Positions 1-64,000 of a stretch of 64,000 nt of DNA are shown here, piece by piece. The DNA is from a virus. The notes below the pieces were generated by a model. That model ran no database searches and was not told where the DNA came from. It saw only the letters and a list, made by a program, of their open reading frames with translations. Position numbers and translations under genes: made by a program. The DNA is taken from positions 7,829 through 71,828 of IMG/VR virus record IMGVR_UViG_3300045988_144346. One strand, written 5' to 3'. Numbering within the stretch: the first letter of the stretch is position 1; the number at the start of each line of letters is the position of its first letter.

Positions 1-1
1 T

Positions 2-502
2 GAAATTCTTCCCTCCGTCCGCCAAACCGGAAGCTATTCCGCAAAGCCCATGACTCTGGCCGAGCAGGCTCTGGCACAGGCGCAGATTCTGGTTGACCAC
101 GAAAAGCAGCTTGCCGAGCTGTCGGAATCGGTGGACAAGCTCGAAAGGTTCAACGACGGCATCGTTGCCGTGCTCGCTCCGACCGCCGTATCGGATGGCT
201 GGCAGGAGCAGATGAACCGGAAGGTCCGGCAGTATTGCCTTGACTATGATCTGGATTACCGCGTCGCATTCAATCAGCTTTACATGACCGTAGAATCGTC
301 TACGCGCTCGGATCTGACGCGCCGTGTGGAAAACCGACGCAGGCGCATCCTGCAGAACGGCGGCACGAGAGCCGAAGCGGATAAGGTTACGAAACTCTCC
401 GTCATTGCTAATGACGCCGCTCTCCGCAACGCTTTCGACCTTGCGCTCAAGAATATGTGCGTCGCGTCCTACGCCCGCCACGGCGACGAAGTGGGGGTAT
501 AA
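2..502 (+). CDS. phage antirepressor, C-terminal part (end of Bro-N domain + ORF6C-like domain); 5' end outside window
   Basis: Frame is open from nt 2. EILPSVRQTGSYSAKPMT aligns with SEILPTLRKTGTYTARTMT of the full-length Bro-N protein at 61206-62018. WQEQMNRKVRQYCLDYDLDY and RRRRILQNGG align with its C-terminal half. Confidence 0.75.
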   Translation, partial: EILPSVRQTGSYSAKPMTLAEQALAQAQILVDHEKQLAELSESVDKLERFNDGIVAVLAPTAVSDGWQEQMNRKVRQYCLDYDLDYRVAFNQLYMTVESSTRSDLTRRVENRRRRILQNGGTRAEADKVTKLSVIANDAALRNAFDLALKNMCVASYARHGDEVGV

Positions 503-507
503 CTCCG

Positions 508-813
508 ATGAGCGAATCCGCTTCCCTTTTCCTCCAAGCCCAGCGCGATCAGCGCACCTTCCGCCGCGCCGCAGGGCTTCTTCAGATGCTCTCCGACCTG
601 ATCTTCTACACGCTCGACGATCTCGACCATCCTCTCGACCCGGAAGACGCAAAGCGCGTCTGCGAATACTGCGAAACGACCGTCAGTTATCTTTCGGAAG
701 ACATGGCCGCGCGGGAAAAGGAGATCGTCGCGCTCTCGTGCGGCGGCTCCGGGGAAAATTTTTCTTCCGGCGGCGGTTGCAAAACGCCTGTCTGCCCGGC
801 ATATAAAGCATAA
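508..813 (+). CDS. small phage protein, paralog of 62018-62221
   Basis: ATG lies 6 nt after the upstream stop. LLQMLSDLIFYTLDDLDHPLDPEDAKRV aligns with LADLLSDLLIYTLDEREKPVHPDDAQRV. The 3' tail reads through promoter-motif copy a. Confidence 0.6.
   Translation: MSESASLFLQAQRDQRTFRRAAGLLQMLSDLIFYTLDDLDHPLDPEDAKRVCEYCETTVSYLSEDMAAREKEIVALSCGGSGENFSSGGGCKTPVCPAYKA
775..805 (+). promoter_or_regulatory. conserved promoter-like motif, copy a
   Basis: GGTTGCAAAACGCCTGTCTGCCCGGCATATA: TTGCAA (777-782), 17 nt, CATATA (800-805). AAGGAGG RBS follows and the ATG is at 834. Confidence 0.55.
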
Positions 814-833
814 AGCAAAAGGAGGTCACGAAG

Positions 834-1793
834 ATGTTTGAAAATTACGATGAGGTTGTCAGAATGTTCACCGCGCAGATGCGCCGCAACGAGTGGACGG
901 AGGCGTCCATCGAAGCCTACACCGGCACGTTCCGCCGCTTCCGCGAGAGCATGGAGAAGAACGGCTTCTCTGAGTTCTGCCCGCAGTCGGTCGTCGCGTT
1001 CGTAGAGGACGGCAGCTGGTCCATCGTGACAACGGATCTGTACCTGACGCATCTTCGTGCGCTCTCCAAGTACGGTGTGTCCATCCGCATCTTCAGCGAA
1101 AATGCCGTGCCGGATGAGCTCCGTCCTCCCAAGCGCAAGCTCGCCGCAGCGCACAAGAAGGAATATTCCCACATTCTGGACGAGCAGCAGATCATGGCGC
1201 TTCTCAACGCCGAAGAGCCGGTGTATACCCGCAAGCCGCATACATGGCTTCGTGAGAAGGCCGAAGTTACGCTGCTCTTCCAGAGCGGTCTCCGCAACTC
1301 TGAGCTGCGCGCGCTCACTCCCGCCGACCTCTTCTGGGATAAGAAGGCCCTGTACGCCCGCGTAACGAAGGGAGATAAGCCCCGCGTAGTCCCGTTCCCC
1401 TCCGCTTCGCAGGAGGCTGTCAGAGCGTATCTGAGCTCCGGTATTCGCCCGGCGGACGCGGGGGACACCGAGCCGCTGTTCGGCTGCTGTGACCGTCTCA
1501 CAGGCGCGTGGAAGAGCTTGGAGCGTCAGCAGCTCTCCACGCTTATCAAGAACTATACCGCGTCCATTCTCGGCGAAGAAGCCTCCTGCCGTACCCACGC
1601 CATGCGCCACGCCTCCGCGTCGTTCCTGCTCGAAAAGGGTGCGCCCATCGAGAGCATTTCCGAAATCCTCGGCCATGCTCAGCCGTCTACGACGCGCATT
1701 TACGCGCAGCGCCTCACCAAGACAGCCCTTGCGGAAACGTTCAGCGATATCCTTGACGCGCCGGTCGCGCAGAGCGCTCTGCACGCCGTCTGA
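834..1793 (+). CDS. tyrosine recombinase (XerC/XerD-like phage integrase family)
   Basis: 319 aa. N-terminal SAM-like core-binding region. C-terminal HAMRHASASFLLEKGAPIESISEILGHAQPSTTRIYAQ (HxxR ... GH ... Y catalytic signature). Confidence 0.85.
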   Translation: MFENYDEVVRMFTAQMRRNEWTEASIEAYTGTFRRFRESMEKNGFSEFCPQSVVAFVEDGSWSIVTTDLYLTHLRALSKYGVSIRIFSENAVPDELRPPKRKLAAAHKKEYSHILDEQQIMALLNAEEPVYTRKPHTWLREKAEVTLLFQSGLRNSELRALTPADLFWDKKALYARVTKGDKPRVVPFPSASQEAVRAYLSSGIRPADAGDTEPLFGCCDRLTGAWKSLERQQLSTLIKNYTASILGEEASCRTHAMRHASASFLLEKGAPIESISEILGHAQPSTTRIYAQRLTKTALAETFSDILDAPVAQSALHAV

Positions 1794-1813
1794 CGCAGTT
1801 TTTAACGGAGGTA

Positions 1814-2872
1814 ATGTCCATGTACTACTTCGACCACGCCGCATCCACACCGACGTTGGAATGCGCCTTAGCGGCTTTTCTGCGGGCGCCAAAAGGAAAC
1901 CCGGACAGTGCGCACGCCGCAGGGCGAGCCGCAAAGAAGTCTTTGGAGGAATCCCGCGAAATTGTCGCCGCTTGTATCGGTGCAGAGCCGGAAGAGATTT
2001 ATTTCTGTTCCGGCGGCACAGAGGCGAACAATCTTGTGATTCACACTATGCTTAAGCACGGCGCCGTACTTTACGGCAATACATCCCATGCATCTGTCTG
2101 GAACATCCCGCAGTATGCCGTGAACCGCCCGGCGTTGGGGATTTCCGTTCCCTATGTGAACAACGAAACCGGGGAAGTCCTCTCCAGAAAACGCATCGCA
2201 GGGTATCACGCAGAGTATCCGCTCCTGCACCTGGACGGTGTAGCCGCTGTCGGTCAGATCAACGTATTTGTAAGAAGATTCGATTGCGACTATCTGACCG
2301 CCGCAGGGCATAAATTCGGCGCTCCGCAGGGCATCGGGTTTATCTATGTCAGGAAAAATTCGCCGCCGATCTCTCCGCTTTTCCATGGCGGCGGACAGGA
2401 AAACCGTGCTCGTCCCGGAACGCCGTCCGTGGCTCTTGCCGCGGCTATGGCCGCCGCGCTCAAATACCGCCTCGAAAACATGCGCATGAATCTTGAACGG
2501 ATGTATTCGGTCCGTGACTACATTATTGACAATGCGCCGTCCATAGAAGGATGCCATATAAACGTGGAAGACTTTGGTTGGGATATTGTTCCGCATATTA
2601 TCTCCATCCGGTTCGACGGTATCCCGTCCGCGCAGATCCTCCCCCTGCTCGATGCGCAGGGTGTCTGCTGTTCTGCCGGCAGCGCGTGTTCCGCCGGCAG
2701 CCGGGAGCCGTCCCGTGTGCTTATAGCCAGCGGATTGTCGGAAAAAGAGGCGCTGGAGACCGTGCGTATCTCTATCTGCCCGGAGACAACGCAGCACGAT
2801 GCGGAGATCCTGCTTTCCGCACTGAAAAACGCCGTGGAAAAACTCAGAAAATTATTACCTCGGGCGCGTTAA
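1814..2872 (+). CDS. class V aminotransferase / NifS-IscS-like cysteine desulfurase (short, 352 aa)
   Basis: YFDHAASTP start, GGTEANN, PLP-lysine context AAGHKFGAPQGIGF, catalytic-loop motif SAGSACSAGSREPSRVL. The ATG at 1820 is an alternative start. Confidence 0.8.
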   Translation: MSMYYFDHAASTPTLECALAAFLRAPKGNPDSAHAAGRAAKKSLEESREIVAACIGAEPEEIYFCSGGTEANNLVIHTMLKHGAVLYGNTSHASVWNIPQYAVNRPALGISVPYVNNETGEVLSRKRIAGYHAEYPLLHLDGVAAVGQINVFVRRFDCDYLTAAGHKFGAPQGIGFIYVRKNSPPISPLFHGGGQENRARPGTPSVALAAAMAAALKYRLENMRMNLERMYSVRDYIIDNAPSIEGCHINVEDFGWDIVPHIISIRFDGIPSAQILPLLDAQGVCCSAGSACSAGSREPSRVLIASGLSEKEALETVRISICPETTQHDAEILLSALKNAVEKLRKLLPRAR

Positions 2873-2890
2873 TCCTTTATAATAATTTCA

Positions 2891-2919
2891 GAAAAAAGGG
2901 AGCCCTTCGGCTCCCTTTT
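2891..2919. terminator. bidirectional rho-independent terminator between convergent genes
   Basis: AAAAAAGGGAGCC-TTCG-GGCTCCCTTTTT: perfect 7-bp GC stem flanked by an A-run and a T-run. Confidence 0.8.
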
Positions 2920-3705
2920 TCACATAGTTACAACGATTTCCTTGCGTTTCCCCGTCAGCGTGATCGTCTGCACGGCATGGCTGGACGGCAGGAGCATCTT
3001 TTGTGCCGCATAGCCGCCGAAATTTAACCAGCTCGTCGTGGACACCACCTTGAACGGGCGCATAGACACCGTATTGTTATACGGGTTTATCTTGATCTTG
3101 CTCGGCTGCGTAACGAACGGCTTGTGCGTGTGCCCCACAATGAGGCAGTCCATTCCGTCGATGACGTAGCCGAAGCGCTCGTTGCGGTTCACTGCCGCGC
3201 CGGTATAAATGCCGCCTCCGGCGCCGTGCGTGGCCACGATGGTATACGTCGGGTTTGTCAGCCCGTCGGCTCTCGCTTTCCCCATCTGGATCTTGATGAA
3301 CGCGATATTCTCGCGGTACAGGTGCTCCAAATCGAGCTTGCACATGATATCGTAGCTCGGATCGTCATCCGCGTCCTTCAGACTGCGCCGCTCGTGGTTC
3401 CCGCTCACGCTGGCAAGAATACGGTCACGCAGCGGCATAAGCATCTGCGTCATCATCTTTTTCTGCTCGCGGGGGCGCATCGTCTCTTCAAAAACGTTGG
3501 ATACGCTGTTGCGCGTGGCGTTGTTGATAAGATCGCCAACAAGGATAATACGGACACCGGGATTGGAAAGGACGCTCTCGCAGAAGGACGCCCATTCCTT
3601 CTCCATGTGTTCAGCAGCACCCAAATGTACGTCGCTGATGGGAATGATTGTCAGATCCGGTCGGTCTTCAAACCGGTGTACGACCATCTCAAAATCCGGA
3701 AGCAT
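2920..3705 (-). CDS. calcineurin-like metallophosphoesterase
   Basis: Motifs ISDVHLG, VGDLINN, SGNHE, VGHTH in canonical order. Last gene of the minus-strand late operon. Confidence 0.8.
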   Translation of the reverse strand: MLPDFEMVVHRFEDRPDLTIIPISDVHLGAAEHMEKEWASFCESVLSNPGVRIILVGDLINNATRNSVSNVFEETMRPREQKKMMTQMLMPLRDRILASVSGNHERRSLKDADDDPSYDIMCKLDLEHLYRENIAFIKIQMGKARADGLTNPTYTIVATHGAGGGIYTGAAVNRNERFGYVIDGMDCLIVGHTHKPFVTQPSKIKINPYNNTVSMRPFKVVSTTSWLNFGGYAAQKMLLPSSHAVQTITLTGKRKEIVVTM

Positions 3706-3740
3706 AAATCCGTCGCTCCTTATGTCGTTTCGTCTGCGTG

Positions 3741-4478
3741 TCAGGCAAGCAGCCGGTTCACCTCGTCCTGCACGGCCTTAATGAACCATGCGGCGAGCGC
3801 GTCCTTGCGAGCCTGTCCGTTGCCCCACTTTCCGGCGATGACCTCGCGGGCCTTTGCCGTGATGAACGGGTCAACCGTCGTCTCCACGGCGGGCTTCTCG
3901 GGTTCCGGCTGCGGCGTCGGTGCCGGTGCCGGTTCAGGTGCGGGCTGCGGCTCTGCGCCGTCCGCCTTACTCGCAAAGTCGGGGCAGCCATAGCCACGGA
4001 TGAAGCGGTCATTCACAGCAAGCACACGCTTGTTCACGGCGTTGGCGTTGTTGCCCTCAATGATGGTCATGTTCTTGCCGTCACAGTCGAGCACGATGCC
4101 CACATGGTCTGGGTGGCCGATGTTGTCGGTAGTGGCGTAGTTCGTTGCGCTGTCCTGCCAGTCGTAAAAAACGACATCGGCAGGAGATGGGACGTAAGCA
4201 TCATCCTCCACCCAGCGGTCCAGCTCCTGATAGAGCCGCACCATGCCCGGGCAGCCGCACTCGGTCGGCATGATGTCGCGCAGGCCGAGCTGTAGGGAGA
4301 CCGTGGACACGAACGCCGCGCACCAAAAATCGGTGACTTTCATTTTCCAGCCGCGGGGCAGCGGGCGCTGCGCATTGTAAATTGCCAACATCTCGAGATG
4401 CTTTGCAGTGTTCTCGCGCGTCCCCAGCCACGCAAGAGCGGTGGACACGACTTTCTGTCGAAGTTCGGTTTCTGTCAT
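3741..4478 (-). CDS. endolysin: N-terminal CHAP/NlpC-P60-type Cys-His peptidase/amidase, Pro-rich linker, C-terminal CW_7 (Cpl-7-like) wall-binding repeat
   Basis: DFWCAAFV (Cys), GHPDHVGIV (His), EGNN. PEPAPAPTPQPEPE linker. VIAGKWGNGQARKDAL...VQDEVNRLL matches the CW_7 signature. Confidence 0.8.
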   Translation of the reverse strand: MTETELRQKVVSTALAWLGTRENTAKHLEMLAIYNAQRPLPRGWKMKVTDFWCAAFVSTVSLQLGLRDIMPTECGCPGMVRLYQELDRWVEDDAYVPSPADVVFYDWQDSATNYATTDNIGHPDHVGIVLDCDGKNMTIIEGNNANAVNKRVLAVNDRFIRGYGCPDFASKADGAEPQPAPEPAPAPTPQPEPEKPAVETTVDPFITAKAREVIAGKWGNGQARKDALAAWFIKAVQDEVNRLLA

Positions 4479-4603
4479 TACGTTACCTCCGTTGTGGGTG
4501 TGTTGTTCGTCTTTGTTACGGTGTTCACGCCACGACCGATGGCAAACCGCGCCGTGTCGCCGCGCGTCAGGTGGATGGTGTTGTCCTTATCCACTGTGAG
4601 CAC
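4478..4603 (-). CDS. possible 41-aa ORF (GTG start) upstream of endolysin; no TM segment
   Basis: GGAGGAG RBS 7 nt before the GTG. The stop overlaps the endolysin ATG (TAATG). Below the size cutoff of the ORF track. Confidence 0.3.
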   Translation of the reverse strand: MLTVDKDNTIHLTRGDTARFAIGRGVNTVTKTNNTPTTEVT

Positions 4604-4617
4604 TATTTCTCTCCTCC

Positions 4618-5124
4618 TTATGGATTGGCTTTGACAAGGGCTTCTTTTGCCGTTCCGTTGACATTCAGCAGAACGCGCGTCACTTGTTTCGCCGCGCCGT
4701 TCACGTTCAAATACAGCACATCGCCGAGCAGCGCCGGAGCAGTCAGCTTGACCGTGCCGTTGCTTTGGCTGGAAGAGGTGTCTGCTGCTCCGTAAACAAC
4801 GGTGATTTCCGTCCCCGCATCAGCTTCTCCAACGAAATACCAATACGTTGGCGTTTTGGGGAGATTGCCGGGCGTTTCAGCTGTCCCCCGAACACTTCCG
4901 ATGTCGCAGCGGAGATATAAGCTGCCGTACTCCGGATGATTGCCGTAAGAACCGCCGCTTGGGGACACCAAAACACGGACGGCAAACTGTTTCCCTTCCA
5001 GCCTTGCAATAGAGTATTCGCCGCTCAGTACAAACCAGTTCTGCTCAAAAAAGTTTGTCTTTGTGATCGTCTGCTCCCACGCGCTGCCGCTTGGAAGCTC
5101 TGGCGCTGTTTTGCTCCATGCCAT
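4618..5124 (-). CDS. hypothetical tail-fibre-region protein (168 aa)
   Basis: Start MAWSK with GAGGTGA RBS, directly after the stop of 5135-5728. The track ORF is over-extended to 5265. Confidence 0.6.
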   Translation of the reverse strand: MAWSKTAPELPSGSAWEQTITKTNFFEQNWFVLSGEYSIARLEGKQFAVRVLVSPSGGSYGNHPEYGSLYLRCDIGSVRGTAETPGNLPKTPTYWYFVGEADAGTEITVVYGAADTSSSQSNGTVKLTAPALLGDVLYLNVNGAAKQVTRVLLNVNGTAKEALVKANP

Positions 5125-5134
5125 CCCGCTCACC

Positions 5135-5728
5135 TCACACAGAATACTGTAGGTATATGTCGCCCGGCTGCCAAGCGGCGGGCGGCGTTTCGCTCGTCCC
5201 GGTGTAGATGTGCCGCACCTGATCGGCGGAAAGCCCGAACTTCGTATACGGGATATCGTCTGCAAGCTGCCCCGCGCCGACCGTCTTGTCCGCGATTTTC
5301 TCCGCCGTAACGGCCTTTCCGCCGAGATTCGCCGTGCCTACCGCGCCATTGGCGTTGGACAGCGCTCCAAGATTTGCCAGCGCCGCTGCCGCCGTCGTTG
5401 CGCCCGTGCCGCCGTTTGCCACGCTGATGGGGTAATCCACCGCCGTTTTCACAATAAAAACGTAAGTGGAGTTGTCCGAAAGCGTGGCGGTGTACTCCAT
5501 ACCATCGGCAGTTTCGCCGGTTTTGGCAAAGCTCCGGATGCCGACCGTCGCCGCCACCCAGTATGTCTGCCAGGTGGGCGAAACGCCCGGTTCGATATTC
5601 GAGCAGCCCCGCTTGCACAGATAGGAACCGCCGTTGTGCGTGACAAGATTCAGCGGCGCGTAAGACGCCGCCGCGCTGTACGCGCCCTTGCTGACTATCG
5701 CAGCCTGTCCGAGATTAACTGTTGCCAT
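5135..5728 (-). CDS. tail fibre-like protein
   Basis: ISVANGGTGATTAAAALANLGA, the GGTGATTAA(G)ARxNLG signature common in phage tail-fibre proteins. Lies in the fibre cluster. Confidence 0.6.
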   Translation of the reverse strand: MATVNLGQAAIVSKGAYSAAASYAPLNLVTHNGGSYLCKRGCSNIEPGVSPTWQTYWVAATVGIRSFAKTGETADGMEYTATLSDNSTYVFIVKTAVDYPISVANGGTGATTAAAALANLGALSNANGAVGTANLGGKAVTAEKIADKTVGAGQLADDIPYTKFGLSADQVRHIYTGTSETPPAAWQPGDIYLQYSV

Positions 5729-5748
5729 GTTCGTTTCTCCTTGTACAT

Positions 5749-6096
5749 TTAAACACTCGCCGAAACGATACCTGTCTCGGCATCAAGTGACATGACGGCA
5801 ATGTTGAAATTGCCCGCCGCCGTTTGGATAAGACCGCCATCGTCGCTGAGCGACAGAACGGAACCTTCCGTATATGGGTCAAAGTGGCTCCAGAGAAGCG
5901 CCCCCGTTTCGATATCGATATCCAGCATCGTATATATCACGCGGTCGTCGATGACCGGGGCGATTTTCCGGATGAGCGTCGCCATGCCGTCGAGCATCGT
6001 CCCGCTCGGCACCGTGACGCCCTGTTCCTCTATGGCAGCCGCTATGTCTGCCTTGGCGCTGTTTATCCGGTCGATTTGTGAAGGAATACCGGGCAT
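5749..6096 (-). CDS. small tail fibre-associated protein sharing a C-terminal module with 8546-10426
   Basis: C-terminus ETGALLWSHFDPYTEGSVLSLSDDGGLIQTAAGNF..LDAETGIVSASV parallels ATGRLLWTTDTPYENGSVLSLNEDGELLQTANGSF..LDADTGTLTATV. Confidence 0.55.
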   Translation of the reverse strand: MPGIPSQIDRINSAKADIAAAIEEQGVTVPSGTMLDGMATLIRKIAPVIDDRVIYTMLDIDIETGALLWSHFDPYTEGSVLSLSDDGGLIQTAAGNFNIAVMSLDAETGIVSASV

Positions 6097-6114
6097 TGGC
6101 TTCCCCTCCTTCGT

Positions 6115-7011
6115 TTAAATGGCCGCCAGCGCCTTTTCGATGTCGTCCGTCAGAGATACCGTTCCGCTGCCGGAATGCTTTCCGGCCGGTATGGTATAAC
6201 TCGTAACGGTCAGTCCGTCGATGGTCGCCGTGACCGTTCCCTGATCCGGCATCGTGCCTTCGACCTCCACGGCGTTCCCGTTGGCGTCAAGGGAAATGGC
6301 CGTTTCCCCTGCAAGGATGTCTCCGGCCTCCGCCGTTGCGTTGGAGGCGTCGCCGAATTTTGCGGGAATAGCTTCCACAGTGAACTTGCTGATTACCTTG
6401 CCCGCCGTCGGCGTCATGGTCTGCGCCGTTGTTTTCGGTGTGGCGGTCTTTTCTTCCAGAACAATGCTCACCTTGCCGGAGCCGGAATGGTTGCCTTTTG
6501 GGATGGTGTAAGACTGCTTCCCCGTAGTAGCATCCAGCGTGGCCGTCACCGTTCCGTTTTCCGGCAGAGTACCGGCGATGGTCTTGCCCGTCGCGTCAAC
6601 GATGATCTTGTTGACGAGAACGTCCGCCGCCGTCGCGGTAACGCCGCTCACGTTCTGGTACGCATCCGGTATGGGCTTTACCGTCACGGACGACAGGCCG
6701 TATTTACCGGCGTCCGGCGTAACGCTCTGCTGGCTTTTTGTCGGAGTGATCTCCTTCGCCTGAAGCACATAGTTGCCGCCACCTGCCACGCCGAGGACCG
6801 TTCCGGAACCGTTGTGGTATCCGGCAGGGATCGTGTAGCTGTCGCCCTCCTTGACTTCGGCGGACACGGCGCCGTTGTTCACAATGCCCGCGATCGCCGT
6901 GGCCAGCTTGTCCAGCGTATCGGCCGACAGCGCAAGCCCAAGGTCGATCAGTTTGTCGCGGATCGTGTTGCGTGCGGTCTGTATTCTGGTGATTTCCGTG
7001 GATGTGGACAC
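6115..7011 (-). CDS. tail fibre protein with three internal repeats
   Basis: Three repeat modules each ending YTIPAGYHNGSGTV / YTIPKGNHSGSGKV / YTIPAGKHSGSGTV. The N-terminal helix resembles that of 5749-6096. Confidence 0.55.
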   Translation of the reverse strand: MSTSTEITRIQTARNTIRDKLIDLGLALSADTLDKLATAIAGIVNNGAVSAEVKEGDSYTIPAGYHNGSGTVLGVAGGGNYVLQAKEITPTKSQQSVTPDAGKYGLSSVTVKPIPDAYQNVSGVTATAADVLVNKIIVDATGKTIAGTLPENGTVTATLDATTGKQSYTIPKGNHSGSGKVSIVLEEKTATPKTTAQTMTPTAGKVISKFTVEAIPAKFGDASNATAEAGDILAGETAISLDANGNAVEVEGTMPDQGTVTATIDGLTVTSYTIPAGKHSGSGTVSLTDDIEKALAAI

Positions 7012-7023
7012 GTTGTTCCCTCC

Positions 7024-8532
7024 TTATATTTCCGCAAGCAGCGCGTTGATGTTCCCTATGGATTCGCTGACCGCTGCCGATGTGATGGGGTGTTCGTTGC
7101 CTTCCTCCGGTGTCTGCGCCTTCACGAGGCTCACAACGCCGTTCTCTGTGGAGAAATCGTCGCTGAACGTGAGATCCGTATCGATGCCGGGGTTCGGCTT
7201 GGGATCGTCGGGGTTCTCCGGATTATCGGGGCTCGGCGCCGTGCCGGAAATGACGTCGGCAACAATCGTTATCTGCGGATAGTCGTTCACGCTTACCGCG
7301 TTGATCGTCATCGTTCCCTGCTGTCCGAGCGGGCGGGTGAACCCCTGTACAACGAACCGCTCCGCGGGGTGTCCCTGCTTGTCGTTGCGCACCACCGTCA
7401 CGATCTCGTTTTCCACAATGTGGAACATCTGTGTTGAGGTAATCGCCACCTCTTTCGTGAGCGCCGTGGTTCGCTTCAGTTTCCACTCTGCATAATCGCG
7501 GCATATCTCGTCCGAATAGTAGTTCGGCATTTCGAGCCGCTGCGTCTTTAGCCCGATGCGGCTGATGCAGGTGTCGGAGGCAGGGTCGCGGTTCTGCACC
7601 CGCGCCCGCGCCGTCCGTCCTTCGTCAGATGTTGCCCCCGCAACAATGATGTCGTTGTAGACCTCTGTATTCCGGAATGTATACTCCGCGCCGAGAAACT
7701 GCTTTTCTGCGTCGGTGAAGTTCCACAGCACCGGCTTCGTAGCGTCGGCGATATCGTCCTGCGATGGGTCAACAATGAGCCTTCCGATATGGTTATACCC
7801 CACCCACGCCGCCAGCATCTCGCACAGCCCCAGAACCACGTCTGCAAGCGTTTCATTGTCTGCGGAAAGGTATGTATATGGCGTCGTCGTAAGCGGCCAC
7901 AGCGTGCCGTCTGAGAGCGTCTGCGTCATGTGGTTGTAATAGCCGGTAAAGATCGGCTTGGTCGCATCGAGAGGGCTCGTCCCGTTGTTGTCCATCGTGA
8001 ACCGGTCGAGCCGGAGCACGGAGTCGATGGCCTCGAAAATGTTGCTTCCCGCCGCCACCGAGTACGCCCCTTCCAGATTCCCTCGGAGCGTGCCGTCCAG
8101 ATTCGCCCATTTGTCCGTCAAATGGTAGGTAACGGTCTTCGTGTCCGGCGTGACGGTTTCCTTCGGCGTGACGATCTCGAAGATCCCCTGCGGGATGAGA
8201 TATTCCGTCCCGTCCGGCAGAAGCAGCCCTTCCAGAATGCGGATCTGCTGTCCGAACCATATCTGCCCCACAGCGTAGTTGTATTCTTCGTCCAGATTGG
8301 AAAGCGTGATATCCGCCTGTCGGCGCGCGCCGTTCTGAAGATTGCAGGCGATAGATCCCTGCTGCAGGAACGCGCCCGACCGCCGGTTTTTGTAGTCGTT
8401 GTCGAGCGCGTATCCCACACTGCCGCTCGGTGTCAGAAATTCCAGGCGCGTCACCTTTGTAAAGTCGGTCTTCAGCGCGTTCAGATACGCCGCATACCGG
8501 TTCTCCGCGCCGATAATCGTTTTGTCGCTCAT
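7024..8532 (-). CDS. tail tip / baseplate hub-like minor structural protein
   Basis: 502 aa. Two genes downstream of the tape measure. The N-terminal region resembles siphovirus Tal/gp37-like proteins (recognition by eye only). Confidence 0.5.
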   Translation of the reverse strand: MSDKTIIGAENRYAAYLNALKTDFTKVTRLEFLTPSGSVGYALDNDYKNRRSGAFLQQGSIACNLQNGARRQADITLSNLDEEYNYAVGQIWFGQQIRILEGLLLPDGTEYLIPQGIFEIVTPKETVTPDTKTVTYHLTDKWANLDGTLRGNLEGAYSVAAGSNIFEAIDSVLRLDRFTMDNNGTSPLDATKPIFTGYYNHMTQTLSDGTLWPLTTTPYTYLSADNETLADVVLGLCEMLAAWVGYNHIGRLIVDPSQDDIADATKPVLWNFTDAEKQFLGAEYTFRNTEVYNDIIVAGATSDEGRTARARVQNRDPASDTCISRIGLKTQRLEMPNYYSDEICRDYAEWKLKRTTALTKEVAITSTQMFHIVENEIVTVVRNDKQGHPAERFVVQGFTRPLGQQGTMTINAVSVNDYPQITIVADVISGTAPSPDNPENPDDPKPNPGIDTDLTFSDDFSTENGVVSLVKAQTPEEGNEHPITSAAVSESIGNINALLAEI

Positions 8533-8545
8533 GCCGCCTCCCTCC

Positions 8546-10426
8546 TCAGCGGACGGTAGCCGTCAGCGTCCCGGTGTCCGCATCGAGCGCCATGCGGGCC
8601 GGAGTGAAGGAGCCGTTCGCCGTCTGAAGAAGCTCGCCGTCCTCGTTGAGCGATAGCACAGAGCCGTTTTCGTAAGGCGTGTCCGTCGTCCAGAGCAGCC
8701 GTCCCGTTGCCGGGTCGATGGTGATCGTCGTGAACACGATGTTGTCTGTCGGGTAAAACTGGCTGCCGTCTGCGGAAACGATGGAAACGCCGTCCGTACT
8801 CCCGACCTCAGCCCAGGAGATCGTCCCCGTCTGCGGCATCACCCGGCTCTTGTAGTCGATGCTGATCGCCGTGGCGCTCGCCGTGTGGATGCGGAGGAAG
8901 TGTCCCTTCGGGTTGAGAAGAAACAGCGTATTATCTGAATTGCTCAGCGCCATGAGCGCGTCGAACTGCTTCACGGTGTCCTTGTACGCCTTGCCGTTGA
9001 TAAATCCGCCGATGAACCCGGAAAGCGTTCCGGCAAGGTAATTGGAGGCGTCCGGCTGTCTCGTGGGATACCGGGTGAAGTTGCGTTCGAGCGTCGGCGT
9101 ATTATTGTTGGAAACGGACCCGGCGCTCACTCCGTCCTTGCCGTACCGGAAAAAGTACGCCGCAACAACGTTGTAGTACTGCGTCTGCGCGTCGTATTCC
9201 GTCTCAAGGATCGCCCAGAACCAGAACTGTACCGGCGCCTCGTTCGACACCATCGGGGTCGTGAGATAGACGAGCGCGCCTTCGGGGAAAACGTAATACA
9301 CATACGATTCCCCGGATTTGGCGCTGTAGTCGCGCAGCTCGCTGACGTTCGCGCCGACATAGGCCAGCTTCTTGAGCTTCGTATCGCCCACCGTCCGGCG
9401 CAGCACCGTATAGCCCTGTGCCAGAACATCCGGCGTCCACTTGACGTAAACGCACGGCTCGTTTGCAAGCTGGCACGCCGTCACGTTGCCGGTCGTCTCG
9501 CTCACGGTATAGGAAACATTAAAGTCCACCCACCCCGTCGTAACGCTCACGCCGTTGGCCGTCTCCACGGTGCATTGTATGGAGTAGGCGTTCCCGGTGA
9601 GAAATCCGTTATAATCGACCCGCAGCTCGCCTGTTCCGGAGATTTTCCCCGTATCCACAAACGGGTTCGCTGTATCGTCCTTATCGGCAATCCGCCAACG
9701 GACCCAGTTGATGGAATCGCCCTGCGCCTGAGAGTACGTCGCCGTGAAAGAATATTCCTTTACGCTCACCGGAGACGGGATCGCATTGATGGCGAGCGTC
9801 GGTGTGCTTCTGGCAAGAAAAAGCGCCGGCGTCGTCTGAAGAACATATTCATCGCCGCCGCTGTAGGCTGTGCCTGGCAGCTCCGTTCCGGCGGCTTCTG
9901 CCGCCCTGGTAACGGTCAGCGTGTAGAAAAATCCGCTCGCCGTCACAGCGAGAGTATGGTTTTTCGTGCTGTAGCGGATGGAGTCGCCGGCGGCAAGCGC
10001 CTGAGCGAGCGTGAAAACGGCATATTCCGCATCGCTGATCCGGAAATAATACTGTCCGGCGGCTACCGCTCCGCTCGCCGTGTACAAAACGCCCGCGTCA
10101 GTGGAAGCGAACCACTGTACGATGAGCATTTTGTATTCGTTGCCGTTTGCCATACCTGCGGCGCTCATATTTGCCGCCTCGATCTGCGCGGCGAAAAAAG
10201 CAACGTCTCCGGCGTAGTTCACGCCCCACCACGGCGTGGAAAGCGTGGTTTTCCCCGTGCTGTACAGCCTTGTGGAGGCGGTATCGTTTTTATAAAGCGT
10301 GATCTGATAGGCGCTCATCGGGGAATCGCCGCTCACCTGCCAGCTCACGTCCATGTCCTGCGAGATGTCTACGCATCCGCTTCCGTTGATTTCGTCCGGG
10401 GAGATATTGGATGGTTGATTGAGCAT
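8546..10426 (-). CDS. distal tail / receptor-binding structural protein (626 aa)
   Basis: Follows the tape measure and a 93-aa ORF. Beta-rich sequence. Its C-terminal module is shared with 5749-6096. Confidence 0.5.
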   Translation of the reverse strand: MLNQPSNISPDEINGSGCVDISQDMDVSWQVSGDSPMSAYQITLYKNDTASTRLYSTGKTTLSTPWWGVNYAGDVAFFAAQIEAANMSAAGMANGNEYKMLIVQWFASTDAGVLYTASGAVAAGQYYFRISDAEYAVFTLAQALAAGDSIRYSTKNHTLAVTASGFFYTLTVTRAAEAAGTELPGTAYSGGDEYVLQTTPALFLARSTPTLAINAIPSPVSVKEYSFTATYSQAQGDSINWVRWRIADKDDTANPFVDTGKISGTGELRVDYNGFLTGNAYSIQCTVETANGVSVTTGWVDFNVSYTVSETTGNVTACQLANEPCVYVKWTPDVLAQGYTVLRRTVGDTKLKKLAYVGANVSELRDYSAKSGESYVYYVFPEGALVYLTTPMVSNEAPVQFWFWAILETEYDAQTQYYNVVAAYFFRYGKDGVSAGSVSNNNTPTLERNFTRYPTRQPDASNYLAGTLSGFIGGFINGKAYKDTVKQFDALMALSNSDNTLFLLNPKGHFLRIHTASATAISIDYKSRVMPQTGTISWAEVGSTDGVSIVSADGSQFYPTDNIVFTTITIDPATGRLLWTTDTPYENGSVLSLNEDGELLQTANGSFTPARMALDADTGTLTATVR

Positions 10427-10438
10427 TGTTTCACCCCT

Positions 10439-10720
10439 TTATGCCGGTCCGGAGCCGAAGAACCACGCCTTCGCGTTGCTCATCGACCCCCACCAGACCA
10501 CCAGCACCGTGTCCCCCACGGCGGCGGAGGCTACCTCCGCCGCGTAGGGTATCTTTATCTCCTGTGCCCCGAAGGGCTGTCTCACGCCGATGACCTTTCC
10601 GTCCGGCGCGGTCGTAACGTCGTACCGCTCTGCGCGGAGAGCGTTTGCCGTCTCCTGCCGGCACAGCCGCGCCACATGGCTCCGCATCGCGTCCCAAAAG
10701 GCTTTGGCATCCTGCATCAT
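10439..10720 (-). CDS. small tail protein (93 aa)
   Basis: Tightly packed between the tape measure stop (10738) and the next tail gene. Plausible composition. Confidence 0.5.
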   Translation of the reverse strand: MMQDAKAFWDAMRSHVARLCRQETANALRAERYDVTTAPDGKVIGVRQPFGAQEIKIPYAAEVASAAVGDTVLVVWWGSMSNAKAWFFGSGPA

Positions 10721-10737
10721 ACGATTTCCGTCTCCTT

Positions 10738-13700
10738 TCAGGTGAGATTCAGTATCCGCAGCTGCCGCGCAAGCTCTCCGAGCGTCGTGGTGTTCGCCTG
10801 CTGCTCGGTAAGGTTGATGCCGCCCGGGAACGAATATACCGTGTCGTGGCTGTCCGCAGTGGCTCCGTAGGAGTTCGTCGGCGCCGTGGGTATCCCGGCA
10901 TTGGGCATGCCGTAAACAGCGCCCAGGGCCCGCGCGAAAGCGTCAAATTGCGCGTTCGGCGTCGGCGTTAGGATTTTGGCGGAAAGCGCCGGTCCGAGAA
11001 CGATCTCGTCCTCGCTCGTGGCCTTCACGCCACCCATGCCGCGCAGCACACCGCCGGAGTCGTAGCCGGGAAGCTTCCAGCCGGACGGATTTGTTGCGAT
11101 AAAATCGGCGATCAGCTCCGCAAGAGACTTGACATTGCCCGTCTCGCCCTTCTGCCGGTCGGTGCCGGATCTGGCGACATCCGCCAGAATGTCCGCGATC
11201 TCTCGCAGCGGCTCTTCCACGGACTCAAGGATCTCTTTCCACTTGTTTTCCAGCTCGTCGTACCGGGCGTTAACCGCGTCCTGCTGCGCCTTGATGGCGG
11301 CAACCGCCGCGTCGTATTCCTGATCCTTTCGGAATTTGTCGAGCGCATCCTGCGCCTTCTTGAGCTGGTCTTTGGCGCTCTGCACCGCCTTCTGATCGGC
11401 GATCCATTCCCACTGGCCGGTAGCGGCGTTGTACATGCGCACATTGCGCTCCGCCTGCGCGTTGGCAAACTTTGCCTGTGCCTCCGTAACGGCGAGGATC
11501 TTCTCCTCGAGCTCCAACCGGTCTTCCTCGGTGTCTCGCGCCTTTTTAAGCGCTTCCAGCTGCGCATCCAGATCGGCAAGTTCGGCTTTGCGGGCTTTTT
11601 CCGCTTCGTCGAACTTCTTGTCCATCGCTTCCTGCAGCTCTTTCCAGTAGTCGCTGTCGCCTCCGCCGCCGGAGCCGCCGCCTCCGCCGCCTCCGCCGCT
11701 GTTTCCGCCGGCGTTTCCGGAAAGGCCGGGGACATAAAACTTGCCCTTGTCGGGGTTTCCGAGCTCTCCCGTCGGGTCGTAGTAGCCCCTCGCCGCTGCC
11801 CGAAACAGGCCGTCCGGCCTCTGTCCGTGCAGCATCCGGCGTGTCTGCGGCGCCGTGTATACCATCGCGCCGGGTGCCAGCATCGTGACCGTAGGCTCGC
11901 CGCCTCCGGCAATACGCGCCGTGCTGCCTTCCTGAATGATCTCCGGTCCCTGCTCGTTGACAAGCGTAAGTCCGCCGCCGGAGCTCTTGCCGCCGGAGGC
12001 TTTTCGGCCGATACCCGCTCCTGTAAGGGCCCCAATAACGCCAGCAGTAGCCGCGTGCACGGTTACTGTCCATGTTTTGTCTGTAAGCCCATGGAGTTGA
12101 GATTCAAGAGCGTTGAGGGTCTGCGTTGCGTTTGCCGTTTCCGTAAAAACGTTAACTGTTTTTTCTTCAGGAATTTCTTTTGCTGTTGTCGCAACATCTT
12201 GTAGCGACTCTTGCACCGCGTCAAACGTTATTCCATCAATGCTTTGCAGCGTTGCAACCAGCCCGTCGATTTCCTCCTGACTTTTTCCGGCTTCGCTCAG
12301 TCCTTTGCGGAATTTGTTAAGATCAACATTTTGTGTCCCATCTGCTGCCTTCGTCAGAGCGCCTACGTCTTCGGCAAGCTTGAGTGCCTGATCGCCCGCG
12401 TTGTAGATCTCCGAGCCGTAGACCCCCATGGCCTCCGCCCAGGAGAGGATAACGTCCTCCGAAACGCCGGTATAGTCGGCGAGATCCTGCAGACTCTCCA
12501 CGGTGAAGCTGAGCCCGCTGTCCGTTTTCTCAAAAGACGCCAGCAGCTTTCCGTTTTCGTCGCGGAGTTTTCCCTCGGCGTCGGCCGCATTATAGAGCCA
12601 CTGCGCAAACCCGGCGCCGGCATCCTCTCCGCCGCCGCTGAGCATGGCTTTCAGCCCTTCCAGCCCCTGAATGTATGCCGCCATTTTCTGCGGATCATTT
12701 TCGAGAGCTTCGCGCTCCTTATCAGAGAGGAACAGATTATAGCCCGCCTGTGCCGTGTTGCTGCCGATGCGCCCGTTGGCTATCTCCTCCATGGTTTTCG
12801 CGTAAGCGTCCGCCATGTCCTGGAATCCGTCGTCCTGATCGGACGCCGCTGCCTGCTTAAAGCTGTCTATCGCGCTGGTTGCGTCCTTTACGCGGTCAGA
12901 GAGCGATTCATAGGCTTCCGTTTGCTCGTCAATGGTTTCTGTATTGGTCTCTGTTTCTGATGTTGCGTCTGCGGTTTCTCCTTTGAGTTCGCGGGCAGCG
13001 GACGTTAATACTTGCCACGCCGTCAGCACTTCCAGATCCGTTTTAGATAATTTGATTCCCGCTTCGCTCGCATTTTCCAGTGCATCGGCAATGGGCTGAT
13101 ATTTTTTTACCAGCTCGTCGAGGCTTCTGCCATATTCTTCGGCGCTTAATTTCCCGTCTTGCCAATCTTTCCGCCAGTTGAATATTTGTTTTGGATACAC
13201 CCGAAGGGCCGTGTAATCTTCATCTCGTCGGGTCTGGCGAAGCTCTCGCTTCGCATTCCTGCGATTTTCTTTGTCTGCCGCTTCCTGTAATTCTTTTGTG
13301 GCTTCTATTTGATCTTGGAGAATTTCGAGTCTTTTTTGTTCTACCTCCGTAAGCGCCTCTGCTTTGTTCCGCAGCGCGTTATATTCTTCCTGCGCCGCGG
13401 TCAGCGCATCTTGATTTTTGTGTTTGTCTGGGAAAAACAGATTGTTGAGTGCCGTTACAAGATCCGTAACCGCACCTATAACGTTTTTTTGCCAATCGGT
13501 GGTGGCTATCGACTGCACGAAATCTGTCCAGGTGTTTTGAAGGACATTGATTTGCGACTCCAGGCTTTTCAGCCTTGTCGAAACTTCTTTATCTGCACTC
13601 CCAGCCGCGTCCCCCAGAGACTCCAACATCTTTTTGTAGGTGTCAAATTCTGTAACGAGCGCAACGAGCGAGTTTGTGCGGAGCTTTCCGCCAAGCCCGG

Positions 13701-14964
13701 ACAGCATCTCCATGAGTTGCTGCTCCGTCAGCGCGCCTTCTTTCATCGCCTTGGAAAGCGCGGCAATGGCGTCCATCGGATTGATGAGCTCGCCGGTCGC
13801 CCTCGCTGCCTCAACCACGTCACTCGCGTAAACTTCCAGAACGTCGCTGAGACTCTGGATCTCTTCTTTTGTTACGGTGACGCCTTCCTCAACCTCCGTC
13901 GTGGTATCACCCATGATGTTGAGGACGATGGCGCGGAACGCGCGCGCCGCTTCGCTGCCGGACACCTGCGTTTTCGCCGTGATCGTTCCGAGCGCGGCCA
14001 GAAGCTGTTCCTGCGTAATGTGTGCCTGCGCCGCTACCGAGGCGACGATAGGCATGCCGCTCGCCAGTTTTTCGATGCTTGTCGCATAGTGGTTGTCGAT
14101 CTCGTTCGCCTGATCTACGATGAGAGACAGCGCCTCAACCGAGCCGCCCAGTTTGTACGCCGCGTCCATGGTGATGAGCATCTTGTTAGCGGTCTCGGAG
14201 TTGATGTCGCCGACGAGCTGCGTTTTCGTGGCAACTTCGGCAAGCCCCGCCGCCAGATCGCCGTAACCGGCGCGGCTGAACTCGGCAACGCTCTGCAGAA
14301 ACTCGTTGGCCGCCACGCCGTATTTGCTCGCGGTTTCGTAAGCGCGGTCGTTAAGTCCGGCGATATAGCTGTCGCTCGCTCCCGTTACCTTCTGAATGGT
14401 GTTTAGCTGGCTGTCAACTTCTCTTATCGTGGAAAGAGCTTCACGAAGTGATTGCCTCAAAAGGTTCAGCGCAGCATAAAGTGCTCGGGACGCGAGCGAC
14501 TGAATTAGCGTCTGCCCAAAGGATTTTGCTGCATTGCTGCCCTGCTCGAGTTCTCCGCGAAGATCGCCTTCCGCTCGCGCATGTTGCTGCGCGGCCGCTG
14601 CCGCCCGCTCCTGCTGAAACGTCAGTTTTGCGCCGACAGTTTTCTGCCGTTCCTGTTCGGTGGCGGTTCGCTGAGTCTCCTGCTGCAGGCGGGCGTTTGC
14701 CGCTGCCACCTGGTTCGCCGTCTGCTTTGTGCGCTCCTGCGCAATCGCAAGGTTTACTTCGGCTATCCGGCGGCGCTCCTGAGCCGTAGCCAGCGCGAGC
14801 TGCTGACGTGTCAGGTTCTCGATCCCTGCCGCCCCGGTAACTTTTATCTCGATAGCAACCGGCTTTGCGCTCAGGCTTTTCGCTTTTGCGTCGATTTGCG
14901 TCAGCTGCGCCAGAACGTTGGCGCCGTCTCGCAGTTCTGTCCGCAGGACAATGGTATCTGCCAT
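10738..14964 (-). CDS. tail tape measure protein (1408 aa)
   Basis: Very long, Ala/Gln/Glu-rich coiled-coil protein with a Gly run (GGNSGGGGGGGGSGGGG). Located between the tail tube/chaperone genes and the tail tip genes. Confidence 0.85.
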   Translation of the reverse strand: MADTIVLRTELRDGANVLAQLTQIDAKAKSLSAKPVAIEIKVTGAAGIENLTRQQLALATAQERRRIAEVNLAIAQERTKQTANQVAAANARLQQETQRTATEQERQKTVGAKLTFQQERAAAAAQQHARAEGDLRGELEQGSNAAKSFGQTLIQSLASRALYAALNLLRQSLREALSTIREVDSQLNTIQKVTGASDSYIAGLNDRAYETASKYGVAANEFLQSVAEFSRAGYGDLAAGLAEVATKTQLVGDINSETANKMLITMDAAYKLGGSVEALSLIVDQANEIDNHYATSIEKLASGMPIVASVAAQAHITQEQLLAALGTITAKTQVSGSEAARAFRAIVLNIMGDTTTEVEEGVTVTKEEIQSLSDVLEVYASDVVEAARATGELINPMDAIAALSKAMKEGALTEQQLMEMLSGLGGKLRTNSLVALVTEFDTYKKMLESLGDAAGSADKEVSTRLKSLESQINVLQNTWTDFVQSIATTDWQKNVIGAVTDLVTALNNLFFPDKHKNQDALTAAQEEYNALRNKAEALTEVEQKRLEILQDQIEATKELQEAADKENRRNAKRELRQTRRDEDYTALRVYPKQIFNWRKDWQDGKLSAEEYGRSLDELVKKYQPIADALENASEAGIKLSKTDLEVLTAWQVLTSAARELKGETADATSETETNTETIDEQTEAYESLSDRVKDATSAIDSFKQAAASDQDDGFQDMADAYAKTMEEIANGRIGSNTAQAGYNLFLSDKEREALENDPQKMAAYIQGLEGLKAMLSGGGEDAGAGFAQWLYNAADAEGKLRDENGKLLASFEKTDSGLSFTVESLQDLADYTGVSEDVILSWAEAMGVYGSEIYNAGDQALKLAEDVGALTKAADGTQNVDLNKFRKGLSEAGKSQEEIDGLVATLQSIDGITFDAVQESLQDVATTAKEIPEEKTVNVFTETANATQTLNALESQLHGLTDKTWTVTVHAATAGVIGALTGAGIGRKASGGKSSGGGLTLVNEQGPEIIQEGSTARIAGGGEPTVTMLAPGAMVYTAPQTRRMLHGQRPDGLFRAAARGYYDPTGELGNPDKGKFYVPGLSGNAGGNSGGGGGGGGSGGGGDSDYWKELQEAMDKKFDEAEKARKAELADLDAQLEALKKARDTEEDRLELEEKILAVTEAQAKFANAQAERNVRMYNAATGQWEWIADQKAVQSAKDQLKKAQDALDKFRKDQEYDAAVAAIKAQQDAVNARYDELENKWKEILESVEEPLREIADILADVARSGTDRQKGETGNVKSLAELIADFIATNPSGWKLPGYDSGGVLRGMGGVKATSEDEIVLGPALSAKILTPTPNAQFDAFARALGAVYGMPNAGIPTAPTNSYGATADSHDTVYSFPGGINLTEQQANTTTLGELARQLRILNLT

Positions 14965-15024
14965 TTTTTCACCGCCTGTACTTGAGCTTTATTGGAAAGC
15001 GTGATAAAATTTCTTTATTGAAAT

Positions 15025-15055
15025 GGTTGCGTTTCGGCCGTCTGCTTGCCATATA
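15025..15055 (+). promoter_or_regulatory. conserved promoter-like motif, copy i
   Basis: GGTTGCGTTTCGGCCGTCTGCTTGCCATATA: TTGCGT (15027-15032), 17 nt, CATATA (15050-15055). AGGAG follows. Confidence 0.5.
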
Positions 15056-15068
15056 TGGCAGAAAGGAG

Positions 15069-15407
15069 ATGTATGATTTGAGTTTAAAAAACTTCTTGCT
15101 TGGCGTATTAAAGCGTTCGGTATCTGCCGCCGGGTATAGAACCATCGGGTGCTCTCCGGACGAAGCGTTTTTTTTGGCAGACATGGAGGTCAACAGCCGC
15201 AATACATCCCGCCGCTCTCGACAGCTCAGCGATGAAGAGATTAAAAAGCGTATAGAAGAAAGCCGCAAGGGTTATGACGCAGCAATGGCCACGCTTGCTG
15301 AATGCCAACGCAAGCTACGCGAAGGCGGGCCGTTGGTTCGTGAGGGAGCGGAAAAAGCTCGTCAGGAAGCTCAGCGGTTTCGTGAAGAAATCAGGAAGAA
15401 CAGTTAA
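15069..15407 (+). CDS. plus-strand moron embedded in the tail operon (112 aa, coiled-coil C-terminus)
   Basis: Only protein-like ORF in the 440-nt gap between the chaperone-position gene and the tape measure. It has its own motif-i promoter. TTG at 15078 is an alternative start. Its stop shares TTAA with the convergent gene. Confidence 0.5.
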   Translation: MYDLSLKNFLLGVLKRSVSAAGYRTIGCSPDEAFFLADMEVNSRNTSRRSRQLSDEEIKKRIEESRKGYDAAMATLAECQRKLREGGPLVREGAEKARQEAQRFREEIRKNS

Positions 15408-15823
15408 CTCGCCTCCACCTCAAACCCCGCCGCCAGCAGCGCCGATACGACGATGGCCTCCGCCTCGCTGGAATCCACAAAATCCCGCAGCGCTTCTTCC
15501 ATGAACGGGCGCGGTCCGGCGTCGCCCTGACGATAACCGGATTCTACCCACGGTGTTTCCGGCTCGCTTCCGTTGGTCTGCAGCGTCGTCTCGTTGGTGA
15601 TCTCCACACTGTCGTCGCTGATAACGGCAGAGAGATTATTGTCTGCGCCGAGCTGATACCGGCGGCGCTCCATCGCCCACGGCGACGCCTCATAGCTGTA
15701 TACCCGCTCGTCCGCCGAGCGCCGGATAGCCGCTTTCAGCCCCGCCGCCAGTTCCGACTGTGCGGAGGCTACGGCGCTTTGTATGCGCGAACGGATGGTG
15801 TAATACTGGTCCAGTACGCTCAT
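15404..15823 (-). CDS. tail-assembly-chaperone-position protein (139 aa)
   Basis: AGGAG RBS 8 nt before the ATG at 15823. Sits between the major tail gene and the tape measure. Confidence 0.5.
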   Translation of the reverse strand: MSVLDQYYTIRSRIQSAVASAQSELAAGLKAAIRRSADERVYSYEASPWAMERRRYQLGADNNLSAVISDDSVEITNETTLQTNGSEPETPWVESGYRQGDAGPRPFMEEALRDFVDSSEAEAIVVSALLAAGFEVEAS

Positions 15824-15845
15824 GAAAATCACTCCTGATTCCCGG

Positions 15846-15921
15846 AAAAAGCGTGATATTTCACGCGCTTTCAGCGAAGCAGGGGGGAAAGCCCCGACCC
15901 GATACCGGATCGGGGCTTTAT
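15846..15921 (-). terminator. two stem-loops downstream of the major tail gene
   Basis: Minus strand: GCCCCGA...TCGGGGC hairpin (15891-15916), then GCGTGA-AATA-TCACGC followed by TTTTT (15846-15866). Confidence 0.6.
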
Positions 15922-15926
15922 CATGC

Positions 15927-17060
15927 TCAGGTAACGGTCACGGGGATCGTGTCCGTATAGGTCTCGTTGGTGAGCGTATTGGTAACGCTCACGGTAACGG
16001 TGGTGTTGCCGGCCGCAACGCCGGACAGCACATTGCTGTGCGCATCGTTGAACTTGGCCGTGGCCGCCGCAGCGGACGCGAACGTGACCTTGCTCATATC
16101 GGAGATATTGGCAAGGATGCCGCCAACCGAATACTTCACCGGCAGGGTGATCGTCTCGCCGTGGGCAACAGACGCGCCGGAGCCGAGACCGATAAAGTAG
16201 ATGCCGTCCACGCCGTAGGTGCTCGTGTCGCTGCCGATGAACTCGTCCACGATGAAACCGTAGGACTGAGAACCGGAGTTGTCGCACAGACCGGCTCCGA
16301 CGGCCTCCTCGTAGGTCAGGCAGTTGCCGGAGAGGTCAACGCTGCCGGTAGAGGTCTGCCCAACGCTGTCCTGCATACCGTTGGTGAAGAAGTAGTACGG
16401 GATGTAGTAATGGCGGATCTTGTAGAGACTCGACGCCATAACATCCGAACCGGTCTTCTTCGCGTAGCAGTTGACGGCGAAGTGCGCGCGCACGACCTTC
16501 GGCTGGAAGAGCGCCGGAATGCCGAGCTGCAGAGCGCTGGAGTTCTCCACGAAATACTTCACACAGTAGCTGTTGCCGCTGACTGCCGTGAAGCCGGTGA
16601 TAACGCCGGCGGAGGACACGGGATACGCCGTGCCGCTGTTCTGCTCGACCGTCGCCTTGTCCGAGCCGGAGCTCGTCAGAACGTAGGCAACCGCGCCGTT
16701 GGAACCGCCGAGCGGAGCCACCGCGTTGTTGATGGTCAGATTGGCGCCCGTTGCGGTAACAACGGTGCTGGTCTCCACAACGCCGTTGGCAGCAAGGTCG
16801 CTGCCGATGGTGATCGCCATGTTGTTGAGCGCGCTGTCCGCCGTCTTCGCCGTAATAGCAAGGCGGGCCGTGTCGGGGATGCACATGACGAGCATGTTCC
16901 CGGGGCCGCCTTCCACGTCGCCGCTATTCATGCTGCCGTTCAGGCCGAAATCGGTGACGTACTTGGAAAAGCCAACGAGGTTGTCGGTAGCGGGGTCAAA
17001 GAACTCCGCATACACAATGCCCTTGGTGAACATATAGTCGGGCTTAAACGTGTAGTTCAT
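15927..17060 (-). CDS. major tail protein with C-terminal Ig-like (Big_2-type) domain
   Basis: 377 aa. Followed by terminator hairpins, which suggests high expression. C-terminal VTFASAAAATAKF..NTTVTVSVTN is Ig-like. Confidence 0.55.
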   Translation of the reverse strand: MNYTFKPDYMFTKGIVYAEFFDPATDNLVGFSKYVTDFGLNGSMNSGDVEGGPGNMLVMCIPDTARLAITAKTADSALNNMAITIGSDLAANGVVETSTVVTATGANLTINNAVAPLGGSNGAVAYVLTSSGSDKATVEQNSGTAYPVSSAGVITGFTAVSGNSYCVKYFVENSSALQLGIPALFQPKVVRAHFAVNCYAKKTGSDVMASSLYKIRHYYIPYYFFTNGMQDSVGQTSTGSVDLSGNCLTYEEAVGAGLCDNSGSQSYGFIVDEFIGSDTSTYGVDGIYFIGLGSGASVAHGETITLPVKYSVGGILANISDMSKVTFASAAAATAKFNDAHSNVLSGVAAGNTTVTVSVTNTLTNETYTDTIPVTVT

Positions 17061-17069
17061 AATCGAAAG

Positions 17070-17879
17070 TCACTCCTTTGTAGTGTCAGCAAGAAGCCCT
17101 TTAGCTCCCGCGTCGAGATCGTCGATGGTCTTCATGGCGCCCGGCAGACTGACCTTGCGGGCGTATTTCCACGTTGGGAAGGGATTGCCCTTGGGAAAGG
17201 TCACGAAGCCGGACATGGAAGCCGTGGTATAGACCTGATATCCAAGCGTTCGGTCGATGGCCTCCTGCGTTTTCTGAAAGTCTCGGATCGTCCAGCCCCA
17301 CACGGAGGCCGGATCGGTGTGCGCGTTGATCGCCACGGAATAGACGAGCGCGTCAAAGTCCAGCACAAGATCGCTTTCCTGCTGCGCGGCAGTATACTGC
17401 AGCGCGGCAACGAGCTCCGGGTTATAATTCTCATCCGGTATCTCATAGCAGTTCTGTGCCGCAATAATGCGCCGCACCTCGTCCATCTGCGGCATGCTGA
17501 GGCAAAAATCGCCCTGGATGAAAATCGCGTCAAGCACGCCGTTCCGCGTCTGAAACTGGATGGGCAGCATCGCTTCCCCGGTCCTTCGGTCGGAAAACGT
17601 CTCGAGCCGCAGCGCTTTTACAAGCACTGCCATAGCCAAATAGAAGAAATTTCCGGCTATGTTCTGCTCCTGCGCGGTTTTATCCAGTTCGTACAGGCAC
17701 GCGCACCACGAAAGCCGCGCCAGCTTCGGCGGCAGGGAGCTTTGCATCAGCTCAAAGGCGATCCGCGCATTATGGTACAGGGCATAATCGCGCACCGTCA
17801 GCGGCCAGAACTCCAGCCCCGCATATTCCACCGGTCGATTCTCTCGTATGGCTTCCGCGTATTTATCTTCGATGCTCAT
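17070..17879 (-). CDS. hypothetical head-tail region protein (269 aa)
   Basis: Compact operon position; no recognisable motif. Confidence 0.5.
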   Translation of the reverse strand: MSIEDKYAEAIRENRPVEYAGLEFWPLTVRDYALYHNARIAFELMQSSLPPKLARLSWCACLYELDKTAQEQNIAGNFFYLAMAVLVKALRLETFSDRRTGEAMLPIQFQTRNGVLDAIFIQGDFCLSMPQMDEVRRIIAAQNCYEIPDENYNPELVAALQYTAAQQESDLVLDFDALVYSVAINAHTDPASVWGWTIRDFQKTQEAIDRTLGYQVYTTASMSGFVTFPKGNPFPTWKYARKVSLPGAMKTIDDLDAGAKGLLADTTKE

Positions 17880-17909
17880 AAAAACTCCTTTGCATCGTCC
17901 ATAACATTG

Positions 17910-18599
17910 TCATTCGGCGAACGTCGGGTGTTCGTCCGTTCCGTACCAGTCCACATACTGGTAGAGCTTGTAACCGAGATTGGCGCGTTCATCGTCCACC
18001 TTGGTCACGCGGCTCATGAACAGCGGCCCAACGCCGCCGACGTTGACTCCCTCCGTCGCCTCCATAATGGCCTGAAGCATCGCATAGGAGCGGGAGTTCC
18101 CCGGCGTTCCGAGATTCGCTTCCTGCGCGTAGTTGGTCATGATGGTGTATATAACCGTCTGTCGGTACACCGCGCGGTTCCGGTCCCGTATCGTCGTGAT
18201 CTCTCCCAGCGCAATGCGAAGGATGGACTGCGCGTTGTACTGCGACTGGCGCGTAAGATCCTGCGCAAACACGCGGTAGCCGCGCTTTTCATCCGGCGGA
18301 TTGGCCGGAAGCTCCGGGTCGAACAGTATCGTGCGTATCTGCTCACCCGTGGGAAGCGGCTGGGAGAGCGGCCTTTCGCCGTCCCAGTAGAGCAGCTTCT
18401 TCAGCCGAGCCCGCGGGTACCGGTTATCGCTCGGCGGCGTGTAACCGGGGCTCTCCATGTCCATGAGGTACCGCGACAGAAGGTATGGAAGCGTTTCCGC
18501 TCCTGCCATGGAGTTTGACGCCAAGACCTTCCAAAACGGGTAGTACGGAGAGTCCGTCGTCGGTTGAACGTTCACCCAGTCATTCTGCTTCATGGGCAT
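17910..18599 (-). CDS. hypothetical head-tail region protein (229 aa)
   Basis: Compact operon position; overlaps the next gene by 20 nt. Confidence 0.5.
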   Translation of the reverse strand: MPMKQNDWVNVQPTTDSPYYPFWKVLASNSMAGAETLPYLLSRYLMDMESPGYTPPSDNRYPRARLKKLLYWDGERPLSQPLPTGEQIRTILFDPELPANPPDEKRGYRVFAQDLTRQSQYNAQSILRIALGEITTIRDRNRAVYRQTVIYTIMTNYAQEANLGTPGNSRSYAMLQAIMEATEGVNVGGVGPLFMSRVTKVDDERANLGYKLYQYVDWYGTDEHPTFAE

Positions 18600-19146
18600 C
18601 CCCGCCGTTCTTCGCGGCTTCGCGGATCTCGCCGACCGCAGTTTTTATCATGTCCGGCGTGATCTCGCAGAGAACCGCCGCCGCACGATGCAGCGCATCG
18701 TTCCGCGCTTCCAGCTCATCGCGGATAGCGCCGAAGATCATGCCTTCAAAGGCTTTATAGTCATAAAGAAGGTCGTATACCGTGTTGGAAACCTTCTTTG
18801 TTTTGTCCTTTTTCAAGCGTTCCAGCTGATTGATGACGTGAGATCCAGCCCAATCGTCATACTCCGAAAGCTGCATGAGCAGTCTCACATCCTGCTCTTC
18901 GCCGCTCTCTCCGAGCTTTACCCGCTGAATCCGGTAATCTCGGTGCAGATACATTTCCGCCAGAATGCCCATGAGGAACATCTGCCGGAGTTTACGGTTC
19001 TCTCGATATACGGGCGCGCCGTTTTCCCCGTCCGCCGGTTCAACGCAGAACGCAGCAACGATGCGGGCGATGCGGTCCTTTGACTCTATGGGAATATAGG
19101 TGCTCGCTTTCGCAAGATCCGCTTCGGTAATCGTGATGACAGCCAT
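18580..19146 (-). CDS. hypothetical head-tail region protein (188 aa)
   Basis: Start MAVITITEADL at 19146. The track ORF is over-extended to 19263. Confidence 0.5.
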   Translation of the reverse strand: MAVITITEADLAKASTYIPIESKDRIARIVAAFCVEPADGENGAPVYRENRKLRQMFLMGILAEMYLHRDYRIQRVKLGESGEEQDVRLLMQLSEYDDWAGSHVINQLERLKKDKTKKVSNTVYDLLYDYKAFEGMIFGAIRDELEARNDALHRAAAVLCEITPDMIKTAVGEIREAAKNGGDAHEAE

Positions 19147-19175
19147 GCATAACACTCCTTTTCGGCTGGTCTTTT

Positions 19176-19421
19176 TTACTTGCGGCTTCCGCTTTTGCGT
19201 TTGACCGCAGTCTTCACCGCCGGAGCGGTGGAATCTTCTTTGCGCTTCATGCACTCTCCCCAATCGGGAGAAAGCTTGTGGCAGTTCTTTGCCGGACAGA
19301 ACTCCTGGCAGGAGCAGAGCGCGTGGAAATAGCTTGCCTTATCGCCGAACACGGGCGGCGTCTCCCTGCGGCATAAGATATGTTCGTTGGGCGGGTCAAG
19401 ATAGGCATATTTGCAGTCCAT
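19176..19421 (-). CDS. Cys-rich small protein (81 aa)
   Basis: Seven Cys including CSCQEFCPAKNC, with a basic tail. Confidence 0.45.
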   Translation of the reverse strand: MDCKYAYLDPPNEHILCRRETPPVFGDKASYFHALCSCQEFCPAKNCHKLSPDWGECMKRKEDSTAPAVKTAVKRKSGSRK

Positions 19422-19440
19422 AACTGATATCCTCCGTTGG

Positions 19441-20757
19441 TCATGTGGTAAGCGCCGTCTGAGCCGTCACGCTGTATTCTCCGCAGACCGCTGTAATGAC
19501 CAGCGGGTCGAACGCCGCGGCATACCCGGTGATCTTCCAGATGTTTTCTCCGGCGCTCTCGATGGAGTAAGCGCTTTCCGGCGCACCGGAAACGACGATC
19601 TCCACAGCCTCATCCGTTGCCGCTCCGTTCCGGAAGAACGCGGCGGAAAATGTAGCGGAATCGAACGCCCGCAATGTCGCCGGCGGCGGCGTGGTAAACG
19701 CCGTGAACGCATTCCCGCTCTTTGCCGCGGTAATGGTAACGTCCGCGCTGATCTCCTGATTCTGCGCCAGACACACCGTAATAACAGCGCTTCCGGCTCT
19801 CACCGCCGTCACAAGGCCGCTGTCGTCCACGGTCAGCACGTTTTCGTCGCTGCTGTAGAAGAGATACCGGATAGGATGTTCGTCCGTAGAAACGACGACA
19901 GCGCCGTTCCGGACGCTCTGCACCGCAACCGTCTGCGTCGTCCCGACAGGCATTTCCTCTGCTGCCGTCAGCACGGGCTTCCACGAGAACGAGCCGTAGT
20001 CCGCGCACTGCTTTTCAATGCTGTCCTGCGGCAGCGGCTCGTTTCGCTCCACGGTGAACGTCAGAAGGTGAACGCTGTCCGCATCATCCGTAAACTCTCT
20101 CGTAAAATCGTTCAGACCACGGATGGCATAGGCGCTCTTCCCCATCACGAACCGGGTATTTTCGGTGAACTCGCTGCTGACCTTGTTTCTCTGGCAGATA
20201 CAGGCGATATAGTTCTTGGCAATAATGCTGTCTTCCGTCACCTGATTCGCGTTGCCGAGCGTGCTGATCTTGGCAAAGCTCATCGGCACGCTGACGATAT
20301 TGCCGTAGTAATCCAGCCGGTTGATAACGGCGTTGCAGCGGCGAACAATGGCGTGCGCGTAGGTGTTGCCAATGTTTTTCGGCTTGAACACGATCCATGT
20401 ATTCCCGCCGTATTTCATGTAAGCCCCCTGCGGGATGTGCGAAATTCCCGAAGGAGCGATGATGTATACCCGGTGCCAGTCGTCCGGCATCGTCTCGCCC
20501 ATGCTGCTCTGCGACGTGGCAGAGGAGCGGATGCGGACAGGGGTGTAGTCGTACCAGTCCGGCGCGGAAAGGCCCTGACACACCGCGTCAAAGCAGTCGG
20601 AGGCAAGCGCGCCGTAAGCGGCGGCATAAGCCGTCGTGTCTGTTCCGAAATACTGCTGGTTCAGCCCCTTGTTGAACCTGGATGCGGCACCGGCGGCGGG
20701 GCTTGGGGCGTTTCCCAGCATGGCGGCGTTTTTTGCCATGCGCTCAAGATTTGCCAT
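19441..20757 (-). CDS. structural protein with Ig-like (Big_2-type) domain (438 aa)
   Basis: ENVLTVDDSGLVTAVRAGSAVITV is a typical Big_2 strand pattern. Lies in the head-tail region. Confidence 0.5.
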   Translation of the reverse strand: MANLERMAKNAAMLGNAPSPAAGAASRFNKGLNQQYFGTDTTAYAAAYGALASDCFDAVCQGLSAPDWYDYTPVRIRSSATSQSSMGETMPDDWHRVYIIAPSGISHIPQGAYMKYGGNTWIVFKPKNIGNTYAHAIVRRCNAVINRLDYYGNIVSVPMSFAKISTLGNANQVTEDSIIAKNYIACICQRNKVSSEFTENTRFVMGKSAYAIRGLNDFTREFTDDADSVHLLTFTVERNEPLPQDSIEKQCADYGSFSWKPVLTAAEEMPVGTTQTVAVQSVRNGAVVVSTDEHPIRYLFYSSDENVLTVDDSGLVTAVRAGSAVITVCLAQNQEISADVTITAAKSGNAFTAFTTPPPATLRAFDSATFSAAFFRNGAATDEAVEIVVSGAPESAYSIESAGENIWKITGYAAAFDPLVITAVCGEYSVTAQTALTT

Positions 20758-20772
20758 GCTGTAAAGCCCTCC

Positions 20773-21462
20773 TCACAGGTTGTAGTTTTTAACGGTGTTG
20801 AGATACGCCACGTTGGTTTCGTACTCGCGCATTTTCCCGTAGAGCTGTTCGGCAACGAGCCGCTGGCGGCCGGAGTTGGCGTTCGTCTGGCTCGCCTCGC
20901 TGATCGTCGTGAAAGACCCGTCGCGGATCTTGCTTTTTCGCTCGATCGCGTCGTTGTCGAATCGCTGTTCCCAGACGAAATAAACAGCGAACGCAAGAAT
21001 AGATATTTCCGTTGCGTTCAGTTCGTCGCGGAAACTTCCGGATTTATAAAAATCCATCGTGATTTTCGTCCCCACCGCAATGCCCTGCCCGATCGTTACA
21101 ATGCCCGTCGCGCTGTCGTAGGTGACAGGAAGCGGGTTATACTGCGGGTCTCCGTAAGCATCTTGGGAGACGACCCCGGCAGATACGATGTCATACCCTT
21201 TCAGTCCGGTATCGATTTCGGTGGTTCCGGTGGTGGTTTCCTCTGCGGTGTAAACGCCGTCCGTAAACTCCGGCGGCGTATTTTGCGCAAGCCGCACGAC
21301 CATTTCCGCCGGTCGGTTGAACAGCGGGATAGCCTCGCGCATATACGAAAGCATACGATTGTAGAAGACCGGGAGGCGGTTGCGCATATCCCAAACCAGC
21401 GAGATATCGTTTTGTATGTAGGTCATGGCCTGCGTTTCGATTGTTTCCCATGCGGTTCCCAT
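20773..21462 (-). CDS. hypothetical structural protein (229 aa)
   Basis: Operon position between the capsid and tail modules. Confidence 0.5.
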   Translation of the reverse strand: MGTAWETIETQAMTYIQNDISLVWDMRNRLPVFYNRMLSYMREAIPLFNRPAEMVVRLAQNTPPEFTDGVYTAEETTTGTTEIDTGLKGYDIVSAGVVSQDAYGDPQYNPLPVTYDSATGIVTIGQGIAVGTKITMDFYKSGSFRDELNATEISILAFAVYFVWEQRFDNDAIERKSKIRDGSFTTISEASQTNANSGRQRLVAEQLYGKMREYETNVAYLNTVKNYNL

Positions 21463-21483
21463 GGCACTGCCTCCCGTAATGAT

Positions 21484-21876
21484 TCATTCCTCGCCCTTGA
21501 TCTTGCGAAGCCACGCTTCGCCGGCGTCCTGGATGATCGCGTTCAGGTCCTTATTGGCGCCGAGAATCAGTTTAATGGCGGCGTCGCTCATCTTGGACTT
21601 GGTAATTTCCAGAAGTTTCTGGTTCAAAAGTGCGATCTGCTCGTCGGTGAGTTTTCCATCCGGTGCAGCGGCCTTCCAGCCGTCAACCAGCGTCTGCTGC
21701 AGGGCGGAAACCGTCTGCTGCGCCATTGCGGTAGCTTCGGTCACGGCAGCGGACAGGGCCTGGAACTTCTGCGTTTTGGCAAGCCTCATAGCCGCCCAGG
21801 TTCCGAAGAGGCTGAGCAGAATAAGCACGGCCTGCGTCACGATCTGCAGAACGGATTCAACAAGAATTTCCTGCAT
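21484..21876 (-). CDS. LL-H-family holin-like protein (single N-terminal TM)
   Basis: 130 aa. N-terminal TM VLQIVTQAVLILLSLFGTWAA followed by a long Ala/Gln-rich helical tail, as in Holin_LLH proteins. Confidence 0.5.
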   Translation of the reverse strand: MQEILVESVLQIVTQAVLILLSLFGTWAAMRLAKTQKFQALSAAVTEATAMAQQTVSALQQTLVDGWKAAAPDGKLTDEQIALLNQKLLEITKSKMSDAAIKLILGANKDLNAIIQDAGEAWLRKIKGEE

Positions 21877-21883
21877 GTCAAAA

Positions 21884-22315
21884 TCACTCCTTTGTCGTTG
21901 AATGTGGAATTTTCAAAGGAAGTTTTCGGACCTTATACATAAGGTCGTCGAAAAAGCCGTTGCCGTTCAGCGCGTCGTGATACACCTTGTGCATCCGCTT
22001 GAGATCTTCGTAGTCGCTGCTCAGAATGCTGCCCTCTTCGACGTAGAGGAGACACAGCTCCTTGATCTTGGCTCCGAGAACTTCCCGGAGAGCCGCCATC
22101 ATGTTCGCCTGAGAGGCTTTCTGCGCGTCCATATCCTTCTGCAGCTTGCGTATATCCTCGCTCTGCGCGGCATTTAAGTCGTGCTTTTCCTCTTCCCGAT
22201 CTTCTTTCTGTGCTTTACGGTTTCTTCGCTGTTCTGCCAGACGGAAGAGCCCGTTTATGAAAGCAGCGCCGGCCGCGCCGCCGAGAACTCCCACAATGAG
22301 AGCGTCTGTCGTCAT
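21884..22315 (-). CDS. membrane-anchored coiled-coil protein (143 aa)
   Basis: GGAGGAA RBS. TM ALIVGVLGGAAGAAFINGLF, then a charged coiled coil. Confidence 0.5.
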   Translation of the reverse strand: MTTDALIVGVLGGAAGAAFINGLFRLAEQRRNRKAQKEDREEEKHDLNAAQSEDIRKLQKDMDAQKASQANMMAALREVLGAKIKELCLLYVEEGSILSSDYEDLKRMHKVYHDALNGNGFFDDLMYKVRKLPLKIPHSTTKE

Positions 22316-22362
22316 AGCAATTCCTCCAACTTGTGCGGAGAGCGGCGCGCCGTCTCCGAGGA

Positions 22363-23028
22363 TCACACGGCCCGGCTGTTGAGCTCCTGAATGATGGGAG
22401 CAAAGAGCTTCTTGCCGTCAAGCTCTTTGGCGGCTTCGTTCAGCTTTTCCACGCGGCTTCTGTCCACACGGTTATCCCCGCTCTCAAATGCGGAAAGGAA
22501 GCGGCGGGCAACAAGCTCGCGGTGCTGCGGGCAAAGCTGACGGAATTTGTTGACCGCCTCAGCCTCACTCAGGCTGAAGAACCAGTCAAACATGCCCTCG
22601 TTGCGCACGACCTCGCCTTCGGCGTAATCGCAGTGGTACTGCGCTCTCTGCTCGTCGGTCAGACCGTCCAGAACAATGAACTTGCGCTTTTCCAGCAGGC
22701 CCATGTGGAACGGCGTCATAAACTCGCCCTCGAACTCTTCAAGCGTCACGCTGAACACTCGGCCAGAGCCGCTGATAAATCTGCCCTTGGAAATGGGAAT
22801 CTGGTTTCCGGGGATACAGGTATCCACGTACAGGATCTTCACCATCTGCGCCTGCGGCGTAACGACCTGAACGATCGGAGGCGCGGCTGCTGTCTCTTTG
22901 TGGCTTGCCTCTTCCCGGATCTCTTCTTCAGATTCCGCGATGGCATCCGTAATAGCCGTTTTGGATGCTTTGCGCGCTTCAGCGCGGGCTTTCTTTTCTT
23001 CCTCTGTCAAAGGGGTACGTCCCATCAT
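22363..23028 (-). CDS. hypothetical protein (221 aa)
   Basis: Lies downstream of the capsid gene and its stem-loop. Charged N-terminus. Confidence 0.5.
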   Translation of the reverse strand: MMGRTPLTEEEKKARAEARKASKTAITDAIAESEEEIREEASHKETAAAPPIVQVVTPQAQMVKILYVDTCIPGNQIPISKGRFISGSGRVFSVTLEEFEGEFMTPFHMGLLEKRKFIVLDGLTDEQRAQYHCDYAEGEVVRNEGMFDWFFSLSEAEAVNKFRQLCPQHRELVARRFLSAFESGDNRVDRSRVEKLNEAAKELDGKKLFAPIIQELNSRAV

Positions 23029-23057
23029 AATTTCCTCCTTCTGGACGTTTTAAGAAC

Positions 23058-23084
23058 GCGAGGGGTGGGGTTCCCACCCCTCGC
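23058..23084 (-). terminator. 12-bp GC stem-loop after the capsid gene (attenuator/stabiliser; poor U-tract)
   Basis: GCGAGGGGTGGG-loop-CCCACCCCTCGC, 9 nt downstream of the capsid stop. Confidence 0.4.
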
Positions 23085-23092
23085 TGCAGAAA

Positions 23093-24319
23093 TCAGGTAA
23101 CGGAGTTGATGATGCCGATGCGGGAGGCAAATGCCGGGGCAATCTCAAGGGAAGCAAACTGCTCGACCTCGATGTTGCCGGTGGCGATCACGTTGTCGCC
23201 CGGAGTCAGGTTCAGCATGCCCTGGCCGCCTTCCTCGAAGCAGCAGATCATCGGGGCATAACGCTCGGTGGCGCGAGCCGCGAGGACGATCATGTCGCTG
23301 GGGAATACGTCGGTCATGGTAGTGTTGATGGTCTCCGGCGTAGAGGTAGGGGTAATCTCATAGAGCATCGTCCCATCATGGCTCGTGATGTAGCCATTGC
23401 GGAAATACTCATTGCCGAGCTGCATCATGATCGCGCTGGCAAGGCCGGCGTTGTCGGGCAGCACTTTGCGCAGAGCAAGGAAGTTGCCGTAGCCGATGAT
23501 GTCGGTGCGGCGGACACGGTTGGCTTTCGCCACGTTCTGCACAATCGTCGCCCAGTTCTGGTCGGTGTAACCGGTCGCAGTCAGGGCAGCGGGCACATAA
23601 GTGGTGTTAGCTGCAGCCGCGGTGAAAGCAGTAGTGAACTTCTGCATAATCATCGCGCCATAGCCACCGGCGAGAGCCGCCAGCGTGTCTACCATGTTCA
23701 GGCCGTTGCCGACCATCTGGTAGTAATTGATACGGCCACGGCACGCCGTGGGAGTCGGGTTCAGGGTGATGGTCTTGTGGTAGAGCTGGCTTTCCGGCAC
23801 GGAGCGCAGGGAAGTCCAGGTCGCGTCCTCCCATTTGAAGACCTCGTTGGAGGTAATAGCCGCCGTGAACGTCTGACCCTTGGGCGTGGTGACGGTGCTT
23901 ACCATGTCGCCGACGAGTTCGTTGACAACGTAAGGAGTGGTGGTGTACAGCACTTCATTCATCACGTCACTCAGAAGCTGGAGATACATGGGGTTAGCCG
24001 CGAGGCGAGGATTGGCGAACGTCGCCTTTTCGTCACGGTTGGTGCGCACGCCGTTGAAGTCGTTGACCTTCTTGGCGCAGAAGTGGAGAACATCATCCGT
24101 CCACTTGCGGGCGTACTTCTCATAATCCGACGCGTTCTTGAAAGAACTGCCGAAGTCGATAGTCGGGCGCTCCGCCTTGGAAAGAGCCTTGTTCTTTGCG
24201 AAACCAACGGATTCAAGAACAAGCGCTTTGCCTTCCGCGACAAGCACTTCTCTTGCGTCAGAGCTCACCTTGCTGCTGTTCAGCAGGGCGAGACCGGAAT
24301 TAAGTTTCAGAGACTCCAT
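23093..24319 (-). CDS. major capsid protein (408 aa)
   Basis: Size and position after the protease-scaffold gene; followed by a strong stem-loop. No motif-level proof. Confidence 0.6.
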   Translation of the reverse strand: MESLKLNSGLALLNSSKVSSDAREVLVAEGKALVLESVGFAKNKALSKAERPTIDFGSSFKNASDYEKYARKWTDDVLHFCAKKVNDFNGVRTNRDEKATFANPRLAANPMYLQLLSDVMNEVLYTTTPYVVNELVGDMVSTVTTPKGQTFTAAITSNEVFKWEDATWTSLRSVPESQLYHKTITLNPTPTACRGRINYYQMVGNGLNMVDTLAALAGGYGAMIMQKFTTAFTAAAANTTYVPAALTATGYTDQNWATIVQNVAKANRVRRTDIIGYGNFLALRKVLPDNAGLASAIMMQLGNEYFRNGYITSHDGTMLYEITPTSTPETINTTMTDVFPSDMIVLAARATERYAPMICCFEEGGQGMLNLTPGDNVIATGNIEVEQFASLEIAPAFASRIGIINSVT

Positions 24320-24338
24320 TTCTCGTTATCCCCCTCTC

Positions 24339-24896
24339 TCAAATGTTGCGGCAAAGGACGTTGTAACGGTTGAAAGGAACCGTATTGCCCTCGGTGAACT
24401 TGTCAATGCCGAGAGCCGCGTCCAGCTCGAAATAGATTCCGCTGCCGGCGGCAGGGGCGGCATTGGTGCCGACCAGAAGACCGTTGGCAATGGTCGCGTA
24501 CTTATTGTCGGCGGACATAACCGTGGAGAAGTTGCCGTCGCCAAAAGCATAGGTCTCGCCGGGGATGGCCTTGGTGTAGGTCGCGAGACGACCGGCAGGA
24601 GCGCCGAGACCGAGGGTGTTGACGCCCTCAGCGTAAAGCTGCGTGCCGATCACGCCGCGCTGCACATCGCCGGGGTTGCAGATGTAAATATCGCCCTTGC
24701 CGTCGGCGGCAAGAGTCATCTTGTATCCGCCGTTCGGCAGATGATCGCCCTTGACGCAGAACATGCCGGCGCTGCAATCCGCAGGCGTCCAGGTCGTGCT
24801 AACCATAGCGCCGAACTGACCGGCAACGTTCTGCAGATCGTTATACCGGTTGTTCCACATGCGGGGCTCAAAAGCGGTTTTAGCCGTGAAACTCAT
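24339..24896 (-). CDS. head decoration/auxiliary capsid protein (185 aa)
   Basis: Gly-rich beta-type protein immediately upstream of the capsid gene. Confidence 0.4.
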   Translation of the reverse strand: MSFTAKTAFEPRMWNNRYNDLQNVAGQFGAMVSTTWTPADCSAGMFCVKGDHLPNGGYKMTLAADGKGDIYICNPGDVQRGVIGTQLYAEGVNTLGLGAPAGRLATYTKAIPGETYAFGDGNFSTVMSADNKYATIANGLLVGTNAAPAAGSGIYFELDAALGIDKFTEGNTVPFNRYNVLCRNI

Positions 24897-24920
24897 TTTT
24901 CATTCACTCCTTTTCTTGTG

Positions 24921-26309
24921 TCAGATGCCGGCCCGCATCTTTTCGCCGATGGTATGCGGTTCGTCGGCCTTGCTGTTCGACTTCATGCCCCACTGGAAGT
25001 AGGACTTGTCAGCCTTGCGGTCCTCTTCGTCCATGCGCATCTGCTCATCCATGCAGAGGCCTTTGACGGCGGCGCGGATCGCCTTGTCACCCGTCCAGTT
25101 GCCGTCGGCATCTTCGTTCTCGGTGAACTCGTTGTTGTTGATCTTCTCCATGAGGTCCTTGCAGAGTTCGTCGCTGAAGCGCCGGTCTTCGGAACGGTTC
25201 TGGTTGATGCGGGCGAGTTCGTCGCTGCAAGCGCTCTTGGCAGCTTCCAGACGGCGGGATTTCTCGCGGGTAACAGCAGTAGAAAGGGACTTTTCCACGG
25301 CTTCCAGCCGGTCCTTCGTCTCTTTCAGTTCTTTCTCCGCCGCATTGCAGCGATTCATGGCAACGGACAGAGCAGACTCAAAATCCGTCTGAACGTTGTC
25401 GTCGCCGGCAGAGAAAGTAACAGTAGCGGATGCCTGGCGGATCCGTTCGGGGATCACGCTGCCCATGTCGCTGTCCTCGGAAACGTAAAGGTGCGGATCG
25501 CCGCTCTCGCTGAGCAGCGCAATGACCTTCGTATCCTCAGAAGCGCCGATGCAGGTGAAGCCGTTGAACTTCGCCGTCAGATCATCCAGACGCTTTTTGG
25601 AAAGCATATTTACTCTCACTCCTTGTTTCTCAGGTTTATTGGTTCCGTGCGGGGCGTCATCCAGCGACGCAGCCTTCAGAATTTCCCGTCTTTCGCTGCT
25701 CGCTCTCATTGCGGCAAGCGCTTGGATGTTCGCGCCCGGCACGGCGGGGCGTACTCCATTGCCGAGAATGGTGATACCGAGAATCAGATATTCTTCCTCG
25801 ACATCCACACCGTTTTCGCGGTGTTCCTTCGTCACAAGGGTCTCTACAGACACGTCAAGGCCGCCGCCCTGTCCGGCGATCTTGTCAACAAGCTCCTTGC
25901 TGTACCATGCCCACAGATAACCCGTAACAACTACCCAGTCGGTGCCGCCGTCCCGCTCAATGCGGCGTGGCGCGTTCTTCGGCACCCATCCAACGATCCG
26001 TTCCGCGTCCGGCGCGGTGAACGAAACGTATTCTTTTCCGGTGGCGGGGTCTACTTTTGTGTCGTAATTATGCCCGTCTCCGATCGTCCCGTCCTGCAGA
26101 TATGCCGTCAGGAGCGGGATATCCTCAAATTCGCTCAGATGCGAATCAAGATTGATATATTTCCAACCGTTCCGGTTGACCTCGTTGTTCAGCGCCCAAA
26201 CTTCCACGCGGAACAGTTTCCGGTTTACTGCCTCAAGGATTTTCAGCTTGCCGGAAAAGCTCAGGTTCTTCCCGTCGTCGCCGTTCGGTTTGTATCGATT
26301 TTTTGCCAT
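24921..26309 (-). CDS. prohead protease-scaffold fusion-like protein (462 aa)
   Basis: GGGAGGG RBS at 26309. The N-terminal approx. 200 aa are protease-like (IPLLTAY...GDGH). The C-terminal half is a charged coiled coil typical of scaffolds. Confidence 0.5.
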   Translation of the reverse strand: MAKNRYKPNGDDGKNLSFSGKLKILEAVNRKLFRVEVWALNNEVNRNGWKYINLDSHLSEFEDIPLLTAYLQDGTIGDGHNYDTKVDPATGKEYVSFTAPDAERIVGWVPKNAPRRIERDGGTDWVVVTGYLWAWYSKELVDKIAGQGGGLDVSVETLVTKEHRENGVDVEEEYLILGITILGNGVRPAVPGANIQALAAMRASSERREILKAASLDDAPHGTNKPEKQGVRVNMLSKKRLDDLTAKFNGFTCIGASEDTKVIALLSESGDPHLYVSEDSDMGSVIPERIRQASATVTFSAGDDNVQTDFESALSVAMNRCNAAEKELKETKDRLEAVEKSLSTAVTREKSRRLEAAKSACSDELARINQNRSEDRRFSDELCKDLMEKINNNEFTENEDADGNWTGDKAIRAAVKGLCMDEQMRMDEEDRKADKSYFQWGMKSNSKADEPHTIGEKMRAGI

Positions 26310-26326
26310 GCGGTTTTCCCTCCCGC

Positions 26327-26863
26327 TTACTGCTTCTGCGGCGCTTTCAGGATGTTCACGAACCAGCTGTCGTAAGAGGTCGTGCTGCCGTCGCCGTTTT
26401 CTGCCATGGTGTTTGCTTCTACGAGCCACTGCCGATCCTGAAAGTTTTCCATCTGTACGTTTTCGGCATAGCGTGCCAGCGGCTCATAATTGGCCGTATC
26501 GCATACTTCCACGATGCCGGACAGCGCATCATTTACTTCATCGAGAAGACCGATGCACATGTCGAACGTACCGGAGAGCCCCGGATACTCCATATCGAGC
26601 TCCGGAATGGGCGGGTAGCTCAGCGGCAGTCCCAGCTTTGCCATAATGTCCTTCAGCTCGTCGATGTACTCCGGCTGTTTGTGCTCCAGCGCGTGGATGG
26701 CCGCCGTAACGCCGGTGTAGCCCTGATACCACGTCTGCTCTTTGAGCGCGGCAAACCACCACATCGCCTTGCCCATTGCCGCCATAGCGCGGCGCATTGG
26801 CTCATAGAGCCCCGCATACCGTTCGTTCCGGTATGCCCCTCTGAACTCTCGCATCTCGCTCAC
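26327..26863 (-). CDS. hypothetical protein (178 aa)
   Basis: Sits between the portal and the protease-scaffold gene; helical. Confidence 0.5.
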   Translation of the reverse strand: MSEMREFRGAYRNERYAGLYEPMRRAMAAMGKAMWWFAALKEQTWYQGYTGVTAAIHALEHKQPEYIDELKDIMAKLGLPLSYPPIPELDMEYPGLSGTFDMCIGLLDEVNDALSGIVEVCDTANYEPLARYAENVQMENFQDRQWLVEANTMAENGDGSTTSYDSWFVNILKAPQKQ

Positions 26864-26864
26864 C

Positions 26865-28652
26865 TCACTCCAAAGCGCGCCTCAGCTCATCAAGGAGCCG
26901 TGCGTCGATTTTCACTTTCTCCGTGACTTCCCCGTTGATGGAGCCGTCTTCCGCCGGTCGTCCGCCCGGGTTCAGGTCTTTTTTTGCCTGCGGCGGCAGC
27001 CCTGACGTGTCCTGCTTGGCGCTGTAGGACGTGACAAGCGGTTTGCGCTTATCAAGGATCCCGCTCTCCGAAACGAAATCGGAGATCGCCATGTCATCCA
27101 GCAGCGAGTGCCCCATCAGCGCGTCATATTTCAGCGTTTCCGGAAGAATGCCGAGCGTGGCCCCCTGTCGGGCGCTCTCGATCTCTTCTTTCCGCGAGAA
27201 GATGTCGCCGAACATGCGGAACTTGAACGGGCATTTGAACCGCTGCTGCTCAAAGACCCAGTTCATCATCCGCTCGATCGCCCAGTAGATGAGCATCGGA
27301 TACCGCGCCTGGATCTGCGCGGAGAGCTGTGCCACGCCGACCTTCGGGTCGTTCGTCGTAGGAATAAGCGCCGTAAGACCGGCTTTCAGGATCTGGTCGT
27401 TGAGCGCCGTGGACGTGATATTCGTGTTGGAAACCGTGTCCGAAAGTGTCTGCAGCTTCAAATCATCCGCCGGCGCGAGATACAGTCCGATGCCGGACGT
27501 ATTGGTCGCCTGAAGCATCTGGTACCAATACGCCTCGAAGAGCCGTCTCGTCTTTTCCGATACGCGAACCGGGTCGGCATTGGAAGACCCTTTCGGGTCG
27601 TAAGTCTCCAGGCTGCCGGTCAAAACGCTCGTCAGCGGGTTCAGGATGACTTCCATCTGCGCCGCTTCGTAGTTCGGTATCTGCGTCATGGACACCATCA
27701 TGCCGGTCGTCGGCGGCGCCATGAGCGCGTTTCGGTCTACGATCTCAAACGAGAAGACCTTATCGGCGGGGAGAATGACCCAGTAGAACCACTTATTCCC
27801 GGCATACTGCCATTCCGGCGCACCGGGCAGTTCGTTCATTTTCGCGGTTTCAAATTTGTTCGTGTCGATTCGGTAATTCTGAGACCGGCGCTCCTGCGAA
27901 GAGTACACATATTTGCCTTCCGTCTGCACCACGGAGTAGAACGACTGCATATAAGGCCGGAACAGATCGCCGAACTGCCGCCAGTCGTTTCCCGGCTGCA
28001 CGAAGTACATCAGGTTGAATGCGATCGTGTACTTCCCCGGTCCGTTGTTCCAGCCGACAATTTTGATGTAATCTTCCGGGAGCTGCTGGAGAAAGGCGTA
28101 ATTCACCTTCCCGTGGCTCTTGTCCATGGAAATGCGCGGCGTGTAAAACACCTTGCCGTACTGCGCACACAGACCCACGATCTCATGGGCTTTCGCCTTG
28201 ATATTCATGGTTTCCGCGAGCTTGATCGCCATGGCATACTCGCGCAACTGCGTCGCCTTGTCCGGCTTTTCCGGCGTATATCCCGGATATACATACCAAT
28301 CGTAGGTCAATACGTCCTGATATGTCTGGAGAATCAGGTCATAGGTCTTGGTGCTGGACGCAAGCGCGGCGGACACCTGGCGGAGCGCCTGTTCGTTTCC
28401 CTCCGGAGCCGCCACCATCTGCTCGATGTCGTCTTTGCTGAAATTGGCGGGCAGCGAATTGACGCTTTTGACGCGCTTGTTCTGGATATATGGCCAGTTG
28501 AGCATATACCCCATGCCGCCCGCGCCCATAAATGCCTGATACACGCTGTCCATCGGCAGAGCCTGGTATTCCCGCCCGAGAGACGCCATATATCGCGCGA
28601 AATAGTCCTGCGGCATTTCCTGTGCAGTTTTGTTATTCGTCTCTTGCGGCAT
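26865..28652 (-). CDS. portal protein (595 aa)
   Basis: Size and position just downstream of the large terminase. Confidence 0.65.
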   Translation of the reverse strand: MPQETNNKTAQEMPQDYFARYMASLGREYQALPMDSVYQAFMGAGGMGYMLNWPYIQNKRVKSVNSLPANFSKDDIEQMVAAPEGNEQALRQVSAALASSTKTYDLILQTYQDVLTYDWYVYPGYTPEKPDKATQLREYAMAIKLAETMNIKAKAHEIVGLCAQYGKVFYTPRISMDKSHGKVNYAFLQQLPEDYIKIVGWNNGPGKYTIAFNLMYFVQPGNDWRQFGDLFRPYMQSFYSVVQTEGKYVYSSQERRSQNYRIDTNKFETAKMNELPGAPEWQYAGNKWFYWVILPADKVFSFEIVDRNALMAPPTTGMMVSMTQIPNYEAAQMEVILNPLTSVLTGSLETYDPKGSSNADPVRVSEKTRRLFEAYWYQMLQATNTSGIGLYLAPADDLKLQTLSDTVSNTNITSTALNDQILKAGLTALIPTTNDPKVGVAQLSAQIQARYPMLIYWAIERMMNWVFEQQRFKCPFKFRMFGDIFSRKEEIESARQGATLGILPETLKYDALMGHSLLDDMAISDFVSESGILDKRKPLVTSYSAKQDTSGLPPQAKKDLNPGGRPAEDGSINGEVTEKVKIDARLLDELRRALE

Positions 28653-28983
28653 TGGCTATCTCCTTCGCCTGCTCTTTCAGCAGCTCCTCAAAGCGTGAAA
28701 AGAACGCCTTCTGCTGCTCAATGAGCTGCGCGTGATATTTCTTTTCCTGCTCCTGCCGGATTCGGTTGGACATTTCAAAGATCCACTCCCAATCATCCGT
28801 GCCGAGCAGGCGCAGGTCGTCTTCTCCCACTTCCATAGCGCCCTCCGGCGCCTCCTCCGCGATCACAAGGCAGTGATCCCGATTGGCAAACGCCATATCG
28901 TACTGCGCGAGCCGGTCAATATTCTCATTGGTCGGGAGCATACAGTAGAGGGCGTAATGCTCAATCGTCATGGGCGCATGCAC
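28633..28983 (-). CDS. hypothetical protein (116 aa)
   Basis: Overlaps the terminase stop and the portal start, indicating translational coupling. Confidence 0.5.
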   Translation of the reverse strand: MHAPMTIEHYALYCMLPTNENIDRLAQYDMAFANRDHCLVIAEEAPEGAMEVGEDDLRLLGTDDWEWIFEMSNRIRQEQEKKYHAQLIEQQKAFFSRFEELLKEQAKEIANAARDE

Positions 28984-30791
28984 ATCCTTCCGAGCCGGTG
29001 TATGGCTCGCGGCTTAACCTGTATCGTGGTGGAGAGCCGGTCGGCCTGCATCGCGTCGTAAGCGTCTGCATAGTCGTTTTTCCGGCGGTTCAGAAAATAG
29101 AGCTCTTCTTTTTCCATGCGCTGCGCAAACCGCGCCGCGTACAGTGTTGCGGACCACATATCCTTGGGGATTCGTTCCACAATGGGTGCTTCGATGTAGC
29201 CTGTGGAAACATATTTTTTCCGAAGGTTTGCCACCTGCCGGCAAAGCTCGCGGGTCTTGAGATACGGAAACTGGATCTTGGCGTTTTCCAAATCGTCTTT
29301 TATCCCGTGCTTCAGCTTGTAGGCCGTCATGCCCTCGTCGAGATTGGCGGTAAGCAGTTGGAAGTTCCCGTTTTCAAACTCGCGCTCTATGTAATCCAGC
29401 ATTTCGCTGTTCGGGTCTCGTCCGGAGTTTCCGGTAGCCTGTATCGGGTAGATACACGGAACCGCTCCTTCGCGCTCCAGCGCGTTGTACGGTTCCTCAT
29501 GCGTTGTGGTGCAAAGCGGCGGCAGACCGTCGCCCAGATCCTCGTGGAGGGCTTCTACGACGCTCTGGCCATACTGCCGTGCGTCGATAACAACGTAGGT
29601 CGCAAGTCCGCCGTCAATGCTGTAATCCGCCCAGCGGCGCTTGATGATGGCTGCGTGGGCTTTCGCCGTTTTTGGCGGCGCCATGTCCATAACGTAAACA
29701 AGCTGCTTTCGGTAGTGGTCCCATTTGCCCGTGTCGAAATGCCTGGTGCATTTAATGACCGACATAGCCGTCAGCGCGTTGCCGGAGGCGTCGCGGGAAG
29801 AAACGTCGTAGCCGATGATATACATTGCATCCGGTTCGCCCGAGTGCTTGTCCTCCATGACCTTGACCTTCCGGGACGCCGCAAGAACGCTGTCTTTGAT
29901 AATGGGGTTCTCCGAAGCGCCCGTGCAGTGCGTTTCGCACTCTCGCATGAACTGCTCGGAGCTGAGCTTCTTCCGCAGCATGTTGTAGTAGTTGAACGAC
30001 TTCATTCGGCAGAGCACGGGGACTTGCCACGGAATGAACAGCGCGTAAGCGCTTTTCCCGTCCATCATGCTTCGGCGCATATCCTCGCACGCCATAAAGG
30101 CTTCGTTCTCTTTGCGGCTTGCAGAGGTTATGTAGTGGATCTGGTTATCTATGTGCGTCGGGTCCGGAGCTCCGTTCACCATGTACTGCAGTCGGTTCGT
30201 GCCAAGTACAATCTGGTTGAAGTCGGTGAAGTTGAACGGGTTCTTGTCTTCCTGTCCGGCCTCTTCGGCGACAACGCCGGATGTATCAATGCCTCGCGGG
30301 ATGTCCATAATGAACTTGGAGCCGGCGGGCGTTGTAAGGCGGAATGTGGTCTTCGCGTCGTTGCTCCGGATCCAGTGCGCCGCCAGAAGCGGGTAATTCC
30401 GTTCATAGCTGGCAAACGCCTTGGACGCCAGCGGCGCAGCCTGTACGCTTACCGGAGCGTAGTATCCGGTGATCTCTCCCGGCCACAGAATGCCCTTGTT
30501 GCATTTGTCAGAGATAATGCAGGAGGTTTTGCCGTAGCCTCGGCTCGCATAAGTGAAAGTCTCAATATATCGCGCCATGTAGCGCTTGGTAACTCGCCCC
30601 ATAAGCGAATTTGTGTAATCCGGTCTGTCGGAAACGCAAATATCCTCCATGATGTCGGGATACCAGCGGAAAAATGAAATCAGAAGCGCCCACTCTTTGG
30701 TTGCGAACTGTGAGTAATCAACACCGGCCCGCGTGGGCTTCCGAACAAATCCTCCGGCGCGCCGGCTTTGTGTGTAATCCTGTCTGGACAT
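28968..30791 (-). CDS. terL: terminase large subunit (607 aa)
   Basis: Walker-A-like SRGYGKTS near the N-terminus. Size and position upstream of the portal. Confidence 0.75.
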   Translation of the reverse strand: MSRQDYTQSRRAGGFVRKPTRAGVDYSQFATKEWALLISFFRWYPDIMEDICVSDRPDYTNSLMGRVTKRYMARYIETFTYASRGYGKTSCIISDKCNKGILWPGEITGYYAPVSVQAAPLASKAFASYERNYPLLAAHWIRSNDAKTTFRLTTPAGSKFIMDIPRGIDTSGVVAEEAGQEDKNPFNFTDFNQIVLGTNRLQYMVNGAPDPTHIDNQIHYITSASRKENEAFMACEDMRRSMMDGKSAYALFIPWQVPVLCRMKSFNYYNMLRKKLSSEQFMRECETHCTGASENPIIKDSVLAASRKVKVMEDKHSGEPDAMYIIGYDVSSRDASGNALTAMSVIKCTRHFDTGKWDHYRKQLVYVMDMAPPKTAKAHAAIIKRRWADYSIDGGLATYVVIDARQYGQSVVEALHEDLGDGLPPLCTTTHEEPYNALEREGAVPCIYPIQATGNSGRDPNSEMLDYIEREFENGNFQLLTANLDEGMTAYKLKHGIKDDLENAKIQFPYLKTRELCRQVANLRKKYVSTGYIEAPIVERIPKDMWSATLYAARFAQRMEKEELYFLNRRKNDYADAYDAMQADRLSTTIQVKPRAIHRLGRMCMRP

Positions 30792-31849
30792 CAGCTGTTA
30801 TCCTTTTGCGGCATATCCAGAGGCACGATGCCGAGATCTCGGTATATTTGCTGCCCCTTTTCATCGTTTTCCGCGGCGAACTCGCCCAGCGGATCCTCGA
30901 TAGCATAGGCATCCGGCAGACGGTCAACCTCTTCCTGTCCCTCATTCCATGCGGTGCAGTTTCGGATGGCAAGAAGCATCTGGTCGGCGGCATCGCGCCA
31001 ATAGGGATACGGCGCGTGAAATGTCTTTGTGGCGAGCTCTTTGCAAAGCTCGTCGTAATCCATGATGTGAAGCCCGGCTCTCTCAACAGCCTGCACAATG
31101 TCGTCCAGTCTCACGCGGTCCTGCGGAAGCTCGTCTTTTTTCCGAAGCTGTTCGCCCTCTTTTTCCGCCTTGATGAGATCGCCGATCTTTTTGGCGCTGT
31201 CGTAGTCCTGCTTGTCAAAGCAGCGTTCCTGCACCAGCGTCCATTTGCAAATGCGGACGATAGCCGCCTCCGCCTGCTCCGATACATAGGCTCGGTCTGC
31301 CGTCAGCGCATCATAGTTTTTGTCCATAGCCTCGTAATCGGCTTGTGTATAGGGCTCTTCGGTCGGCCCGTCCCCCCAGCGGTCTTTTCGCTGACGTTCC
31401 AAGGAGCGGTAATCTTCGGCAGAAAGCATGTCGTCGGAAACCTGAAGCGTCATCTTTTCGCCGTCAAAGGCTTTCCGAATGTCCGTTATTCCGTCCGCAG
31501 CTGCGGCTTCCGTGTGCCCGGCGCGCTGCCATGCGCGAAGCGCCAGCAAATACCCTCTCCACGTCCCGCATCTTCCCTTGGCAAATTTCCCTGCGTCCGC
31601 CGCTACCTCCGGCAAGTAGGGAACGTTGAAAAACAAACAGGCGAGGAAAACAGCCATCTTGTACCCGACGCCCGGCAGGGCGACCAAATACGAGTAGATT
31701 TTCTGTTGGCATCGCTCACAGAACGGGAGCGGCGTATCCGGCCGCACTCTTTCCGGCATTGTCTGCGTCGGAGCGAACTCTTCTCCGCATATCGCGCACC
31801 TCGCCGTGTTCGCCGTTTGCACACGCTTCTCCCCTTTCGTTTTTCGCAC
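30791..31849 (-). CDS. hypothetical protein in the small-terminase position (352 aa, N-terminal zinc ribbon)
   Basis: CAICGEEF...CERCQQK. The stop overlaps the terL start. Confidence 0.4.
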   Translation of the reverse strand: MRKTKGEKRVQTANTARCAICGEEFAPTQTMPERVRPDTPLPFCERCQQKIYSYLVALPGVGYKMAVFLACLFFNVPYLPEVAADAGKFAKGRCGTWRGYLLALRAWQRAGHTEAAAADGITDIRKAFDGEKMTLQVSDDMLSAEDYRSLERQRKDRWGDGPTEEPYTQADYEAMDKNYDALTADRAYVSEQAEAAIVRICKWTLVQERCFDKQDYDSAKKIGDLIKAEKEGEQLRKKDELPQDRVRLDDIVQAVERAGLHIMDYDELCKELATKTFHAPYPYWRDAADQMLLAIRNCTAWNEGQEEVDRLPDAYAIEDPLGEFAAENDEKGQQIYRDLGIVPLDMPQKDNS

Positions 31850-31930
31850 ATGAAAGTAATATGCGGCAGCCCCTGTTTTATAAACAAAAAGCTGCCGCGA
31901 TTTATAAATTTTTTCTTTTTTTCGGGCGGT

Positions 31931-32422
31931 TTATGTCTCACGGATGGCAATCCCGTAAAAATACCGCATGAGCTTGCGTTTCAGCCGGTACACATCGGTG
32001 CGAAAGCCCTTGGAGTCCTCGACGATCTTCACGCCGTTTTCCGTGTAAACGAAGTCCGCTATGTAAGCCGCTTCTTTTTCGAGCACCTTACCGGGCGTAA
32101 TTCCGCCCTTTGGCCCGATCACATCCGGCTCGCGTTGGGTTGGAACAAGGACAAACTTCACTTGCGTCCGCAGATCGGAGATTTCGCCGCGCTGCTCCAT
32201 GGCGTAGAGTTCCGCCCAGCGGCGTGCTTCTTTCTTGCTGTCAAACTTCATCTCGCCGATCGCGCACTTCTCGGCGTGGTATTTCCCGCCTTTGCTTTTT
32301 GGCTTTGGTTCGGGAGAAGCAGCCTCCGCCTGCTTTGCCCGTTCCTTCGCCATTTTCGCTTCGTACAGCGCCTTCATGCCGCGCGGCATATCTTCCGGCG
32401 TCTCGAAGGAAAGGCTGCTCAT
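31931..32422 (-). CDS. DUF1064-type (PD-(D/E)XK-like) protein
   Basis: KYHAEKCAIGEMKFDSKKEARRWAELYAMEQRGEISDLRTQVKFVL matches the DUF1064 pattern (KY.A.K....G..FDSK.E..R...L). Confidence 0.65.
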   Translation of the reverse strand: MSSLSFETPEDMPRGMKALYEAKMAKERAKQAEAASPEPKPKSKGGKYHAEKCAIGEMKFDSKKEARRWAELYAMEQRGEISDLRTQVKFVLVPTQREPDVIGPKGGITPGKVLEKEAAYIADFVYTENGVKIVEDSKGFRTDVYRLKRKLMRYFYGIAIRET

Positions 32423-33762
32423 TCTGCTACCTGCTCAAACGGCGTAGGTTCATGCGCCTCCGAAAATCCGCCGCCGTCTGATCTGTCCAGAATCCGTGCG
32501 TTCCACCCCACAAAGTCCATGGAAACAGACCCAACCATGCCGTGGCGGTTTTTGGCCACGATAAACTCCATTTCCTGACTCTCCCAAGGCTGCGGTCTTC
32601 TGTCGGGTTCCCAGTAAAGCGCCGGTCGGTGGAGAAATATCACGGCATCGCTGTCCTCTTCGATGGCGCCGGAGTTGCGCAAATCGGAAAGGTTCGGTTT
32701 TTTGTCCTGCCGATTCTCATTTTGCCGGTTGAGCTGGCAAAGCGACAGGATAGGGATCTGCAGGGATTGCGCCAGCCGTTTCAGCTGGTGTGACGTTTCC
32801 GTCGTTTTCTCGTACAGAGACCCGGATATGCTTGGGCGGATAAGCCCCATGTGGTCTATGACGAGGAGCCCCACGTCCCCCATGGAGCGGACGTGGGCTT
32901 CGATGTCATCCATCGACGCCGGGCGGTCGTTTATGACGAGATTTCTTTGCTGCAGAACAGTCATGGCCCGCGTGATATCCGTCCAGTACTGCTTTTGCGT
33001 CGTGGAGATCCCGCGCATGATGTCTCCGTAGTTCAGCCCTGTCATTCGTGCAACACGGCGAGCCCAAAGCTGGTTTCGGCTCATTTCGAGACTTTCGTAG
33101 ACGACTTTTTTGCCGGTAGCGGCAACGGTATCCGCAATGGCAAACCCTACGACCGTCTTGCCTACACCAGGACGCGCCGCCAGCGTGATAACGCCGGATT
33201 CAACCAAGCCGCCGCCGAGGATCGCATCGAGCCTGGCGAGACCGGTAGGTGAAAAGAGAGACTTCTTTCCTTCCGCTACGTCGGAAATCAACTGCAGGAA
33301 GCCGGTCGCGTCCTCCGCCGGTGTCGGAAGCGTCCGCCGCTGCCCGGCAACCAGCTGCTGCAGCTCGGCAATGGCATCCGTCGGCGCAAGTGTTCCGCTC
33401 ATCATCTTGCCGCCGATCGCTTCGGACGCGCGCTCCATCGCCCTTGAGTGGATGATCTCCGCAAGCTTGGCAACGTTCGCCGTTGTGACGTACAGCCGCA
33501 TCGCCGCTCGCATCGTCTCCGACGAGATCTCCGTGCCGTCCGCTCTGGCTCGCTCCTGGATCGTCACAGCGTCTACGGCGGCCTTTTCGTCGAGAAGGGC
33601 GCAGGCGGCAGAATACGCCGCCCGGATATGCTCCTGCGCTATGTCCCCGGCTTGCAGGATATCCCTCGCCGTCCCGACCGTCTCGGCAGGGCTGACCAGG
33701 ATACAGCCGAACAGAGATTCCTCAGCGAGAACCGCATCGTTCATTGTCATGTCGTTCACCAC
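32419..33762 (-). CDS. dnaB: replicative DNA helicase (DnaB family)
   Basis: 447 aa. Walker A ARPGVGKT, LEMS motif, and a RecA-like C-terminal domain with LCQLNR. Confidence 0.85.
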   Translation of the reverse strand: MVNDMTMNDAVLAEESLFGCILVSPAETVGTARDILQAGDIAQEHIRAAYSAACALLDEKAAVDAVTIQERARADGTEISSETMRAAMRLYVTTANVAKLAEIIHSRAMERASEAIGGKMMSGTLAPTDAIAELQQLVAGQRRTLPTPAEDATGFLQLISDVAEGKKSLFSPTGLARLDAILGGGLVESGVITLAARPGVGKTVVGFAIADTVAATGKKVVYESLEMSRNQLWARRVARMTGLNYGDIMRGISTTQKQYWTDITRAMTVLQQRNLVINDRPASMDDIEAHVRSMGDVGLLVIDHMGLIRPSISGSLYEKTTETSHQLKRLAQSLQIPILSLCQLNRQNENRQDKKPNLSDLRNSGAIEEDSDAVIFLHRPALYWEPDRRPQPWESQEMEFIVAKNRHGMVGSVSMDFVGWNARILDRSDGGGFSEAHEPTPFEQVAE

Positions 33763-35147
33763 CAGTGATTTTCATCGTGCTCGGGGTCGTACCCTGGCAA
33801 TTCGTAGTAGGGAACGTATTTGCCGCTCCCGGCAGGGTATTCCTGCATGTATCCCGGAATCATCCAGTAAGGGACGTACTTCCCGCTGTTTTTCGGGTGC
33901 TCCCGAAGCTCGCTGGTAGACAGGCTGCGCAAACCGGCGCTGTAGTCCTGCGGAGCAAACTTGGACTTCCTCCACGCGATCTCTGGGTCAGGGCGTTTAA
34001 CGGATGCGTGTTCGGCTTCCAGCTTCGGCTGCTGCGCCTTGGCGGGAAGTTTGGCGAGCTTATCCCAGATAATGCCCTGGTAGTTGTTTGCCTTGCATTC
34101 GTCGATAAGGTCTATGACCGCATCGTCGCCGTACTTCTCGGCGTTTTTCTTCGCCTGTGTCAGCAAAGACTTGAAGCCGGTGGGGACGTATTTCTCTTTC
34201 CGTTCCGCCTTGTATTCGAGCCAGCCGCGCAGAGCCTCTTTCAAAGGCGATGCGAGGGTGGATTCGTCGAGAATGGGGAGCAAAATAGGGAACATTTCCG
34301 TGCCCTTGGGGGCTCTCTTTTTCCCCTTTTCTTTTATATCCCCGTAGGGGATATTTTCTTTTAGGTCTTTTTCTACGGGGTATGTATCACTAAGTTCTTG
34401 AGAAATACTGAGTTGGTTGTTATCGGTAGGTCTCAGGACGGAAGTTATCTCTTGAGACTTACTTGGTTGGTTGTTATTGCTTGGTTCAAGGGTTCTAACT
34501 GAGTTAGTGCAGATATTAGCCCCGCCGGTTTTGGTTGAAAAAGTGTCTCCATTTTGAGACGCTTTTAGAAAAGTGTCTCCGTTTAGAAACGCTTTTTCAG
34601 TGAAAAGTGTCTCCATTCCGAGACGCTTCATAAAAGTGTCTCCAATCTGATACACTTTTTTTGCAAAGAATTTGCAGTCGTTTTCTGCTAATCCCAAAAC
34701 GCTTGGGGCGCTGTCAAGCCATTCCTCACACTCGCTGCGGGCGATTTCAGCAGCAGAAAATTCCTCGTTTTTCAAGAACGAAGCGTCTGAATAATTCGCG
34801 GACGGTGCTTCGTCGTAATACAAATAAGTGAAGCTTTCTCCAAGCCGGTAATACGCTCGCTGCCCACGCATTGAATTGTTTTTTGTAAGATATCCCGCGT
34901 CAGACAGCCTCGCAATACGCTTATACATTTCGGCTTTTGAAATGCGCAAAAACGGGAGGTCTTCACTCATTTGGTCGTAGCTGATAGAAAAAAACTCATG
35001 TTCCCCAATCACCTTTTTAGGGAATTTGAACCGCAAATCAGCTATCCAGCGCAAAAGAAACAGATCGTTCCCATCGATTTTTATTCCGGTTTTTTGCTCA
35101 ACTTTCATGAGCCCGCTCTGCAAAAACCCGCTAATGACAGAAAGCAT
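33756..35147 (-). CDS. replication initiator / replisome organiser with internal origin iterons
   Basis: Start MLSVISG at 35147, downstream of motif copy g. N-terminal winged-helix-like region, central GDTF repeats encoded by the iterons, and a DnaD-like C-terminus. Confidence 0.6.
   Translation of the reverse strand: MLSVISGFLQSGLMKVEQKTGIKIDGNDLFLLRWIADLRFKFPKKVIGEHEFFSISYDQMSEDLPFLRISKAEMYKRIARLSDAGYLTKNNSMRGQRAYYRLGESFTYLYYDEAPSANYSDASFLKNEEFSAAEIARSECEEWLDSAPSVLGLAENDCKFFAKKVYQIGDTFMKRLGMETLFTEKAFLNGDTFLKASQNGDTFSTKTGGANICTNSVRTLEPSNNNQPSKSQEITSVLRPTDNNQLSISQELSDTYPVEKDLKENIPYGDIKEKGKKRAPKGTEMFPILLPILDESTLASPLKEALRGWLEYKAERKEKYVPTGFKSLLTQAKKNAEKYGDDAVIDLIDECKANNYQGIIWDKLAKLPAKAQQPKLEAEHASVKRPDPEIAWRKSKFAPQDYSAGLRSLSTSELREHPKNSGKYVPYWMIPGYMQEYPAGSGKYVPYYELPGYDPEHDENHWW
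34539..34662 (-). repeat. four tandem approx. 31-nt iterons (putative phage ori)
   Basis: AAAGTGTCTCC occurs at 34540, 34570, 34604 and 34633. Each unit is an imperfect palindrome AAAGTGTCTC-N5/6-GAGACGCTT. Confidence 0.7.
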
Positions 35148-35195
35148 AATTTCTCTCGCCCTTTCCTTTTGTTGACCCGTGCCTGGTTTACACCC

Positions 35196-35226
35196 TATAT
35201 GGCAAGCAGCGGCGCGTTTTGCAACC
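35196..35226 (-). promoter_or_regulatory. conserved promoter-like motif, copy g
   Basis: Minus strand GGTTGCAAAACGCGCCGCTGCTTGCCATATA. The ATG of the initiator gene is 49 nt downstream. Confidence 0.55.
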
Positions 35227-35290
35227 GCTGTTAAAACTTTTTTGGCGAAGAAGCGCCCTGAAATAGGGCGCTCTCTTCCTGCCCTGCGCG

Positions 35291-35617
35291 TCAGTGCATT
35301 ACGGAAATGAAATCGCAGGTGAGCTGGTAGATATCGGCATTCTCTTTGTGGCTGCGGTACTCGTCTTTGACGAGATAGCCCGCGCAAAGAACCGTGTCTC
35401 CGCGCTCCAGATTCTGAGCGAAATCGGCGACTTCACCCCATGCCGAGCAGTTGATGTAAACACCTTTTCGGCGTCCGCCGTCTTCGCCCGGCAGCGAGTC
35501 GTACTGCAGAGAAAAGTTGGAAACACGGCGATTGTTGCCCAGCTCTTTGAAAGTTGCGTCCTTGCCCGACACACGGCCCCAGAAGACCGCCGTAGTGCCT
35601 TTTACGATGGGTGTCAT
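35291..35617 (-). CDS. ssb: single-stranded DNA-binding protein (OB fold)
   Basis: 108 aa. Pattern ...RVSNFSL......YINCSAWGEVADF...L.KGD.V...G.L. Adjacent to RecT. Confidence 0.65.
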   Translation of the reverse strand: MTPIVKGTTAVFWGRVSGKDATFKELGNNRRVSNFSLQYDSLPGEDGGRRKGVYINCSAWGEVADFAQNLERGDTVLCAGYLVKDEYRSHKENADIYQLTCDFISVMH

Positions 35618-35620
35618 AGA

Positions 35621-36373
35621 TTATCCCTCCTGCGCGAAAAAGCTCGCTTCTACGTCGTCCTGAGCGCCGCCGGTGATCTCTCCGGTTTCAGGATCGACGT
35701 CTACGATCTTGGAAGTGTCGATTGGCGCCGTGGGGACTTCTTCATATCCAAGTTCATCGGGAACGTACATTCCTCCCACATCGCCGGGAAAGGCTTCTCG
35801 AAGCGCCGCCACAAGCGCACATTTGCGAATCATAAGACCGGGGCTGGTAGCCCACTTCGCCTGCGGCTGTCCATCTCTTCCGTACTGGCAGCGCTCCTTA
35901 AACCCGATACGGACACCGATGGGGTTGATGTACCCGGAAACGTACACATCCGCCCAGCCGCCGACAAGCTCTTCGCCGTCGAGAATGATTTCGCCCAGCC
36001 GTTCCTCAATTTCGCCTTTGCTGTTGATTACAACCACGCCGGCTTTCTGTCCCTGGTAGCGGGGGTTAGCTTCTGCGCGCTTTGTAAAAGCGTCTTTGGA
36101 TGTAAGGTGCTGCGGAGGCGAAGACCCGTATTTAACGAGATAGCACTCCTTTTTCCACGGGTCGAGACCGACGTGGGAGCACCATGCGTTAAACATAAAT
36201 GCCTCTGCGGGAGTCGCCGTCGGGCAGAAGTATTTCTGCGTCATGGCGATAGAAAGTTCTACGTCAGCCCCGGTTGAGCCTTTGTACTTGACGATCTTGT
36301 CCTCAACGGTTTTTGCCGGTGCCAACCCCTGCTGAGTTGGAACCGGGCGAGAAGAAGTGGTGGAAGTTTTCAT
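35621..36373 (-). CDS. recT: RecT-family single-strand annealing protein
   Basis: 250 aa. FMFNAWCSHVGLDPWKKECYLVKYG and KWATSPGLMIRKCALVAALREAFP are RecT-like. Neighbours are YqaJ and DUF1351. Confidence 0.75.
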   Translation of the reverse strand: MKTSTTSSRPVPTQQGLAPAKTVEDKIVKYKGSTGADVELSIAMTQKYFCPTATPAEAFMFNAWCSHVGLDPWKKECYLVKYGSSPPQHLTSKDAFTKRAEANPRYQGQKAGVVVINSKGEIEERLGEIILDGEELVGGWADVYVSGYINPIGVRIGFKERCQYGRDGQPQAKWATSPGLMIRKCALVAALREAFPGDVGGMYVPDELGYEEVPTAPIDTSKIVDVDPETGEITGGAQDDVEASFFAQEG

Positions 36374-37071
36374 CTGGTAGCCTCCTGTTGAATATTATTT
36401 GACATATTAACTGCGTCCTCTGGTGTAAATCCGCGGTAGAAAACGCGATGGTAGAGCGTTGCATAAGGCATTCCAAAATACGAAGCCCAGTCAGCTACCG
36501 TTCGTTTTTCACCGTTGATTTCCAGAAAACGGTTAGTCCTCTTATTGTTTGCTTGGATCCTCGCATCCACAAAGCGGCAGTTGCTTGGTTCATAGTTCCC
36601 GTTTACATCAATACGATCAAGCGTACATGCCCCTGACGGTGCCGTGTCATCGTATCCGTTTTCATAGGCCCATTTGTAGAAAGCGGGAAAGCTATGATCC
36701 CATTCATCGCAAACCTTGATTCCGCGAGCGCCATAATGCTTATAGCCTGCGCTTTTCTTATCACGGCAACGGACGCGCATATCTCTCCAGACGGCCCACA
36801 GCCTGCAAGAGGATAGACCATGCGTTCGGCGGTTTTCTGGATGCTCTTTGTGCCATTTTTTCATTCGTTCCGACTGTATGTGGTGCGCTACGCATCCACA
36901 ACTGGAAACGCTTCCATGCCGGAGATTTCCGGGGTTTGCCTCGGTATAATTGCCGCAATCGCATTTGCAAACCCAATAATATTCTCCTTTGGCATTGACC
37001 CTTTCGGAACGCTTTATTGCAACGAGTTTTCCAAAGCGTTGACCGGTTATGTCGATTCTGTGATTTGGCAC
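36370..37071 (-). CDS. phage DNA-binding / homing-endonuclease-like protein (YGxRGI...IDRID family)
   Basis: ITGQRFGKLVAI..WVCKCDCGN..SCGC, YKHYGARGIKVCDEW, LDRIDVNGNYEPSNCRF. This family is often annotated HNH/AP2-like. Confidence 0.55.
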   Translation of the reverse strand: MPNHRIDITGQRFGKLVAIKRSERVNAKGEYYWVCKCDCGNYTEANPGNLRHGSVSSCGCVAHHIQSERMKKWHKEHPENRRTHGLSSCRLWAVWRDMRVRCRDKKSAGYKHYGARGIKVCDEWDHSFPAFYKWAYENGYDDTAPSGACTLDRIDVNGNYEPSNCRFVDARIQANNKRTNRFLEINGEKRTVADWASYFGMPYATLYHRVFYRGFTPEDAVNMSNNIQQEATR

Positions 37072-37083
37072 AAAAACGCCTCC

Positions 37084-37968
37084 TTAAATTTTTCGGTATT
37101 CGATATGGTTCTGTGTGAAAAACGACTTTAGCGCGTGCGCCTGTTCCATCGTCACATCGACGGCGAACTCCAAATGATAGAGCTTCGGCTTCGGCGGCTC
37201 CTCGTATCCGACGGGAACGACGGGAGGCGGCGCAAAAGCGGCAGGAGGCTCCACAGGCGCGTCTGGCTCATCCTGAGCGACTTTTGGCTCGTCGAAGTGT
37301 TCCTGCACTGCCGCCGCCTTGCGCGCTTCTTCGGCGGCTTTGCGGGCTTTCAGCGCGTTTTCCTTCTGGATGGCATCACGGACGTTATGCGTTGCGGCAT
37401 ATTCATCAAGAAGCGCCTCTTCCCATTCGCTGTTCAGAGACCGGATCGTATCCAGATCCTCGCGCACCTGCCGGAGAATGGTGACGATCTCTTCGGCTGC
37501 CGCCTTTTCGCTTGCGGACGCATTGCCCCATTTGGGGGATACGATGCTATCCCAAGTCACATAATCCGTGATGCCGACGGCGTTCTCGTCGAACACGGTT
37601 TTCAGCCGGGCGAGTTTTTCCTCGCGCTTGGCGTTTTCCATGTTCTTTATCTGAACATCCAGATTTGTGACGCTCTTCTGGCAAAGGTCGTAGAGCTCTT
37701 TGCTCTCGCCCTCAAAGGTCGTGAATGGCGCAAGCCACGCCTTCTTCACGCTGATCTTCTGCTGGTTTATGCTGTCCGCAACTTTGCGGATGTTTGCCCG
37801 GAGCGTTTTGGCTGAGGCGATGCTTTCCTCAGTGACGATCATGCTCTCGTAGGGCGCAAGCTCCTGCGTAAGCCACTCTTTGACCTCTGCGAAGTTGGTG
37901 CAGATATGCAGCTCGCTCGCAACAGTCAGCGCGTCGTTTGTGACGCCGTATTCGATCATGTCAGCCAT
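37084..37968 (-). CDS. DUF1351-type recombination-module protein
   Basis: 294 aa coiled-coil protein. N-terminal pattern and RecT/YqaJ context are typical of DUF1351. Confidence 0.55.
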   Translation of the reverse strand: MADMIEYGVTNDALTVASELHICTNFAEVKEWLTQELAPYESMIVTEESIASAKTLRANIRKVADSINQQKISVKKAWLAPFTTFEGESKELYDLCQKSVTNLDVQIKNMENAKREEKLARLKTVFDENAVGITDYVTWDSIVSPKWGNASASEKAAAEEIVTILRQVREDLDTIRSLNSEWEEALLDEYAATHNVRDAIQKENALKARKAAEEARKAAAVQEHFDEPKVAQDEPDAPVEPPAAFAPPPVVPVGYEEPPKPKLYHLEFAVDVTMEQAHALKSFFTQNHIEYRKI

Positions 37969-37980
37969 AGCGCGCCTCCG

Positions 37981-38241
37981 TCAAAACAGCGTGTCCATGT
38001 CCGCTTCTGCCATCGGATAAAGCTCCGTGACCTCTGTGAGACAATGGAGATATTCCGGATCGATCTCCACTGCGGGAACGTCCGTTCTCGTTACGAGAAG
38101 CGGCGAATTTCCGCGCGGTGTCGGAATTGCAACCACGGAGCCGACGCGCACGGGCAGGTCCGTGCGGTAGTAATACTCCTTGCCTCCGAAACCGTTCTTC
38201 TTTTTGAACTGGCCTGCGATGTTAATGGCAAATACCCCCAA
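37981..38241 (-). CDS. hypothetical protein (86 aa)
   Basis: Abuts the YqaJ stop; plausible composition. Confidence 0.5.
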   Translation of the reverse strand: MGVFAINIAGQFKKKNGFGGKEYYYRTDLPVRVGSVVAIPTPRGNSPLLVTRTDVPAVEIDPEYLHCLTEVTELYPMAEADMDTLF

Positions 38242-38877
38242 TCATATTTTCAGCACAGCCGGAGGCATCGTCCCCGCCTGTACCCGTTTCCAGAATGCTT
38301 CTTCTTTATCCAGAAGCCACGCCATATCGTCGGCGCAGCTTTCTGCCGTGAAATAATAGGTGCGCAGCGAGGAAGAGCCGTCCAGCCCTGTCAGAAGCGC
38401 GAAAAGGAACGCGAAAGAATATCCCGTGGCAAGGAACTGGTGGCAAATCTGCGTGTAATAGTGCGTTGGGATCCTGTCGCGCCATTCCGCCCAATCCTCT
38501 TTGGAACTGCACTGCGCAGTTTTGATTTCCAAAACGCCGTGTTCGCCGGTTTCGGTAATCAGCTCGCCGTCCAGCGTGGCCGTAAGCCACGGGCGTTCCT
38601 CCTGATACAGAATGTCGAACGGGTGATATTCCAGCTGGTATTCCGGGTGTTCCGCTAAAAAAAGCCCGCGCAAATGGGGCTCTGCGCGGACGCCAAAGGA
38701 AACTGCTGCGTTGCCGGATAAATCTTTAGCTTTTTTTCGGCCGGTTTTTATCTCCCAAAGGCCGAGCGGTGTCTGCCACTTGCTCAGGCCGCACACAGCG
38801 GCGGCGTCCGAAGCGCCAAGTCCAACGCGGCCGGCAAGCCAGGTCTCACGATCTTCAAAATGCAAATACTGAAGCAT
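38242..38877 (-). CDS. YqaJ-like viral recombinase exonuclease
   Basis: GASDAAAVCGLSKWQTPLGLW start motif and the ATLDG...LEIKT PD-(D/E)XK core. Confidence 0.75.
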   Translation of the reverse strand: MLQYLHFEDRETWLAGRVGLGASDAAAVCGLSKWQTPLGLWEIKTGRKKAKDLSGNAAVSFGVRAEPHLRGLFLAEHPEYQLEYHPFDILYQEERPWLTATLDGELITETGEHGVLEIKTAQCSSKEDWAEWRDRIPTHYYTQICHQFLATGYSFAFLFALLTGLDGSSSLRTYYFTAESCADDMAWLLDKEEAFWKRVQAGTMPPAVLKI

Positions 38878-38999
38878 GCTTCCTCCGATTATTCTGTTAC
38901 AGTCTCCTCCTTACGGGAGTTGCACCCGCATCTTCCGTTCCGTCTCGCCTTTTGCGTAACGCGACAAAGAACATCCCGCCCGCTCGAACGGCGTTTTAC

Positions 39000-39420
39000 T
39001 GTTAAACTATCGGAGGATATAAATACCCTACCGCCATTCCAGACCGGAGCGCCGAAGCGAGCTGCTTCTTACGGGCTGCAGCTTATAGCAAAAAGGGAGA
39101 AGGACCCGCACCAAAAGGACGTGAAACCATGCGGCTGGCTGTATAGCGGTTTTAACCTCAGCAGTTCAGGAGGTATACAAAAGAGCCGGCAGGTGAAAGT
39201 TGACACTCCCCATGCCTAAAGGCAGGGGATTCTCGGTTCGCTGACCGTAGCCTGCACCGTGCGAGGTCTTACATGGTCTCCCCGAGCGTATAGGTTTGGG
39301 CGCGTCCCGCCCTACCGTAGGTATTACTTACGTCAGCAGGCGCAATCCTTCGCTTAGAATGTTTCTTGCAGCGTTGATGTCCCGGTCGTGTTGGGCACCG
39401 CATACGGGGCAAGTCCAACT
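39000..39420 (-). ncRNA. putative TnpB omega-RNA (reRNA) region
   Basis: Established TnpB biology places the guide-RNA scaffold across the tnpB 3' end and the right end of the IS. This stretch has many GC hairpins (e.g. CCCCTGCC-TTT-AGGCATGGGG) and no credible ORF. Confidence 0.35.
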
Positions 39421-40446
39421 GCGGACAGATAGGTTTTTTGTTCCGCTCCATTGAGTGCCGCATTCAGAGCAAAGCTGGCTGGATGGATAGAATCTGTCAA
39501 TCACCACAATCTTTTTCCCGTACCATTCTGCCTTATATTCCAGTTGTCTGCGGAACTCACCCCATGAAGCATCGCTGATAGATTTTGCCAGTTTGTGATT
39601 CTTCACCATGTTTCTCGGCGTTAGATCCTCAATGCAGATCACATCATTCTGCCGTACAAATTCCGTCGATAGCTTTTGAAGCGCGTCCTGCCGCTGATTG
39701 AAAATATGCTCATGCATCCGGGCGACTTTGATTCTTGCCTTTTCGTTCCGGTTGCTCCCCTTTGTTTTTCGGGAGAGCTGCCGTTGTAATTTGGCAAGTT
39801 TCTTTTCGCTCTTTGTAAGGAATTTGGGATTGGGGTACTCTTCGCCATCTGAGGTAACAGCAAAGGATTTCAGCCCCATGTCGATGCCGACCGCCGCCCC
39901 GGTAGAGGGCAGTGGCTCCATCTCCACATCGGTGCAACACAGGGCGACGAAGTATTTGCCACTTGGGGTCTGGCTAACGGTTGCGGACAGAATCCGTCCC
40001 TCTACAGGCTTGCTGATCCGGCATTTTACCCTACCCAGCTTGGGGAGCTGTACAGCACCGTCTAACACTTTGATGTTGCTTCCAACGCACTTGCTCTTAT
40101 AGCTTTGCCGGTGGTTTCGCTTGCTTTTGAATTTTGGGTATCCGGACTTCTCACCCTTTTTGACCCGCCGAAAGAAGTTCTGATAGGCTGTATCCAAATC
40201 CTGTAGAGAGGATTGCAGAGCAGTTGCGTCAACTTCCCGCAGCCAGATGGTTTCTTCCTGTTTCTTCAGAGATGTCAGGCCTTTGTCTTGCGTGAATCGT
40301 GTGGGAGCTCTTCCTGTTTCTCTGTACTGCTCCATTCGTTCAGCAAGAAAATGGTTGTATACGAAACGAACACAGCCGAACGTACATTGTATTAAAGTTT
40401 CCTGTTCCGCGTTCGGATATATCCGAAATTTATATGCACGTTCCAT
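39328..40446 (-). CDS. tnpB: RNA-guided endonuclease TnpB (OrfB_IS605 + Zn ribbon)
   Basis: [12 protein letters not shown] start, RuvC motifs GIDMGL / CIEDL / [11 protein letters not shown], zinc ribbon CSECG...CPVCG. Confidence 0.9.
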
Positions 40447-40488
40447 AGTGAACCCCACTGAATCTGCGTTTTAATTGTTCTTGGGCCG

Positions 40489-40749
40489 TCATATGTATTC
40501 CGTCTTTCTCGGCCGTCCCGGCTTCGCTTTTCCGGCGGTAGCGAGGCAGTTGCAGCATTCGGTGCTCGCATAGGGGCAGTGGTGAAGGCAGAAGTCGATA
40601 TAATCCGGCTTGTCTTCGTCTGCATATTGGATGGCGAAGCCACCGTTCGGGGCATGTCTGCGAAGCACTGGGACATGAACATACGTTGCTTTCAGAATAG
40701 CGAGAGCCGCCGCTTTTGCCGTCAATTCCGCCAATTCGTAAGTGTTCAT
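40489..40749 (-). CDS. Cys-rich early protein with basic GRPRK tail (86 aa)
   Basis: CLHHCPYASTECCNC. Its stop lies directly at the IS left flank. Confidence 0.5.
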   Translation of the reverse strand: MNTYELAELTAKAAALAILKATYVHVPVLRRHAPNGGFAIQYADEDKPDYIDFCLHHCPYASTECCNCLATAGKAKPGRPRKTEYI

Positions 40750-40750
40750 C

Positions 40751-40999
40751 TTATCCGCCTATCCGCTGGGCTTCCGCCAGATGCTTAGCCACGTCTTCGA
40801 CGCTGAACTTCCGGCCGCCGCATATCTGATAAAAGGTCACGTCGGCAAGCCACTTTTTGGCAGTGCCATAGCTGACGCCGAGCTCCGCCTGGATCTGTGG
40901 GATCGACAGGTATCTCGTTTTGTAACGTTTCGCAAGATCGTTCGCCAAAACCACCTCCTGCGGTGAGTTGGCATAAACGGTGCGTTTCAGTCGCGGCAT
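40751..40999 (-). CDS. small HTH DNA-binding early protein (82 aa)
   Basis: GGGAGGTG RBS. LSIPQIQAELGVSYGTAKKWL is HTH-like. The track ORF is over-extended. Confidence 0.55.
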   Translation of the reverse strand: MPRLKRTVYANSPQEVVLANDLAKRYKTRYLSIPQIQAELGVSYGTAKKWLADVTFYQICGGRKFSVEDVAKHLAEAQRIGG

Positions 41000-41022
41000 A
41001 AAAGCACCTCCCAGCGTGCGGC

Positions 41023-41340
41023 TCAGGCGTTTTCCAGAAGCTGGCGGACCTGCTTTTTCGTATCGTCGCTCGCTTTCGGAAGCAGCCGAAGAATGCATTG
41101 AAGATCGTTTTCTTTCTTAACGGCGGCTCGTCGGCTCTCTTCAACGCTGTAATACAGATCCTCCACGGAGCAGCCGTACAGCAGTGCCATAGCAGCAGCC
41201 CGCTCCGGGCGCGGGCCGTAAAGCCCTTTTTCGTAAGCTGTCAACGCAGACGGCGGAAAACCGCAAATGCGAGAGGCGTTCGATATGCTGATGCCGATTT
41301 TTTCCCGGCGTTCTCTCAGATCCATCATGGAATCCTCCAT
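41023..41340 (-). CDS. Cro-like XRE-family HTH regulator
   Basis: LRERREKIGISISNASRICGFPPSALTAYEKG. First gene of the minus-strand lytic operon, facing the CI-like gene. Confidence 0.75.
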   Translation of the reverse strand: MEDSMMDLRERREKIGISISNASRICGFPPSALTAYEKGLYGPRPERAAAMALLYGCSVEDLYYSVEESRRAAVKKENDLQCILRLLPKASDDTKKQVRQLLENA

Positions 41341-41358
41341 ACATAATTAAGATTTTCC

Positions 41359-41387
41359 TTGACAAAAAAATCCCTGTGAGATACGAT
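41359..41387 (+). promoter_or_regulatory. sigma-A-type promoter reading toward the CI-like gene
   Basis: TTGACA (41359-41364), 17 nt, TACGAT (41382-41387). Confidence 0.5.
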
Positions 41388-41442
41388 GCAAATAGAAAAT
41401 CTTCTTTGTTCTCAAGGGTTTTTATCTTTTGTGTACAAGCAG

Positions 41443-41471
41443 ATTATATCTTACAAAAAATAGATAGTCAA
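41443..41471 (-). promoter_or_regulatory. sigma-A-type promoter reading toward the cro-like gene
   Basis: Minus strand TTGACT, 17 nt, TATAAT (perfect -10). Confidence 0.55.
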
Positions 41472-41476
41472 TATTA

Positions 41477-41496
41477 AATCTATGTTTTAATAGATT
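41477..41496. promoter_or_regulatory. inverted repeat, candidate operator
   Basis: AATCTAT-GTTTTA-ATAGATT. A further ATAGAT half-site lies near 41457. Confidence 0.45.
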
Positions 41497-41518
41497 TCAG
41501 CGTATTGACCGAAAGGAG

Positions 41519-41878
41519 ATGAATGAATTGTTCGATTTCAACAGATTCGAGGCTTTGCGCGAGGAAAAAGGAATTACCAAAGCCTTTATTGCCCAAAAAC
41601 TTAACCGCGCTCCCGTTATTTGCCACGATTGGAAACTCGGAAAATCGACTCCCAGCGAGCAGCAGATCAAGGTCGTAGCGAAAATTCTTGGCACTTCACC
41701 GGAATACCTGAAGGGGGAAACCGATAAAAAAACCCCCGCCGAAGCCGGCGAGGGAAGTAAGTATGATCGTATTATTATGGAGATACTGGAAAATATCACG
41801 GATGAGACGAAAGCGGCTCTGATCCCGCTGCTTCAGCAGATGCAGCGCCAAGAGGAGGCAAAGAACGGTTCTCGTTGA
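41519..41878 (+). CDS. CI-like XRE-family HTH repressor
   Basis: LREEKGITKAFIAQKLNRAPVICHDWKLGKSTPSEQQIKVVAKILG. AAGGAG RBS. Divergent from the cro-like gene. Confidence 0.75.
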   Translation: MNELFDFNRFEALREEKGITKAFIAQKLNRAPVICHDWKLGKSTPSEQQIKVVAKILGTSPEYLKGETDKKTPAEAGEGSKYDRIIMEILENITDETKAALIPLLQQMQRQEEAKNGSR

Positions 41879-42038
41879 AGCGCATCAGCGCCTGATATTT
41901 CGGATCTTTCGCAGCGGCCTTTTTAAGGGCGGAAATGAAGATCCCTTTCTGTTCTTCGTCAAGCTGATGGAAAAGGCGCAGGATAACCTGATCGTAGTCC
42001 AAGGGGAAGCCTCCTTTATGTCTTGATAATATCATCAT
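41796..42038 (-). CDS. possible small convergent ORF overlapping the CI 3' end
   Basis: AAGGAGG RBS precedes an internal TTG. Helical sequence DYDQVILRLFHQLDEEQKGIFISALKK. Overlaps CI by 83 nt. Confidence 0.35.
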   Translation of the reverse strand: MMILSRHKGGFPLDYDQVILRLFHQLDEEQKGIFISALKKAAAKDPKYQALMRFNENRSLPPLGAASAEAAGSEPLSSHP

Positions 42039-42321
42039 ACAGTATCCGGAGTCCGATATTCCGTACTTAGTATCTTATCAGGCGAATTTTGCCGTGGCAA
42101 TAGTTTTTTTGAAAAGGTTCCGCCGCCGCGTCACCGGCCGCGGCGCCAGCAGAGACAACGTAAAAAGCCCTGTTGTCTGCTGCGTATTAAGCGTAGCAGA
42201 TACTCGTGCGATTTGTCCAACCCCAAAACACAGCTTTTCCGTCCCAATGTGAAGAAGCTGTTCGGTTAATTCCCAAAAACGGGTTCAAATCGCAGAAATA
42301 ATGCTACGAGGTAGAGGATTC

Positions 42322-42918
42322 ATGGAAGAATTAGAAAATCTCGTTTGCCAGACACAGGAGCAGTTGGAAGTTGCCCAAAAGATTATGGCAGACGAAAAAG
42401 ACAGGCGAAGTTTATCCTACCAGAAAATTGTCGATCAGACGGGTATTCCGAAATCCACCGCCGAGCGATTCCTCGGATTGAAAAGCAGCAACTCCAGCAC
42501 AGTTCATTTTATCGTCCTATGTAAGTTGTTCGGTATGTCTGCCGACAGTTTTTTCGACATTGCCAAAGAGTCTCCGACCAGCCAGGAAACCGACCGGGCC
42601 GCTCACAAGATCGAGTTGTTGCAGCTAAAGAACAAATATCTGGAAAAGAACAATGCGTTTCTCCGTAAGGCGGTTGAAAAGAAAAACCTTTATATTGCCG
42701 TTATATCCATCCTTTCTCTGATACTGCTTATCCGAAATACCGTAATGGACATGAACAACCATCATATTGGCTTCTTCCGCGGCGAGTGGACACCGATGTC
42801 CACAGCAGGCGTTCTGCTGATCGTGATAGCCGCCGTAATATGCATTGTCGCCATCATAGCCAATCTCGGCAGCCGCGCACACTGGAAAAAGGAAGAAAGC
42901 AAAGGCCAAGACCTCTGA
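42322..42918 (+). CDS. membrane-anchored HTH protein (HTH + coiled coil + 2 TM)
   Basis: SYQKIVDQTGIPKSTAERFL HTH. TM segments LYIAVISILSLILLI and AGVLLIVIAAVICIVAIIANL. Lies between the repressor and the integrase. Confidence 0.6.
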   Translation: MEELENLVCQTQEQLEVAQKIMADEKDRRSLSYQKIVDQTGIPKSTAERFLGLKSSNSSTVHFIVLCKLFGMSADSFFDIAKESPTSQETDRAAHKIELLQLKNKYLEKNNAFLRKAVEKKNLYIAVISILSLILLIRNTVMDMNNHHIGFFRGEWTPMSTAGVLLIVIAAVICIVAIIANLGSRAHWKKEESKGQDL

Positions 42919-42930
42919 AAGGAACCCGCC

Positions 42931-44145
42931 ATGCCTAAAAGCGGATCAAAAGAATATAAATATATCCGAAAATCGTTTGTTGCCGACGGGAAGCAATACA
43001 TAGTATGCGGAAAGACAGAAGCCGAGGCGATGGAAAAACTCGCCGCAAAGAAAGAAGCCGTCCGGCGCGCGGAATTAACAAAAGGTGTAAACTGCACAAT
43101 CGAGGATTGGGCCGATACATGGCTGACCACCTACATTAAACCAAAGGTCCGCAAACCTGGACAGCCGAAGAAAAAAGGCACCATGACGCAAAAAAGCTAT
43201 GAAATGTATGAGGACAAGATCAACGGATATATTATCCCGGCGCTTCGAGGTAAAAAGCTGCGCAGCGTCACCGACACGATGCTGCAAGGCGTGCTGAATC
43301 AGCAGGCGGAAATGTCTGAGTCCCACGCGAAAAAAGTACGAATGATCCTGCGTGCCATGTTCTCGCAGGCTGCCTTTTCTCGCATAATCCCCTTTGACCC
43401 GACCATCAAGCTTACCATTCCCGCGTCTGCTACTGCCGAAAAGCGCCGCTCGCTTACCGCCGAGGAGCGCGCCGTTCTTATGCAAGTGGCGAAGACGCAC
43501 CGGTGTAGCCTATGGATTCGTTTTCTCATGCGCACGGGCCTGCGCCCCGGCGAGTGCGCCGCACTTCGTGTGCGCCATCTGGACATGGAAACGCGGCTTA
43601 TTCACGTTTGCGAAGCCGTCGAGTCCGGAACCACTGTAATTGCGACGCCGAAAACGTCTGCCGGAGACCGGTATGTTCCTATCCCTTCGGACATTTATGC
43701 CGATCTGAAACGCCACATTAGCGGGAAAGACAAGGACGACTTTGTTTTCACGCAGGAAGACGGTAAATCCATGATGACGCAGACGGTGATGACAAACAAC
43801 TGGCGCAGTTTTTCCCGGCAGATGGACATCGCCATGGGCGCCGAAATGACAGCGCACGGCCATATCTACGACCCGAAAGACCTTGATAAGGACGGGAAAC
43901 CGTTGTATCCAGACAACGCCGGGAACCCGAAGAATGGTCACAAAATTGCTCCCGATCTTGTTCTGTATTGTCTGCGGCATACCTACGGTACAGATCTGCA
44001 GCGCGCCGGGGTGCCAATCAATATAGCAAAGGCGATCATGGGTCACAGCGATATTTCTGTGACAGCAAACGTATATACTGACGCAACTGTCGAAGATGCC
44101 ATGTCCGCGCGCGACTTAATGGACTCAGCAATAAAAACTACATGA
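42931..44145 (+). CDS. int: tyrosine integrase (phage integrase family, 404 aa)
   Basis: N-terminal SAM-like domain. RTGLRPGE, CLRHTYGTDLQRAGVPINIAKAIMGHSDISVTANVYTD (R..H..R..H..Y). Confidence 0.9.
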   Translation: MPKSGSKEYKYIRKSFVADGKQYIVCGKTEAEAMEKLAAKKEAVRRAELTKGVNCTIEDWADTWLTTYIKPKVRKPGQPKKKGTMTQKSYEMYEDKINGYIIPALRGKKLRSVTDTMLQGVLNQQAEMSESHAKKVRMILRAMFSQAAFSRIIPFDPTIKLTIPASATAEKRRSLTAEERAVLMQVAKTHRCSLWIRFLMRTGLRPGECAALRVRHLDMETRLIHVCEAVESGTTVIATPKTSAGDRYVPIPSDIYADLKRHISGKDKDDFVFTQEDGKSMMTQTVMTNNWRSFSRQMDIAMGAEMTAHGHIYDPKDLDKDGKPLYPDNAGNPKNGHKIAPDLVLYCLRHTYGTDLQRAGVPINIAKAIMGHSDISVTANVYTDATVEDAMSARDLMDSAIKTT

Positions 44146-44226
44146 AAAAAATAATTGACAACCGGCAAAAGCACTGATTTTCAATAGTTTTTATCGGATT
44201 TGTCATCGTACTCTGACTCCGTATGT

Positions 44227-44254
44227 GAGGGTTCGAATCCTTCTCCCGCTGCCA
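44227..44254 (+). other. tRNA 3'-end fragment (T-arm + acceptor 3' strand + CCA) = att core
   Basis: GAGGG-TTCGAAT-CCTTC TCCCGCT G CCA. The complementary 5' acceptor strand AGCGGGA is absent upstream, so this is not a whole tRNA. Confidence 0.7.
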
Positions 44255-44260
44255 GCGAGC

Positions 44261-44306
44261 AAAAGCTCAAAATCCTTTATTTTCAAGGGGTTTTGAGCTT
44301 TTTTCT
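44261..44306 (+). terminator. rho-independent terminator after the tRNA fragment/integrase
   Basis: AAAAGCTCAAAA...TTTTGAGCTTTTTTC. Confidence 0.7.
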
Positions 44307-44340
44307 TTGTCTCGCCGCCCCCTTTTTCGATAGCCGCCGA

Positions 44341-44393
44341 TTTCAAATCTTTCAAATATTTCAAATCTTACATTAAAAATCACATTAAAAATT
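44341..44393. repeat. tandem short repeats, candidate integrase arm-type sites
   Basis: TTTCAAATC TTTCAAATA TTTCAAATC (44341-44367), then ACATTAAAAATC ACATTAAAAATT (44370-44393). Confidence 0.6.
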
Positions 44394-44410
44394 TTTGCGT
44401 GATCGTAGAA

Positions 44411-44441
44411 AGAAGAGGGCGAAAATCGCCCCCTTTATTTT
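44411..44441. terminator. short bidirectional hairpin terminator after the sigma-factor gene
   Basis: GAGGGCG-AAAAT-CGCCCCC flanked by TTTATTTT (plus strand) and TTCTTTCT (minus strand). Confidence 0.5.
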
Positions 44442-44923
44442 AAAAATCTCTCGATTGTCTTTCTGGCGCGCCCAAGTTCCTGCGAAACGTACTGCGGCGT
44501 GCATCCAAGTGCGTCGCCAATATCATAAACAGACAGCTCAGCGCTGCGCATAGTAACCATAAGCCTTTGTGTAGGCGTAAGCCGCTTCATCATGTCTTCG
44601 AGCGCTGGGTGCTCGTCCTCCTTCCCGACAGTTTCCTCGACAAGTAATCGGCTATTCGGCGAAACGAAATCATCTAACGGCAGTGCCGCGATCTGCGGCT
44701 TGCAGCAATCTCGGATATATCGGCGCACCGCCATGAAAATGCCCTTGACCGCAAATGTTGAGAATTTAGCTCCTTTTTCCGGATAGTATTCCGCACACGC
44801 CTGCCATAGCCCTATCCTGCACACTTGTAGAACATCTTCGTCAACTTTAAGACTCGGGAAATACTTTTTCAAGGTAAACCAAACAAGCGACTGATTTTCT
44901 TCATACAGTTTCTCTGGCGTCAT
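44435..44923 (-). CDS. sigma-70-family RNA polymerase sigma factor (regions 2 and 4 only, 162 aa)
   Basis: Region 2-like VCRIGLWQACAEYYPEKGAKFSTFAVKGIFMAVRRYIRD. Region 4 HTH LSVYDIGDALGCTPQYVSQELGRARKTI. ATGA overlap with the upstream gene. Confidence 0.8.
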   Translation of the reverse strand: MTPEKLYEENQSLVWFTLKKYFPSLKVDEDVLQVCRIGLWQACAEYYPEKGAKFSTFAVKGIFMAVRRYIRDCCKPQIAALPLDDFVSPNSRLLVEETVGKEDEHPALEDMMKRLTPTQRLMVTMRSAELSVYDIGDALGCTPQYVSQELGRARKTIERFLK

Positions 44924-45495
44924 GTTTGAAGAGCCTCCACAAAACAATAGCTCTGCGGCGGTCTCGTGAGATTACACTGCGTACATTCTGAACACTTCGG
45001 CGTTGCCATGCCGAGATTGTCAAAGTAACATTCTCTGCTGTGTTTCTTGAACTCAGATATTTCTTTCGGCTTGTCGTAGATTTTCAGATCAGAGATATGC
45101 CAGCCAAACCCCGGGTTGCCGCCCAAATACGCATTGATCTCCTCCTCTGTTAAGCACGCCTCTTCGAGGAGCCGCCCGATTGGAGATTTCCAATCTCCGT
45201 TATTTGCAATTCGATATTCCGGTTCTCCGCCACGTCTGGTGAAGCCGACACGCGCCAGATGGTCAATTCGGTCGCACACCAACTCGCCAATAACTTTCCC
45301 GCCGCCATAAAAGCCTTGCTTTTCCACCAGCGCAAAGAAATCCTCGTGTTCAAATCGCGGCTTCGAGCAATAGACATACACCTTAAACGGCGTTTCCAAC
45401 TTCGGGCGTGTCTTGCGCACTTCCATCGTCTTTTCCCCGGCGGCAATCAGCTCGCACCAGCGCGGCTGGATGCTTAACATTACAGCTTTACTCAT
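44920..45495 (-). CDS. ASCH-domain (PUA-like) protein
   Basis: MLSIQPRWCELIAAGEKTMEVRK is a typical ASCH N-terminus. C-terminal Cys cluster. Confidence 0.65.
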   Translation of the reverse strand: MSKAVMLSIQPRWCELIAAGEKTMEVRKTRPKLETPFKVYVYCSKPRFEHEDFFALVEKQGFYGGGKVIGELVCDRIDHLARVGFTRRGGEPEYRIANNGDWKSPIGRLLEEACLTEEEINAYLGGNPGFGWHISDLKIYDKPKEISEFKKHSRECYFDNLGMATPKCSECTQCNLTRPPQSYCFVEALQT

Positions 45496-45793
45496 AGGTT
45501 TTCATCTTCCCTTTCTCGCAAAATCCGTCTGCGGGCTTAGGATAATCGTAATAGTTGCAAAAGACTTCTTGTTCGCTGCCCTTGAGAGACAAGTCCGGGT
45601 CTCCAAGTCGGCAGTCCTTGCAATGCACAACCTTTTCATACCCCAGCTGTACCGCCATGCGCTTAAACTGGCTGCGGGTGGGGCGGTCTATGGTGGGCGC
45701 ATCCTCTATCAGTTTTCGGGCTTTCCCCGGCTCTCCTTCGTGCTGCCGGTCGTATTCAGCAAGCAGAGCGTCAGCGTCAATCAGTCTTGCCAT
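45488..45793 (-). CDS. hypothetical early protein
   Basis: Start MARLIDADALL with a G-rich RBS. The longer start at 45835 lacks an RBS. Confidence 0.45.
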   Translation of the reverse strand: MARLIDADALLAEYDRQHEGEPGKARKLIEDAPTIDRPTRSQFKRMAVQLGYEKVVHCKDCRLGDPDLSLKGSEQEVFCNYYDYPKPADGFCEKGKMKTYE

Positions 45794-45850
45794 TCGCTGC
45801 ACCCCCCATTCCACCGCCACATACAGCGGGGACATTTGCCGTAGCAGGGT

Positions 45851-46159
45851 TTATGCATCGCTGTCACCGCCCTTATACTTCGGCATATCCGCCCATGCTT
45901 TCACGCCGTCCCAGTCGCCGTGTTCTTCAAGCTCAAACAGTTTGTCGCCGTATTCGTCGCGGTCGCTCATGCACATATCCTGCGACACTCCAAAGATTGT
46001 GGCGATAAGAATATTCTTCCCGTCATCCGGCATTTCGCAGGAAAACGCATATTCGGGAATCTCGTAGTTAGCGTATCCACGTTCGATATATTCTGTTTCT
46101 TCTTCTGCTGTTAGACGGCGCGTCGTGATCTCGTGCCAGACGATTTTTTCTTCAAACAT
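45851..46159 (-). CDS. hypothetical early protein (102 aa)
   Basis: Acidic protein in the packed operon. Confidence 0.5.
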   Translation of the reverse strand: MFEEKIVWHEITTRRLTAEEETEYIERGYANYEIPEYAFSCEMPDDGKNILIATIFGVSQDMCMSDRDEYGDKLFELEEHGDWDGVKAWADMPKYKGGDSDA

Positions 46160-46367
46160 CAGCTTCTACCTCGCTTTCGAGCCATTTTCTTATGTCCTCC
46201 TCGGGAAACTCTACGAACATGCAAAGGTGGAAAAATGGGCAGACGGTGCAGTTGAGCTTATCCGGGAAAACGCATTCTTCCATCTGCGCAATATAGACTA
46301 ACAAGTCGGATATATCGCAGTTACAAAGGTCGCACACGATTTTCTCACGGTTCGTCATTGTGTTCAT
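46152..46367 (-). CDS. Cys-rich small protein (71 aa)
   Basis: CDLCNC...CTVCPFFHLC. Overlapping starts and stops with neighbours. Confidence 0.5.
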   Translation of the reverse strand: MNTMTNREKIVCDLCNCDISDLLVYIAQMEECVFPDKLNCTVCPFFHLCMFVEFPEEDIRKWLESEVEADV

Positions 46368-46476
46368 CCTTTCTCTGATAGCAATTCAGCAGCGTGTCTA
46401 TCGGGTCGCAGAAGCAACAGGGCTTTCCGTCCGCAGCGCTCGGCGGGTAGTGGATGCAAAATTCACAGTCGTTCAT
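46345..46476 (-). CDS. possible Cys-rich micro-ORF (43 aa)
   Basis: MNDCEFCIHYPP...CCFCDP. Fills the gap in the operon. Confidence 0.3.
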   Translation of the reverse strand: MNDCEFCIHYPPSAADGKPCCFCDPIDTLLNCYQRKDEHNDEP

Positions 46477-46688
46477 ACGAATGCCCCCTCTTGCCAATCG
46501 TTTGGTATAATGGCATGGTCTTTCATAGCGCACTCAAATTGAAGCTCTTTGAACGTGAACACGTTTTCTCTTATGAGCAAACCAACCGCAGCGATAAGAC
46601 GACCTTCGTCGGTTATCTCGTTCCTTGTGCCAAAATTTACATAGTCCCGAAGAAACCTGTAAATTCTCCTGTTTCTTTCTTCGTTCAT
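46473..46688 (-). CDS. hypothetical early protein (71 aa)
   Basis: Start MNEERNRRIY; packed operon. Confidence 0.45.
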   Translation of the reverse strand: MNEERNRRIYRFLRDYVNFGTRNEITDEGRLIAAVGLLIRENVFTFKELQFECAMKDHAIIPNDWQEGAFV

Positions 46689-46987
46689 TCCGCACCGCCC
46701 ATCTTTGCGCCGCAATGGGGACAATAGGCGGGTAGGTTTTCCTCTGAAACAACAACACCCGTGCCCTTATGCGGATTTTCGCCACACTCGGAGCAGCACC
46801 AAACATAAAAGTCGGTGTTGTACTGCCACCGCCCATGCCGTACAGGTGCAACGTCGGCGGCAGGCAGTTTCTCCAGCATCTGCGCCGCTTTTTCAAAATA
46901 CGGAGCAGCGTCCATCAAAACCGCCATGTTTGCTTTTGCACGAAAAATAGACACGCCCGTCCTGCGCTCAATATATTCAGCCATCAT
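46685..46987 (-). CDS. early protein with C-terminal zinc ribbon (100 aa)
   Basis: AAAGGAG RBS. MMAEYIER start; CCSECG...CPHCG. Confidence 0.5.
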   Translation of the reverse strand: MMAEYIERRTGVSIFRAKANMAVLMDAAPYFEKAAQMLEKLPAADVAPVRHGRWQYNTDFYVWCCSECGENPHKGTGVVVSEENLPAYCPHCGAKMGGAE

Positions 46988-47309
46988 TTTCTCCTTTCGG
47001 TGGTTCGGGAAGCGGCATCCACGCAAACACACGCGCTTTCTGCCCCAGTGAATCCCCCGCACCTGTCCAATGGCCATTATACTGGTAGGCGATCTCGTAG
47101 GTCGTATACATCCGGTTATAAGAGCCATAGCGGTAGTATTCGTACCAGATGAGGACGTGCTCGCCATTTTCCGGAAGTCTGTCCTTGACGCTGATCCATT
47201 GCGGGACAGAGACGGCGGGAAGCGCCATGATGGTCTGTACGTTTTTTGCGCTGCACCCGTCCTGCATCAATCGCATAACCGCCGCTTCGCGTTCTAAGTA
47301 TTCAGCCAT
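46977..47309 (-). CDS. DUF551-like protein
   Basis: MAEYLER start. WISVKDRLPENGEHVLIW is the DUF551 hallmark. Confidence 0.55.
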   Translation of the reverse strand: MAEYLEREAAVMRLMQDGCSAKNVQTIMALPAVSVPQWISVKDRLPENGEHVLIWYEYYRYGSYNRMYTTYEIAYQYNGHWTGAGDSLGQKARVFAWMPLPEPPKGENDG

Positions 47310-47487
47310 TGTCAGTCCTCCTGTTCCATGTAGCAACCACCGTTTCTACGGCGTTGCTTTCTTGCCACATGACATCCGTCATATTCATTGTGCCTACATA
47401 GCATTTAGAGCAAATTTCTCTCACGCCGTCATTTACAAGCAGCCGTGCTTTTCCGCCGCAGAACGGGCAAGGTTTAAGCTCCTCCAT
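47302..47487 (-). CDS. Lar-family restriction-alleviation protein (61 aa)
   Basis: MEELKPCPFCGGKARLL...CSKC. Confidence 0.6.
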   Translation of the reverse strand: MEELKPCPFCGGKARLLVNDGVREICSKCYVGTMNMTDVMWQESNAVETVVATWNRRTDNG

Positions 47488-47489
47488 TG

Positions 47490-47795
47490 TCAGCCCTCCC
47501 AATCAATCGCCTGTCCGCAATCGGGGCAGAAGCGGGTTTTTCTCCCAGCGCAGAGCTCCCCATTAATTTCGGACACAAATCTCGTTCCACAAGCCACGCA
47601 GCAAAAGTGCTTAGAGTCTTTTTGGTTTAACACAACCGGTGGCTCCGGTATCTGCTTGTCCAGCGCCTTACACGCCATAAGGCAAGCCTCGTCTACCGCC
47701 TCCTGCAATTTCTCCTTGCCTTTGAACCCGATCTCGGCAAGGGCTTCCCGCGTAGTGTCCGGGTGAAGGATTCGTTTTGCTTCTTCGTAGGTCAT
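47490..47795 (-). CDS. early protein with C-terminal zinc ribbon (101 aa)
   Basis: MTYEEAKRILHPD start. CCVACG...CPDCG. Confidence 0.5.
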   Translation of the reverse strand: MTYEEAKRILHPDTTREALAEIGFKGKEKLQEAVDEACLMACKALDKQIPEPPVVLNQKDSKHFCCVACGTRFVSEINGELCAGRKTRFCPDCGQAIDWEG

Positions 47796-47947
47796 GCCGC
47801 GTCCTCCCATACTGGGCGGCTTTTCTTCCACTTGCGCCAGCGGATAAAGCGCCACCGGGGCGGCTCGCTGTCCAGCCACTTGTTGAAATGCGCGATGTAC
47901 TCAAGGCGCAGATTGTACCGGCGCTTCTTTTCCTGTTTTTCGTTCAT
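47792..47947 (-). CDS. possible basic Trp-rich micro-ORF (51 aa)
   Basis: GGAGG RBS. MNEKQEKKRRYNLRLEYIAHFNKWL... ATGA overlaps at both ends. Below the track cutoff. Confidence 0.35.
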   Translation of the reverse strand: MNEKQEKKRRYNLRLEYIAHFNKWLDSEPPRWRFIRWRKWKKSRPVWEDAA

Positions 47948-48102
47948 TTTTCATCCTCCGTCAAAATTTCTCGGTCAAGAACCGCGTCGATTGTTTCCAC
48001 TGCGTCGAGGAGCGCACCCTCTACGTCGGCTCCTGTTCCAAGCGAAATTCCCTGAATCTTGCCGAGCATGCGCTGGATCGTGGAAAAATCCTTTCTTGTC
48101 AT
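47944..48102 (-). CDS. possible micro-ORF (52 aa)
   Basis: MTRKDFSTIQRMLGKIQG... Coupled to its neighbours. Confidence 0.35.
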   Translation of the reverse strand: MTRKDFSTIQRMLGKIQGISLGTGADVEGALLDAVETIDAVLDREILTEDEK

Positions 48103-48650
48103 GGTTCGGCCTCCAAAACGAGTGTGTTGATATTGTCGGGAAGCTCTGCCCACAGTAGAACGTCCTCCACAAGGTACTCGAAGTCTTCTCCATCCCCATA
48201 GAAGCCGGGCGTCGCCTCTTCTTCCCAAGAGTTCACAAACGAACTCGCGTGGTAATACAACTGCTCGTAATAAACGTAGCCGCTTTTAAGCATAGATTCC
48301 TGCGCGCAGAGGCAGCGGCAGTCTTTGCCCGGAAGCCGATCTTTCACGCTCGTGAAGCGCAGTCCGGTACTGGCCCTTGCGAGCAATTCGTTAAAAGTCA
48401 TCCCGGAGGCAATAAGCTCGTCCTCGAACTTTTTGTATTCCAGCACGTCGGTCGGGGACATTGTAGTATCCTCGTACTCTTTCAGCCGTTCCCACACCTT
48501 GCGCTGGCTGCATGCGCCGTCCGGGCAGTATTTGCCCCAGCGCTCTTCGCGGCATTTGGCAATGTCGCAGAAGTTGCCATCGAAAGTAAGCCGACCGTAA
48601 GGAAGCTTTGTTTTATCCATTGGCTGGTTCGATTCCTCCTCGTTTTTCAT
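48099..48650 (-). CDS. DUF551-like protein (183 aa)
   Basis: FTSVKDRLPGKDCRCLC DUF551-type motif in the C-terminal half. Confidence 0.5.
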   Translation of the reverse strand: MKNEEESNQPMDKTKLPYGRLTFDGNFCDIAKCREERWGKYCPDGACSQRKVWERLKEYEDTTMSPTDVLEYKKFEDELIASGMTFNELLARASTGLRFTSVKDRLPGKDCRCLCAQESMLKSGYVYYEQLYYHASSFVNSWEEEATPGFYGDGEDFEYLVEDVLLWAELPDNINTLVLEAEP

Positions 48651-49083
48651 TTTTGCGGTAAATCACAACCATGCTCGGAAACGGCGCGCTGTTTGTTGCG
48701 TTTCCGAATTTCAACCGCCCACGCACAAAGCGGATTTCGGCTTTGCCGTAGATGAACTCGTGAAACCATCGTGTGTCCGTCCGAGCCGGAAGAAGCATAA
48801 CAATCGTGTTGCCGTTCTTTTCGTGCTCCTCCCACGCTTTCTGTACCCACTTTCCGATCTCGCGCCCGTAAGGGGGATTGCAGAACACCGTGTGGTCTCC
48901 CCACCGGCGGGTGAGTCCGTTCTGCTCTTTCGTGAAGAACGTCTCGCATTTGTGGTTCGCTTCATTCGCCGCCGGATCAAGAGTAAAGTGAAATTCGCCG
49001 TTCAGCTCATCAAAGAACGCCTGCGGCGTCGCCCATTCGTCAGTGGCGGAAGAAAACATCCCGCCAAACTGTTTATCTGTCAT
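48613..49083 (-). CDS. phage N6-adenine DNA methyltransferase (Dam/phage_N6A_met type)
   Basis: DEWATPQAFFDELNGEFHFTLDPAA, FCNPPYGREIGKW (NPPY), LLPARTDTRWFH. Confidence 0.8.
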   Translation of the reverse strand: MTDKQFGGMFSSATDEWATPQAFFDELNGEFHFTLDPAANEANHKCETFFTKEQNGLTRRWGDHTVFCNPPYGREIGKWVQKAWEEHEKNGNTIVMLLPARTDTRWFHEFIYGKAEIRFVRGRLKFGNATNSAPFPSMVVIYRKNEKRGGIEPANG

Positions 49084-49210
49084 CGGCATTACCTCCAAAA
49101 TGATGCTTTGTTACGGCGATGGCAAACGGCTCAATCTCCGCATCACCGATCCTTGTGATATCTCCTAAGTGTTTAATGAAAATCGCCTCTCTTTCAGAAT
49201 GCCATCAGCA

Positions 49211-49480
49211 TTACCGCGCCTTATCATCAGGTATGCTTCGATCCCAACGCAGACCCCCTTCGGGCTCTTCCCGGAGGTTGCTCCGCTCTACGCCAGTAAT
49301 CTTTCCAAAAATAACGCCTGAAGCGTCCCTCAACAGAATTAAGCATCTGTCACCGCTCCGCTGAACCTCGATGCCGCAAGGGGCGAACAGCCCACCAGCG
49401 TCGTGCTCACCGCTGATATCGCACGCACCAGTGTAGTTCTCTACCTCAACCTGGGCGGCTAAAATAAACATAGCCGTCAT
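49211..49480 (-). CDS. hypothetical protein, first gene after motif copy h
   Basis: GGAGG RBS. The start is ambiguous (GTG 49483, ATG 49480 or 49471). Confidence 0.45.
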   Translation of the reverse strand: MTAMFILAAQVEVENYTGACDISGEHDAGGLFAPCGIEVQRSGDRCLILLRDASGVIFGKITGVERSNLREEPEGGLRWDRSIPDDKAR

Positions 49481-49492
49481 CACCTCCTGCCC

Positions 49493-49523
49493 TATATGGC
49501 AATCACAGCCTTAAATTGCAACC
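49493..49523 (-). promoter_or_regulatory. conserved promoter-like motif, copy h
   Basis: Minus strand GGTTGCAATTTAAGGCTGTGATTGCCATATA followed by GGGCAGGAGGTG. Confidence 0.5.
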
Positions 49524-49983
49524 AGTCTACTTGAAATATTAAAGTATCCCAGCAACGGCTTTACCCGTAATTATGTATGAAAAAAGTCCCGGAAACGCTC
49601 AATGAGAACGTTAGCCAGGACTCCTTTTTATTGATGTGGGCTGAATAGTTGGGGTGGGGGTGGTGCCGCGCGGGGTTACGCAACCGGTTCTTAGCGTTCA
49701 ATTTTGAAAGTAGGGGGGCGTTTGACATGTCTTAATTGATATTAAGAGCAGTTAAAAGGCCGCTCCAGCGGCCTTGCTTTTGCCCGTCCAGGCGGGCGAC
49801 GGATGATTGTTTTTCATGCACACATGAACGGTTTTTCATTTTTCACACCCTTTTTTTGCTCGGGCTGTCGCCTTTATTCTGTTGCTATGCGCCGGGCGTT
49901 GCGGTTGTATGATTGGCTCGGCGGGCGCTTGTGCGCGTGTTCATATGGGGCGCAGCGGCTGCCGCAAGCGCCAACAGGGGGGA

Positions 49984-50116
49984 CATATATAGATAGATAT
50001 ATATAGACACATATAATAGATACATATATAGATATATAATTATATACATAGTTATATGATATATAGCTATATAAATAACTAATAAAAAGAAGAAACAAGC
50101 AAAGAAGAAAAAGACG
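49984..50116. repeat. AT-only low-complexity tract plus polypurine run
   Basis: About 100 nt of ATATAGAT/ACATATA-type words (49984-50085), then AAAAAGAAGAAACAAGCAAAGAAGAAAAAGA. GC-rich DNA lies on both sides. Confidence 0.8.
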
Positions 50117-50329
50117 CAGATCCGGGCGGGACATACCGCGCCGCCGTCCCTGTCCCCCTGGACGCTGGACGCTGGAGGCGGCGGCATATGCGGATATAGA
50201 TCCGGCATAGCTGCGGCCCATAAGCGCAGCAGCGCGCCCCAATAATATAAAAGCAACCCGCGGCATGTGCCCCGGGCTGCTGTTCCCCCTGTATGCGCTT
50301 GTATGGCCTCTCAGCGCCGTTTTGCCGTC

Positions 50330-51145
50330 TCATCGGTGTAGGGGCATTGCCGCGCCGGTTGCGTCCCTGTACGCCGTTATACGCGCCCGTATGGCGCTAA
50401 GACGTTTGCGGACAGCTTGCCCACTCATGCCTATAACCGCGCCTATATCGTCCGTTGTGTACCCGGCGGCCGCGCCGCGGATAATTGCGGCGTCTATATC
50501 ATCCCCGGCGGCGGCGTGGATAGCGTCGCGGATCTCTCCGGCGTCCTCGATCGGCCGCGCCGTCGCTCCTCTCATGCGGGCATTGTGCGCCTTTTCGGCC
50601 GGCCCTATGTCGGCGGCGTCCGCAAGATCCGGCGCGCTGCCGCCTATGCTATGCGTGTTTTCGCGGGCCTCATGCCGCAGCGCGTCCAGGGCGGCAAATA
50701 ACAGTTGATCGCGCAGCGGGCGCGGATCTCCTGACTGGAGACGGGTCTCGAGCCGGATCCAGGCGTCGCCTACCAATTCAACCGGCTTGCAGCCGCCGGC
50801 GGCGCGGACGTTCGCCGGCTTGAGCGCGCAGGCGGCGCTGCAGGCGGCCTTGAGGGCGTCGAATTTGGCCGCGTCGTCCAATTCGATCCAGCGCCCGCAG
50901 GGCTCAAGGACATAAGCGGCGGTAAACTCCTCCGGCGTCTTGTGGTAGATCGTATCCAGCAGCCCCAAAAGCTCTTCAGGCGTATTTGCGACGGCGCTGG
51001 AGCCATAATGGCTATAGTTGATATAACGGCCGTCGTCGCTGACGGACAGCGCGGCATAATAGATGTTACCGGCGCAGCCGCGGACGTTTTGGCCATACGT
51101 CGCGCCGCGGTTGATGTTCTTGTAAATGGTCTCGAGTGTCGTCAT
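50330..51145 (-). CDS. hypothetical protein with C-terminal sigma70-region-4/LuxR-like HTH (271 aa)
   Basis: GYTTDDIGAVIGMSGQAVRKRLSAIRARI. Very GC-rich gene. Confidence 0.5.
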   Translation of the reverse strand: MTTLETIYKNINRGATYGQNVRGCAGNIYYAALSVSDDGRYINYSHYGSSAVANTPEELLGLLDTIYHKTPEEFTAAYVLEPCGRWIELDDAAKFDALKAACSAACALKPANVRAAGGCKPVELVGDAWIRLETRLQSGDPRPLRDQLLFAALDALRHEARENTHSIGGSAPDLADAADIGPAEKAHNARMRGATARPIEDAGEIRDAIHAAAGDDIDAAIIRGAAAGYTTDDIGAVIGMSGQAVRKRLSAIRARITAYRDATGAAMPLHR

Positions 51146-51177
51146 GATATTTTATCCTTTCCGGCGCGTTGCGCCTG

Positions 51178-51291
51178 TCAAATGTTGCGGATCCGCTGCG
51201 CGTCACGACGGCGGGCCCGGTTGTACTCGATCTCTCCGGCGATTTTATCCAGGGCGACGGCGGCGACAGCCGCCAAAATTAAAACGATCAT
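51178..51291 (-). CDS. possible 37-aa single-TM peptide
   Basis: MIVLILAAVAAVALDKIAG.. ATGA overlap with the upstream gene. Confidence 0.35.
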   Translation of the reverse strand: MIVLILAAVAAVALDKIAGEIEYNRARRRDAQRIRNI

Positions 51292-51473
51292 ACGCGCGCC
51301 CCCTGCAGAATGTCCGCGTTGATTTTTTCCGCTTGTGCGGGCGTTGCCTGTACGGTGATGTAACACCCGTCGCCGCAGCCGGCAACGTCCAGCAACACCG
51401 CGCCGGCGGCGCGGATGATCCGCAAATAACGCGCCTTTTCGGCGCTGTCGATCAAACAAGAAAAGTTTTTCAT
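51288..51473 (-). CDS. hypothetical protein (61 aa)
   Basis: Packed operon position. Confidence 0.45.
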   Translation of the reverse strand: MKNFSCLIDSAEKARYLRIIRAAGAVLLDVAGCGDGCYITVQATPAQAEKINADILQGARV

Positions 51474-51487
51474 GTTTCCGCCCCCCC

Positions 51488-51841
51488 TTAAATAAAATAA
51501 AGTGATCCGTCAATCTCAAGACTAACGGCCTCCTGCTGCAGATCGGCGCGCATGTCGGCGCAAACATTTATTACGGTGTCCAGCTTGCGCTCGAGATCCT
51601 CTCCGGCGGCATAGGCATAAACAACGGTTGTTTTTTCCTCCACAAGGCCGGCGGCGTCGCTCATCCAATAACCGAGCGCCGGGGTTGCCGTCGCGCCGCC
51701 GAAAAGATTTGACAGCGTCGCGGCCGCCATTTTGACATATCGGGCATTATCGGCGGCGGTGTTGACGCCGTCCGTGCCGGGAACGTAGATTGCTACGCGA
51801 TGACGCAGCGGCTGCAGTTTTTCAAGTCTCTTGTTAGTCAT
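51488..51841 (-). CDS. hypothetical protein (117 aa), first gene of leftward operon
   Basis: GGGAGGA RBS. Start MTNKRLEKL. Confidence 0.5.
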   Translation of the reverse strand: MTNKRLEKLQPLRHRVAIYVPGTDGVNTAADNARYVKMAAATLSNLFGGATATPALGYWMSDAAGLVEEKTTVVYAYAAGEDLERKLDTVINVCADMRADLQQEAVSLEIDGSLYFI

Positions 51842-51888
51842 TTTTTCGTCCTCCCTATTGTCGGGGCTCTTGTCCCCTTGCAAGTATG

Positions 51889-51917
51889 ATTATATGCCGT
51901 TTAACGGCATAAGGCAA
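51889..51917 (-). promoter_or_regulatory. leftward promoter with perfect palindrome in its spacer
   Basis: Minus strand TTGCCT, 17 nt, TATAAT (context GGCATATAAT). The spacer holds the 8-1-8 palindrome ATGCCGTT-T-AACGGCAT (51894-51910). Confidence 0.5.
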
Positions 51918-52007
51918 GAGACAATTTTGCCCAAAGTTCAAAGGCTTATTTTAGATATTTTGTATATTGTTTAACAGTATAATAAATGTTATCATAACCT
52001 CGAGGGG

Positions 52008-52256
52008 GTGTTTTTATTGCCATTACCCAAAACGGGCAAGCGAACAGACGCGCAGCGCCGCGCCCGAAATAAATGGGATGCGGCGAATATGACAACATTA
52101 GGTTGCCGGATGCGCCGAGACGACGCCGAAAAATTCAAAGGCGCGTGTTATTCGGCAGGAACGACGCCGAACGCCGTTTTTACCGCGGCGGCGGCGGATT
52201 TTATGGAAAAAAACGCAAACAATAACAAAACGTCTGGAGGTGCTGAAAATGAGTAA
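52008..52256 (+). CDS. putative ribbon-helix-helix DNA-binding protein
   Basis: KTGKRTDAQRRARNKWDAANMTTLGCRMRRDDAEKFKGAC...TPNAVF resembles plasmid/phage RHH proteins. GTG 52008 or TTG 52017 start after GAGGGGG. Confidence 0.45.
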   Translation: MFLLPLPKTGKRTDAQRRARNKWDAANMTTLGCRMRRDDAEKFKGACYSAGTTPNAVFTAAAADFMEKNANNNKTSGGAENE

Positions 52257-52461
52257 CCGCGACATTGCGAAAACCTTAATTGACCAGATCCCGGAAACGC
52301 GGCTTTTTAACGTGATCCTCTTTTTACAGGGGGCCGCGCTTCCGGACGCGGAAACGCCGAACGCGGAAACAGCCGCCGCAATTGCCGAGCTTGCGAACGG
52401 CGGCGGGACACGCTTTAGCGGCGACACGTCGGCGCTTTTTGCGTCGATTCTGGAGGGCTGA
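52249..52461 (+). CDS. RelB/DinJ-type antitoxin (70 aa)
   Basis: GGAGG RBS. ETPNAETAAAIAELANGGGTRFSGDTSALFASIL is typical of antitoxins paired with YafQ/RelE toxins. Lies 4 nt upstream of the toxin. Confidence 0.6.
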   Translation: MSNRDIAKTLIDQIPETRLFNVILFLQGAALPDAETPNAETAAAIAELANGGGTRFSGDTSALFASILEG

Positions 52462-52465
52462 CAGA

Positions 52466-52735
52466 GTGCTGGAGATTGTCTATTCCTCCCGCTTTAAGCG
52501 CGACTTGCGGCAATGCGCCAAACGTCAATTAGATTTAACCAGACTGCAAACCGTCATTGACACACTGCGCACGCCCGCGGCGCTCCCGGCACAAAACCGG
52601 GATCACGATTTAACGGGGAATTATTCCGGTTTTCGGGAATGCCATGTTTCCCCGGATTGGTTGTTGATCTACCGCGTGGACGGTAACGCGCTGTTATTGG
52701 CCCGCACCGGATCGCATTCCGACTTGTTCAGCTGA
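52466..52735 (+). CDS. YafQ/RelE-family mRNA interferase toxin (89 aa, GTG start)
   Basis: YSSRFKRDLRQCAKRQLD, HDLTGNYSGFRECHVSPDWLLIYRVDGNALLLARTGSHSDLF (YafQ signature). Confidence 0.8.
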   Translation: MLEIVYSSRFKRDLRQCAKRQLDLTRLQTVIDTLRTPAALPAQNRDHDLTGNYSGFRECHVSPDWLLIYRVDGNALLLARTGSHSDLFS

Positions 52736-52764
52736 TTCGTTTAATAAGTAAAACAATGTGCAGC

Positions 52765-52796
52765 CCCCGGCGGTATCGTCCGCCGGGGATTTTTTG
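52765..52796 (+). terminator. rho-independent terminator
   Basis: CCCCGGCGG-TATCGT-CCGCCGGGG ATTTTTT. Confidence 0.8.
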
Positions 52797-52803
52797 CGCC
52801 GCC

Positions 52804-52834
52804 GGTTGCAATTTGCCGCCGTTGTTGGCATATG
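52804..52834 (+). promoter_or_regulatory. conserved promoter-like motif, copy b
   Basis: GGTTGCAATTTGCCGCCGTTGTTGGCATATG. Confidence 0.5.
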
Positions 52835-52971
52835 AGATATAAAGCAAGCCCCGGCAGCCTCCGGCGGATCGGTAAACGCCGCCGCCCCGGCCGACCGCCG
52901 GGCCCAGCGCCCAGGGTTGCCGGTCCCAGCCCAGCCGCGCCGCCCCCAGCGCTCACGCGAAAAGAAAAACG

Positions 52972-53028
52972 ATTTCACGGGGGCCCGGGCGCGCAGGAGC
53001 CGCCCGCATTTCACGGGGGCCGGGCGCG
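52972..53028 (+). repeat. 21/22-nt direct repeat in a GC-rich leader
   Basis: ATTTCACGGGGGCCCGGGCGCG (52972) and ATTTCACGGGGGCCGGGCGCG (53008). Confidence 0.7.
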
Positions 53029-53175
53029 AGCCAAGGACCGCCGAATTTGCCCGGCGGCGCCATGCCGCAGGGACGCCGGCACGATCGCATACCAGCACGC
53101 ACACCCGGCGGCCATGGCCGCGAGACAGTAAAACATATCCCGCCCCGGAGGTTACGAGGGCAGAAAGGAATTGAC

Positions 53176-53439
53176 ATGCGGAGCTACGTTTACATCGCCT
53201 ACACGGCAGAACAGGACAAGAACGAAACCACATTTACAGAGCGAAAGACCCCGGAATATTGCCCCGGCCGTTATGCCGCTGTTCTCCGCGTAAGTTCAGA
53301 CAATAACATTTTGTCGGCGCTGTCCGCCATCGGCGGGCTCAAGGCGGCAAACGCTTTCCCCAGCAAAAAACAGGCGGAGGAAACCGCCGCGTTTTGGAAT
53401 GAGTGCTACAAGCGAAACGGCACGTATCTTTTTGCGTGA
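53176..53439 (+). CDS. hypothetical protein (87 aa)
   Basis: GAAAGGAA RBS. Start MRSYVYIAYTAEQ. The only protein-like ORF between promoter b and the terminator at 53679. Confidence 0.5.
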   Translation: MRSYVYIAYTAEQDKNETTFTERKTPEYCPGRYAAVLRVSSDNNILSALSAIGGLKAANAFPSKKQAEETAAFWNECYKRNGTYLFA

Positions 53440-53602
53440 TTCAGACAGAACAAGCCGAGTTAGGCGGCCCCTCCAACATGCCGCCCGGCTGGTACGGCGA
53501 GCCGGGCGAGATCGGCGAGCACATGCCGCACGATGGCGGCCATACGCGCATCCGCCCCATACCGGACGATTGACGCGCCCGCCCCGGCTCACGTCTGAAG
53601 CT

Positions 53603-53690
53603 CTGCAAAGCCGCCCCCGGAGATCTGCACAAAGCCCCCAGAGAACCACAGAAACGCCCGCCGGAACGCTGCAAAAAATCCCCCCGGAAG
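53603..53690 (+). repeat. four phased degenerate 22-nt tandem repeats
   Basis: CTGCAAAGCCGCCCCCGGAGAT / CTGCACAAAGCCCCCAGAGAAC / CACAGAAACGCCCGCCGGAACG / CTGCAAAAAATCCCCCCGGAAG. Confidence 0.5.
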
Positions 53691-53719
53691 CCGCCGCCTC
53701 CGGGGGGAAATTATTTTTT
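53679..53719 (+). terminator. rho-independent terminator
   Basis: TCCCCCCGGA-loop-TCCGGGGGGA, then AATTATTTTTT. Confidence 0.8.
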
Positions 53720-53725
53720 GCGTTT

Positions 53726-53756
53726 GGTTGCAAAACGCGCCTATGCCTGGCATATA
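53726..53756 (+). promoter_or_regulatory. conserved promoter-like motif, copy c
   Basis: GGTTGCAAAACGCGCCTATGCCTGGCATATA. Confidence 0.55.
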
Positions 53757-53799
53757 GGGCAGAAAAGCAAAACGGAAACGCGAAAGGAGAAAGCAAAAA

Positions 53800-54225
53800 A
53801 TGAAGATCACCCGTGAGAGCATCGAAAAGAGCAGCGCCCGCATGGGCAACGGCTGGACGCTCAGCCGTTACCATCTGGTCATGTGCGGCGAGAAAGCCGC
53901 CGAGCTGCAGATCCCCATGGAGGACGGCGGATACATCCAGGGCCGCATCTACATTGACAAAAAATGGAGAGGCTACCAGGCATATGACGGCGTGCGGATC
54001 AGCGTCAACGCCTCCCGCTACTACCCGGCGCAGACCCCCGGCGTTTATGTCTCCCACGGCCTCGGCCACTGGGTGGACATTGACCGCCCGGACATGAGTA
54101 AATGTATGTTTTCGGCGGTGGAGAAGATCACGCACAAGATCACCGCAGACGATATCCGCGCCCTGTGCGAAGCAGGCGCGGCAGCCCTGACCGAAAAAAT
54201 GGCGGAGCTCTCCGCCGCAGCGTAA
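53800..54225 (+). CDS. hypothetical protein (141 aa)
   Basis: AAAGGAGAAAG RBS; protein-like composition. Confidence 0.55.
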   Translation: MKITRESIEKSSARMGNGWTLSRYHLVMCGEKAAELQIPMEDGGYIQGRIYIDKKWRGYQAYDGVRISVNASRYYPAQTPGVYVSHGLGHWVDIDRPDMSKCMFSAVEKITHKITADDIRALCEAGAAALTEKMAELSAAA

Positions 54226-54238
54226 GGAGGCGCAGATC

Positions 54239-54484
54239 ATGAATAACGACATTCTCAAGAATTTTGTCGAGCAGGAGCTCAACGACCACAACAAACACAA
54301 CAACGCCGGCCTCGCCTCCGTCGGTTTTTTCGACGGAGCGAAGACCGAAGAAGTGACCTTCCACAGCAACCACCGCGCGCAATACAACCGCCTGCTGATG
54401 TTCTGCGCGGAGAACGGCCTGACCGTCGTTTCCACGCATCCCGGCACGCTTGCGGCTGTCGTTCGTGTAGAGACCGGCAAATAA
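54239..54484 (+). CDS. hypothetical protein (81 aa)
   Basis: AGGAGG RBS; followed by a terminator. Confidence 0.55.
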   Translation: MNNDILKNFVEQELNDHNKHNNAGLASVGFFDGAKTEEVTFHSNHRAQYNRLLMFCAENGLTVVSTHPGTLAAVVRVETGK

Positions 54485-54500
54485 ACGCCAACAGAAGAAA

Positions 54501-54533
54501 CGCCCCCGGCGAGAGCCGGGAGCGTATTTTTTT
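54501..54533 (+). terminator. rho-independent terminator
   Basis: CGCCCCCGGC-GAGA-GCCGGGAGCG TATTTTTTT. Confidence 0.75.
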
Positions 54534-54683
54534 ACGAAAAAACCCCTTGCCCCCGAGACGTACAATAAAAAGCAGATAGCGAAGCCGCCCAGCCCCGGCG
54601 GGATATTCATTTTATTGATAATATATATTCACAAAAATCTATAGAAAAAATGCGCGGGAACATCGCAAAAAATTTGTTTTTCC

Positions 54684-54714
54684 GGTTGCAAAACGGCCGC
54701 CTGGACGGCATATA
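54684..54714 (+). promoter_or_regulatory. conserved promoter-like motif, copy d
   Basis: GGTTGCAAAACGGCCGCCTGGACGGCATATA. The next 26 nt (AAGCATAAAGCAAAAGGAGGTCAC) are identical to copy a. Confidence 0.6.
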
Positions 54715-54742
54715 AAGCATAAAGCAAAAGGAGGTCACTACC

Positions 54743-55966
54743 ATGACACAGAACAAAACCGAGTCCATCCGCTTCTACTACAACGGCCTGCGCGTCAACG
54801 GCGAGCGCAAGCTCACCCGCTGCTGCTATACCATGGATAACCGCCACGACGGCGCCGAGTGCGTCACGATCTACGCGACGGGCTACGACGACCTCCCGCG
54901 CGACATTTTCCCCGTAGAGAACAACAGCGACAGCTATACCGATTATTTCGAGAACGACAGCGCCACGCTTTTCCCCGATCATCCCCTCTATAAATTCGCC
55001 CGCTATGCGGCGATGAAGGCGAACACGCGCGGCAACGCCGAGAGCATCGAGCGCGTGAGCAAAGAGATCGCCGGCATGGGTCGCGAGCCGTGGGCCGGTT
55101 ATATCGACGCGCGCAAGGCCAACGTTGCCCGCTGGCAGCGGGAGATCGCCGACTTCAACGCCGCCGAAGATCCCGGCCAGCCGACCGCCGCCGACGTGGA
55201 AGCGTGCCACGCTCTCCGCCTTGCCGAAGAGAACGCCCGCCGCGAAAAAGAGCACGAGGAAGCGCTTCAGCGCCGGGAAAAGGCGCTGAACGAACAGAAC
55301 AACGGCCGCCGCTTCATCGAGCAGACCGCCGCCGAGCATCCCATCGAGGAGGGGCAGCCGGTCGTGCGCATCCATTGGAGCGAGCACCCCGCGTTCTACG
55401 GCTGGAAGGATGACGAGCTGGTGCTTTCCGTCGCCGCCGCCGAGATCGTTCTCAAGACGTTCGACGAGCAGAAGCGCGACGAAAACGGCGGATACTACAA
55501 GACAAAATTCTCCATCGAGGAGGACGGCGAACTCGTCTACGGCGGCGGGCGCTACGATCTCGGCGACGGGGACGGCGGCCTGTGCGAGCACATCCGCGCC
55601 TTTGGCCGTCACCTGATGGAGCGCGGGCAGTTCGGGCAGGGGGCAACGGAGGAGAACAAGCAGGAAGGCGCGAAGATCGTCGAATTTGCGAACCGTCTCC
55701 AGAGCTACACGCCCGGCGGCTATATTGAGAGCGTCGAGCCGGCGCCTTATATGAATGATGTATTGGAAACTCTGCAGAAAAAGAGAGAGGAAGAAGCCGA
55801 CAACCTTTCCGCGCTGATCCGTCTCCTGCCGGACGAGGGCATCATCGGCATGGCCTCCGACCTTGCCAAGAACGGCTCGCCGGAGACGGCGCGGTACGTC
55901 CTCCTGCAGCTTGCGCAGCGCGACAAGAAGAAGGCCGCCGAAGCCGCGCGAAGTCTCGGATTGTGA
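54743..55966 (+). CDS. hypothetical protein (407 aa)
   Basis: Strong RBS and protein-like composition. No motif I can name. Confidence 0.6.
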   Translation: MTQNKTESIRFYYNGLRVNGERKLTRCCYTMDNRHDGAECVTIYATGYDDLPRDIFPVENNSDSYTDYFENDSATLFPDHPLYKFARYAAMKANTRGNAESIERVSKEIAGMGREPWAGYIDARKANVARWQREIADFNAAEDPGQPTAADVEACHALRLAEENARREKEHEEALQRREKALNEQNNGRRFIEQTAAEHPIEEGQPVVRIHWSEHPAFYGWKDDELVLSVAAAEIVLKTFDEQKRDENGGYYKTKFSIEEDGELVYGGGRYDLGDGDGGLCEHIRAFGRHLMERGQFGQGATEENKQEGAKIVEFANRLQSYTPGGYIESVEPAPYMNDVLETLQKKREEEADNLSALIRLLPDEGIIGMASDLAKNGSPETARYVLLQLAQRDKKKAAEAARSLGL

Positions 55967-55988
55967 ATAAATATTCTTTATATTATTC

Positions 55989-56019
55989 AGTTGCGAAACG
56001 GGCGGCTGCCCGCCATATA
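55989..56019 (+). promoter_or_regulatory. conserved promoter-like motif, copy e
   Basis: AGTTGCGAAACGGGCGGCTGCCCGCCATATA. Confidence 0.5.
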
Positions 56020-56063
56020 CAGCGTAAAGCCCCGCAAAGCGCGGGGCAGAAAGGGGAAAAAAC

Positions 56064-56783
56064 ATGACCGATACCGAACTTTTGGAGATGGCCGGAATTG
56101 CGATCCGGCACGGAGTGCTCAACGTTTACGGGGGGCGGAGCGACGCCGACACGCAGCGCCTGGTTGACAAAATGCTCAACGACCCCGCCGCGTATTACGC
56201 CGTACCGCCGCTGTATCCGGCGCTGCGCGTCTATGCCGAGCTCCGGGGGCGCGTGGCCGCGAAGTCCTGCGGCTCTGCCATTCAGGCGGCGAAGCGCATC
56301 ATCCGGACATGCGCCCGCAACGATATGCGCGGCGTGTGGAAAAGTGCCGACGGCTCCGCCTGGTGCTGCTGCGATGGGCAGCGGGAAGTCCGGCTGAAAA
56401 ATGTCTCCGGCGTTCCCGTGCTGGAACAGAGCTTTCCGAACCTCGAAGCGCAGATCGACGGCTGCGCCAAAGCGGCCAGCAAGTCGCTCCGGCTCCCTAC
56501 CGCCGCCGAACTCAAAACATACATTGCCGCCGAGAAAGCCGCCGGCGTCAAGCCGGATGCCCTTTGGTATTGGTGGGGCAGTGATACGCCGGCAGTGAAC
56601 GCCTCGTTCCTGCTGGACATGGTGACGATCTTCCCCGACTGCAAGGAAGCGCGGTATCGGACGGAGCTTTCCCCGCTTTACTTCTGCGGCGACAATGGCG
56701 ACGGTATTCTCCTGCCTGTTCGCAGAGCCAAATGCCCCGAATTTGAAAGCCGCTGGAACGAGCTGCACAAAAGCGCCGGTTAA
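56064..56783 (+). CDS. hypothetical protein (239 aa), first gene of a five-gene operon
   Basis: AAAGGGGAAAA RBS. Trp/Cys-containing globular sequence. Confidence 0.55.
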   Translation: MTDTELLEMAGIAIRHGVLNVYGGRSDADTQRLVDKMLNDPAAYYAVPPLYPALRVYAELRGRVAAKSCGSAIQAAKRIIRTCARNDMRGVWKSADGSAWCCCDGQREVRLKNVSGVPVLEQSFPNLEAQIDGCAKAASKSLRLPTAAELKTYIAAEKAAGVKPDALWYWWGSDTPAVNASFLLDMVTIFPDCKEARYRTELSPLYFCGDNGDGILLPVRRAKCPEFESRWNELHKSAG

Positions 56784-56854
56784 CCCCGGCGCTCCCCGCA
56801 AATATACATCATCAATATATACACAGGAAAATCTACACAGAAAGAGGCCGGAAC

Positions 56855-58762
56855 ATGGAACAGGAATTTCTCAGTCTGATCTTTCAGGAGGAAAAGCCGT
56901 ATAGAGGTGAGCGCCGTATAGGAATCTATAAAGGCAGCAAGAAAATCGGCGGCATCGAGCAGGTATATAATCTCTATCGCGGGACAACATATCACGCTTT
57001 TGCTAATCGCCCCTATACTTTCACGGTGCCAACCGCAAACTCTGTCGCTCAGGCAAAGCAGAACTTCGTCCGCGCGCTGAAAGAGCACGGCGGGAACGCG
57101 CCGACCAGCGCCGACATAAAAGACCTTCCCGCTGATCCTGACGCAGAATTTTATCCCACGCCGTCTTGGCTGGCCGGAAAGATGCTCGCCTGTCTCGACC
57201 GCAACGCTCCGATCCGCTCTGTTCTGGAACCGTCCGCCGGGAAAGGCGATCTGCTGTATGCCTTGCAGAAATACAACGCCGCCCAGCGTTACGGCAAAGA
57301 CGAAGACATTTTCGAGCTGGCCGACGTGATCGAAGCAGACCAAAATCTGCGGGTGCTTTTAAAGGGTGCCGGTTTCCGTGTCATCGGCGACGACTTCCTG
57401 CAATTCCACACGCACAAACATTACGACCTGATCCTCATGAACCCGCCGTTCTCCAACGGCGATGCACACCTTCTCCGAGCACTGGACATTCAATCCGGCG
57501 GCGGGCAGGTCCTCTGTCTTCTCAACGCGGAAACGCTGAAAAATCCATATACAAACCGCCGCAAAGCCCTGCTCCAGAAGCTGGAAGAGTACCACGCCCA
57601 TGTGGAATATGTGCAGGGCGCTTTCCAGAAAGCCGCCAGAAAATCCGACGTGGAAGTTGCCATTGTCTATGTCAACATACCCGTTCCGGTCATGCACTCG
57701 AACATCATAGATTATCTGAAACGCGCTGAAAGCGCCGCAGAAATAGAGCCGGGAGAAGCCTCTTCCATTGCCTCTGCGAACTGGATGGAAAACCTTATTA
57801 ACGGCTATGAATTTGAAGCGAAAGCCGGTATTGCTCTCCTGCGAGAATACGCTGCCATGCGTCCATATTTGATGGACGGACATACGAACTATGAGAAGCC
57901 GCTGATATCCATAAGCGTCGGAGACCGTGAAATGGAGGAAAGCGTTCCTGCTGACAGCGTTAACCGGTATCTGGAAAAACTGCGGTACAAATACTGGAAC
58001 GCATTTCTTTCCCGCGAAGAAATGACAAGCCGCATGACTTCCTCCATGAGCAAGCAGTACAGCGAAAAGATCAGCGACCTGAAGCACTACGATTTCAATC
58101 TATACAACCTGCAACAGGTATTCTTTGATATCCGTGCGCAGCTCTCCGGCAATGTAGAGGAAAGCATTCTCGATCTTTTTGAAACACTCTCCGGAAAGTA
58201 CGCGTGGATCAGGGAAGAAAACAACAAGAACATCCACTACTTTAACGGCTGGGCAACAAACAAAGCGCACAAGGTGGGGATGAAAGCCATTTTGCCGATC
58301 AATGGGTTTGGCTCCGCATGGTTGGGGAAAGACCGTGGCCTTGATTCTTATTACATCAGCACGCAGCTTTCCGATCTGGAGCGCGCCATGAACTATCTTG
58401 ACCGGGGAGAAACTACCAAACGGAAAAATCTGCAGAGTTTCATCGACTACGCAGTCAAGTGCGGCAATACCGTCGTGGAAACCACCTATTTCAAAGCAAA
58501 ATTCTATAAGAAAGGCACTTGCCATATTCAGTTTCGCCCGGAAGCACAGCGCATCATCGACCGACTGAATATCTTTGCCGCGCAGAAGAAAAACTGGCTG
58601 CCGCCCTGCTACGGCAGGAAGCGCTACAAAGACATGACACCGGAAGAGGCCGCCGTCATTGATGATTTTCAGGGCGAGGATGCCTACGAAAAACTCATGG
58701 AGAACCCCGGACTATACCTCACGGATGCAACGTCCAGCGATTTTCTTTCGCTCCCTGCATAA
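56855..58762 (+). CDS. N6-adenine-type DNA methyltransferase with DUF4942-like C-terminal domain (635 aa)
   Basis: SAM motif VLEPSAGKGDLL, catalytic LILMNPPFSNGD (NPPF). The long C-terminal region is typical of DUF4942 methylases. Confidence 0.7.
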   Translation: MEQEFLSLIFQEEKPYRGERRIGIYKGSKKIGGIEQVYNLYRGTTYHAFANRPYTFTVPTANSVAQAKQNFVRALKEHGGNAPTSADIKDLPADPDAEFYPTPSWLAGKMLACLDRNAPIRSVLEPSAGKGDLLYALQKYNAAQRYGKDEDIFELADVIEADQNLRVLLKGAGFRVIGDDFLQFHTHKHYDLILMNPPFSNGDAHLLRALDIQSGGGQVLCLLNAETLKNPYTNRRKALLQKLEEYHAHVEYVQGAFQKAARKSDVEVAIVYVNIPVPVMHSNIIDYLKRAESAAEIEPGEASSIASANWMENLINGYEFEAKAGIALLREYAAMRPYLMDGHTNYEKPLISISVGDREMEESVPADSVNRYLEKLRYKYWNAFLSREEMTSRMTSSMSKQYSEKISDLKHYDFNLYNLQQVFFDIRAQLSGNVEESILDLFETLSGKYAWIREENNKNIHYFNGWATNKAHKVGMKAILPINGFGSAWLGKDRGLDSYYISTQLSDLERAMNYLDRGETTKRKNLQSFIDYAVKCGNTVVETTYFKAKFYKKGTCHIQFRPEAQRIIDRLNIFAAQKKNWLPPCYGRKRYKDMTPEEAAVIDDFQGEDAYEKLMENPGLYLTDATSSDFLSLPA

Positions 58763-58838
58763 AACCCTGTCCACCCGGTTAATTCCTATTACACATGACA
58801 TAGCAAGTGTAAGACAAAGACCGCAAAGGAGGCGGAAA

Positions 58839-59801
58839 ATGAAAACAGAACCCATCGACATCATTATCCCCGCGCATAATTGCGCCGACACCATCGGCGA
58901 CACCATCAAAAGCCTTGACCTGCAGCTGTGCAAAGACTTCAAGGCGACCGTCGTGATCGACGGCGCGGACGAAAAGCTGGAAGCCGTCGTAGAGACCGCC
59001 GCAGACTCTCGCCCGTGGCTCCGCTGCATGAAAAGCAACGAAAACAAAGGCGCCGGCGCAGCGCGGAACCTCGGAATGCTGGCGTCCGCTTCCGAGTGGC
59101 TGATGTTCCTCGACGCGGACGACCTTCTGCTCCCCCACGCTATCGCCACCATGCAGCAGGCGATACCGGGAAGGCCGGACTTTGTTATCGGCAAAACCAT
59201 GCGCGAGAGCGAGCGCGGCTGCTACGAAGTCGTCGGGCGCGAACAGCTCACCTGGCTGCACGGGCGAATGTACAACTGCGGCTTTCTGACCGCACACGAC
59301 ATCACATTTCCCAACGATCTGCGCATGAGCGAAGACCTGGCGTTTAATATGAAATGCGCAGAATTGGCGAAGGGCGTTCCGGAAACCTCTTGGCCGGTAC
59401 ATATCCAGCGCTGGAACGGAAAGTCTCTCTCACGGCGTTCCGGGGCGTCCAGAGAGCAGGCGAGGACATATATCAAGGCATGCCTGGACTATGCCGTGAA
59501 CTGCGTCCACGCAGAGCGCGAGCCGGAAGACCTGCGCCTTCTCCCCGACGCTCTCGCCGCCTGTTATTACTACTTGGATGCAGTAGAAAGATTGTTTCCG
59601 AATGACCATGAACTCTACGCAGAAATGTGCCGGGACTTTATCAAACTCGCGCAGACGGTAGAGCTTCCGCGTCTCCGCACGCTCCCCGCATGGGAAGCCC
59701 GGCTTGCCCATTCCCTCGCGCTGCCCTCGCGCCCCTACGGCACGGTGTACATGCCGGAGCTGACCTTTGAGCAGCGTTTCATCAATGCGACCCTAAAATA
59801 A
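58839..59801 (+). CDS. family-2 (GT-A) glycosyltransferase (320 aa)
   Basis: IDIIIPAHNCADTIGDTIKSL, NKGAGAARNLG, DxD motif FLDADDLL. Confidence 0.8.
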   Translation: MKTEPIDIIIPAHNCADTIGDTIKSLDLQLCKDFKATVVIDGADEKLEAVVETAADSRPWLRCMKSNENKGAGAARNLGMLASASEWLMFLDADDLLLPHAIATMQQAIPGRPDFVIGKTMRESERGCYEVVGREQLTWLHGRMYNCGFLTAHDITFPNDLRMSEDLAFNMKCAELAKGVPETSWPVHIQRWNGKSLSRRSGASREQARTYIKACLDYAVNCVHAEREPEDLRLLPDALAACYYYLDAVERLFPNDHELYAEMCRDFIKLAQTVELPRLRTLPAWEARLAHSLALPSRPYGTVYMPELTFEQRFINATLK

Positions 59802-59822
59802 ATATACAGGAGGAACCCACCA

Positions 59823-60053
59823 ATGCGAGCACCCTGCATCATCAAAAGAACCACAGACCGGCACGACGGATTGACCGTCGAGTATCTGGAAACGTCGGTC
59901 CCCAAAGCGAAGTATACCGGAGACAAAACCCGCGCCCGTGTGTTCGTCTACACCGGAGACGCCGAGTATATCGTCCGCACACAGCTTCGCAACGGGGCAA
60001 AGTCGTCGCAAAGCTTCACCGTCGTCACGCTCAAGGAGGGCAAAAGAAAATGA
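59823..60053 (+). CDS. hypothetical protein (76 aa)
   Basis: AGGAGGA RBS. ATGA overlap with the next gene. Confidence 0.5.
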   Translation: MRAPCIIKRTTDRHDGLTVEYLETSVPKAKYTGDKTRARVFVYTGDAEYIVRTQLRNGAKSSQSFTVVTLKEGKRK

Positions 60054-60301
60054 GTACAAAAGCAGTAAGACTTCTTCTCATGTTCCTGTTCGGTCAGGTC
60101 GTTCAGACGGCTGTGATGCTCATCGGCTTTGCGCTGGATATGAACTCGATCATCTGGTGGACCGTCGTTTCCGGTCTTGTGATCTTCTGCGCCGCGTGGC
60201 TCGGCGGGTGCATCGCCGCTCCCGAGGCCGTCCGCTCCAAGCGCCACGCAAAGCCCTCCGGGGGCTCTCCGATGGACGCCGCCTCAAAATATCTCGACTG
60301 A
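60050..60301 (+). CDS. small two-TM membrane protein (83 aa)
   Basis: TM segments LLLMFLFGQVVQTAVMLIGFAL and WWTVVSGLVIFCAAWLGGCIAA. Confidence 0.55.
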   Translation: MSTKAVRLLLMFLFGQVVQTAVMLIGFALDMNSIIWWTVVSGLVIFCAAWLGGCIAAPEAVRSKRHAKPSGGSPMDAASKYLD

Positions 60302-60307
60302 CTCCCC

Positions 60308-60336
60308 TTGCGCGCAGCGCGCAGCTAATCTATAAT
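60308..60336 (+). promoter_or_regulatory. sigma-A-type promoter
   Basis: TTGCGC, 17 nt, TATAAT (perfect -10). Confidence 0.55.
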
Positions 60337-60352
60337 ATTCACAAACAACATA

Positions 60353-60396
60353 AAAATCTGCAAACAACTTTGCGAAAATCTGCAAACAAATTTGCG
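60353..60396 (+). repeat. two tandem 22-bp repeats (candidate operator) between promoter and start codon
   Basis: AAAATCTGCAAACAACTTTGCG / AAAATCTGCAAACAAATTTGCG (one mismatch). Each contains TGCAAA..TTTGCG dyad symmetry. Confidence 0.75.
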
Positions 60397-60416
60397 AAAA
60401 GAAAGGAAATAAAATC

Positions 60417-60701
60417 ATGTCTGAATCCAACGCCAATTATTCCATCAACGAGCCCCGCTTCCAGCGCGTCATCAAGTACGCAACGTCCGCCTCCAAGCAG
60501 ATCCCCGGCGCGCTCGTGCGCGTAGCGGAGAGCGAAGAAACAGACCTCAACACCGTCCGTCTGACTCTCCCCATCCCGTCCGAGATCAACAAGATCGCCG
60601 TCCATTACCTCCACAACGCCGGATTCTCCGCCGACAAGACCGAACTAACCCAGGACGGCTTTACCTTTACCGTAGACATGACGCAGCCCTACGAAGACTG
60701 A
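60417..60701 (+). CDS. hypothetical protein (94 aa)
   Basis: GAAAGGAAA RBS; followed by a GC hairpin. Confidence 0.55.
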   Translation: MSESNANYSINEPRFQRVIKYATSASKQIPGALVRVAESEETDLNTVRLTLPIPSEINKIAVHYLHNAGFSADKTELTQDGFTFTVDMTQPYED

Positions 60702-60732
60702 CGCAGCAACTCCACACCAAGGCACAAACGCC

Positions 60733-60754
60733 CCCTGCGGTTAACCCCGCAGGG
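60733..60754 (+). terminator. GC hairpin (weak terminator, no clean U-tract)
   Basis: CCCTGCGG-TTAACC-CCGCAGGG. Confidence 0.35.
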
Positions 60755-60833
60755 AGCGCAAAATAACTTCAGAGGGTTGCGGCGGTTGCGACACACCCCG
60801 TAGAAAATACTTTAAAATTTCTTCAGATGCCTA

Positions 60834-60862
60834 TTGACTTTATGCGGCAGCAATAATATACT
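60834..60862 (+). promoter_or_regulatory. sigma-A-type promoter
   Basis: TTGACT, 17 nt, TATACT. AAGGAGGG RBS follows. Confidence 0.5.
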
Positions 60863-60893
60863 AATTGCAGGAGCAATAAAGGAGGGATAAACG

Positions 60894-61070
60894 GTGTCTC
60901 CCAAAATAGGGCGTCCCAAGAAAGACGTTACCAAGAGCGTCGAAATCGGCCTGCGACTTACAAAAGAAACAGCAGACAAGCTGCAACGCTGCGCCGACGA
61001 AATGGAAACGACAAGAACCGCCGTAATAGAGCGCGGTATTGATCTTGTGGAAGCCGAGTTAAAAAAATAG
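60894..61070 (+). CDS. ribbon-helix-helix (CopG/Arc-like) protein, 58 aa, GTG start
   Basis: SPKIGRPKKDVTKSVEIGLRLTKETADKLQRCADEMETTRTAVIERGIDLV has the beta-strand-helix-helix pattern. Below the track size cutoff. Confidence 0.55.
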   Translation: MSPKIGRPKKDVTKSVEIGLRLTKETADKLQRCADEMETTRTAVIERGIDLVEAELKK

Positions 61071-61205
61071 TGTAACCGGGCACACGCCGACCAAGCCGAC
61101 CCGGTTACACCATAGAAGAGGCGCATTACAATGCAAATCTCTTTCTGTATTATAACGCGCCTCCATGAAATTGTCAATTTTTTATTATTTCAAGGAGGAC
61201 TTAGT

Positions 61206-62018
61206 ATGTCTGATTCCCTGCGTGTATTCAACAACCACGAATTTGGTAGTGTACGAACCGTAACCGTGGACGGCGAACCTTGGTTCGTCGGCAAAGACGT
61301 GGCACAGGCTCTGGGTTACGGAGAGGGAAAATCGTTAGCCAACGCCGTTGCAAACCATGTTGATGCCGATGATAAGGGGGTCACCGAAATGATGACACCC
61401 GGCGGCAAGCAGAACATGGTTATTATCAACGAGTCCGGCTTGTACAGTCTGATTCTGGCGAGTAAGCTGCCCACAGCGAAAAAGTTTAAGCGCTGGGTCA
61501 CTTCCGAAATACTACCCACGCTCCGCAAAACCGGCACCTACACCGCCCGCACCATGACGCCCAACGAGATCATCGCCGCCATCGCCGCCGATAATGTGGA
61601 AAAAGAGCGCCGGCTGAAATCTCTGGAAGACGGATTCCATGAAGCAATGGAAGTCCTTGCTGAGCCGCCAGAGGCGGAAGAGTGGCGCAAAAAGATTTAC
61701 CAGAAGGTGAGCCGCTATTGCGCCCGCCACGATCTCGACTATACGGAGACGTGGGAAAAGCTGTACGGTCAGTTAGAGATCCGCGCCGGATGCAATCTTG
61801 CAACGCTGCAGACACGCCGCAGAAACCGCGCCCGCATCGCCGGAGCTACAGCCTCCGCCGTGAACGCGATCAACCGGCTGGACTGCATCGCCGCCGACAA
61901 GCGCCTGCGGGAAATTTTCACGGGCATTGTCAAGGAATTTTCCGCCCGGCGCATCCTCGCCTCCTCTGTCGCGCCCGAAACGTCTGCCAATCCTCATGTA
62001 TTCCCCGCGTTGGCCTGA
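61206..62018 (+). CDS. phage antirepressor (Bro-N domain + ORF6C-like domain)
   Basis: LRVFNNHEFGSVRTVTVDGEPWFVGKDVAQALGY...ESGLYSLILASKLPTAKKFKRWVTSEILPTLRKTG is the canonical Bro-N pattern. Confidence 0.85.
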   Translation: MSDSLRVFNNHEFGSVRTVTVDGEPWFVGKDVAQALGYGEGKSLANAVANHVDADDKGVTEMMTPGGKQNMVIINESGLYSLILASKLPTAKKFKRWVTSEILPTLRKTGTYTARTMTPNEIIAAIAADNVEKERRLKSLEDGFHEAMEVLAEPPEAEEWRKKIYQKVSRYCARHDLDYTETWEKLYGQLEIRAGCNLATLQTRRRNRARIAGATASAVNAINRLDCIAADKRLREIFTGIVKEFSARRILASSVAPETSANPHVFPALA

Positions 62019-62221
62019 TGGAGGACGAGACGATGAACACGACCGCCCTGAACCGCATCGGCGAACTTGCCGACCTTCTCTCGGACTTGCTGATCTACAC
62101 GCTCGACGAGCGCGAGAAGCCGGTACACCCGGACGACGCACAGAGAGTCTTTGACCGCGCCGAATTTGTTCTCGCAGAGATTTCCCGCACGGCGTCGGAA
62201 CTGAAAGCCGCCGCCGGTTGA
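62018..62221 (+). CDS. small phage protein, paralog of 508-813
   Basis: The ATG overlaps the upstream TGA. See the alignment under 508-813. Confidence 0.55.
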   Translation: MEDETMNTTALNRIGELADLLSDLLIYTLDEREKPVHPDDAQRVFDRAEFVLAEISRTASELKAAAG

Positions 62222-62245
62222 TTCCAAAAATTCCATAAAACAGCA

Positions 62246-62286
62246 ATGCGCAAAGATTCATTTGAGTCTTTGCGCATTTTTTATTT
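62246..62286 (+). terminator. rho-independent terminator
   Basis: ATGCGCAAAGA-loop-TCTTTGCGCAT TTTTTTATTT. Confidence 0.8.
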
Positions 62287-62293
62287 CCCCGTC

Positions 62294-62324
62294 GGTTGCG
62301 AAATGGCCGCCTGATTGCCATATA
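62294..62324 (+). promoter_or_regulatory. conserved promoter-like motif, copy f
   Basis: GGTTGCGAAATGGCCGCCTGATTGCCATATA. Confidence 0.55.
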
Positions 62325-62433
62325 GGGTGTAAAGAGAGAAACGTACATAATTACGGACAAATCACTTTTGCCCGCGCGTTACACTGAAACCAGAGCCGCG
62401 GGAGGACGAGCCGCGGCAAAGGAGATAGATACG

Positions 62434-62724
62434 ATGGATAACACTCTGGAACGCGCGCGAGACATTGCCATCCGATTCGGGCAGCTGACATGGGGCGATC
62501 TCATTGACCTTTCCCCGAGAGAGGAGCACGCGGTAATGGCCGCGCTTCGGATGTCTGCGATCATGCCGGGAGGGAAAGACCGGGTAACTTCAGTGCAGTG
62601 CTTCTTGTTTTTGAACGATGACCGGAACGACCGTGGCCCGGAGGACGAGGAATTGCAAAAACACATCCGCCAGTTTCTTCAGCTGGTGGCGGGCTTTATG
62701 GGATGGTACGGGCATGGAGAATAA
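62434..62724 (+). CDS. hypothetical protein (96 aa)
   Basis: AAGGAG RBS. Start MDNTLERARD. Overlaps the methylase start. Confidence 0.5.
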   Translation: MDNTLERARDIAIRFGQLTWGDLIDLSPREEHAVMAALRMSAIMPGGKDRVTSVQCFLFLNDDRNDRGPEDEELQKHIRQFLQLVAGFMGWYGHGE

Positions 62725-63454
62725 GGAGCTTTTATTTTTCGGTGACTGCATGGCAAAGCTAAAGGAGCTTCCCGCCGGAAGCGTGGATATGGTGCTGGCG
62801 GATCCTCCCTACGGCACGACGCGCTGCAAATGGGACAGCCCCATACCATTCGCCCCGCTCTGGGACGAGCTGCACCGGGTCGTGAAAAAAGACGGCGCCA
62901 TTCTCCTCTTCGGCGGTGAGCCGTTTGGAAGCGCTCTGCGCCTCTCGAACCCGAAGGAATACCGGTACGACTGGGTGTGGCAGAAAACGTCTCCTACCGG
63001 CTTTCTGAACGCCAAACGGCAGCCGCTGCGGGATGTGGAAAACATTGCGGTGTTTTATCGCTCTCCCCCGCTCTATATCCCGCAGAAGACATCCGGCCAT
63101 ACCCGAAAGGTGAGCTCGGCGTACAGCAAGCGGAACTGTCGAAAAGGGGAGGCCTACGGCGCCTATGGCGCTACGTCCTACGACAGCACCGAGCGCTACC
63201 CGACACAGGTGCTCCGCTTCAAAAGCGACAAGCAGCTGGCAGCGTTTCACCCGACGCAGAAGCCCGTGGCCCTGCTCGAATATCTTATAAAAACATACAC
63301 ACGCCCAAATGATACGGTGCTGGATTTCTGCATGGGCAGTGGGTCAACCGGCGTAGCCGCTCTCCGAACCGGCCGAAAATTCATCGGGATAGAGCTCTCG
63401 GCAGAATACTACGCCGTAGCCACCAGGCGCATCACCGGGGAAATCACCGGATAA
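62714..63454 (+). CDS. beta-class N6/N4 DNA methyltransferase (246 aa)
   Basis: Catalytic VLADPPYG (DPPY) precedes the SAM motif VLDFCMGSGSTGVAA. Also HPTQKPVALLEYLI. Confidence 0.85.
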   Translation: MENKELLFFGDCMAKLKELPAGSVDMVLADPPYGTTRCKWDSPIPFAPLWDELHRVVKKDGAILLFGGEPFGSALRLSNPKEYRYDWVWQKTSPTGFLNAKRQPLRDVENIAVFYRSPPLYIPQKTSGHTRKVSSAYSKRNCRKGEAYGAYGATSYDSTERYPTQVLRFKSDKQLAAFHPTQKPVALLEYLIKTYTRPNDTVLDFCMGSGSTGVAALRTGRKFIGIELSAEYYAVATRRITGEITG

Positions 63455-63485
63455 ATAAATACATTTTTTGAAAGAAGGTAAAGCC

Positions 63486-63785
63486 ATGAAAGAAACCAAT
63501 ATCGGAAAGTACGTCATCGTCCGAGGAGACCGCTCCGGCGTGTTCGCTGGAACCCTCGCCGCCAGAGATGGGCAGGAAGTCCAGCTCACCGACTGCCGCC
63601 GTATTTGGTATTGGAACGGCGCAGCAAGCATTTCCCAGCTCGCCATTGACGGCACAAGCAAGCCGGGCGATTGCAGGTTCCCTGCACAGGTGAAGGAGAT
63701 CACGATTCTCGACGCTATTGAGATCATCCCCTGCACGGAGAAGGCCGAAGCGAGCATCAAGGCGGTGCGCGAATGGAAGTGCTGA
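63486..63785 (+). CDS. hypothetical protein (99 aa)
   Basis: AGAAGG RBS region. Start MKETNIGKYVIVRG. Confidence 0.5.
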   Translation: MKETNIGKYVIVRGDRSGVFAGTLAARDGQEVQLTDCRRIWYWNGAASISQLAIDGTSKPGDCRFPAQVKEITILDAIEIIPCTEKAEASIKAVREWKC

Positions 63786-64000
63786 CGCGGGAGGCTTTCC
63801 TCCATACGGATTTTGACGGCTCCGGCTACGGCTCCGGCAACGGCGACGGAGGCTCTGGCTCCGGCTACGGCGACGGCTACGGCGACGGAGGCTCTGGCTC
63901 CGGCTACGGCTCCGGCAACGGCGACGGAGGCTCTGGCTCCGGCTACGGCGACGGCTACGGCGACGGAGGCTCTGGCTCCGGCGACGGCTACGGCTACGGC
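63773..64000 (+). CDS. Gly/Ser/Tyr/Asp tandem-repeat protein, 3' end outside window
   Basis: The ATG overlaps the upstream 3' end. MEVLTREAFLHTDFD, then (GSGYGSGNGDGGS GSGYGDGYGDGGS)x2... Open to the window edge. Confidence 0.5.
   Translation, partial: MEVLTREAFLHTDFDGSGYGSGNGDGGSGSGYGDGYGDGGSGSGYGSGNGDGGSGSGYGDGYGDGGSGSGDGYGYG
63818..64000 (+). repeat. perfect 78-nt (2 x 39 nt) coding tandem repeat
   Basis: Units 63818-63856 and 63857-63895 are repeated exactly at 63896-63973, and the repeat continues to the window edge. Confidence 0.85.

Follow-up and report, generated by a model that had tools for sequence, protein, structure and literature searches.

A lineage-specific family of predicted promoters, with a phage-encoded sigma factor as candidate reader, in a temperate phage from a gut bacterium of the Oscillospiraceae

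The DNA analysed here (the window, 64 kb) is part of the circular, approximately 71.6 kb genome of a temperate phage, which integrates at tRNA-Gln and whose host is an Oscillospiraceae bacterium of the human gut. Non-coding DNA makes up 11% of the window, and Rfam covariance models searched against the whole of it give no match at the gathering threshold. The phage has two repressor/switch regions (41329-41527 and 51842-52016); apart from these, almost every transcription unit is headed by a copy of one conserved motif (table 1). The unit behind copy 2 runs antisense inside the tail gene block, and its cassette recurs on a chromosomal island of the host and within further integrative elements. 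The operon behind copy 9 continues round the circle to copy 1. The product of the gene behind copy 7 had been described in an earlier note as an orphan, a label that its recognizable domain removes.

Table 1. Positions of the motif copies and of the sigma gene in the window, with scores on the 42-nt position weight matrix (PWM).
Feature	Position	Strand	Score (bits)	Genes downstream or product	Remarks
Motif copy 1	775..816	+	54.7	XerD-like tyrosine recombinase (834-1793), class-V aminotransferase (1820-2872)	
Motif copy 2	15025..15066	+	50.5	109-aa coiled-coil protein (15078-15407)	'moron type'
Motif copy 3	35185..35226	-	53.7	replication initiator (33756-35147), DnaB (32419-33762), RusA-like resolvase (31931-32422)	
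Motif copy 4	49482..49523	-	41.3	operon 49483 to 44435, sigma gene last	most divergent of the nine
Motif copy 5	52804..52845	+	44.4	87-aa gene at 53176	CATATG
Motif copy 6	53726..53767	+	51.6	141-aa and 81-aa genes (53800-54484)	preceded by strong terminator
Motif copy 7	54684..54725	+	53.8	407-aa LPD25-domain protein (54743-55966)	
Motif copy 8	55989..56030	+	49.1	operon 56064-62221: 239-aa protein, DUF4942, GT2 glycosyltransferase, Bro-N, others	AGTTGC
Motif copy 9	62294..62335	+	53.0	long + strand operon: 96-aa protein, N6/N4 methyltransferase, SSB, DUF3310, HNH, others	preceded by terminator, 15-bp stem
Sigma gene	44435..44923	-		small sigma-70-family protein, 162 aa	regions 2 and 4 only; last gene before attP

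The motif has the skeleton GGTTGC-N19-CATATA, with GGTTGC at -37 to -32, CATATA at -12 to -7, an invariant G at -14 between them and a spacer rich in G+C; conservation ends near the predicted +1. The pattern TTGCRW-N17-CATATR, searched on both strands of the window, is matched nine times, at 777, 15027, 52806, 53728, 54686, 55991 and 62296 on the plus strand and at 35196-35224 and 49493-49521 on the minus strand. By chance 0.05 matches would be expected, and nine were reached in 0 of 100 shuffles. On a 42-nt PWM that runs from GG and TTGC to the terminal AAAG, the copies score 41.3-54.7 bits (28.5-49.1 bits in leave-one-out scoring), the runner-up site in the window 6.8 bits and the best shuffled site 15.5 bits. 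This large gap between the copies and the runner-up implies a discrete set without weak members, and pattern and PWM agree on exactly the nine copies that had been picked out by eye. No further copy was found in the 7.6 kb beyond the window, or in either switch region.

Conservation extends past a pair of hexamers, as the earlier note had observed, to the GG before TTGC, the G at -14 (9/9 copies), a G at -4 and AAAG at the predicted +1, and a T precedes the G at -14 in six of the nine. The spacer from TTGCRW to CATATR is exactly 17 nt in every copy, again as first described; it would be 19 nt if the -10 element were TATAnn, a register that never ends in T among 69 distinct variants of the motif. 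TTGC is invariant in the nine copies and nearly so in the 69 variants (one C at -35), and the -35 box, TTGCAA or TTGCGA, matches TTGACA at four of six positions. Every copy has A at -11. The last position of the -10 element is T in none of the window copies, and among the variants -7 is A in 67, G in one and T in one. A+T content averages 66% over the 22 nt upstream of the copies, compared with 50% over the window's non-coding DNA (P about 0.002).

A T at -7 is a defining contact of group-1 sigma factors, and region 1.2 of sigma helps to form the -7T pocket. Set beside a sigma-A promoter, the motif shows the -35 likeness and a spacer of 17 +/- 1 nt, and lacks the T at -7. The earlier view that CATATA is atypical for sigma-A is borne out, as canonical TTGACA/TATAAT elements serve elsewhere in phage and host: the phage switch promoters read TTGACT-17-TATAAT, TTGACA-17-TACGAT and TTGCCT-17-TATAAT, and the host promoters of tRNA-Gln, PlsY and AddB read TTGACA-16-TATAAT, TTGACA-17-TAATAT and TTGCAA-18-TATAAT. 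This contrast sets the motif apart from ordinary sigma-A promoters, and the nine copies form one lineage-specific class of predicted strong promoters, unlike the sigma-A promoters of host and phage. Candidate sites of other kinds were rejected. Against an ECF (group 4) promoter, AAC at positions 9-11 is found in just 5/9 copies, and is thus not conserved, and there is no CGT at -10. A stoperator-like set of repressor operators does not fit, the switch palindromes (ATCTA..TAGAT; TATGCCGTTTAACGGCATA) being unrelated to the motif. The sigma-54 consensus has GG at -24 and GC at -12, 10 nt apart (TGGCA-N6-TTGC; PMC7438776), and the register GGCATATAnnGC is a misfit to it: no conserved GG lies 10 nt before the invariant GC, and the region upstream is A/T-rich and variable.

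The placement of the copies is that of promoters. All nine point in the direction of the downstream gene, with a ribosome-binding site (RBS) and start codon following, and eight lie wholly in intergenic DNA; the copy at 775 overlaps the final 39 nt of a predicted 101-aa ORF. Predicted leaders measure 3-42 nt in seven copies, 103 nt at 62294 and 335 nt at 52804, so that the single very long leader in the earlier description (10-60 nt, once about 340 nt) stands and the range given for the others has to be widened. The 335-nt leader is GC-rich, follows a copy that lies behind a strong terminator, and is not unusual in stability (z = -0.45). Copies had also been placed usually just after a terminator; a clear hairpin and T-run lie directly upstream in about six of the nine. 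The copies at 775 and 54684 do share an identical -10/leader/RBS segment, of 33 nt (CGGCATATAAAGCATAAAGCAAAAGGAGGTCAC) rather than the 32 nt first counted. In variants from other genomes, conservation halts just after TAAAG, even with the downstream gene swapped. Each type of site retains its own spacer across genomes, and the moron-type promoter still scores at least 44 bits where the moron protein has fallen to 37% identity; because of these two patterns, the similarity between copies is, on comparison of the variants, attributable to selection and not to gene conversion, and the copies are under strong constraint.

The same comparisons bear on the reading of the copies as chiefly recombination 'linkers' for module exchange, with any promoter activity secondary. 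Mosaic breakpoints are enriched near the sites: of roughly 70 breakpoint clusters, about 7 fall no more than 60 nt from a copy, where about 1.4 would be expected. One breakpoint falls exactly at the downstream edge of copy 3, and the same cassette is found behind differing upstream contexts. Breakpoints at promoters are to be expected in any case, since promoters are located at module boundaries, and linkers would predict neither the strict co-orientation with genes, nor the fixed placement between terminator and RBS, nor an invariance that is concentrated in two blocks resembling hexamers and set at promoter spacing. Inspection of the motif for inverted-repeat or Xer/attC-like architecture also found none, and we regard this reading as very improbable.

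The distribution of the motif is narrow. A 36-bit pattern searched against 596 Gb of genomes matched nine stretches, of which one is real, a contig of a metagenome-assembled genome (MAG) with the moron-type copy of the phage, and the others reach at most 24 bits. In IMG/VR, the motif occurs in this phage lineage only; across both collections, the full motif was not found in unrelated organisms, and neither the 596 Gb nor the approximately 17.7 kb of host DNA covered showed a copy before a host gene. The earlier contention that it is not simply a host consensus thus survives the genome scan, and the motif is, so far as these collections extend, limited to this phage group, with a few co-resident mobile elements besides. 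One such location is a prophage remnant of approximately 2.7 kb that adjoins tRNA-Gln and is fixed in the host chromosome. The remnant retains the sigma gene, one motif copy and the gene of that copy, and contains neither an HTH repressor gene nor phage late genes; its sigma is under purifying selection (dN/dS 0.10-0.19). This island-type copy occurs in at least 25 loci, and collinearity with the host locus L011 extends to 38; the motif is identical throughout. Moron-type cassettes also occur in a serine recombinase element (L226) and a tyrosine integrase element (L221), with no sigma gene within 5-12 kb, and a second type of temperate phage (L182) has tandem copies and no sigma on its 13.7 kb contig.

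The open reading frame at 44435-44923, proposed in the earlier note as a phage sigma factor, does encode a genuine sigma-70-family protein, with matches to Pfam Sigma70_r2 (3e-10) and r4_2 (1e-6), to PHROG 351 and to NCBIfam TIGR02937 (66.7 bits, cut-off 42.9). The protein is without regions 1.2 and 3. Region 2 retains KFSTxA, is not ECF-like and finds its closest match in the SigB/SigF/SigG subfamily (E 1e-15) and, in the PDB, in sigma-F; on the SigF/SigG family models the protein reaches 58 bits, well short of the cut-offs (234). Its clade is narrow, with relatives at least 77% identical and the nearest outsider at 46%, and the nearest sigmas among GenBank phages include those of SPO1-like Bacillus phages. 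Its residues 52-150, a stretch that takes in region 2.3/2.4 and the helix of region 4, hardly vary, and neither do GGTTGC and CATATA. A motif copy stands at the head of the sigma operon both in the window and in a relative whose sigma is 88% identical; in the relative, a further copy lies within the operon.

Boxes of the CATA type at -10 are generally associated with sporulation sigmas. Together with the affinities of region 2 and the presence of the motif in several unrelated mobile elements of one host, this would suit a host alternative sigma, for example the forespore SigF or SigG of a spore-forming Oscillospiraceae, as the reader of the motif, with the phage or island sigma a mimic that taps or bypasses the host programme; phage SigF/G homologues that activate host sporulation genes are documented (PMC9429907). 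We consider this improbable: host genes in the DNA and genomes searched lack the motif, the phage protein has no region 3 and a region-4 helix unlike that of the long sporulation sigmas, and forespore-specific transcription of phage replication genes would be biologically awkward.

The phage sigma is the best candidate reader of the motif. It is favoured, indirectly, by its retention with the motif in the remnant, by the motif at the head of its operon, by the matching narrow distributions and by its SigF/G-like region 2. The model that we propose from the sequence, with a probability of roughly 0.5, is a sigma-dependent cascade in which the copies are lineage-specific strong promoters switched on by the phage sigma. 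Host sigma-A would fire the canonical switch promoters, and transcription would then arrive at the operon that ends in the small sigma gene. RNA polymerase carrying the phage sigma would recognize the motif, reinforcing its own operon through the copy at 49523 and activating the other eight units, which comprise replication, recombinase, methylases, accessory cassettes and the moron. That the phage sigma, and not sigma-A, reads the motif is the part of this model that we infer. A difficulty for the model is that an operon dependent on its own product would need read-through for its basal expression, with a weak hairpin in between.

Against this cascade count the sigma-A-like geometry of the motif (TTGCAA, 17-nt spacer, G-14, upstream A/T tract) and the copies in L226, L221 and L182 with no nearby sigma. 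If the model is right, the phage sigma would have to act in trans in L182, which is plausible because an L221-type element (L171) and a sigma island (L186) lie on one contig. The same facts suit a reading of the copies as extended -10 sigma-A promoters (TTGCAA, 17 nt, TGn) with a deliberately weak CATATA, in which the extra conserved bases would be the site of a shared regulator or would tune kinetics, keeping the promoter poised and dependent on an activator or supercoiling. Host sigma-A promoters also often use TTGCnn, the geometry with G-14 and the frequent T-15 is exactly that of sigma-70, and motif cassettes function, or are at any rate maintained, in elements that have no sigma close by. 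The phage sigma would then serve another target, such as the late operon starting at the 31823-31930 gap, where a different promoter-like sequence, TTGTTT-18-CATATT, is found. This remains a tentative reading, possible but doubtful in our judgement. Both hexamers are off consensus at the same positions nearly everywhere, near-perfect TATAAT is used elsewhere in the same genomes, and the remnant, which has motif and sigma and neither late genes nor repressor, would leave a conserved sigma without a target. The variant in which a sigma-A promoter is fused to a common operator, raised in the earlier note, finds no support: no shared operator or dyad was detected in the motif, the spacer GCC/GGC symmetry is only apparent and is lost in orthologous variants, the palindromes of the switch regions are of another kind, and the motif of the remnant persists with no HTH repressor gene.

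In comparison with known systems, the phage encodes a sigma-70-family protein together with multiple element-confined promoters that depart from the host consensus, as in phage-sigma promoter classes. In SPO1 (gp28 middle, gp33/34 late; the sigma cascade is summarised in PMC13401047) and at the late promoters of T4 (gp55), a phage-borne sigma is likewise paired with conserved hexamers of non-host consensus at normal spacing, and host sigma-A promoters begin the cascade, as proposed here. Those phages are virulent, whereas this one is temperate, their sigmas share no more than 30% identity with the present one, and their promoters have unrelated sequences; here, moreover, the -35 box is still sigma-A-like, sigma dependence is something we infer, and the pair persists as a chromosomal remnant. 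The phage SigF/SigG homologues studied for their effects on host sporulation (Schwartz et al. 2022, PMC9429907) are also sigmas of Firmicutes phages, and region 2 here is SigB/F/G-like, but those proteins are full-length and match the SigF or SigG models, whereas the present sigma, of 162 aa, is missing region 3 and comes with an obvious candidate regulon on the phage itself. Extended -10 sigma-A promoters (TGnTATAAT) have in common with the motif a -35 TTGCAA, the 17-nt spacer, G-14, an upstream A/T tract and a start about 7 nt past the -10 element, and differ in the -10 element, which here is CATATA, with C at -12 and A at -7, almost without exception. The stoperators of mycobacteriophages and the start-associated sequences of Cluster K are, like the motif, conserved asymmetric intergenic repeats of temperate phages that are oriented with transcription. 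Stoperators are repressor sites of 13-14 bp that also occur at the immunity switch, whereas the motif is about 42 bp long and absent from both switches, and start-associated sequences lie 3-8 bp from start codons, against 3 to 335 nt here. The Streptomyces temperate phage phiC31 reportedly has many near-identical non-canonical promoters before its early operons, with no obvious reader, as Ingham et al. are said to have described in 1993; sequence and host are unrelated to those considered here, where the candidate sigma is phage-encoded. A phage-borne promoter family served by its own sigma is a known strategy, of which the present phage would be a new example.

The earlier note had reported nine copies of a promoter-like motif in the window, conserved well beyond its two hexamers. 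A pattern search with the motif skeleton (TTGCRW-N17-CATATR) recovers all nine, coordinates included, where 0.05 matches are expected and none of 100 shuffles contains nine. Alignment of the nine sites bears out the extended conservation, giving the consensus cGGTTGCaAaacG..c..cTG..TG.CATATA.gG...AAAg. A 42-nt position weight matrix (PWM) built from this alignment scores the copies at 41.3–54.7 bits (28.5–49.1 bits when each is left out in turn), while the next best site in the window reaches 6.8 bits; the copies therefore form a discrete set without a gradient of weaker ones. The shuffle maximum is 15.5 bits. The 22 nt 5′ of the motif are rich in A+T (mean 66% versus 50% in the non-coding DNA of the window; P ~0.002).

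The next gene is co-oriented with the motif in all nine cases, and eight copies are wholly intergenic, in a window that is only 11% non-coding. Terminators, each a hairpin with a T-run, lie directly 5′ of about six. When CATATA is numbered as −12 to −7, GGTTGC occupies −37 to −32, an invariant G falls at −14 and a conserved AAAG at +1 to +4, from which leaders of 3–42 nt are predicted for seven copies. The window gave no match to an Rfam family and no structured leader, the structure of its one long leader being unremarkable. The copies head a recombinase and aminotransferase pair, the moron (a 109-aa coiled-coil protein gene), the replication module, an operon ending in the sigma gene, four accessory cassettes and a long methylase/SSB operon. 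Between phage variants, conservation stops just past ...TAAAG, also where the downstream sequence is swapped. That the nine copies are promoters is, on these grounds, very probable. Mosaic breakpoints are enriched about five-fold at the copies, and a primarily recombinational role for them is highly improbable.

Other candidate structures were tried and rejected. A GCC...GGC spacer hairpin or covarying inverted repeat fails because position 14 switches between G and C in orthologues without a compensating change; a MerR-type 19-nt-spacer promoter with a dyad operator fails because the conserved spacer positions have no dyad symmetry; and an Xer/dif or attC-like site for the XerD-like recombinase lacks inverted arms. 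The genes behind copy 1 (834–2872), an XerD/integron-integrase-like recombinase and then a class-V aminotransferase (cysteine desulfurase-like), are unusual auxiliary genes for a phage that already owns a separate integrase.

Self-trained gene calls and family searches show the window phage to be a tailed temperate phage (see the table), which also encodes a RusA-like resolvase. Exact-protein look-ups locate identical proteins on 70–74 kb human-gut metagenome contigs. Locus L003 closes the circle to give a phage genome of 71,584 bp, 64 kb of it in the window; no motif copy occurs in the 7.6 kb beyond. Deposited phages include no close relative: Megablast had no hit among them, and what protein searches brought up were uncultured phages from faeces, all of them distant. 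The TnpB insertion splits the early operon and is missing from eight related phage loci, and is therefore recent; the 450-nt non-coding gap beside it (38878–39327) could encode a guide (omega) RNA. An 846-nt non-coding gap upstream of copy 49523 holds a block of ~145 nt (49976–50121; >80% A+T, degenerate TATATA/GATA repeats) that may be a replication origin or other cis site. A phage-borne toxin–antitoxin pair (52249–52735) comprises a 70-aa putative antitoxin followed by an 89-aa YafQ/ParE-type toxin (52466–52735), the latter identified from the annotation of identical relatives. The resolvase/packaging gap at the start of the late operon (31823–31930, minus strand) has no motif and contains TTGTTT-18-CATATT and a hairpin with an 8-bp stem (GCGGCAGC...GCTGCCGC); it may serve as a late promoter or as a regulatory site. 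Two direct AAAATCTGCAAACAA repeats, 22 nt apart (60353–60389), lie in the leader that precedes the 94-aa gene at 60417 and may form a regulator binding site.

Features of the window and of related loci (window positions unless a locus, L-number, is named)
Feature	Position	Strand	Remarks
Tape measure	10738–14964
Portal	26865–28652
DnaB	32419–33762
O-like initiator	33756–35147
TnpB insertion	39199–40488		IS605 family; TnpB ORF 39328–40335 (−), OrfB_IS605 + Cas12f1-like TNB
Divergent switch	41329–41527		flanked by two HTH_3 proteins
Canonical promoter, switch region	41471–41443	−	TTGACT-17-TATAAT
Canonical promoter, switch region	41359–41387	+	TTGACA-17-TACGAT
Tyrosine integrase	42931–44145
attP region	44215–44254 and 44341–44392		between integrase and sigma gene
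Canonical promoter, switch region	51917–51889	−	TTGCCT-17-TATAAT
Perfect consensus promoter	61177–61149	−	TTGACA-17-TATAAT
Low-GC island, ~2.7 kb	L011 8100–10700		gut Oscillospiraceae chromosome; also L156 and at least 38 metagenome loci
Extra weaker motif copy	L172 4553–4594	−	−10 is CATATT, sole variant seen with T at −7
Extra weaker motif copy	L195 432–473		as L172
Tandem motif copies	L182 11944–12092	−	107 nt apart; 44 and 19 bits
Moron cassette	L226 2012–4311		element with large serine recombinase, ABC-transporter/histidine-kinase cargo
Moron cassette	L221 874–2899		tyrosine-integrase element beside host GAPDH

Canonical promoters serve both the switch regions of the phage and its host, where tRNA-Gln has TTGACA-16-TATAAT, PlsY TTGACA-17-TAATAT and AddB TTGCAA-18-TATAAT. 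By one defining feature of sigma-A promoters, T at −7, the motif falls outside that class, and it falls outside the ECF, sigma-54 and stoperator classes too. Of 69 distinct motif variants, 67 end the −10 box in A, one in G and one in T, and if the register is shifted to TATAnn (spacer of 19 nt) a final T occurs in none of the 69. Since the variant scans demanded GGTTGC, TG and CATAT, part of this invariance stems from the search; the −10 pattern is the same in two unbiased sets, one formed by the nine copies of the window and the other by loci retrieved via their proteins. In some variants of the phage a further, weaker copy (29.5 bits) lies between the sites of the 53726 and 54684 types. Reading by sigma-A with special tuning is possible though doubtful: the −35, 17-nt spacer and G−14 geometry is compatible with sigma-A as well, and so is the A/T tract before it, TTGC is a frequent start of host promoters, and motif cassettes are present also where no sigma gene lies nearby. 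Sigma-54, ECF and sigma-28 promoter types were rejected, their hexamers and spacings being a misfit.

Among the canonical promoters, that at 51917 is overlapped, in its −10 box and spacer, by a palindrome, TATGCCGTTTAACGGCATA (51893–51911), with a degenerate second copy 70 nt away (51960–51982); the stretch resembles a second operator/switch region, set between small divergent genes of unassigned function. The perfect consensus promoter lies antisense to the plus-strand operon, just 5′ of the Bro-N gene, and could be the source of an antisense RNA or express a small minus-strand ORF.

The earlier note had allowed that the motif might be simply the host consensus. In 596 Gb of species-representative genomes a 36-bit version has nine matches. 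A single one of them is genuine, on a 'Clostridiales bacterium' MAG contig with a moron-type copy, and the other eight score 24 bits or less; true copies in IMG/VR are confined to the lineage of the window phage. A host consensus is rejected, because the motif is absent from the unrelated genomes in those 596 Gb and host promoters are canonical. That a host alternative sigma reads the motif is improbable; comparison with the SigF/SigG promoter consensus carries little weight.

The motif is common in gut metagenomes, where a scan found at least 120 stretches holding at least 146 copies of 25 bits or more; among the matches listed, the 120 loci divide into 52 of the phage, 38 of a chromosomal island and 30 with other contexts. 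Among these last, L182 represents a second temperate phage type, unrelated to that of the window. It has a CI-like HTH and S24 repressor, a cro-like gene, two tandem motif copies and then recombination/replication genes, so ordered that the copies share the 'delayed-early' position of window copy 35226. The same cassette type recurs in four further loci (L276, L270, L206 and L176), and three different upstream sequences precede such cassettes; homologues of the first gene of this phage type, sought for longer contigs, belong to different phages, whose promoters are canonical and which lack the motif. In the elements of L226 and L221, the moron cassette consists of an A/T tract, the motif, a ribosome-binding site and a ~107-aa coiled-coil protein, and abuts the recombinase gene at the element edge. 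Moron proteins diverge to 37% identity while their promoter holds at least 44 bits, and the spacer of a given site type is retained from genome to genome, which argues that the shared core is held by selection and not by gene conversion.

The candidate reader, the 162-aa product of 44435–44923 (minus strand), consists of sigma regions 2 and 4 only, without regions 1.2 or 3. The one family model to pass its cut-off is that of the generic sigma-70 superfamily; region 2 comes closest to the SigB/SigF/SigG subfamily (E 1e-15), retains KFSTxA and shows PDB likeness to SigA and sigma-F. Its clade is isolated, with relatives that share at least 77% identity, the closest representative beyond the clade at 46% and a broad small-sigma family at 30–40% identity beyond; the cluster has 623 member sequences. 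In the window the motif copy at the head of the sigma operon is the most divergent of the nine, and in a relative with an 88% identical sigma that operon is likewise motif-headed, with an extra internal copy. Two distant homologues were compared for co-evolution of sigma and motif: a phage with a 37% homologue (L013) has canonical promoters and no repeated motif, and the fragment with the 46% homologue (P0063, on L160) is 5.7 kb long and has no internal promoter gaps.

Two further homologues (91–92% identical) lie in Oscillospiraceae chromosomal DNA, between PlsY and tRNA-Gln/AddAB, on a low-GC island that is a prophage remnant, the sigma-proximal end of a related prophage. Contigs of this host include ERZ28564394 scaffold_35 and OKRW01000163.1. 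The island matches window 44204–44961 at 85% and continues into tRNA-Gln, from which attP is placed between the genes for the integrase and the sigma. The attP region shares 40 identical nt with the 3′ portion of tRNA-Gln, and its repeats, three tandem TTTCAAAT and ACATTAAAAAT-type, are likely integrase arm sites. The island encodes a DUF3267 membrane protein, a 114/119-aa homologue of the 115-aa gene and the sigma, and its motif copy (43.9 bits), ~1.35 kb from the sigma gene, heads a 106-aa moron homologue. At least 38 loci are collinear with L011 and at least 25 have the island-type copy, whose 42 nt are identical across all island loci, with flanking DNA 2–3% different. The island sigma is under purifying selection (dN/dS 0.10–0.19), residues 52–150 being almost invariant. 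A motif copy 5′ of the island sigma operon was sought and rejected, with no significant score in that orientation. At L011 9413–9432 (minus strand), 15 nt (AGCATATATGGTAGA) equal the −10 half of the island copy and face the DUF3267 gene, with no GGTTGC half at the right distance; this is a partial duplicate or decayed copy.

The most economical reading, with a probability of about one in two, is that a phage or island sigma reads the motif. Sigma-A would fire the canonical switch promoters, the sigma operon would be expressed, and the phage sigma would then drive all motif promoters. Such a cascade would explain how a lysogen can keep its replication genes silent without needing one repressor site per promoter, why the −10 box is steadily off the sigma-A consensus, why the narrow distributions of sigma and motif match, and why a remnant that has lost all other phage functions keeps exactly the sigma and one motif-driven gene. 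The sigma would have to act in trans at some cassettes, because no sigma gene is nearby, and this is plausible because an L221-type element (L171) lies on the same contig as an island (L186). Tentatively, the sigma could further be a host-resident, phage-derived licensing factor, fixed as the island as well as phage-borne, and the motif a private regulon common to unrelated mobile elements: two temperate phage types, a serine-recombinase element and a tyrosine-integrase element. These would therefore depend or eavesdrop on one another's sigma.

If the pairing of sigma and promoter is true, it lets the transcription of an abundant, uncultured phage of the human gut be mapped, and its temporal logic be read, directly from sequence, would explain how a prophage remnant can keep a conversion gene on, and would offer a compact orthogonal pair (162-aa sigma, ~60-bp promoter) for engineering gut Clostridia. 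A promoter spread over the unrelated mobile elements of one host would exemplify regulatory cross-talk between elements. The wider interest lies in the temperate, uncultured gut-phage setting, in a domesticated sigma/promoter pair in a host chromosome and in the use of one promoter by several unrelated mobile elements. The system can be likened to the promoter classes of the phage-encoded sigmas of SPO1 and T4, and the window sigma relates to the phage SigF/G-like sigmas (Schwartz et al., PMC9429907). A promoter class for a phage sigma is a known strategy, of which the motif and its putative reader would be one more example.

Follow-up and report, generated by a model that had tools for sequence, protein, structure and literature searches.

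A tRNA-Gln(CTG) attP with phage DNA on both sides very probably belongs to a single 71.6-kb temperate phage of gut Oscillospiraceae

Introduction

Why should phage genes lie on both sides of a tRNA gene fragment that adjoins a phage integrase? In the 64,000-nucleotide stretch of viral DNA analysed here (the window), downstream of an integrase gene there is the 3' part of a tRNA gene, and then come further phage genes. The initial annotation, which drew attention to this locus, reasoned that DNA beyond the core should be host in a prophage integrated at this tRNA, and offered two explanations: the window is one large temperate phage genome with an unrecombined attP, or two related prophages lie side by side. 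The arrangement is real, and the first explanation held up, since the phage is found both as an integrated 71,584-bp unit running from attL to attR and as genome-length contigs that carry attP. We conclude with high confidence that the window represents 64 kb of the unintegrated form of one temperate tailed phage of gut Oscillospiraceae, whose unit of 71,584 bp includes 7,584 nt outside the window. We are just as confident that the site beside int is the ordinary attP of that single phage. The phage is not a described one, because a megablast search of window positions 41-50 kb against GenBank phages gave no match and the best relative of its portal protein (26865-28652), from an unannotated faecal phage, shares only 43% amino-acid identity.

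The integrase and the attP site

The integrase is a 404-aa tyrosine recombinase (42931..44145, plus strand; PF00589, E = 2.6e-22; PF14659). Its translation contains the arginine in TGLRPGE, an LRHT box, GHS and the tyrosine in NVYTD, with residue roles assigned by inspection. On the same strand, a CI-like HTH_3 repressor candidate (41519..41878; PF01381, E = 1.5e-05) heads the lysogeny operon, and diverging from it is a Cro-like HTH regulator (41023..41328, minus strand; PF01381, E = 1.5e-09), the first gene of the leftward early operon. Between the repressor gene and int lies a gene for a 198-aa protein (42322..42918, plus strand), which is called in all related contigs and whose product has no match in Pfam, PHROGs or NCBIfam. 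The sole, weak excisionase candidate is an 82-aa protein (40751-40999) with an HTH_17 match below cut-off (E = 0.0013).

The 46-nt common core (44210..44255, plus strand) begins 64 nt past the int stop codon and comprises positions 30-74 of tRNA-Gln(CTG) (window 44210-44254) plus one base. It thus spans the last base of the 5' strand of the anticodon stem, the anticodon loop and everything on to the CCA, followed by the extra base. A tRNA 3' fragment lacking its 5' half had been recognised here before, and its nature was confirmed, but it starts at 44210 rather than 44227 and is longer than first described. ARAGORN detected no tRNA gene anywhere in the window, and the 5' half is therefore absent. 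As previously noted, the window holds no second copy of the core: GGTTCGAATCCTTCTCCCGCTGCCA at 44230-44254 is unique in the window even when three mismatches are allowed, with 0 matches in shuffled sequences, and this is the only tDNA fragment. Rfam searches of the window at gathering thresholds gave no match.

Two arms flank the core. The P arm (44146..44209), between the int stop codon and the core, is the same in attP and attR contigs and differs in attB and attL contigs. The P' arm (44256..44434) contains a phage-borne, terminator-like hairpin at 44261-44302, detected in a terminator scan, and A/T-rich repeats at 44340-44393; both elements had been seen in the initial annotation. The repeats comprise three copies of TTTCAAAT at 9-nt spacing (44340-44372) and two copies of ACATTAAAAAT at 12-nt spacing (44368-44393), and are candidate arm-type or accessory-protein binding sites.

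Beyond the P' arm, a gene for a sigma-70-family factor (44435..44923, minus strand; PF04542, PF08281; TIGR02937, E = 1.9e-18) is the last of a leftward operon that converges on int. The accessory genes of this operon (44920..49098, minus strand) encode a phrog_3136 protein with a weak ASCH match, DUF551 (46977-47309), Lar (47302-47487), Dam (48613-49098; E = 1.3e-34) and small ORFs, and the region is mosaic among phage variants, with 85-97% identity and indels. Sigma factor, Lar and Dam were thus correctly named among the convergent genes, but the ASCH assignment is weak (E = 0.003, below the Pfam cut-off). The promoter-like motif GTTGC-N19-CATATA occurs in the window as eight exact copies and two with one mismatch, against 0.5 expected. 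One copy (49493..49522, minus strand) lies upstream of an 86-aa gene (49211-49471), and copies are present on both sides of attP, in agreement with the earlier description of a motif shared across the integrase.

Four att junctions in public assemblies

The exact 46-nt core is common to attP, attB, attL and attR sequences in public assemblies, and the flanks switch precisely at both of its edges. The P-core-P' arrangement (attP) is present in the window and in contig L003, and at least 10 contigs other than the window have the attP form. Empty sites (B-core-B', attB) were identified with an exact pattern of tRNA-Gln plus B', which matched 19 metagenome contigs. In the six whose junctions we inspected (L141, L144, L152, L155, L157 and L158), addA is followed by an intact tRNA-Gln, its native terminator and the B' flank, and neither half of the window is present. 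The ORFs of L141 run addB, addA, the tRNA and then plsY, whose identity was confirmed in that contig.

Integrated forms supplied the two hybrid junctions. At attL (B-core-P', L013), host DNA and an intact tRNA are followed by DNA that agrees at 100% identity with the window sequence beyond the core. ARAGORN detected tRNA-Gln(CTG) in L012-L014, intact at attL, and L013, like the remnants L012 and L014, has the P' arm joined to the intact tRNA. At attR (P-core-B', L004-L006 and also L163), int and the core are followed by host genes. Contigs with attP and with attR are identical up to window position 44255 and unrelated straight after it. Because the flanks exchange at the core, the DNA that follows it on the right differs: in the window it is the phage P' arm, in lysogens it is host DNA. 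Host genes immediately beyond the core had been put forward as the mark of a conventional integrated prophage. They are indeed seen in L004-L006 and L163, and the phage does integrate conventionally, but the window is its unintegrated form.

The displaced fragment at attR and the regenerated tRNA at attL have the same orientation and enclose the whole element. Integrated forms were present in at least five independent assemblies, with inserted copies of the phage at the tRNA-Gln gene in other metagenomes. The identical Int protein, for which the index of the assembly collection lists 163 blocks, adjoins attP in some contigs and attR in others.

Two different attB loci have been seen so far. 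A scan with the whole tRNA found an identical tRNA-Gln(CTG) in more than 120 Oscillospiraceae species representatives among the matches listed. The flanks of the addA-plsY locus were not found among these listed matches, the nearest flanks being 81-92% identical, and the tRNA 3' end joined to the B' flank had no match in a scan of genome contigs. One attR flank matches Vescimonas sanitatis MH37-1 (97.8%).

One prophage unit and a circular map

The whole prophage is contained in one 74,094-bp contig, of which L013, L017, L164 and L163 are parts. Each part is 99.98-100% identical to the window, and all four map to it when one and the same offset modulo 71,584 is applied. From attL, the prophage runs through window 44.3-64 kb, then the 7,584 nt that the window lacks, then window 1-44.25 kb, and ends at attR. 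The left flank of this contig is the addA locus, and the right flank is a different locus, 97.8% identical to Vescimonas sanitatis. The contig may be a chimeric metagenome assembly across the prophage; each junction on its own is real.

Colinearity from attL to attR over 71,584 bp indicates one phage rather than two abutting elements. If two related elements had instead integrated in tandem at one tRNA, the left one would end and the second begin at the fragment at 44.2 kb. Such arrays are known at tRNA and tmRNA genes, with 125 listed by Islander (PMC4383910), and they share with our locus phage-like DNA on either side of a tDNA fragment. The right arm also has Bro-N modules, methyltransferases and a second tyrosine recombinase of its own. 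However, each member of an array needs its own fragment and integrase, whereas the window has a single fragment and lacks a tRNA gene, and the 71.6 kb integrates whole: lysogens fuse the intact tRNA to the right arm, continue into the left end of the window and finish with int and attR. Empty attB sites lack both parts. Gene content points the same way, as the window has a single structural and lysis module, including the portal gene, a tape-measure protein (10738-14964), a tail protein (7024-8532) and a lysin (3741-4478), and a single replication module with DnaB (32419-33762) and an upstream gene containing iterons. Profile scans of the 27-kb arm right of attP found no structural, packaging, lysis or replication module. 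The proposal of two abutting prophages is thus almost certainly wrong. We also reject 2.9 kb and 50.1 kb, which had been suggested as element boundaries, because many contigs, the lysogen contig among them, run colinearly through both positions. The paralogy recognised between the left end and 61206-62330 is genuine, with modules at 1-833 and 61131-62330 sharing 32-39% amino-acid identity. The right-arm methyltransferase at 62618-63454 had no match in an exact look-up, and the called gene probably starts at another codon.

Four attP-form contigs are of genome length (71,565, 71,597, 71,607 and 71,629 bp) and are 100% identical to the window where read. Their break points fall at 49.94, 2.38, 63.86 and 63.93 kb, in three different places, and this permutation indicates a circular map; the ends were located by coordinate calculation, so circularity rests on coordinates. 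IMG/VR holds two contigs (66.9 and 72.9 kb) with the attP junction. Together, these results establish the four junction sequences, the colinearity of prophage and window, and the circular map.

The molecule that carries attP

Physically, the attP-form molecule may be circular and free, concatemeric, packaged in virions or part of a tandem prophage. This last state would be a chromosomal double lysogen (attL-phage-attP-phage-attR), which contains a true attP junction that short-read contigs cannot separate from that of a free genome, and integrated copies of the same strain do exist. However, each attP-form contig has the length of one genome unit (71.57-71.63 kb), the breaks are permuted, and host DNA was not seen in the parts read. 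Moreover, most long contigs read have the attP form (at least 18 of 23 from the Int look-up and 18 of 22 from the sigma-factor look-up), a share that may be biased by how well each form assembles. We therefore regard a double lysogen as a highly improbable source of the junction.

It is also improbable, if somewhat less so, that the element is mainly a plasmid-like episomal prophage that integrates only occasionally. A Xer-like recombinase, the second tyrosine recombinase of the window (834-1793; best NCBIfam match XerD, E = 1e-32, far below cut-off), would then serve in dimer resolution and a YafQ/ParE toxin (52466-52735; E = 8e-34) in addiction, and the attP form does predominate among assembled contigs. 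Induction, or virions present in stool, would account for this abundance just as well, however, and the phage has a complete lambda-like lysogeny module with Int and attP and is integrated in at least five independent assemblies. No ParA, ParB or plasmid Rep was recognised in Pfam, PHROGs and NCBIfam searches of the window ORFs tested, several of which had no match at all, or among precomputed Pfam matches for the 7.6-kb gap. The earlier suggestion of plasmid-prophage maintenance finds no support in these searches. Integration elsewhere through the recombinase at 834-1793 had also been envisaged, but nothing points to it; no tDNA fragment lies beside that gene, and the phage integrates at the attP beside the 404-aa Int.

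Discussion

The explanation for phage DNA to either side of an att core proves to be a routine one here, and the puzzle posed by this locus is resolved. We propose that the 404-aa tyrosine integrase recombines the core at 44210-44255 with the identical 3' part of the host tRNA-Gln(CTG). This Int is the probable catalyst of integration, and the putative site of strand exchange is the anticodon loop, where the identity block has its left edge. In the integrated state, only the 5'-most 29 nt of the tRNA gene are its own, while positions 30-74 and the terminator come from the phage. At attL, the sigma-factor end of the phage lies beside this regenerated tRNA; Int is found 71.6 kb away at attR, where the native terminator and the tRNA fragment that was displaced adjoin it.

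The organisation of this region resembles that of phage lambda (POP'). In both, Int is transcribed toward an adjacent attP with A/T-rich arms and short repeats, a CI/Cro-type switch lies just upstream, and the prophage map is that of the free genome circularly permuted and opened at attP. The lambda attB is intergenic, whereas the site used here is a tRNA gene. Arm-type sites, Xis and host-factor requirements have been demonstrated for lambda; their counterparts in this phage are putative. Mycobacteriophage L5 provides another parallel, with an attP/attB core that overlaps the 3' end of a tRNA-Gly gene. The two phages share a common core of about 40-45 bp over the 3' part of a tRNA, and in both attP-int sits in the middle of the free genome, between two oppositely transcribed arms; host phylum and tRNA are different.

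The locus also conforms to the tDNA signature described by Islander, in which a tyrosine integrase gene adjoins an attP with a 3' tRNA segment. The incoming element interrupts the tRNA gene but also makes it whole again, and its two ends can be recognised by the regenerated tRNA and by a displaced 3' fragment that points the same way. As in the anticodon-centred attP class, which accounts for 2,083 of 3,919 islands, the identity block begins at the anticodon stem-loop (PMC4383910). Nothing here differs in kind. What is particular to this phage is its target, tRNA-Gln(CTG) of Oscillospiraceae, its 46-nt core and, in lysogens, the place of int on the side of the displaced fragment. The integration module is thus a conventional tRNA-targeting one, carried by a phage that is itself uncharacterised.

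A dual lifestyle, in which the phage would combine integration at tRNA-Gln(CTG) with maintenance as a 71.6-kb circular episome in many gut hosts through the Xer-like recombinase and YafQ/ParE, is a long shot. If true, it would imply an unusually broad host range for lysogeny, given how many of the listed species representatives carry the identical tRNA. Our analysis provides single-nucleotide coordinates for attP, attB, attL and attR, together with the full size and circular map of a phage that is prevalent in the human gut. With the att coordinates, lysogens can be told from non-lysogens in metagenomes, and PCRs for induction can be designed.

Attachment core and integrase

The 404-aa tyrosine integrase, Int, is encoded on the plus strand at 42931-44145 (PF00589, E = 2.6e-22). 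It has an N-terminal SAM-like domain, and its translation contains the TGLRPGE, LRHT, GHS and NVYTD elements that are usual for tyrosine integrases. The 3' end of a tRNA lies 64 bases past the stop codon. Within it, GGTTCGAATCCTTCTCCCGCTGCCA (44230-44254) is present as a single copy in the window with three mismatches allowed, and ARAGORN found no tRNA gene in the 64 kb, bearing out the initial annotation's description of an integrase followed by a tRNA 3' fragment without its 5' half. The terminator and tandem repeats that it had placed to the right were also found in the P' arm (phage DNA right of the core): a strong hairpin and T-run lie at 44261-44302, followed at 44340-44393 by an A/T-rich array of three copies of TTTCAAAT and two of ACATTAAAAAT. 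We infer that these repeats bind protein, and because the related TGATTTTCAAT is present in the P arm on the left, they may be sites for the Int N-terminal domain or for accessory proteins.

All four att sites occur in public assemblies

Public assemblies carry the identical Int protein in two different settings. On contigs of 52-72 kb, what lies beyond int is as in the window (core, terminator, repeats, sigma-factor gene), and on contigs of 80-219 kb the core is followed by host plsY, 5'-nucleotidase, phosphonate ABC transporter and folC genes. The two classes share an identical sequence as far as window position 44255, immediately beyond which they are unrelated. An identical sigma-factor protein is encoded on a contig in which an intact tRNA-Gln(CTG), with addA before it, runs straight into the phage DNA that lies right of the core in the window; this contig matches window 44204-54923 at 99.98% identity. 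A metagenome scan recovered 19 contigs in which an intact tRNA is directly followed by host flank, corresponding to the empty attB, and in locus L141 the ORF order is addB, addA, tRNA-Gln, plsY. The initial annotation had suggested looking for a full host tRNA with a core duplicate at the far boundary, and for DNA lacking the element; the former are tRNA-Gln(CTG) at attL and the core at attR, and the latter is provided by these empty sites.

We compared the att sites by aligning their flanks side by side around a 46-nt core, ACTCTGACTCCGTATGTGAGGGTTCGAATCCTTCTCCCGCTGCCAG (44210-44255), which is identical in attP, attB, attL and attR. With B and B' denoting the left and right host flanks, the sites compared comprise attP (P-core-P'; the window and L003), attB (B-core-B'; L141, L144, L152, L155, L157 and L158), attL (B-core-P'; L013) and attR (P-core-B'; L004-L006). 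The core equals tRNA-Gln(CTG) positions 30-74 plus one base, and spans from the last base of the anticodon stem 5' strand through the anticodon loop to the CCA. All sequence-level features that define a tRNA-targeting tyrosine-integrase module were tested for and found.

Two host contigs, L012 (8050-10750) and L014, keep only 759 nt of phage DNA beside tRNA-Gln, consisting of the core, the P' arm and an identical sigma-factor gene. Beyond this piece lie an unrelated 105-aa ORF and a low-GC DUF3267 gene, and the attR core and native terminator are deleted. The piece is the relic of a decayed prophage or, possibly, a sigma factor that has been kept.

The window lies within a single integrating unit

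Loci L013, L017, L164 and L163 are parts of one 74,094-bp contig, are 99.98-100% identical to the window and fit it at one offset modulo 71,584. The contig reads, in order, 624 nt of host DNA, tRNA-Gln, window 44.3-64 kb, 7,584 nt, window 1-44.25 kb, core and host DNA; the 7,584 nt are absent from the window and encode DUF6948, SSB, DUF3310, HNH and Bro-N proteins and small ORFs. The single offset and this order therefore place the whole window inside one 71,584-bp integrating unit, in agreement with an earlier proposal of one large temperate phage carrying an unrecombined attP. The alternative proposal of two abutting elements did not hold: there is one attL-attR unit, whose sole structural module and sole replication module lie left of the att site, with only accessory and early-type phage DNA to its right. 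Tests for the features that define a tandem array were negative, and no plasmid-prophage features were found in the ORFs scanned. The paralogous Bro-N modules noticed previously are paralogues inside this one genome (32-39% identity).

Genome-unit contigs of 71,565, 71,597, 71,607 and 71,629 bp were 100% identical to the window where read, with calculated break points at 49.94, 2.38, 63.86 and 63.93 kb. Because these break points differ, every point of the map, including attP, is crossed by some contig, and the phage map is therefore circular. Two IMG/VR contigs contain the attP junction. The attP-form DNA may exist as a free circle, concatemer, virion DNA, tandem lysogen or episome.

All variants are colinear across 2.9 kb and 50.1 kb, which had been suspected as boundaries. 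A 110-nt low-complexity stretch of A/T only (ATATAGATAGATATATATAG...) lies at 49983-50090 within an 800-nt non-coding gap, and at least three independent contigs (those of L007, L009 and L171) end there. We rejected this stretch as an element boundary: it is internal to the prophage, and several assemblies simply stop there.

The left flank of the 74-kb lysogen contig (L013 10745-11367) is the addA locus. Its right flank (L163 1-1830) differs from the plsY flank and instead matches, at 97.8% identity, a locus of Vescimonas sanitatis MH37-1 that carries a YuaJ-type thiamine transporter. These mismatched flanks possibly reflect two tRNA-Gln loci or hosts, a prophage-mediated rearrangement or a chimeric assembly, and the attL and attR junctions are each real whichever explanation holds. 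Among the matches listed, more than 120 Oscillospiraceae species representatives share the identical tRNA-Gln(CTG), and none of the representatives fetched closely matched the addA-plsY flanks.

Gene layout

The layout was derived from AT skew and domain searches of the window. Plus-strand genes at 1-2872 encode, in order, the end of a Bro-N protein, a 101-aa protein, a Xer-like tyrosine recombinase and a NifS/DndA-like cysteine desulfurase (TIGR03402, E = 1e-67; TIGR03235, E = 1e-51; both below cut-off). The recombinase/desulfurase pair (834-2872) is conserved in every variant, where it closes the right arm. Two independent same-strain contigs (L020 and L176) end no more than 15 nt apart in the desulfurase gene (2374-2389).

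The leftward arm occupies the minus strand at 2920-41328. From its low-coordinate end, it carries lysis and structural genes (metallophosphatase, CHAP/CW_7 lysin, tail proteins, tape-measure protein, structural proteins, portal), replication and recombination genes (DUF1064, DnaB, an iteron-containing gene upstream, then SSB, RecT and YqaJ) and, left of the switch, a TnpB insertion, small ORFs and a Cro-like HTH gene. Four iterons of 30-34 nt (AAAAGTGTCTCC...GAGACGCTTTT) lie at 34396-34660 inside the gene upstream of dnaB, together with a further 36-nt pair. By analogy with lambda O, which likewise has the origin within the initiator gene, this gene looks like an initiator with an embedded origin. 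The iteron region has indel differences among variants. The 372-aa TnpB (39200-40487; IS200/IS605 family; NF038281, E = 7e-160; no tnpA) interrupts the run of early genes in this phage strain alone; L001, L002 and L004-L010 have ~210 nt in its place. An 82-aa protein (40751-40999; HTH_17, E = 0.0013) is the sole, weak excisionase candidate. A CI-like HTH gene, a 198-aa ORF and int follow on the plus strand (41519-44145), with the att site directly beyond.

The minus-strand genes right of the att site (44435-51883) comprise the sigma factor and accessory genes. Among the convergent phage genes named in the initial annotation, domain searches confirmed the sigma-70-family factor, Lar and Dam, and also identified DUF551; for ASCH there is only a weak match, in a phrog_3136 protein. 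Plus-strand genes from 52 kb to the window end encode a YafQ/ParE toxin, an LPD25 protein, a DUF4942 methyltransferase, Bro-N, an N6/N4 methyltransferase and a Gly-rich repeat protein. A gene of 39-nt tandem repeats with a Gly/Ser/Tyr/Asp-rich product extends from 63773 to 64000 and beyond, and two same-strain SPAdes contigs break within it.

A promoter-like motif on both phage arms

The motif GTTGC-N19-CATATA, previously noticed on both sides of the integrase, indeed occurs there, with eight exact and two one-mismatch copies in the window (0.5 expected). Copies of GGTTGC-N19-CATATA(G/A)G lie at 776, 15026, 35196 (minus), 49493 (minus), 53727, 54685, 55990 and 62295. Those at 776, 49493, 53727, 54685 and 55990 are just upstream of same-strand ORFs, on both phage arms, and two copies share an identical 5' UTR and RBS. 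The -10-like CATATA, together with the phage-encoded sigma factor, suggests a phage-specific regulon. However, a copy is also found in host DNA adjoining attB (L004, ~11420-11460).

At 14972-15408, a small gene on the plus strand, with a motif copy as its own promoter, separates the tape-measure gene from the upstream tail gene. It has 86-95% DNA identity to a host tRNA-Gln-plsY segment (L141 7183-7623; L005 and L006 11378-11825), which is present even in empty attB sites.

Integration at tRNA-Gln

Recombination of the 46-nt attP core with the identical tRNA-Gln segment gives the observed attL and attR. The 404-aa Int would be the catalyst, with strand exchange probably within the anticodon loop, where the block of identity has its left edge. 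In the regenerated tRNA, the 5' 29 nt come from the host and the remainder from the phage copy, and the terminator that follows is phage-borne and replaces the native one; the host fragment that was displaced, together with the native terminator, now adjoins int. The att arrangement is the same as the Islander tDNA signature, in which attP sites of this core type form the 'anticodon-centred' class (PMC4383910), and the integration logic is shared with lambda. This phage has no nucleotide match among GenBank phages, its portal protein is 43% identical to the nearest, and, judged by these comparisons, it is undescribed. Its att site is a canonical tRNA-targeting tyrosine-integrase module, an ordinary attP in an unintegrated genome.

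Follow-up and report, generated by a model that had tools for sequence, protein, structure and literature searches.

Five plus-strand genes in a 64,000-nucleotide stretch of viral DNA (the window) very probably form a mosaic of phage accessory genes, each exchangeable independently of the rest, and not a new multi-gene system. The whole account that we propose, which takes in the phage setting, a shared promoter-like element, independent cassettes and the roles assigned to the genes, seems to us a little better than an even chance. A sequence-only reading of the same DNA had joined the five genes into an integrated system; its individual annotations stood up to analysis, but the integrated system did not.

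Gene layout and transcription signals

All five open reading frames listed in the sequence-only reading were recovered: gene 1 (56064–56783, 239 aa), a methylase with a DUF4942 domain (56855–58762, 635 aa), a glycosyltransferase (GT; 58839–59801, 320 aa counted from its ATG), gene 4 (59823–60053, 76 aa) and gene 5 (60050–60301, 83 aa). Each is preceded by a Shine–Dalgarno-like sequence. For the four genes that align without gaps (gene 1, the GT, gene 4 and gene 5), dN/dS against relatives was 0 to 0.51, and these genes are evidently under purifying selection. The methylase alignments are gapped; that it too is a gene follows from the conservation of its catalytic motifs and from the size of its family. 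Judged by these sequence criteria, all five are genuine genes. The last two overlap by ATGA, as had been noted (gene 4 stop TGA at 60051–60053, gene 5 ATG at 60050–60052), and are predicted to be translationally coupled.

The motif that had been placed ahead of gene 1 (copy e, 55989–56028, plus strand; an A/T-rich stretch, TTGCGA, 17 nt and CATATA) is real. Nine matches to the pattern GTTGCNA-N10-T-N4-GNCATAT lie in the window, where chance predicts 0.07; none of the shuffled sequences contained that many. Every copy lies 5′ of, and co-oriented with, an open reading frame start and follows an A/T-rich stretch, and copy e is kept in close relatives. The motif is presumably a promoter. A GC-rich hairpin in the 5′ leader (56029–56047, plus strand; GCCCCGC-AAAGC-GCGGGGC in the centroid structure) was ruled out as an intrinsic terminator, as it has no T-run. 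Within the unit, the scan returned three weak terminator-like sites with 5–6-bp stems, all inside coding sequence, and folding of the inter-gene spacers was unremarkable (z of −2.2 and −2.0). The earlier claims of co-orientation behind a common promoter-like motif and of no internal terminator were thus borne out, and the five genes are probably transcribed together.

The 3′ boundary of the unit is not set by any signal in the sequence, which makes its 3′ end, as drawn, arbitrary. The spacer after gene 5 (60308–60396, plus strand) holds TTGCGC-17-TATAAT at 60308–60336 and two 22-nt direct repeats at 60353–60396, each with a GCAAA-N4-TTTGC palindrome; this arrangement looks like an operator ahead of a 94-aa gene (60417–60701). 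No terminator was found in this spacer (folding z −0.75), and transcription therefore probably runs past the fifth gene. The first strong intrinsic terminator 3′ of copy e is at 62245–62278 (plus strand; 15-bp stem and T-run, z −5.96), with the next motif copy directly after it at 62294, and transcription that reads through probably stops there at the latest.

The five genes are not co-conserved

The proposal of one system turned on the five genes being co-conserved, and a survey of gene neighbourhoods showed that they are not. A phage 93–94% identical to this one (L005) lacks the methylase, GT homologues at 35–50% identity occur without any of the four partners, and methylase homologues at ~50% identity lacked the GT in all three cases examined (L110, L113 and Lelie). 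Family sizes lie orders of magnitude apart (about 35 clusters for the GT, at least 2,841 for the methylase and at least 1,411 for gene 1), and the partner to which gene 1 is tied, an LPD25-domain protein, lies outside the proposed unit. It is highly likely, from these comparisons, that the five genes are not one interdependent system.

A single system of interdependent parts, acting either as a surface-glycan exclusion unit or as a two-layer modification unit, would fit the co-orientation, tight spacing, common promoter-like motif and lack of an internal terminator. It would also fit the gene order, which is kept in all close relatives of the phage backbone, with amino acid identities in L021 and L022 of 65–86% for gene 1, the GT and gene 4 and 81% for gene 5. 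This conservation, however, is confined to one backbone in which everything is syntenic, and one member of that backbone does without the methylase. Outside it each gene is found without the others, gene 1 pairs with LPD25 beyond the unit, and the 3′ end is arbitrary. The survey appears to have largely refuted such a system already, and we consider it very improbable.

The methylase carries motif I (EPSAGKG, within VLEPSAGKGDL) and motif IV (NPPF, within LILMNPPFS) intact, and its earlier assignment to the DUF4942 type was upheld (Pfam DUF4942, E 3e-30; MTS weakly matched). An N-terminal SAM-dependent amino-methyltransferase core is joined to a C-terminal DUF4942 part that is probably the target-recognition region. 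The protein matches PADLOC models for type II and for orphan methyltransferases and has its methyltransferase domain in common with giant polyvalent proteins (PHROGs); no nuclease partner was detected nearby. It is best read as an orphan N6-adenine-type DNA methyltransferase, whose methylation target we infer. The gene is missing exactly from L005, as a gene-sized presence/absence cassette, and by that comparison it is dispensable. It shares with other orphan phage and mobile-element methyltransferases, methyltransferase domains of polyvalent proteins among them (Iyer et al. 2017, PMC5512222), a SAM-dependent amino-methyltransferase make-up, the lack of a cognate nuclease and a place next to an LPD-domain protein among early or establishment genes; unlike the LPD36–methyltransferase–helicase (DarB-type) arrangement described in that paper, it stands alone with a C-terminal DUF4942. 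Two further methylases are present in the window, Dam at 48613–49098 and an N6_N4 methylase at 62714–63454.

Gene 1 had no match in Pfam, PHROG, NCBIfam or PADLOC, and its family of representative clusters (counted at E ≤ 1e-3) identifies it, by homology, as a member of a large uncharacterised mobile-element protein family. Its predicted architecture is an N-terminal helical region and an α/β domain (AF2 pLDDT 79). All 50 best PDB fold matches of the model were DnaN clamps (E 3e-3 to 2.5e-2, TM 0.26–0.44), which weakly suggests a β-sliding-clamp-like fold for the α/β domain; at the sequence level no link to DnaN was found. Immediately 5′ of the five-gene unit, behind its own motif copy (c), lies the LPD25 gene (54743–55966, plus strand; 407 aa, Pfam LPD25 E 3e-17). 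Because two fusion proteins (P0311 and P0398) join LPD25 to a gene 1-like domain and the two homologues are syntenic in L110, the LPD25 protein is a likely functional partner of gene 1. Fusion and synteny thus tie gene 1 to LPD25 and not to the GT.

The products of genes 4 and 5 were found only in this phage backbone. Gene 4 encodes a basic, soluble protein (dN/dS 0.10–0.26) with no family match in Pfam, PHROG, NCBIfam or PADLOC. Gene 5, also without a family match, has the two transmembrane segments previously attributed to it (hydrophobic at ~7–29 and 34–57; Kyte–Doolittle 19-residue maxima 2.0–2.2) and is predicted to be a two-transmembrane hairpin protein with a basic C-terminal tail. Its dN/dS is 0–0.20, with 100% amino acid identity in L006 and L007.

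The GT, judged by its distribution, is an autonomous single-gene cassette. Its ~35 clusters (34 at >40% identity, one at 35%) are all on phage-like contigs, and relatives beyond them drop to generic GT2. It occurs alone in six other lineages (L015/L116, L017, L019, L106 and L108), and in four of these its homologues lie 0.5–1.2 kb from the integrase gene, separated from it by no more than three small genes. Its dS is 0.36–0.38 versus 0.05–0.12 for genes 1, 4 and 5 in L007 and genes 4 and 5 in L006 (gene 1 in L006, 0.22); by these rates the GT allele has been swapped independently of its flanks.

The glycosyltransferase and its acceptor

The GT is a soluble inverting-type GT-A (GT2) enzyme. The DxD motif reported earlier as LDADD is present (MFLDADDLL; PF00535, E 4e-21), D41, D92-x-D94-D95, H141-G-R143 and D166 are invariant in the family, and E165 is nearly so. 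Hydropathy analysis gave no transmembrane segment, and no lipid-binding segment was evident. The AF2 model (pLDDT 91.5) has a helical C-terminal subdomain, and its best solved-structure matches, along the whole length, are TarP (Foldseek E 1e-14, TM 0.63, about 333 columns, 17–18% identity), TarS(1–349) and RmlT. At the sequence level the likeness to these enzymes is confined to the GT2 core, and the profile alignment passes through the ED motif with TarS and RmlT only.

TarP is the Staphylococcus aureus prophage-encoded poly-ribitol-phosphate β-1,3-GlcNAc transferase, and TarS and RmlT are its relatives. The GT resembles it as a phage-borne, soluble GT-A/GT2 enzyme of ~320 aa with DxD and ED catalytic motifs, for which TarP is the best whole-length structural match and which acts without dedicated partner genes. 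It differs in its low identity, in its presumed host, a gut Clostridia-type bacterium, and in its own position, which is within an early-type operon and 15 kb away from the integrase. Family members in other phages lie near an integrase gene, as does tarP, whose integrase-proximal position is conserved (PMC9650247); with the structure search, they lend weight to the TarP analogy drawn earlier. The conserved catalytic residues, the lack of a transmembrane segment and of Gtr-type partners, the whole-length TarP/TarS/RmlT match and the integrase-proximal homologues point to a host wall polymer as the acceptor, a reading to which we give close to an even chance. A solitary mobile cassette also fits an enzyme that needs host substrates only.

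GtrABC of Shigella and Salmonella phages brings about serotype conversion, with a GT2 enzyme encoded at the attP/integrase end and a surface glycan change that excludes superinfecting phages. The GT is likewise a phage GT2 enzyme and has weak GtrB-like PHROGs matches; GtrB, in contrast, carries transmembrane helices at its C terminus and works only together with the GtrA flippase and a GT-C enzyme. Neither GtrA nor a GT-C enzyme was found here, and the sole membrane protein is the gene 5 hairpin. gtrABC has been named as a P22 exclusion system (PMC10883804).

The likeness to TarP is not specific, since TarP is also the best PDB match of verified phage 5hmC DNA GT-A glycosyltransferases, which are CAZy GT2, inverting and nearest TarP and JGT (bioRxiv 10.1101/2023.12.21.572611). 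Were the GT to glycosylate phage DNA, it and the methylase, perhaps joined by the clamp-like gene 1, would form a layered anti-restriction island of DNA modification, and mined GTs do often lie beside methyltransferases and clamps (bioRxiv 10.1101/2023.12.21.572611). The GT adjoins a DNA methylase in a window that also holds Dam and the N6_N4 methylase, and it lies ~15 kb from the integrase, surrounded by genes of DNA metabolism and anti-restriction. Several lineages have, within a few genes of the GT, either a DNA methylase or a protein annotated as Lar-like (restriction alleviation): an N6_N4 methylase in L017 and L106, a Lar-like protein in L015, and a weak C5-methylase match with a dCMP deaminase in L116. 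The verified enzymes, however, cluster with a C5-cytosine methylase and a TET-like dioxygenase (5mYOX), or with ThyS, and neither the window open reading frames scanned nor the precomputed Pfam annotation of the 10 kb downstream yielded a 5mYOX/TET, a ThyS-like hydroxymethylase or a C5-methylase. They are also shorter (GT57, 272 aa; bioRxiv 10.1101/2023.12.21.572611) and fit the TarP catalytic core only, at E about 1e-5, compared with ~330 columns at E 1e-14 for the GT. Moreover, the GT travels as a solitary gene, often beside an integrase, and the methylase is dispensable in L005. The neighbouring methylase, of the amino-methylating NPPF type, makes no hydroxyl acceptor. Because N6-methyladenine has no hydroxyl available for glycosylation and no acceptor-generating enzyme was found among those sought, the two-layer DNA modification suggested earlier is weak, and glycosylation of phage DNA seems decidedly unlikely.

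It is rather unlikely that the acceptor is instead a membrane glycolipid, the anchor of lipoteichoic acid, a protein of host or phage, or some small molecule. Among cellular proteins the nearest homologues (25–32% identity) are encoded as GT2 genes in tandem in MAGs of Bacilli, Tenericutes and Clostridia; one such pair adjoins a diacylglycerol-kinase-like gene, a hint of glycolipid synthesis, and SunS, a prophage-derived peptide glycosyltransferase, is among the distant PDB matches. These likenesses are nevertheless weak and do not extend beyond the generic GT2 core; generic GT2 patterns also seeded the genome scan for cellular homologues. The whole-length fold matches point instead to TarP, TarS and RmlT, the GT is without an evident lipid-binding or transmembrane segment, and its surroundings showed neither a cognate peptide nor a neighbourhood of structural genes.

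Proposed roles in the phage

We propose that the region is the accessory early arm of a ~70-kb temperate phage of gut Clostridia, the host being taken as Gram-positive on the strength of the CHAP and CW_7 domains in the endolysin. The five genes would have a common promoter-like element and yet be functionally independent and individually exchangeable. Gene 1 and the LPD25 protein may belong to the establishment or counter-defence proteins of mobile elements, and the methylase would most likely methylate the phage genome, which would then escape host restriction. The coupled pair of gene 4 and two-transmembrane gene 5 could possibly serve membrane-level exclusion. T4 Imm is a small two-transmembrane immunity protein that blocks DNA injection; gene 5 may be compared with it by analogy, as a small (~83 aa) two-transmembrane phage membrane protein of an early region, with no sequence similarity to be expected.

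The GT would be self-sufficient, most likely drawing on a host nucleotide-sugar and decorating, on the cytoplasmic side, a cell-envelope polymer that is already in place, either a polyol-phosphate or a polysaccharide, in the manner of TarP, TarS and RmlT. The phage has a sigma factor gene of its own, so the motif-driven promoter may be lytic-phase, which would count against classical lysogenic conversion. If the wall-polymer reading is true, the GT would alter the receptor and antigen surface of the host, and may thereby bring about superinfection exclusion, spare progeny from adsorption to debris, or lead to lysogenic conversion.

Gene layout and phage context

Five plus-strand ORFs occupy 56064–56783 (gene 1), 56855–58762 (a 635-aa DUF4942 methylase), 58839–59801 (a 320-aa GT2 glycosyltransferase, GT), 59823–60053 (gene 4) and 60050–60301 (gene 5), exactly where the sequence-only reading had placed them. 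The 4-nt ATGA overlap of genes 4 and 5, the EPSAGKG and NPPF motifs of the 635-aa protein, the LDADD motif of the 320-aa protein and the two transmembrane segments of gene 5, two clear hydrophobic helices beside a basic tail, were likewise confirmed. The intergenic spacers before this overlap measure, in order, 71, 76 and 21 nt, and a Shine–Dalgarno-like sequence precedes each of the five genes. Comparison with relatives gave dN/dS values of 0 to 0.51 for gene 1, GT, gene 4 and gene 5 (the methylase was left out because its alignments were gapped), so that the ORFs of 76 and 83 aa, too, count as genuine genes. Genes 1, 4 and 5 had no match in Pfam, PHROGs, NCBIfam or PADLOC.

As a whole, the window appears to represent a single temperate phage. 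An endolysin with CHAP and CW_7 domains (3741–4478, minus strand) points to a Gram-positive host, and the window also encodes a tape measure protein (10738–14964, minus strand), DnaB, RecT, YqaJ, Dam, a Bro-N antirepressor, an N6_N4 methylase and a tyrosine integrase (42931–44145, plus strand). An IS605-family TnpB (OrfB_IS605 plus a Cas12f1-like TNB domain; 39328–40458, minus strand) is inserted in the stretch that separates the recombination genes from the integrase region. The rightward early arm starts with a ParE/YafQ-type toxin gene (52466–52735, plus strand), which is preceded by a 70-aa candidate antitoxin (52249–52461, plus strand) and followed by a terminator (52765–52788). A 141-aa early protein (53800–54225, plus strand) has a weak PADLOC ‘E2’ match (E = 4e-5), and a ubiquitin-conjugating-like fold in such a protein could act as an anti-defence decoy. 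At 63818–64000 (plus strand), the ORF after the DUF6948 gene contains a tandem repeat with a 39-nt period that encodes a Gly/Ser/Tyr/Asp-rich low-complexity segment (GSGYGSGNGDGGS...) and continues beyond the window end. Neither a tRNA nor an Rfam family was detected in the window.

The identical GT protein is present on human-gut metagenome contigs of 70–74 kb with differing end points. No closely related cultured phage was found in the phage collection: megablast of 24 kb of the window returned no match, and a distant search of phages yielded no more than weak similarity to the methylase, in an unannotated phage and in Faecalibacterium phage Lelie, the latter with all neighbours of the methylase-like gene annotated ‘hypothetical’.

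A repeated promoter-like motif and the transcription unit

The motif copy ahead of gene 1, from which the five genes were proposed to be expressed, belongs to a real family, as GTTGCNA-N10-T-N4-GNCATAT occurs nine times in the window versus 0.07 copies expected by chance. These copies start at 776, 15026, 52805, 53727, 54685, 55990 and 62295 on the plus strand and span 35197–35225 and 49494–49522 on the minus strand. Each follows an A/T-rich stretch and is followed within 30–75 nt by a ribosome-binding site (RBS) and a start codon. The phage-wide consensus is an A/T-rich stretch, GGTTGCRA, 17 nt and CATATARRG. The architecture (TTGCRA, 17 nt, CATATA) appears promoter-like; it fails a strict sigma-70 consensus scan. 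An ECF-like sigma factor (Sigma70_r2 plus r4_2; 44435–44947, minus strand) may read the motif, an idea that stays speculative because the GT-bearing relatives L015 and L116, which carry sigma homologues at 31–33% identity, lack the repeated motif at these loci.

Two of the copies, those at 776 and 54685, have a near-identical 5′ leader and RBS in common as well (CATATAAAGCATAAAGCAAAAGGAGGTCAC), which indicates that promoter-leader cassettes were duplicated whole. Given their location behind a motif copy, a second tyrosine-recombinase-like gene (834–1793, plus strand) and a class-V aminotransferase or cysteine-desulfurase-like gene (1814–2872, plus strand) are probably phage genes. In two relatives (L106 and L110), Aminotran_5 is paired with a PAPS-reductase-like gene, reminiscent of DndA/DndC-type DNA sulfur modification.

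As to the claimed absence of an internal terminator, only weak terminator-like hairpins were found inside the unit, within coding sequence, and the spacers between the genes fold unremarkably. The five genes are plausibly co-transcribed. Judged from sequence, such a unit has no set 3′ boundary, because the spacer after gene 5 contains no terminator (z = −0.75) and the first strong intrinsic terminator lies at 62245–62278 (z = −5.96). The spacer after gene 5 does hold a TTGCGC-17-TATAAT element. Between its TATAAT box and a 94-aa gene, two tandem 22-nt repeats (AAAATCTGCAAACAAMTTTGCG; 60353–60396), each with a GCAAA-N4-TTTGC palindrome, probably serve as the operator of a small DNA-binding protein. 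A 58-aa RHH-like ORF at 60894–61070 is a candidate for that protein.

A mosaic of accessory genes

The sequence-only reading had proposed an undescribed five-gene system, to be given up if the genes were not co-conserved in other genomes. Gene neighbourhoods show that they are not, leaving the proposal unsupported: there is a methylase-minus variant, there are solitary GTs and methylases without a GT, gene 1 is linked to LPD25, and the GT allele has been swapped. First, in a close syntenic relative (L005/L011, IMGVR_UViG_3300045988_170557) the flanking genes are 93–94% identical and the methylase is precisely absent; the missing segment begins near the methylase start codon and ends ~20 nt ahead of the GT start (56850–58820 in the window). 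Such variation in methylase content is consistent with an accessory gene that is dispensable and host-dependent. Second, six other lineages with a GT of 35–50% identity carry it without gene 1, the DUF4942 methylase, gene 4 or gene 5. Dedicated GT partners in these distant lineages were considered and rejected, as the small ORFs beside the GT homologues are unrelated to genes 4 and 5 and none is a membrane protein. Third, no GT was found near the methylase homologues in the examples inspected (L110, L113/L114 and Lelie). Last, the GT genes of three relatives (L006, L007 and L009) differ from the window GT (58839–59801) with a dS of 0.36–0.38, well above the 0.05–0.12 measured for genes 1, 4 and 5 in L007 and for genes 4 and 5 in L006 (dS of gene 1 in L006, 0.22), indicating that the GT allele was replaced independently of its flanks.

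Gene 1 represents a very large uncharacterised family, linked by fusion to LPD25, whose members fall into at least 1,411 clusters at 50% identity. Two of its members (P0311 and P0398) are fusions of a gene 1-like domain with LPD25, and the related locus L110 carries an LPD25 gene, a gene 1 homologue (profile E = 2e-43) and the methylase in synteny, without a GT; other homologues reside in unrelated phage contexts. The fusions and the L110 synteny point to the upstream LPD25 protein (54743–55966) as the natural partner of gene 1, and this partner falls outside the proposed unit. All 50 of the 50 best PDB folds for the gene 1 model (pLDDT 79) are DnaN beta sliding clamps, matched weakly (E = 3e-3 to 2.5e-2, TM 0.26–0.44). 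A single-sequence search and two profile searches of PDB sequences with gene 1 returned only noise and no DnaN, and the protein, at 239 aa, is too short for the three domains of a DnaN protomer. The fold is thus described only tentatively as clamp-like. The gene 1 domain is a candidate for a new domain among the establishment proteins of mobile elements. Genes 4 and 5, a translationally coupled pair, are restricted to this phage and its close syntenic relatives, and a role for them in membrane-level exclusion is a guess.

The 635-aa protein contains DUF4942 (PF13708; residues 374–579, E = 3e-30, 105.7 bits against a cut-off of 25) and a weak methyltransferase match in Pfam. Its SAM-binding motif I (EPSAGKG) lies ahead of catalytic motif IV (NPPF), the amino-methyltransferase signature, and it matches both the MTase_II and oMTase (type II, orphan) models of PADLOC and PHROG families annotated ‘DNA methyltransferase’, among them the methyltransferase domains that belong to giant polyvalent proteins. 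No nuclease domain was detected in the adjoining genes with Pfam, NCBIfam or PADLOC. The protein is predicted to be an orphan amino-methyltransferase, probably specific for N6-adenine, with DUF4942 as a likely target-recognition module, and most likely it would shield phage DNA from restriction. The family comprises at least 2,841 clusters, hundreds of them at about 50% identity on phage-sized contigs, and PF13708 is present in all homologues among the matches listed. A PDB sequence search gave no match, and the DUF4942 literature yielded nothing informative. Together, these results show that the five genes are a mosaic of independently mobile accessory genes; what remains is a phage methylase of the orphan type and a phage glycosyltransferase resembling TarP, both of known kinds.

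The glycosyltransferase and its acceptor

The GT contains a Glycos_transf_2 domain (PF00535; Pfam, E = 4e-21). Across 26 family members, D41, D92-x-D94-D95 and D166 are invariant and E165 nearly so, and the nucleotide-binding Asp, the DxD metal/diphosphate site and the ED-type catalytic base of a Rossmann-like GT-A fold are all present. A PDB fold search with the AF2 model (pLDDT 91.5) gave 402 matches at E ≤ 1e-3, the best 50 of the 402 all being GT-A-type glycosyltransferases. The top folds are the wall-teichoic-acid glycosyltransferases TarP, TarS(1–349) and Listeria RmlT (E = 1e-14 to 1e-12, TM 0.62–0.67), and their alignments span the whole length (320–350 columns), including the subdomain after the GT-A core. 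Sequence identity to these enzymes is 17–19%, below the level of orthology. By phmmer and profile search, TarP-type enzymes match only residues ~3–177, with chondroitin synthase and the N-terminal domain of TagF ranking above them; of their profile alignments, those to TarS and RmlT alone extend as far as the ED motif. Among viral structures, the best-matching folds belong to uncharacterised gut-phage GTs.

The GT family comprises ~35 clusters, of which 34 exceed 40% identity and one stands at 35%; most are full-length, and beyond them there is an abrupt drop to generic GT2 matches. A genome-collection scan recovered one true member, on a 5-kb MAG contig; the remaining cellular matches are generic GT2s at 22–40% identity (most 25–32%). 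Transfer of function from the tandem-GT2 chromosomal context of cellular homologues was rejected, as these are too distant.

In four lineages (L015, L116, L017 and L019), GT homologues lie 0.5–1.2 kb from an integrase gene, and no more than three small genes intervene. In L015 the GT operon and the integrase are set apart by a bidirectional terminator and a non-coding gap, where attP is expected. This placement is similar to that of gtr loci, which are also found near the integrase. GtrABC, however, combines a membrane-anchored GtrB, a GtrA flippase and a polytopic GT-C, whereas the GT described here has no transmembrane segment (maximum KD19 0.98). Its neighbours contain no GtrA or GT-C domain (Pfam, PHROGs), and a three-component Gtr-type model was rejected for these reasons. 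GtrB-like PHROG matches of the GT are weak (E = 2e-7) and N-terminal only. The tarP gene has a conserved position close to the integrase (PMC9650247), which the four lineages mirror; the window GT differs from them, lying ~15 kb from its integrase (42931–44145). Since the GT travels as a single gene, it must rely on a donor and an acceptor supplied by the host, and this mode of travel is easier to reconcile with decoration of an existing envelope polymer, as by TarP, than with pathways dependent on partner enzymes. We propose that the GT would decorate such a polymer with the host donor, in the manner of the TarP-type enzymes, trimers that use a nucleotide-sugar to glycosylate poly(ribitol-phosphate) or a related wall polymer.

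Verified phage 5hmC DNA glycosyltransferases with a GT-A fold are also GT2 enzymes with TarP as their best PDB match (bioRxiv 10.1101/2023.12.21.572611), so TarP-likeness alone does not distinguish an envelope acceptor from DNA. We nevertheless consider it unlikely that the GT acts in DNA hypermodification. In favour of such a role, the GT is repeatedly found near DNA methylases or Lar-like genes in relatives, and in L116 the strand opposite the GT carries, ~5 kb away (175–3602, minus strand), a PAPS-reductase-like gene, a gene for a dCMP deaminase and a weak match to a C5-cytosine methylase. This L116 neighbourhood, which has no TET-like gene on record, is the only hint of a cytosine-modification context. 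Against it, genes for the verified enzymes are clustered either with ThyS or with both a C5-methylase and a TET-like dioxygenase (bioRxiv 10.1101/2023.12.21.572611), but no C5-MT, 5mYOX/TET or ThyS-like enzyme was found among ~50 window ORFs (Pfam; small ORFs partly covered) or in the Pfam annotation of contig L001, which covers 10 kb downstream, and the adjacent methylase is of the NPPF type. The verified enzymes are, moreover, smaller, and their match to TarP is confined to its core (E about 1e-5; bioRxiv 10.1101/2023.12.21.572611). They combine R...DDD...ED(Y/F) motifs with a TarP/JGT-like structure; by this published description, the GT has R76, D92/D94/D95 and E165-D166-L, with TarP as its top match, and such features are common to GT2 enzymes generally. 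It is very improbable that the GT family is nucleic-acid-directed without the known 5hmC/5hmU pathways, perhaps aided by gene 1/LPD25 and layered with adenine methylation; if true, this would be a new kind of anti-restriction DNA modification in phages of gut Clostridia. A more modest version of this improbable reading would make the gene 1–LPD25 pair a new establishment factor by which mobile elements mimic a clamp.

That a plausible-looking new system turned out to be a mosaic calls for caution in operon-based system discovery in phages. The near-identical methylase-plus and methylase-minus phages (the window and L005/L011) form a natural isogenic pair for methylome and restriction-escape work. 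The TarP-like GTs form a small, phage-restricted family in temperate phages of gut Clostridia, often located near the integrase, that is a candidate for phage-driven remodelling of surface glycans in abundant gut commensals, and hence of how these are infected by phages and recognised by the immune system.
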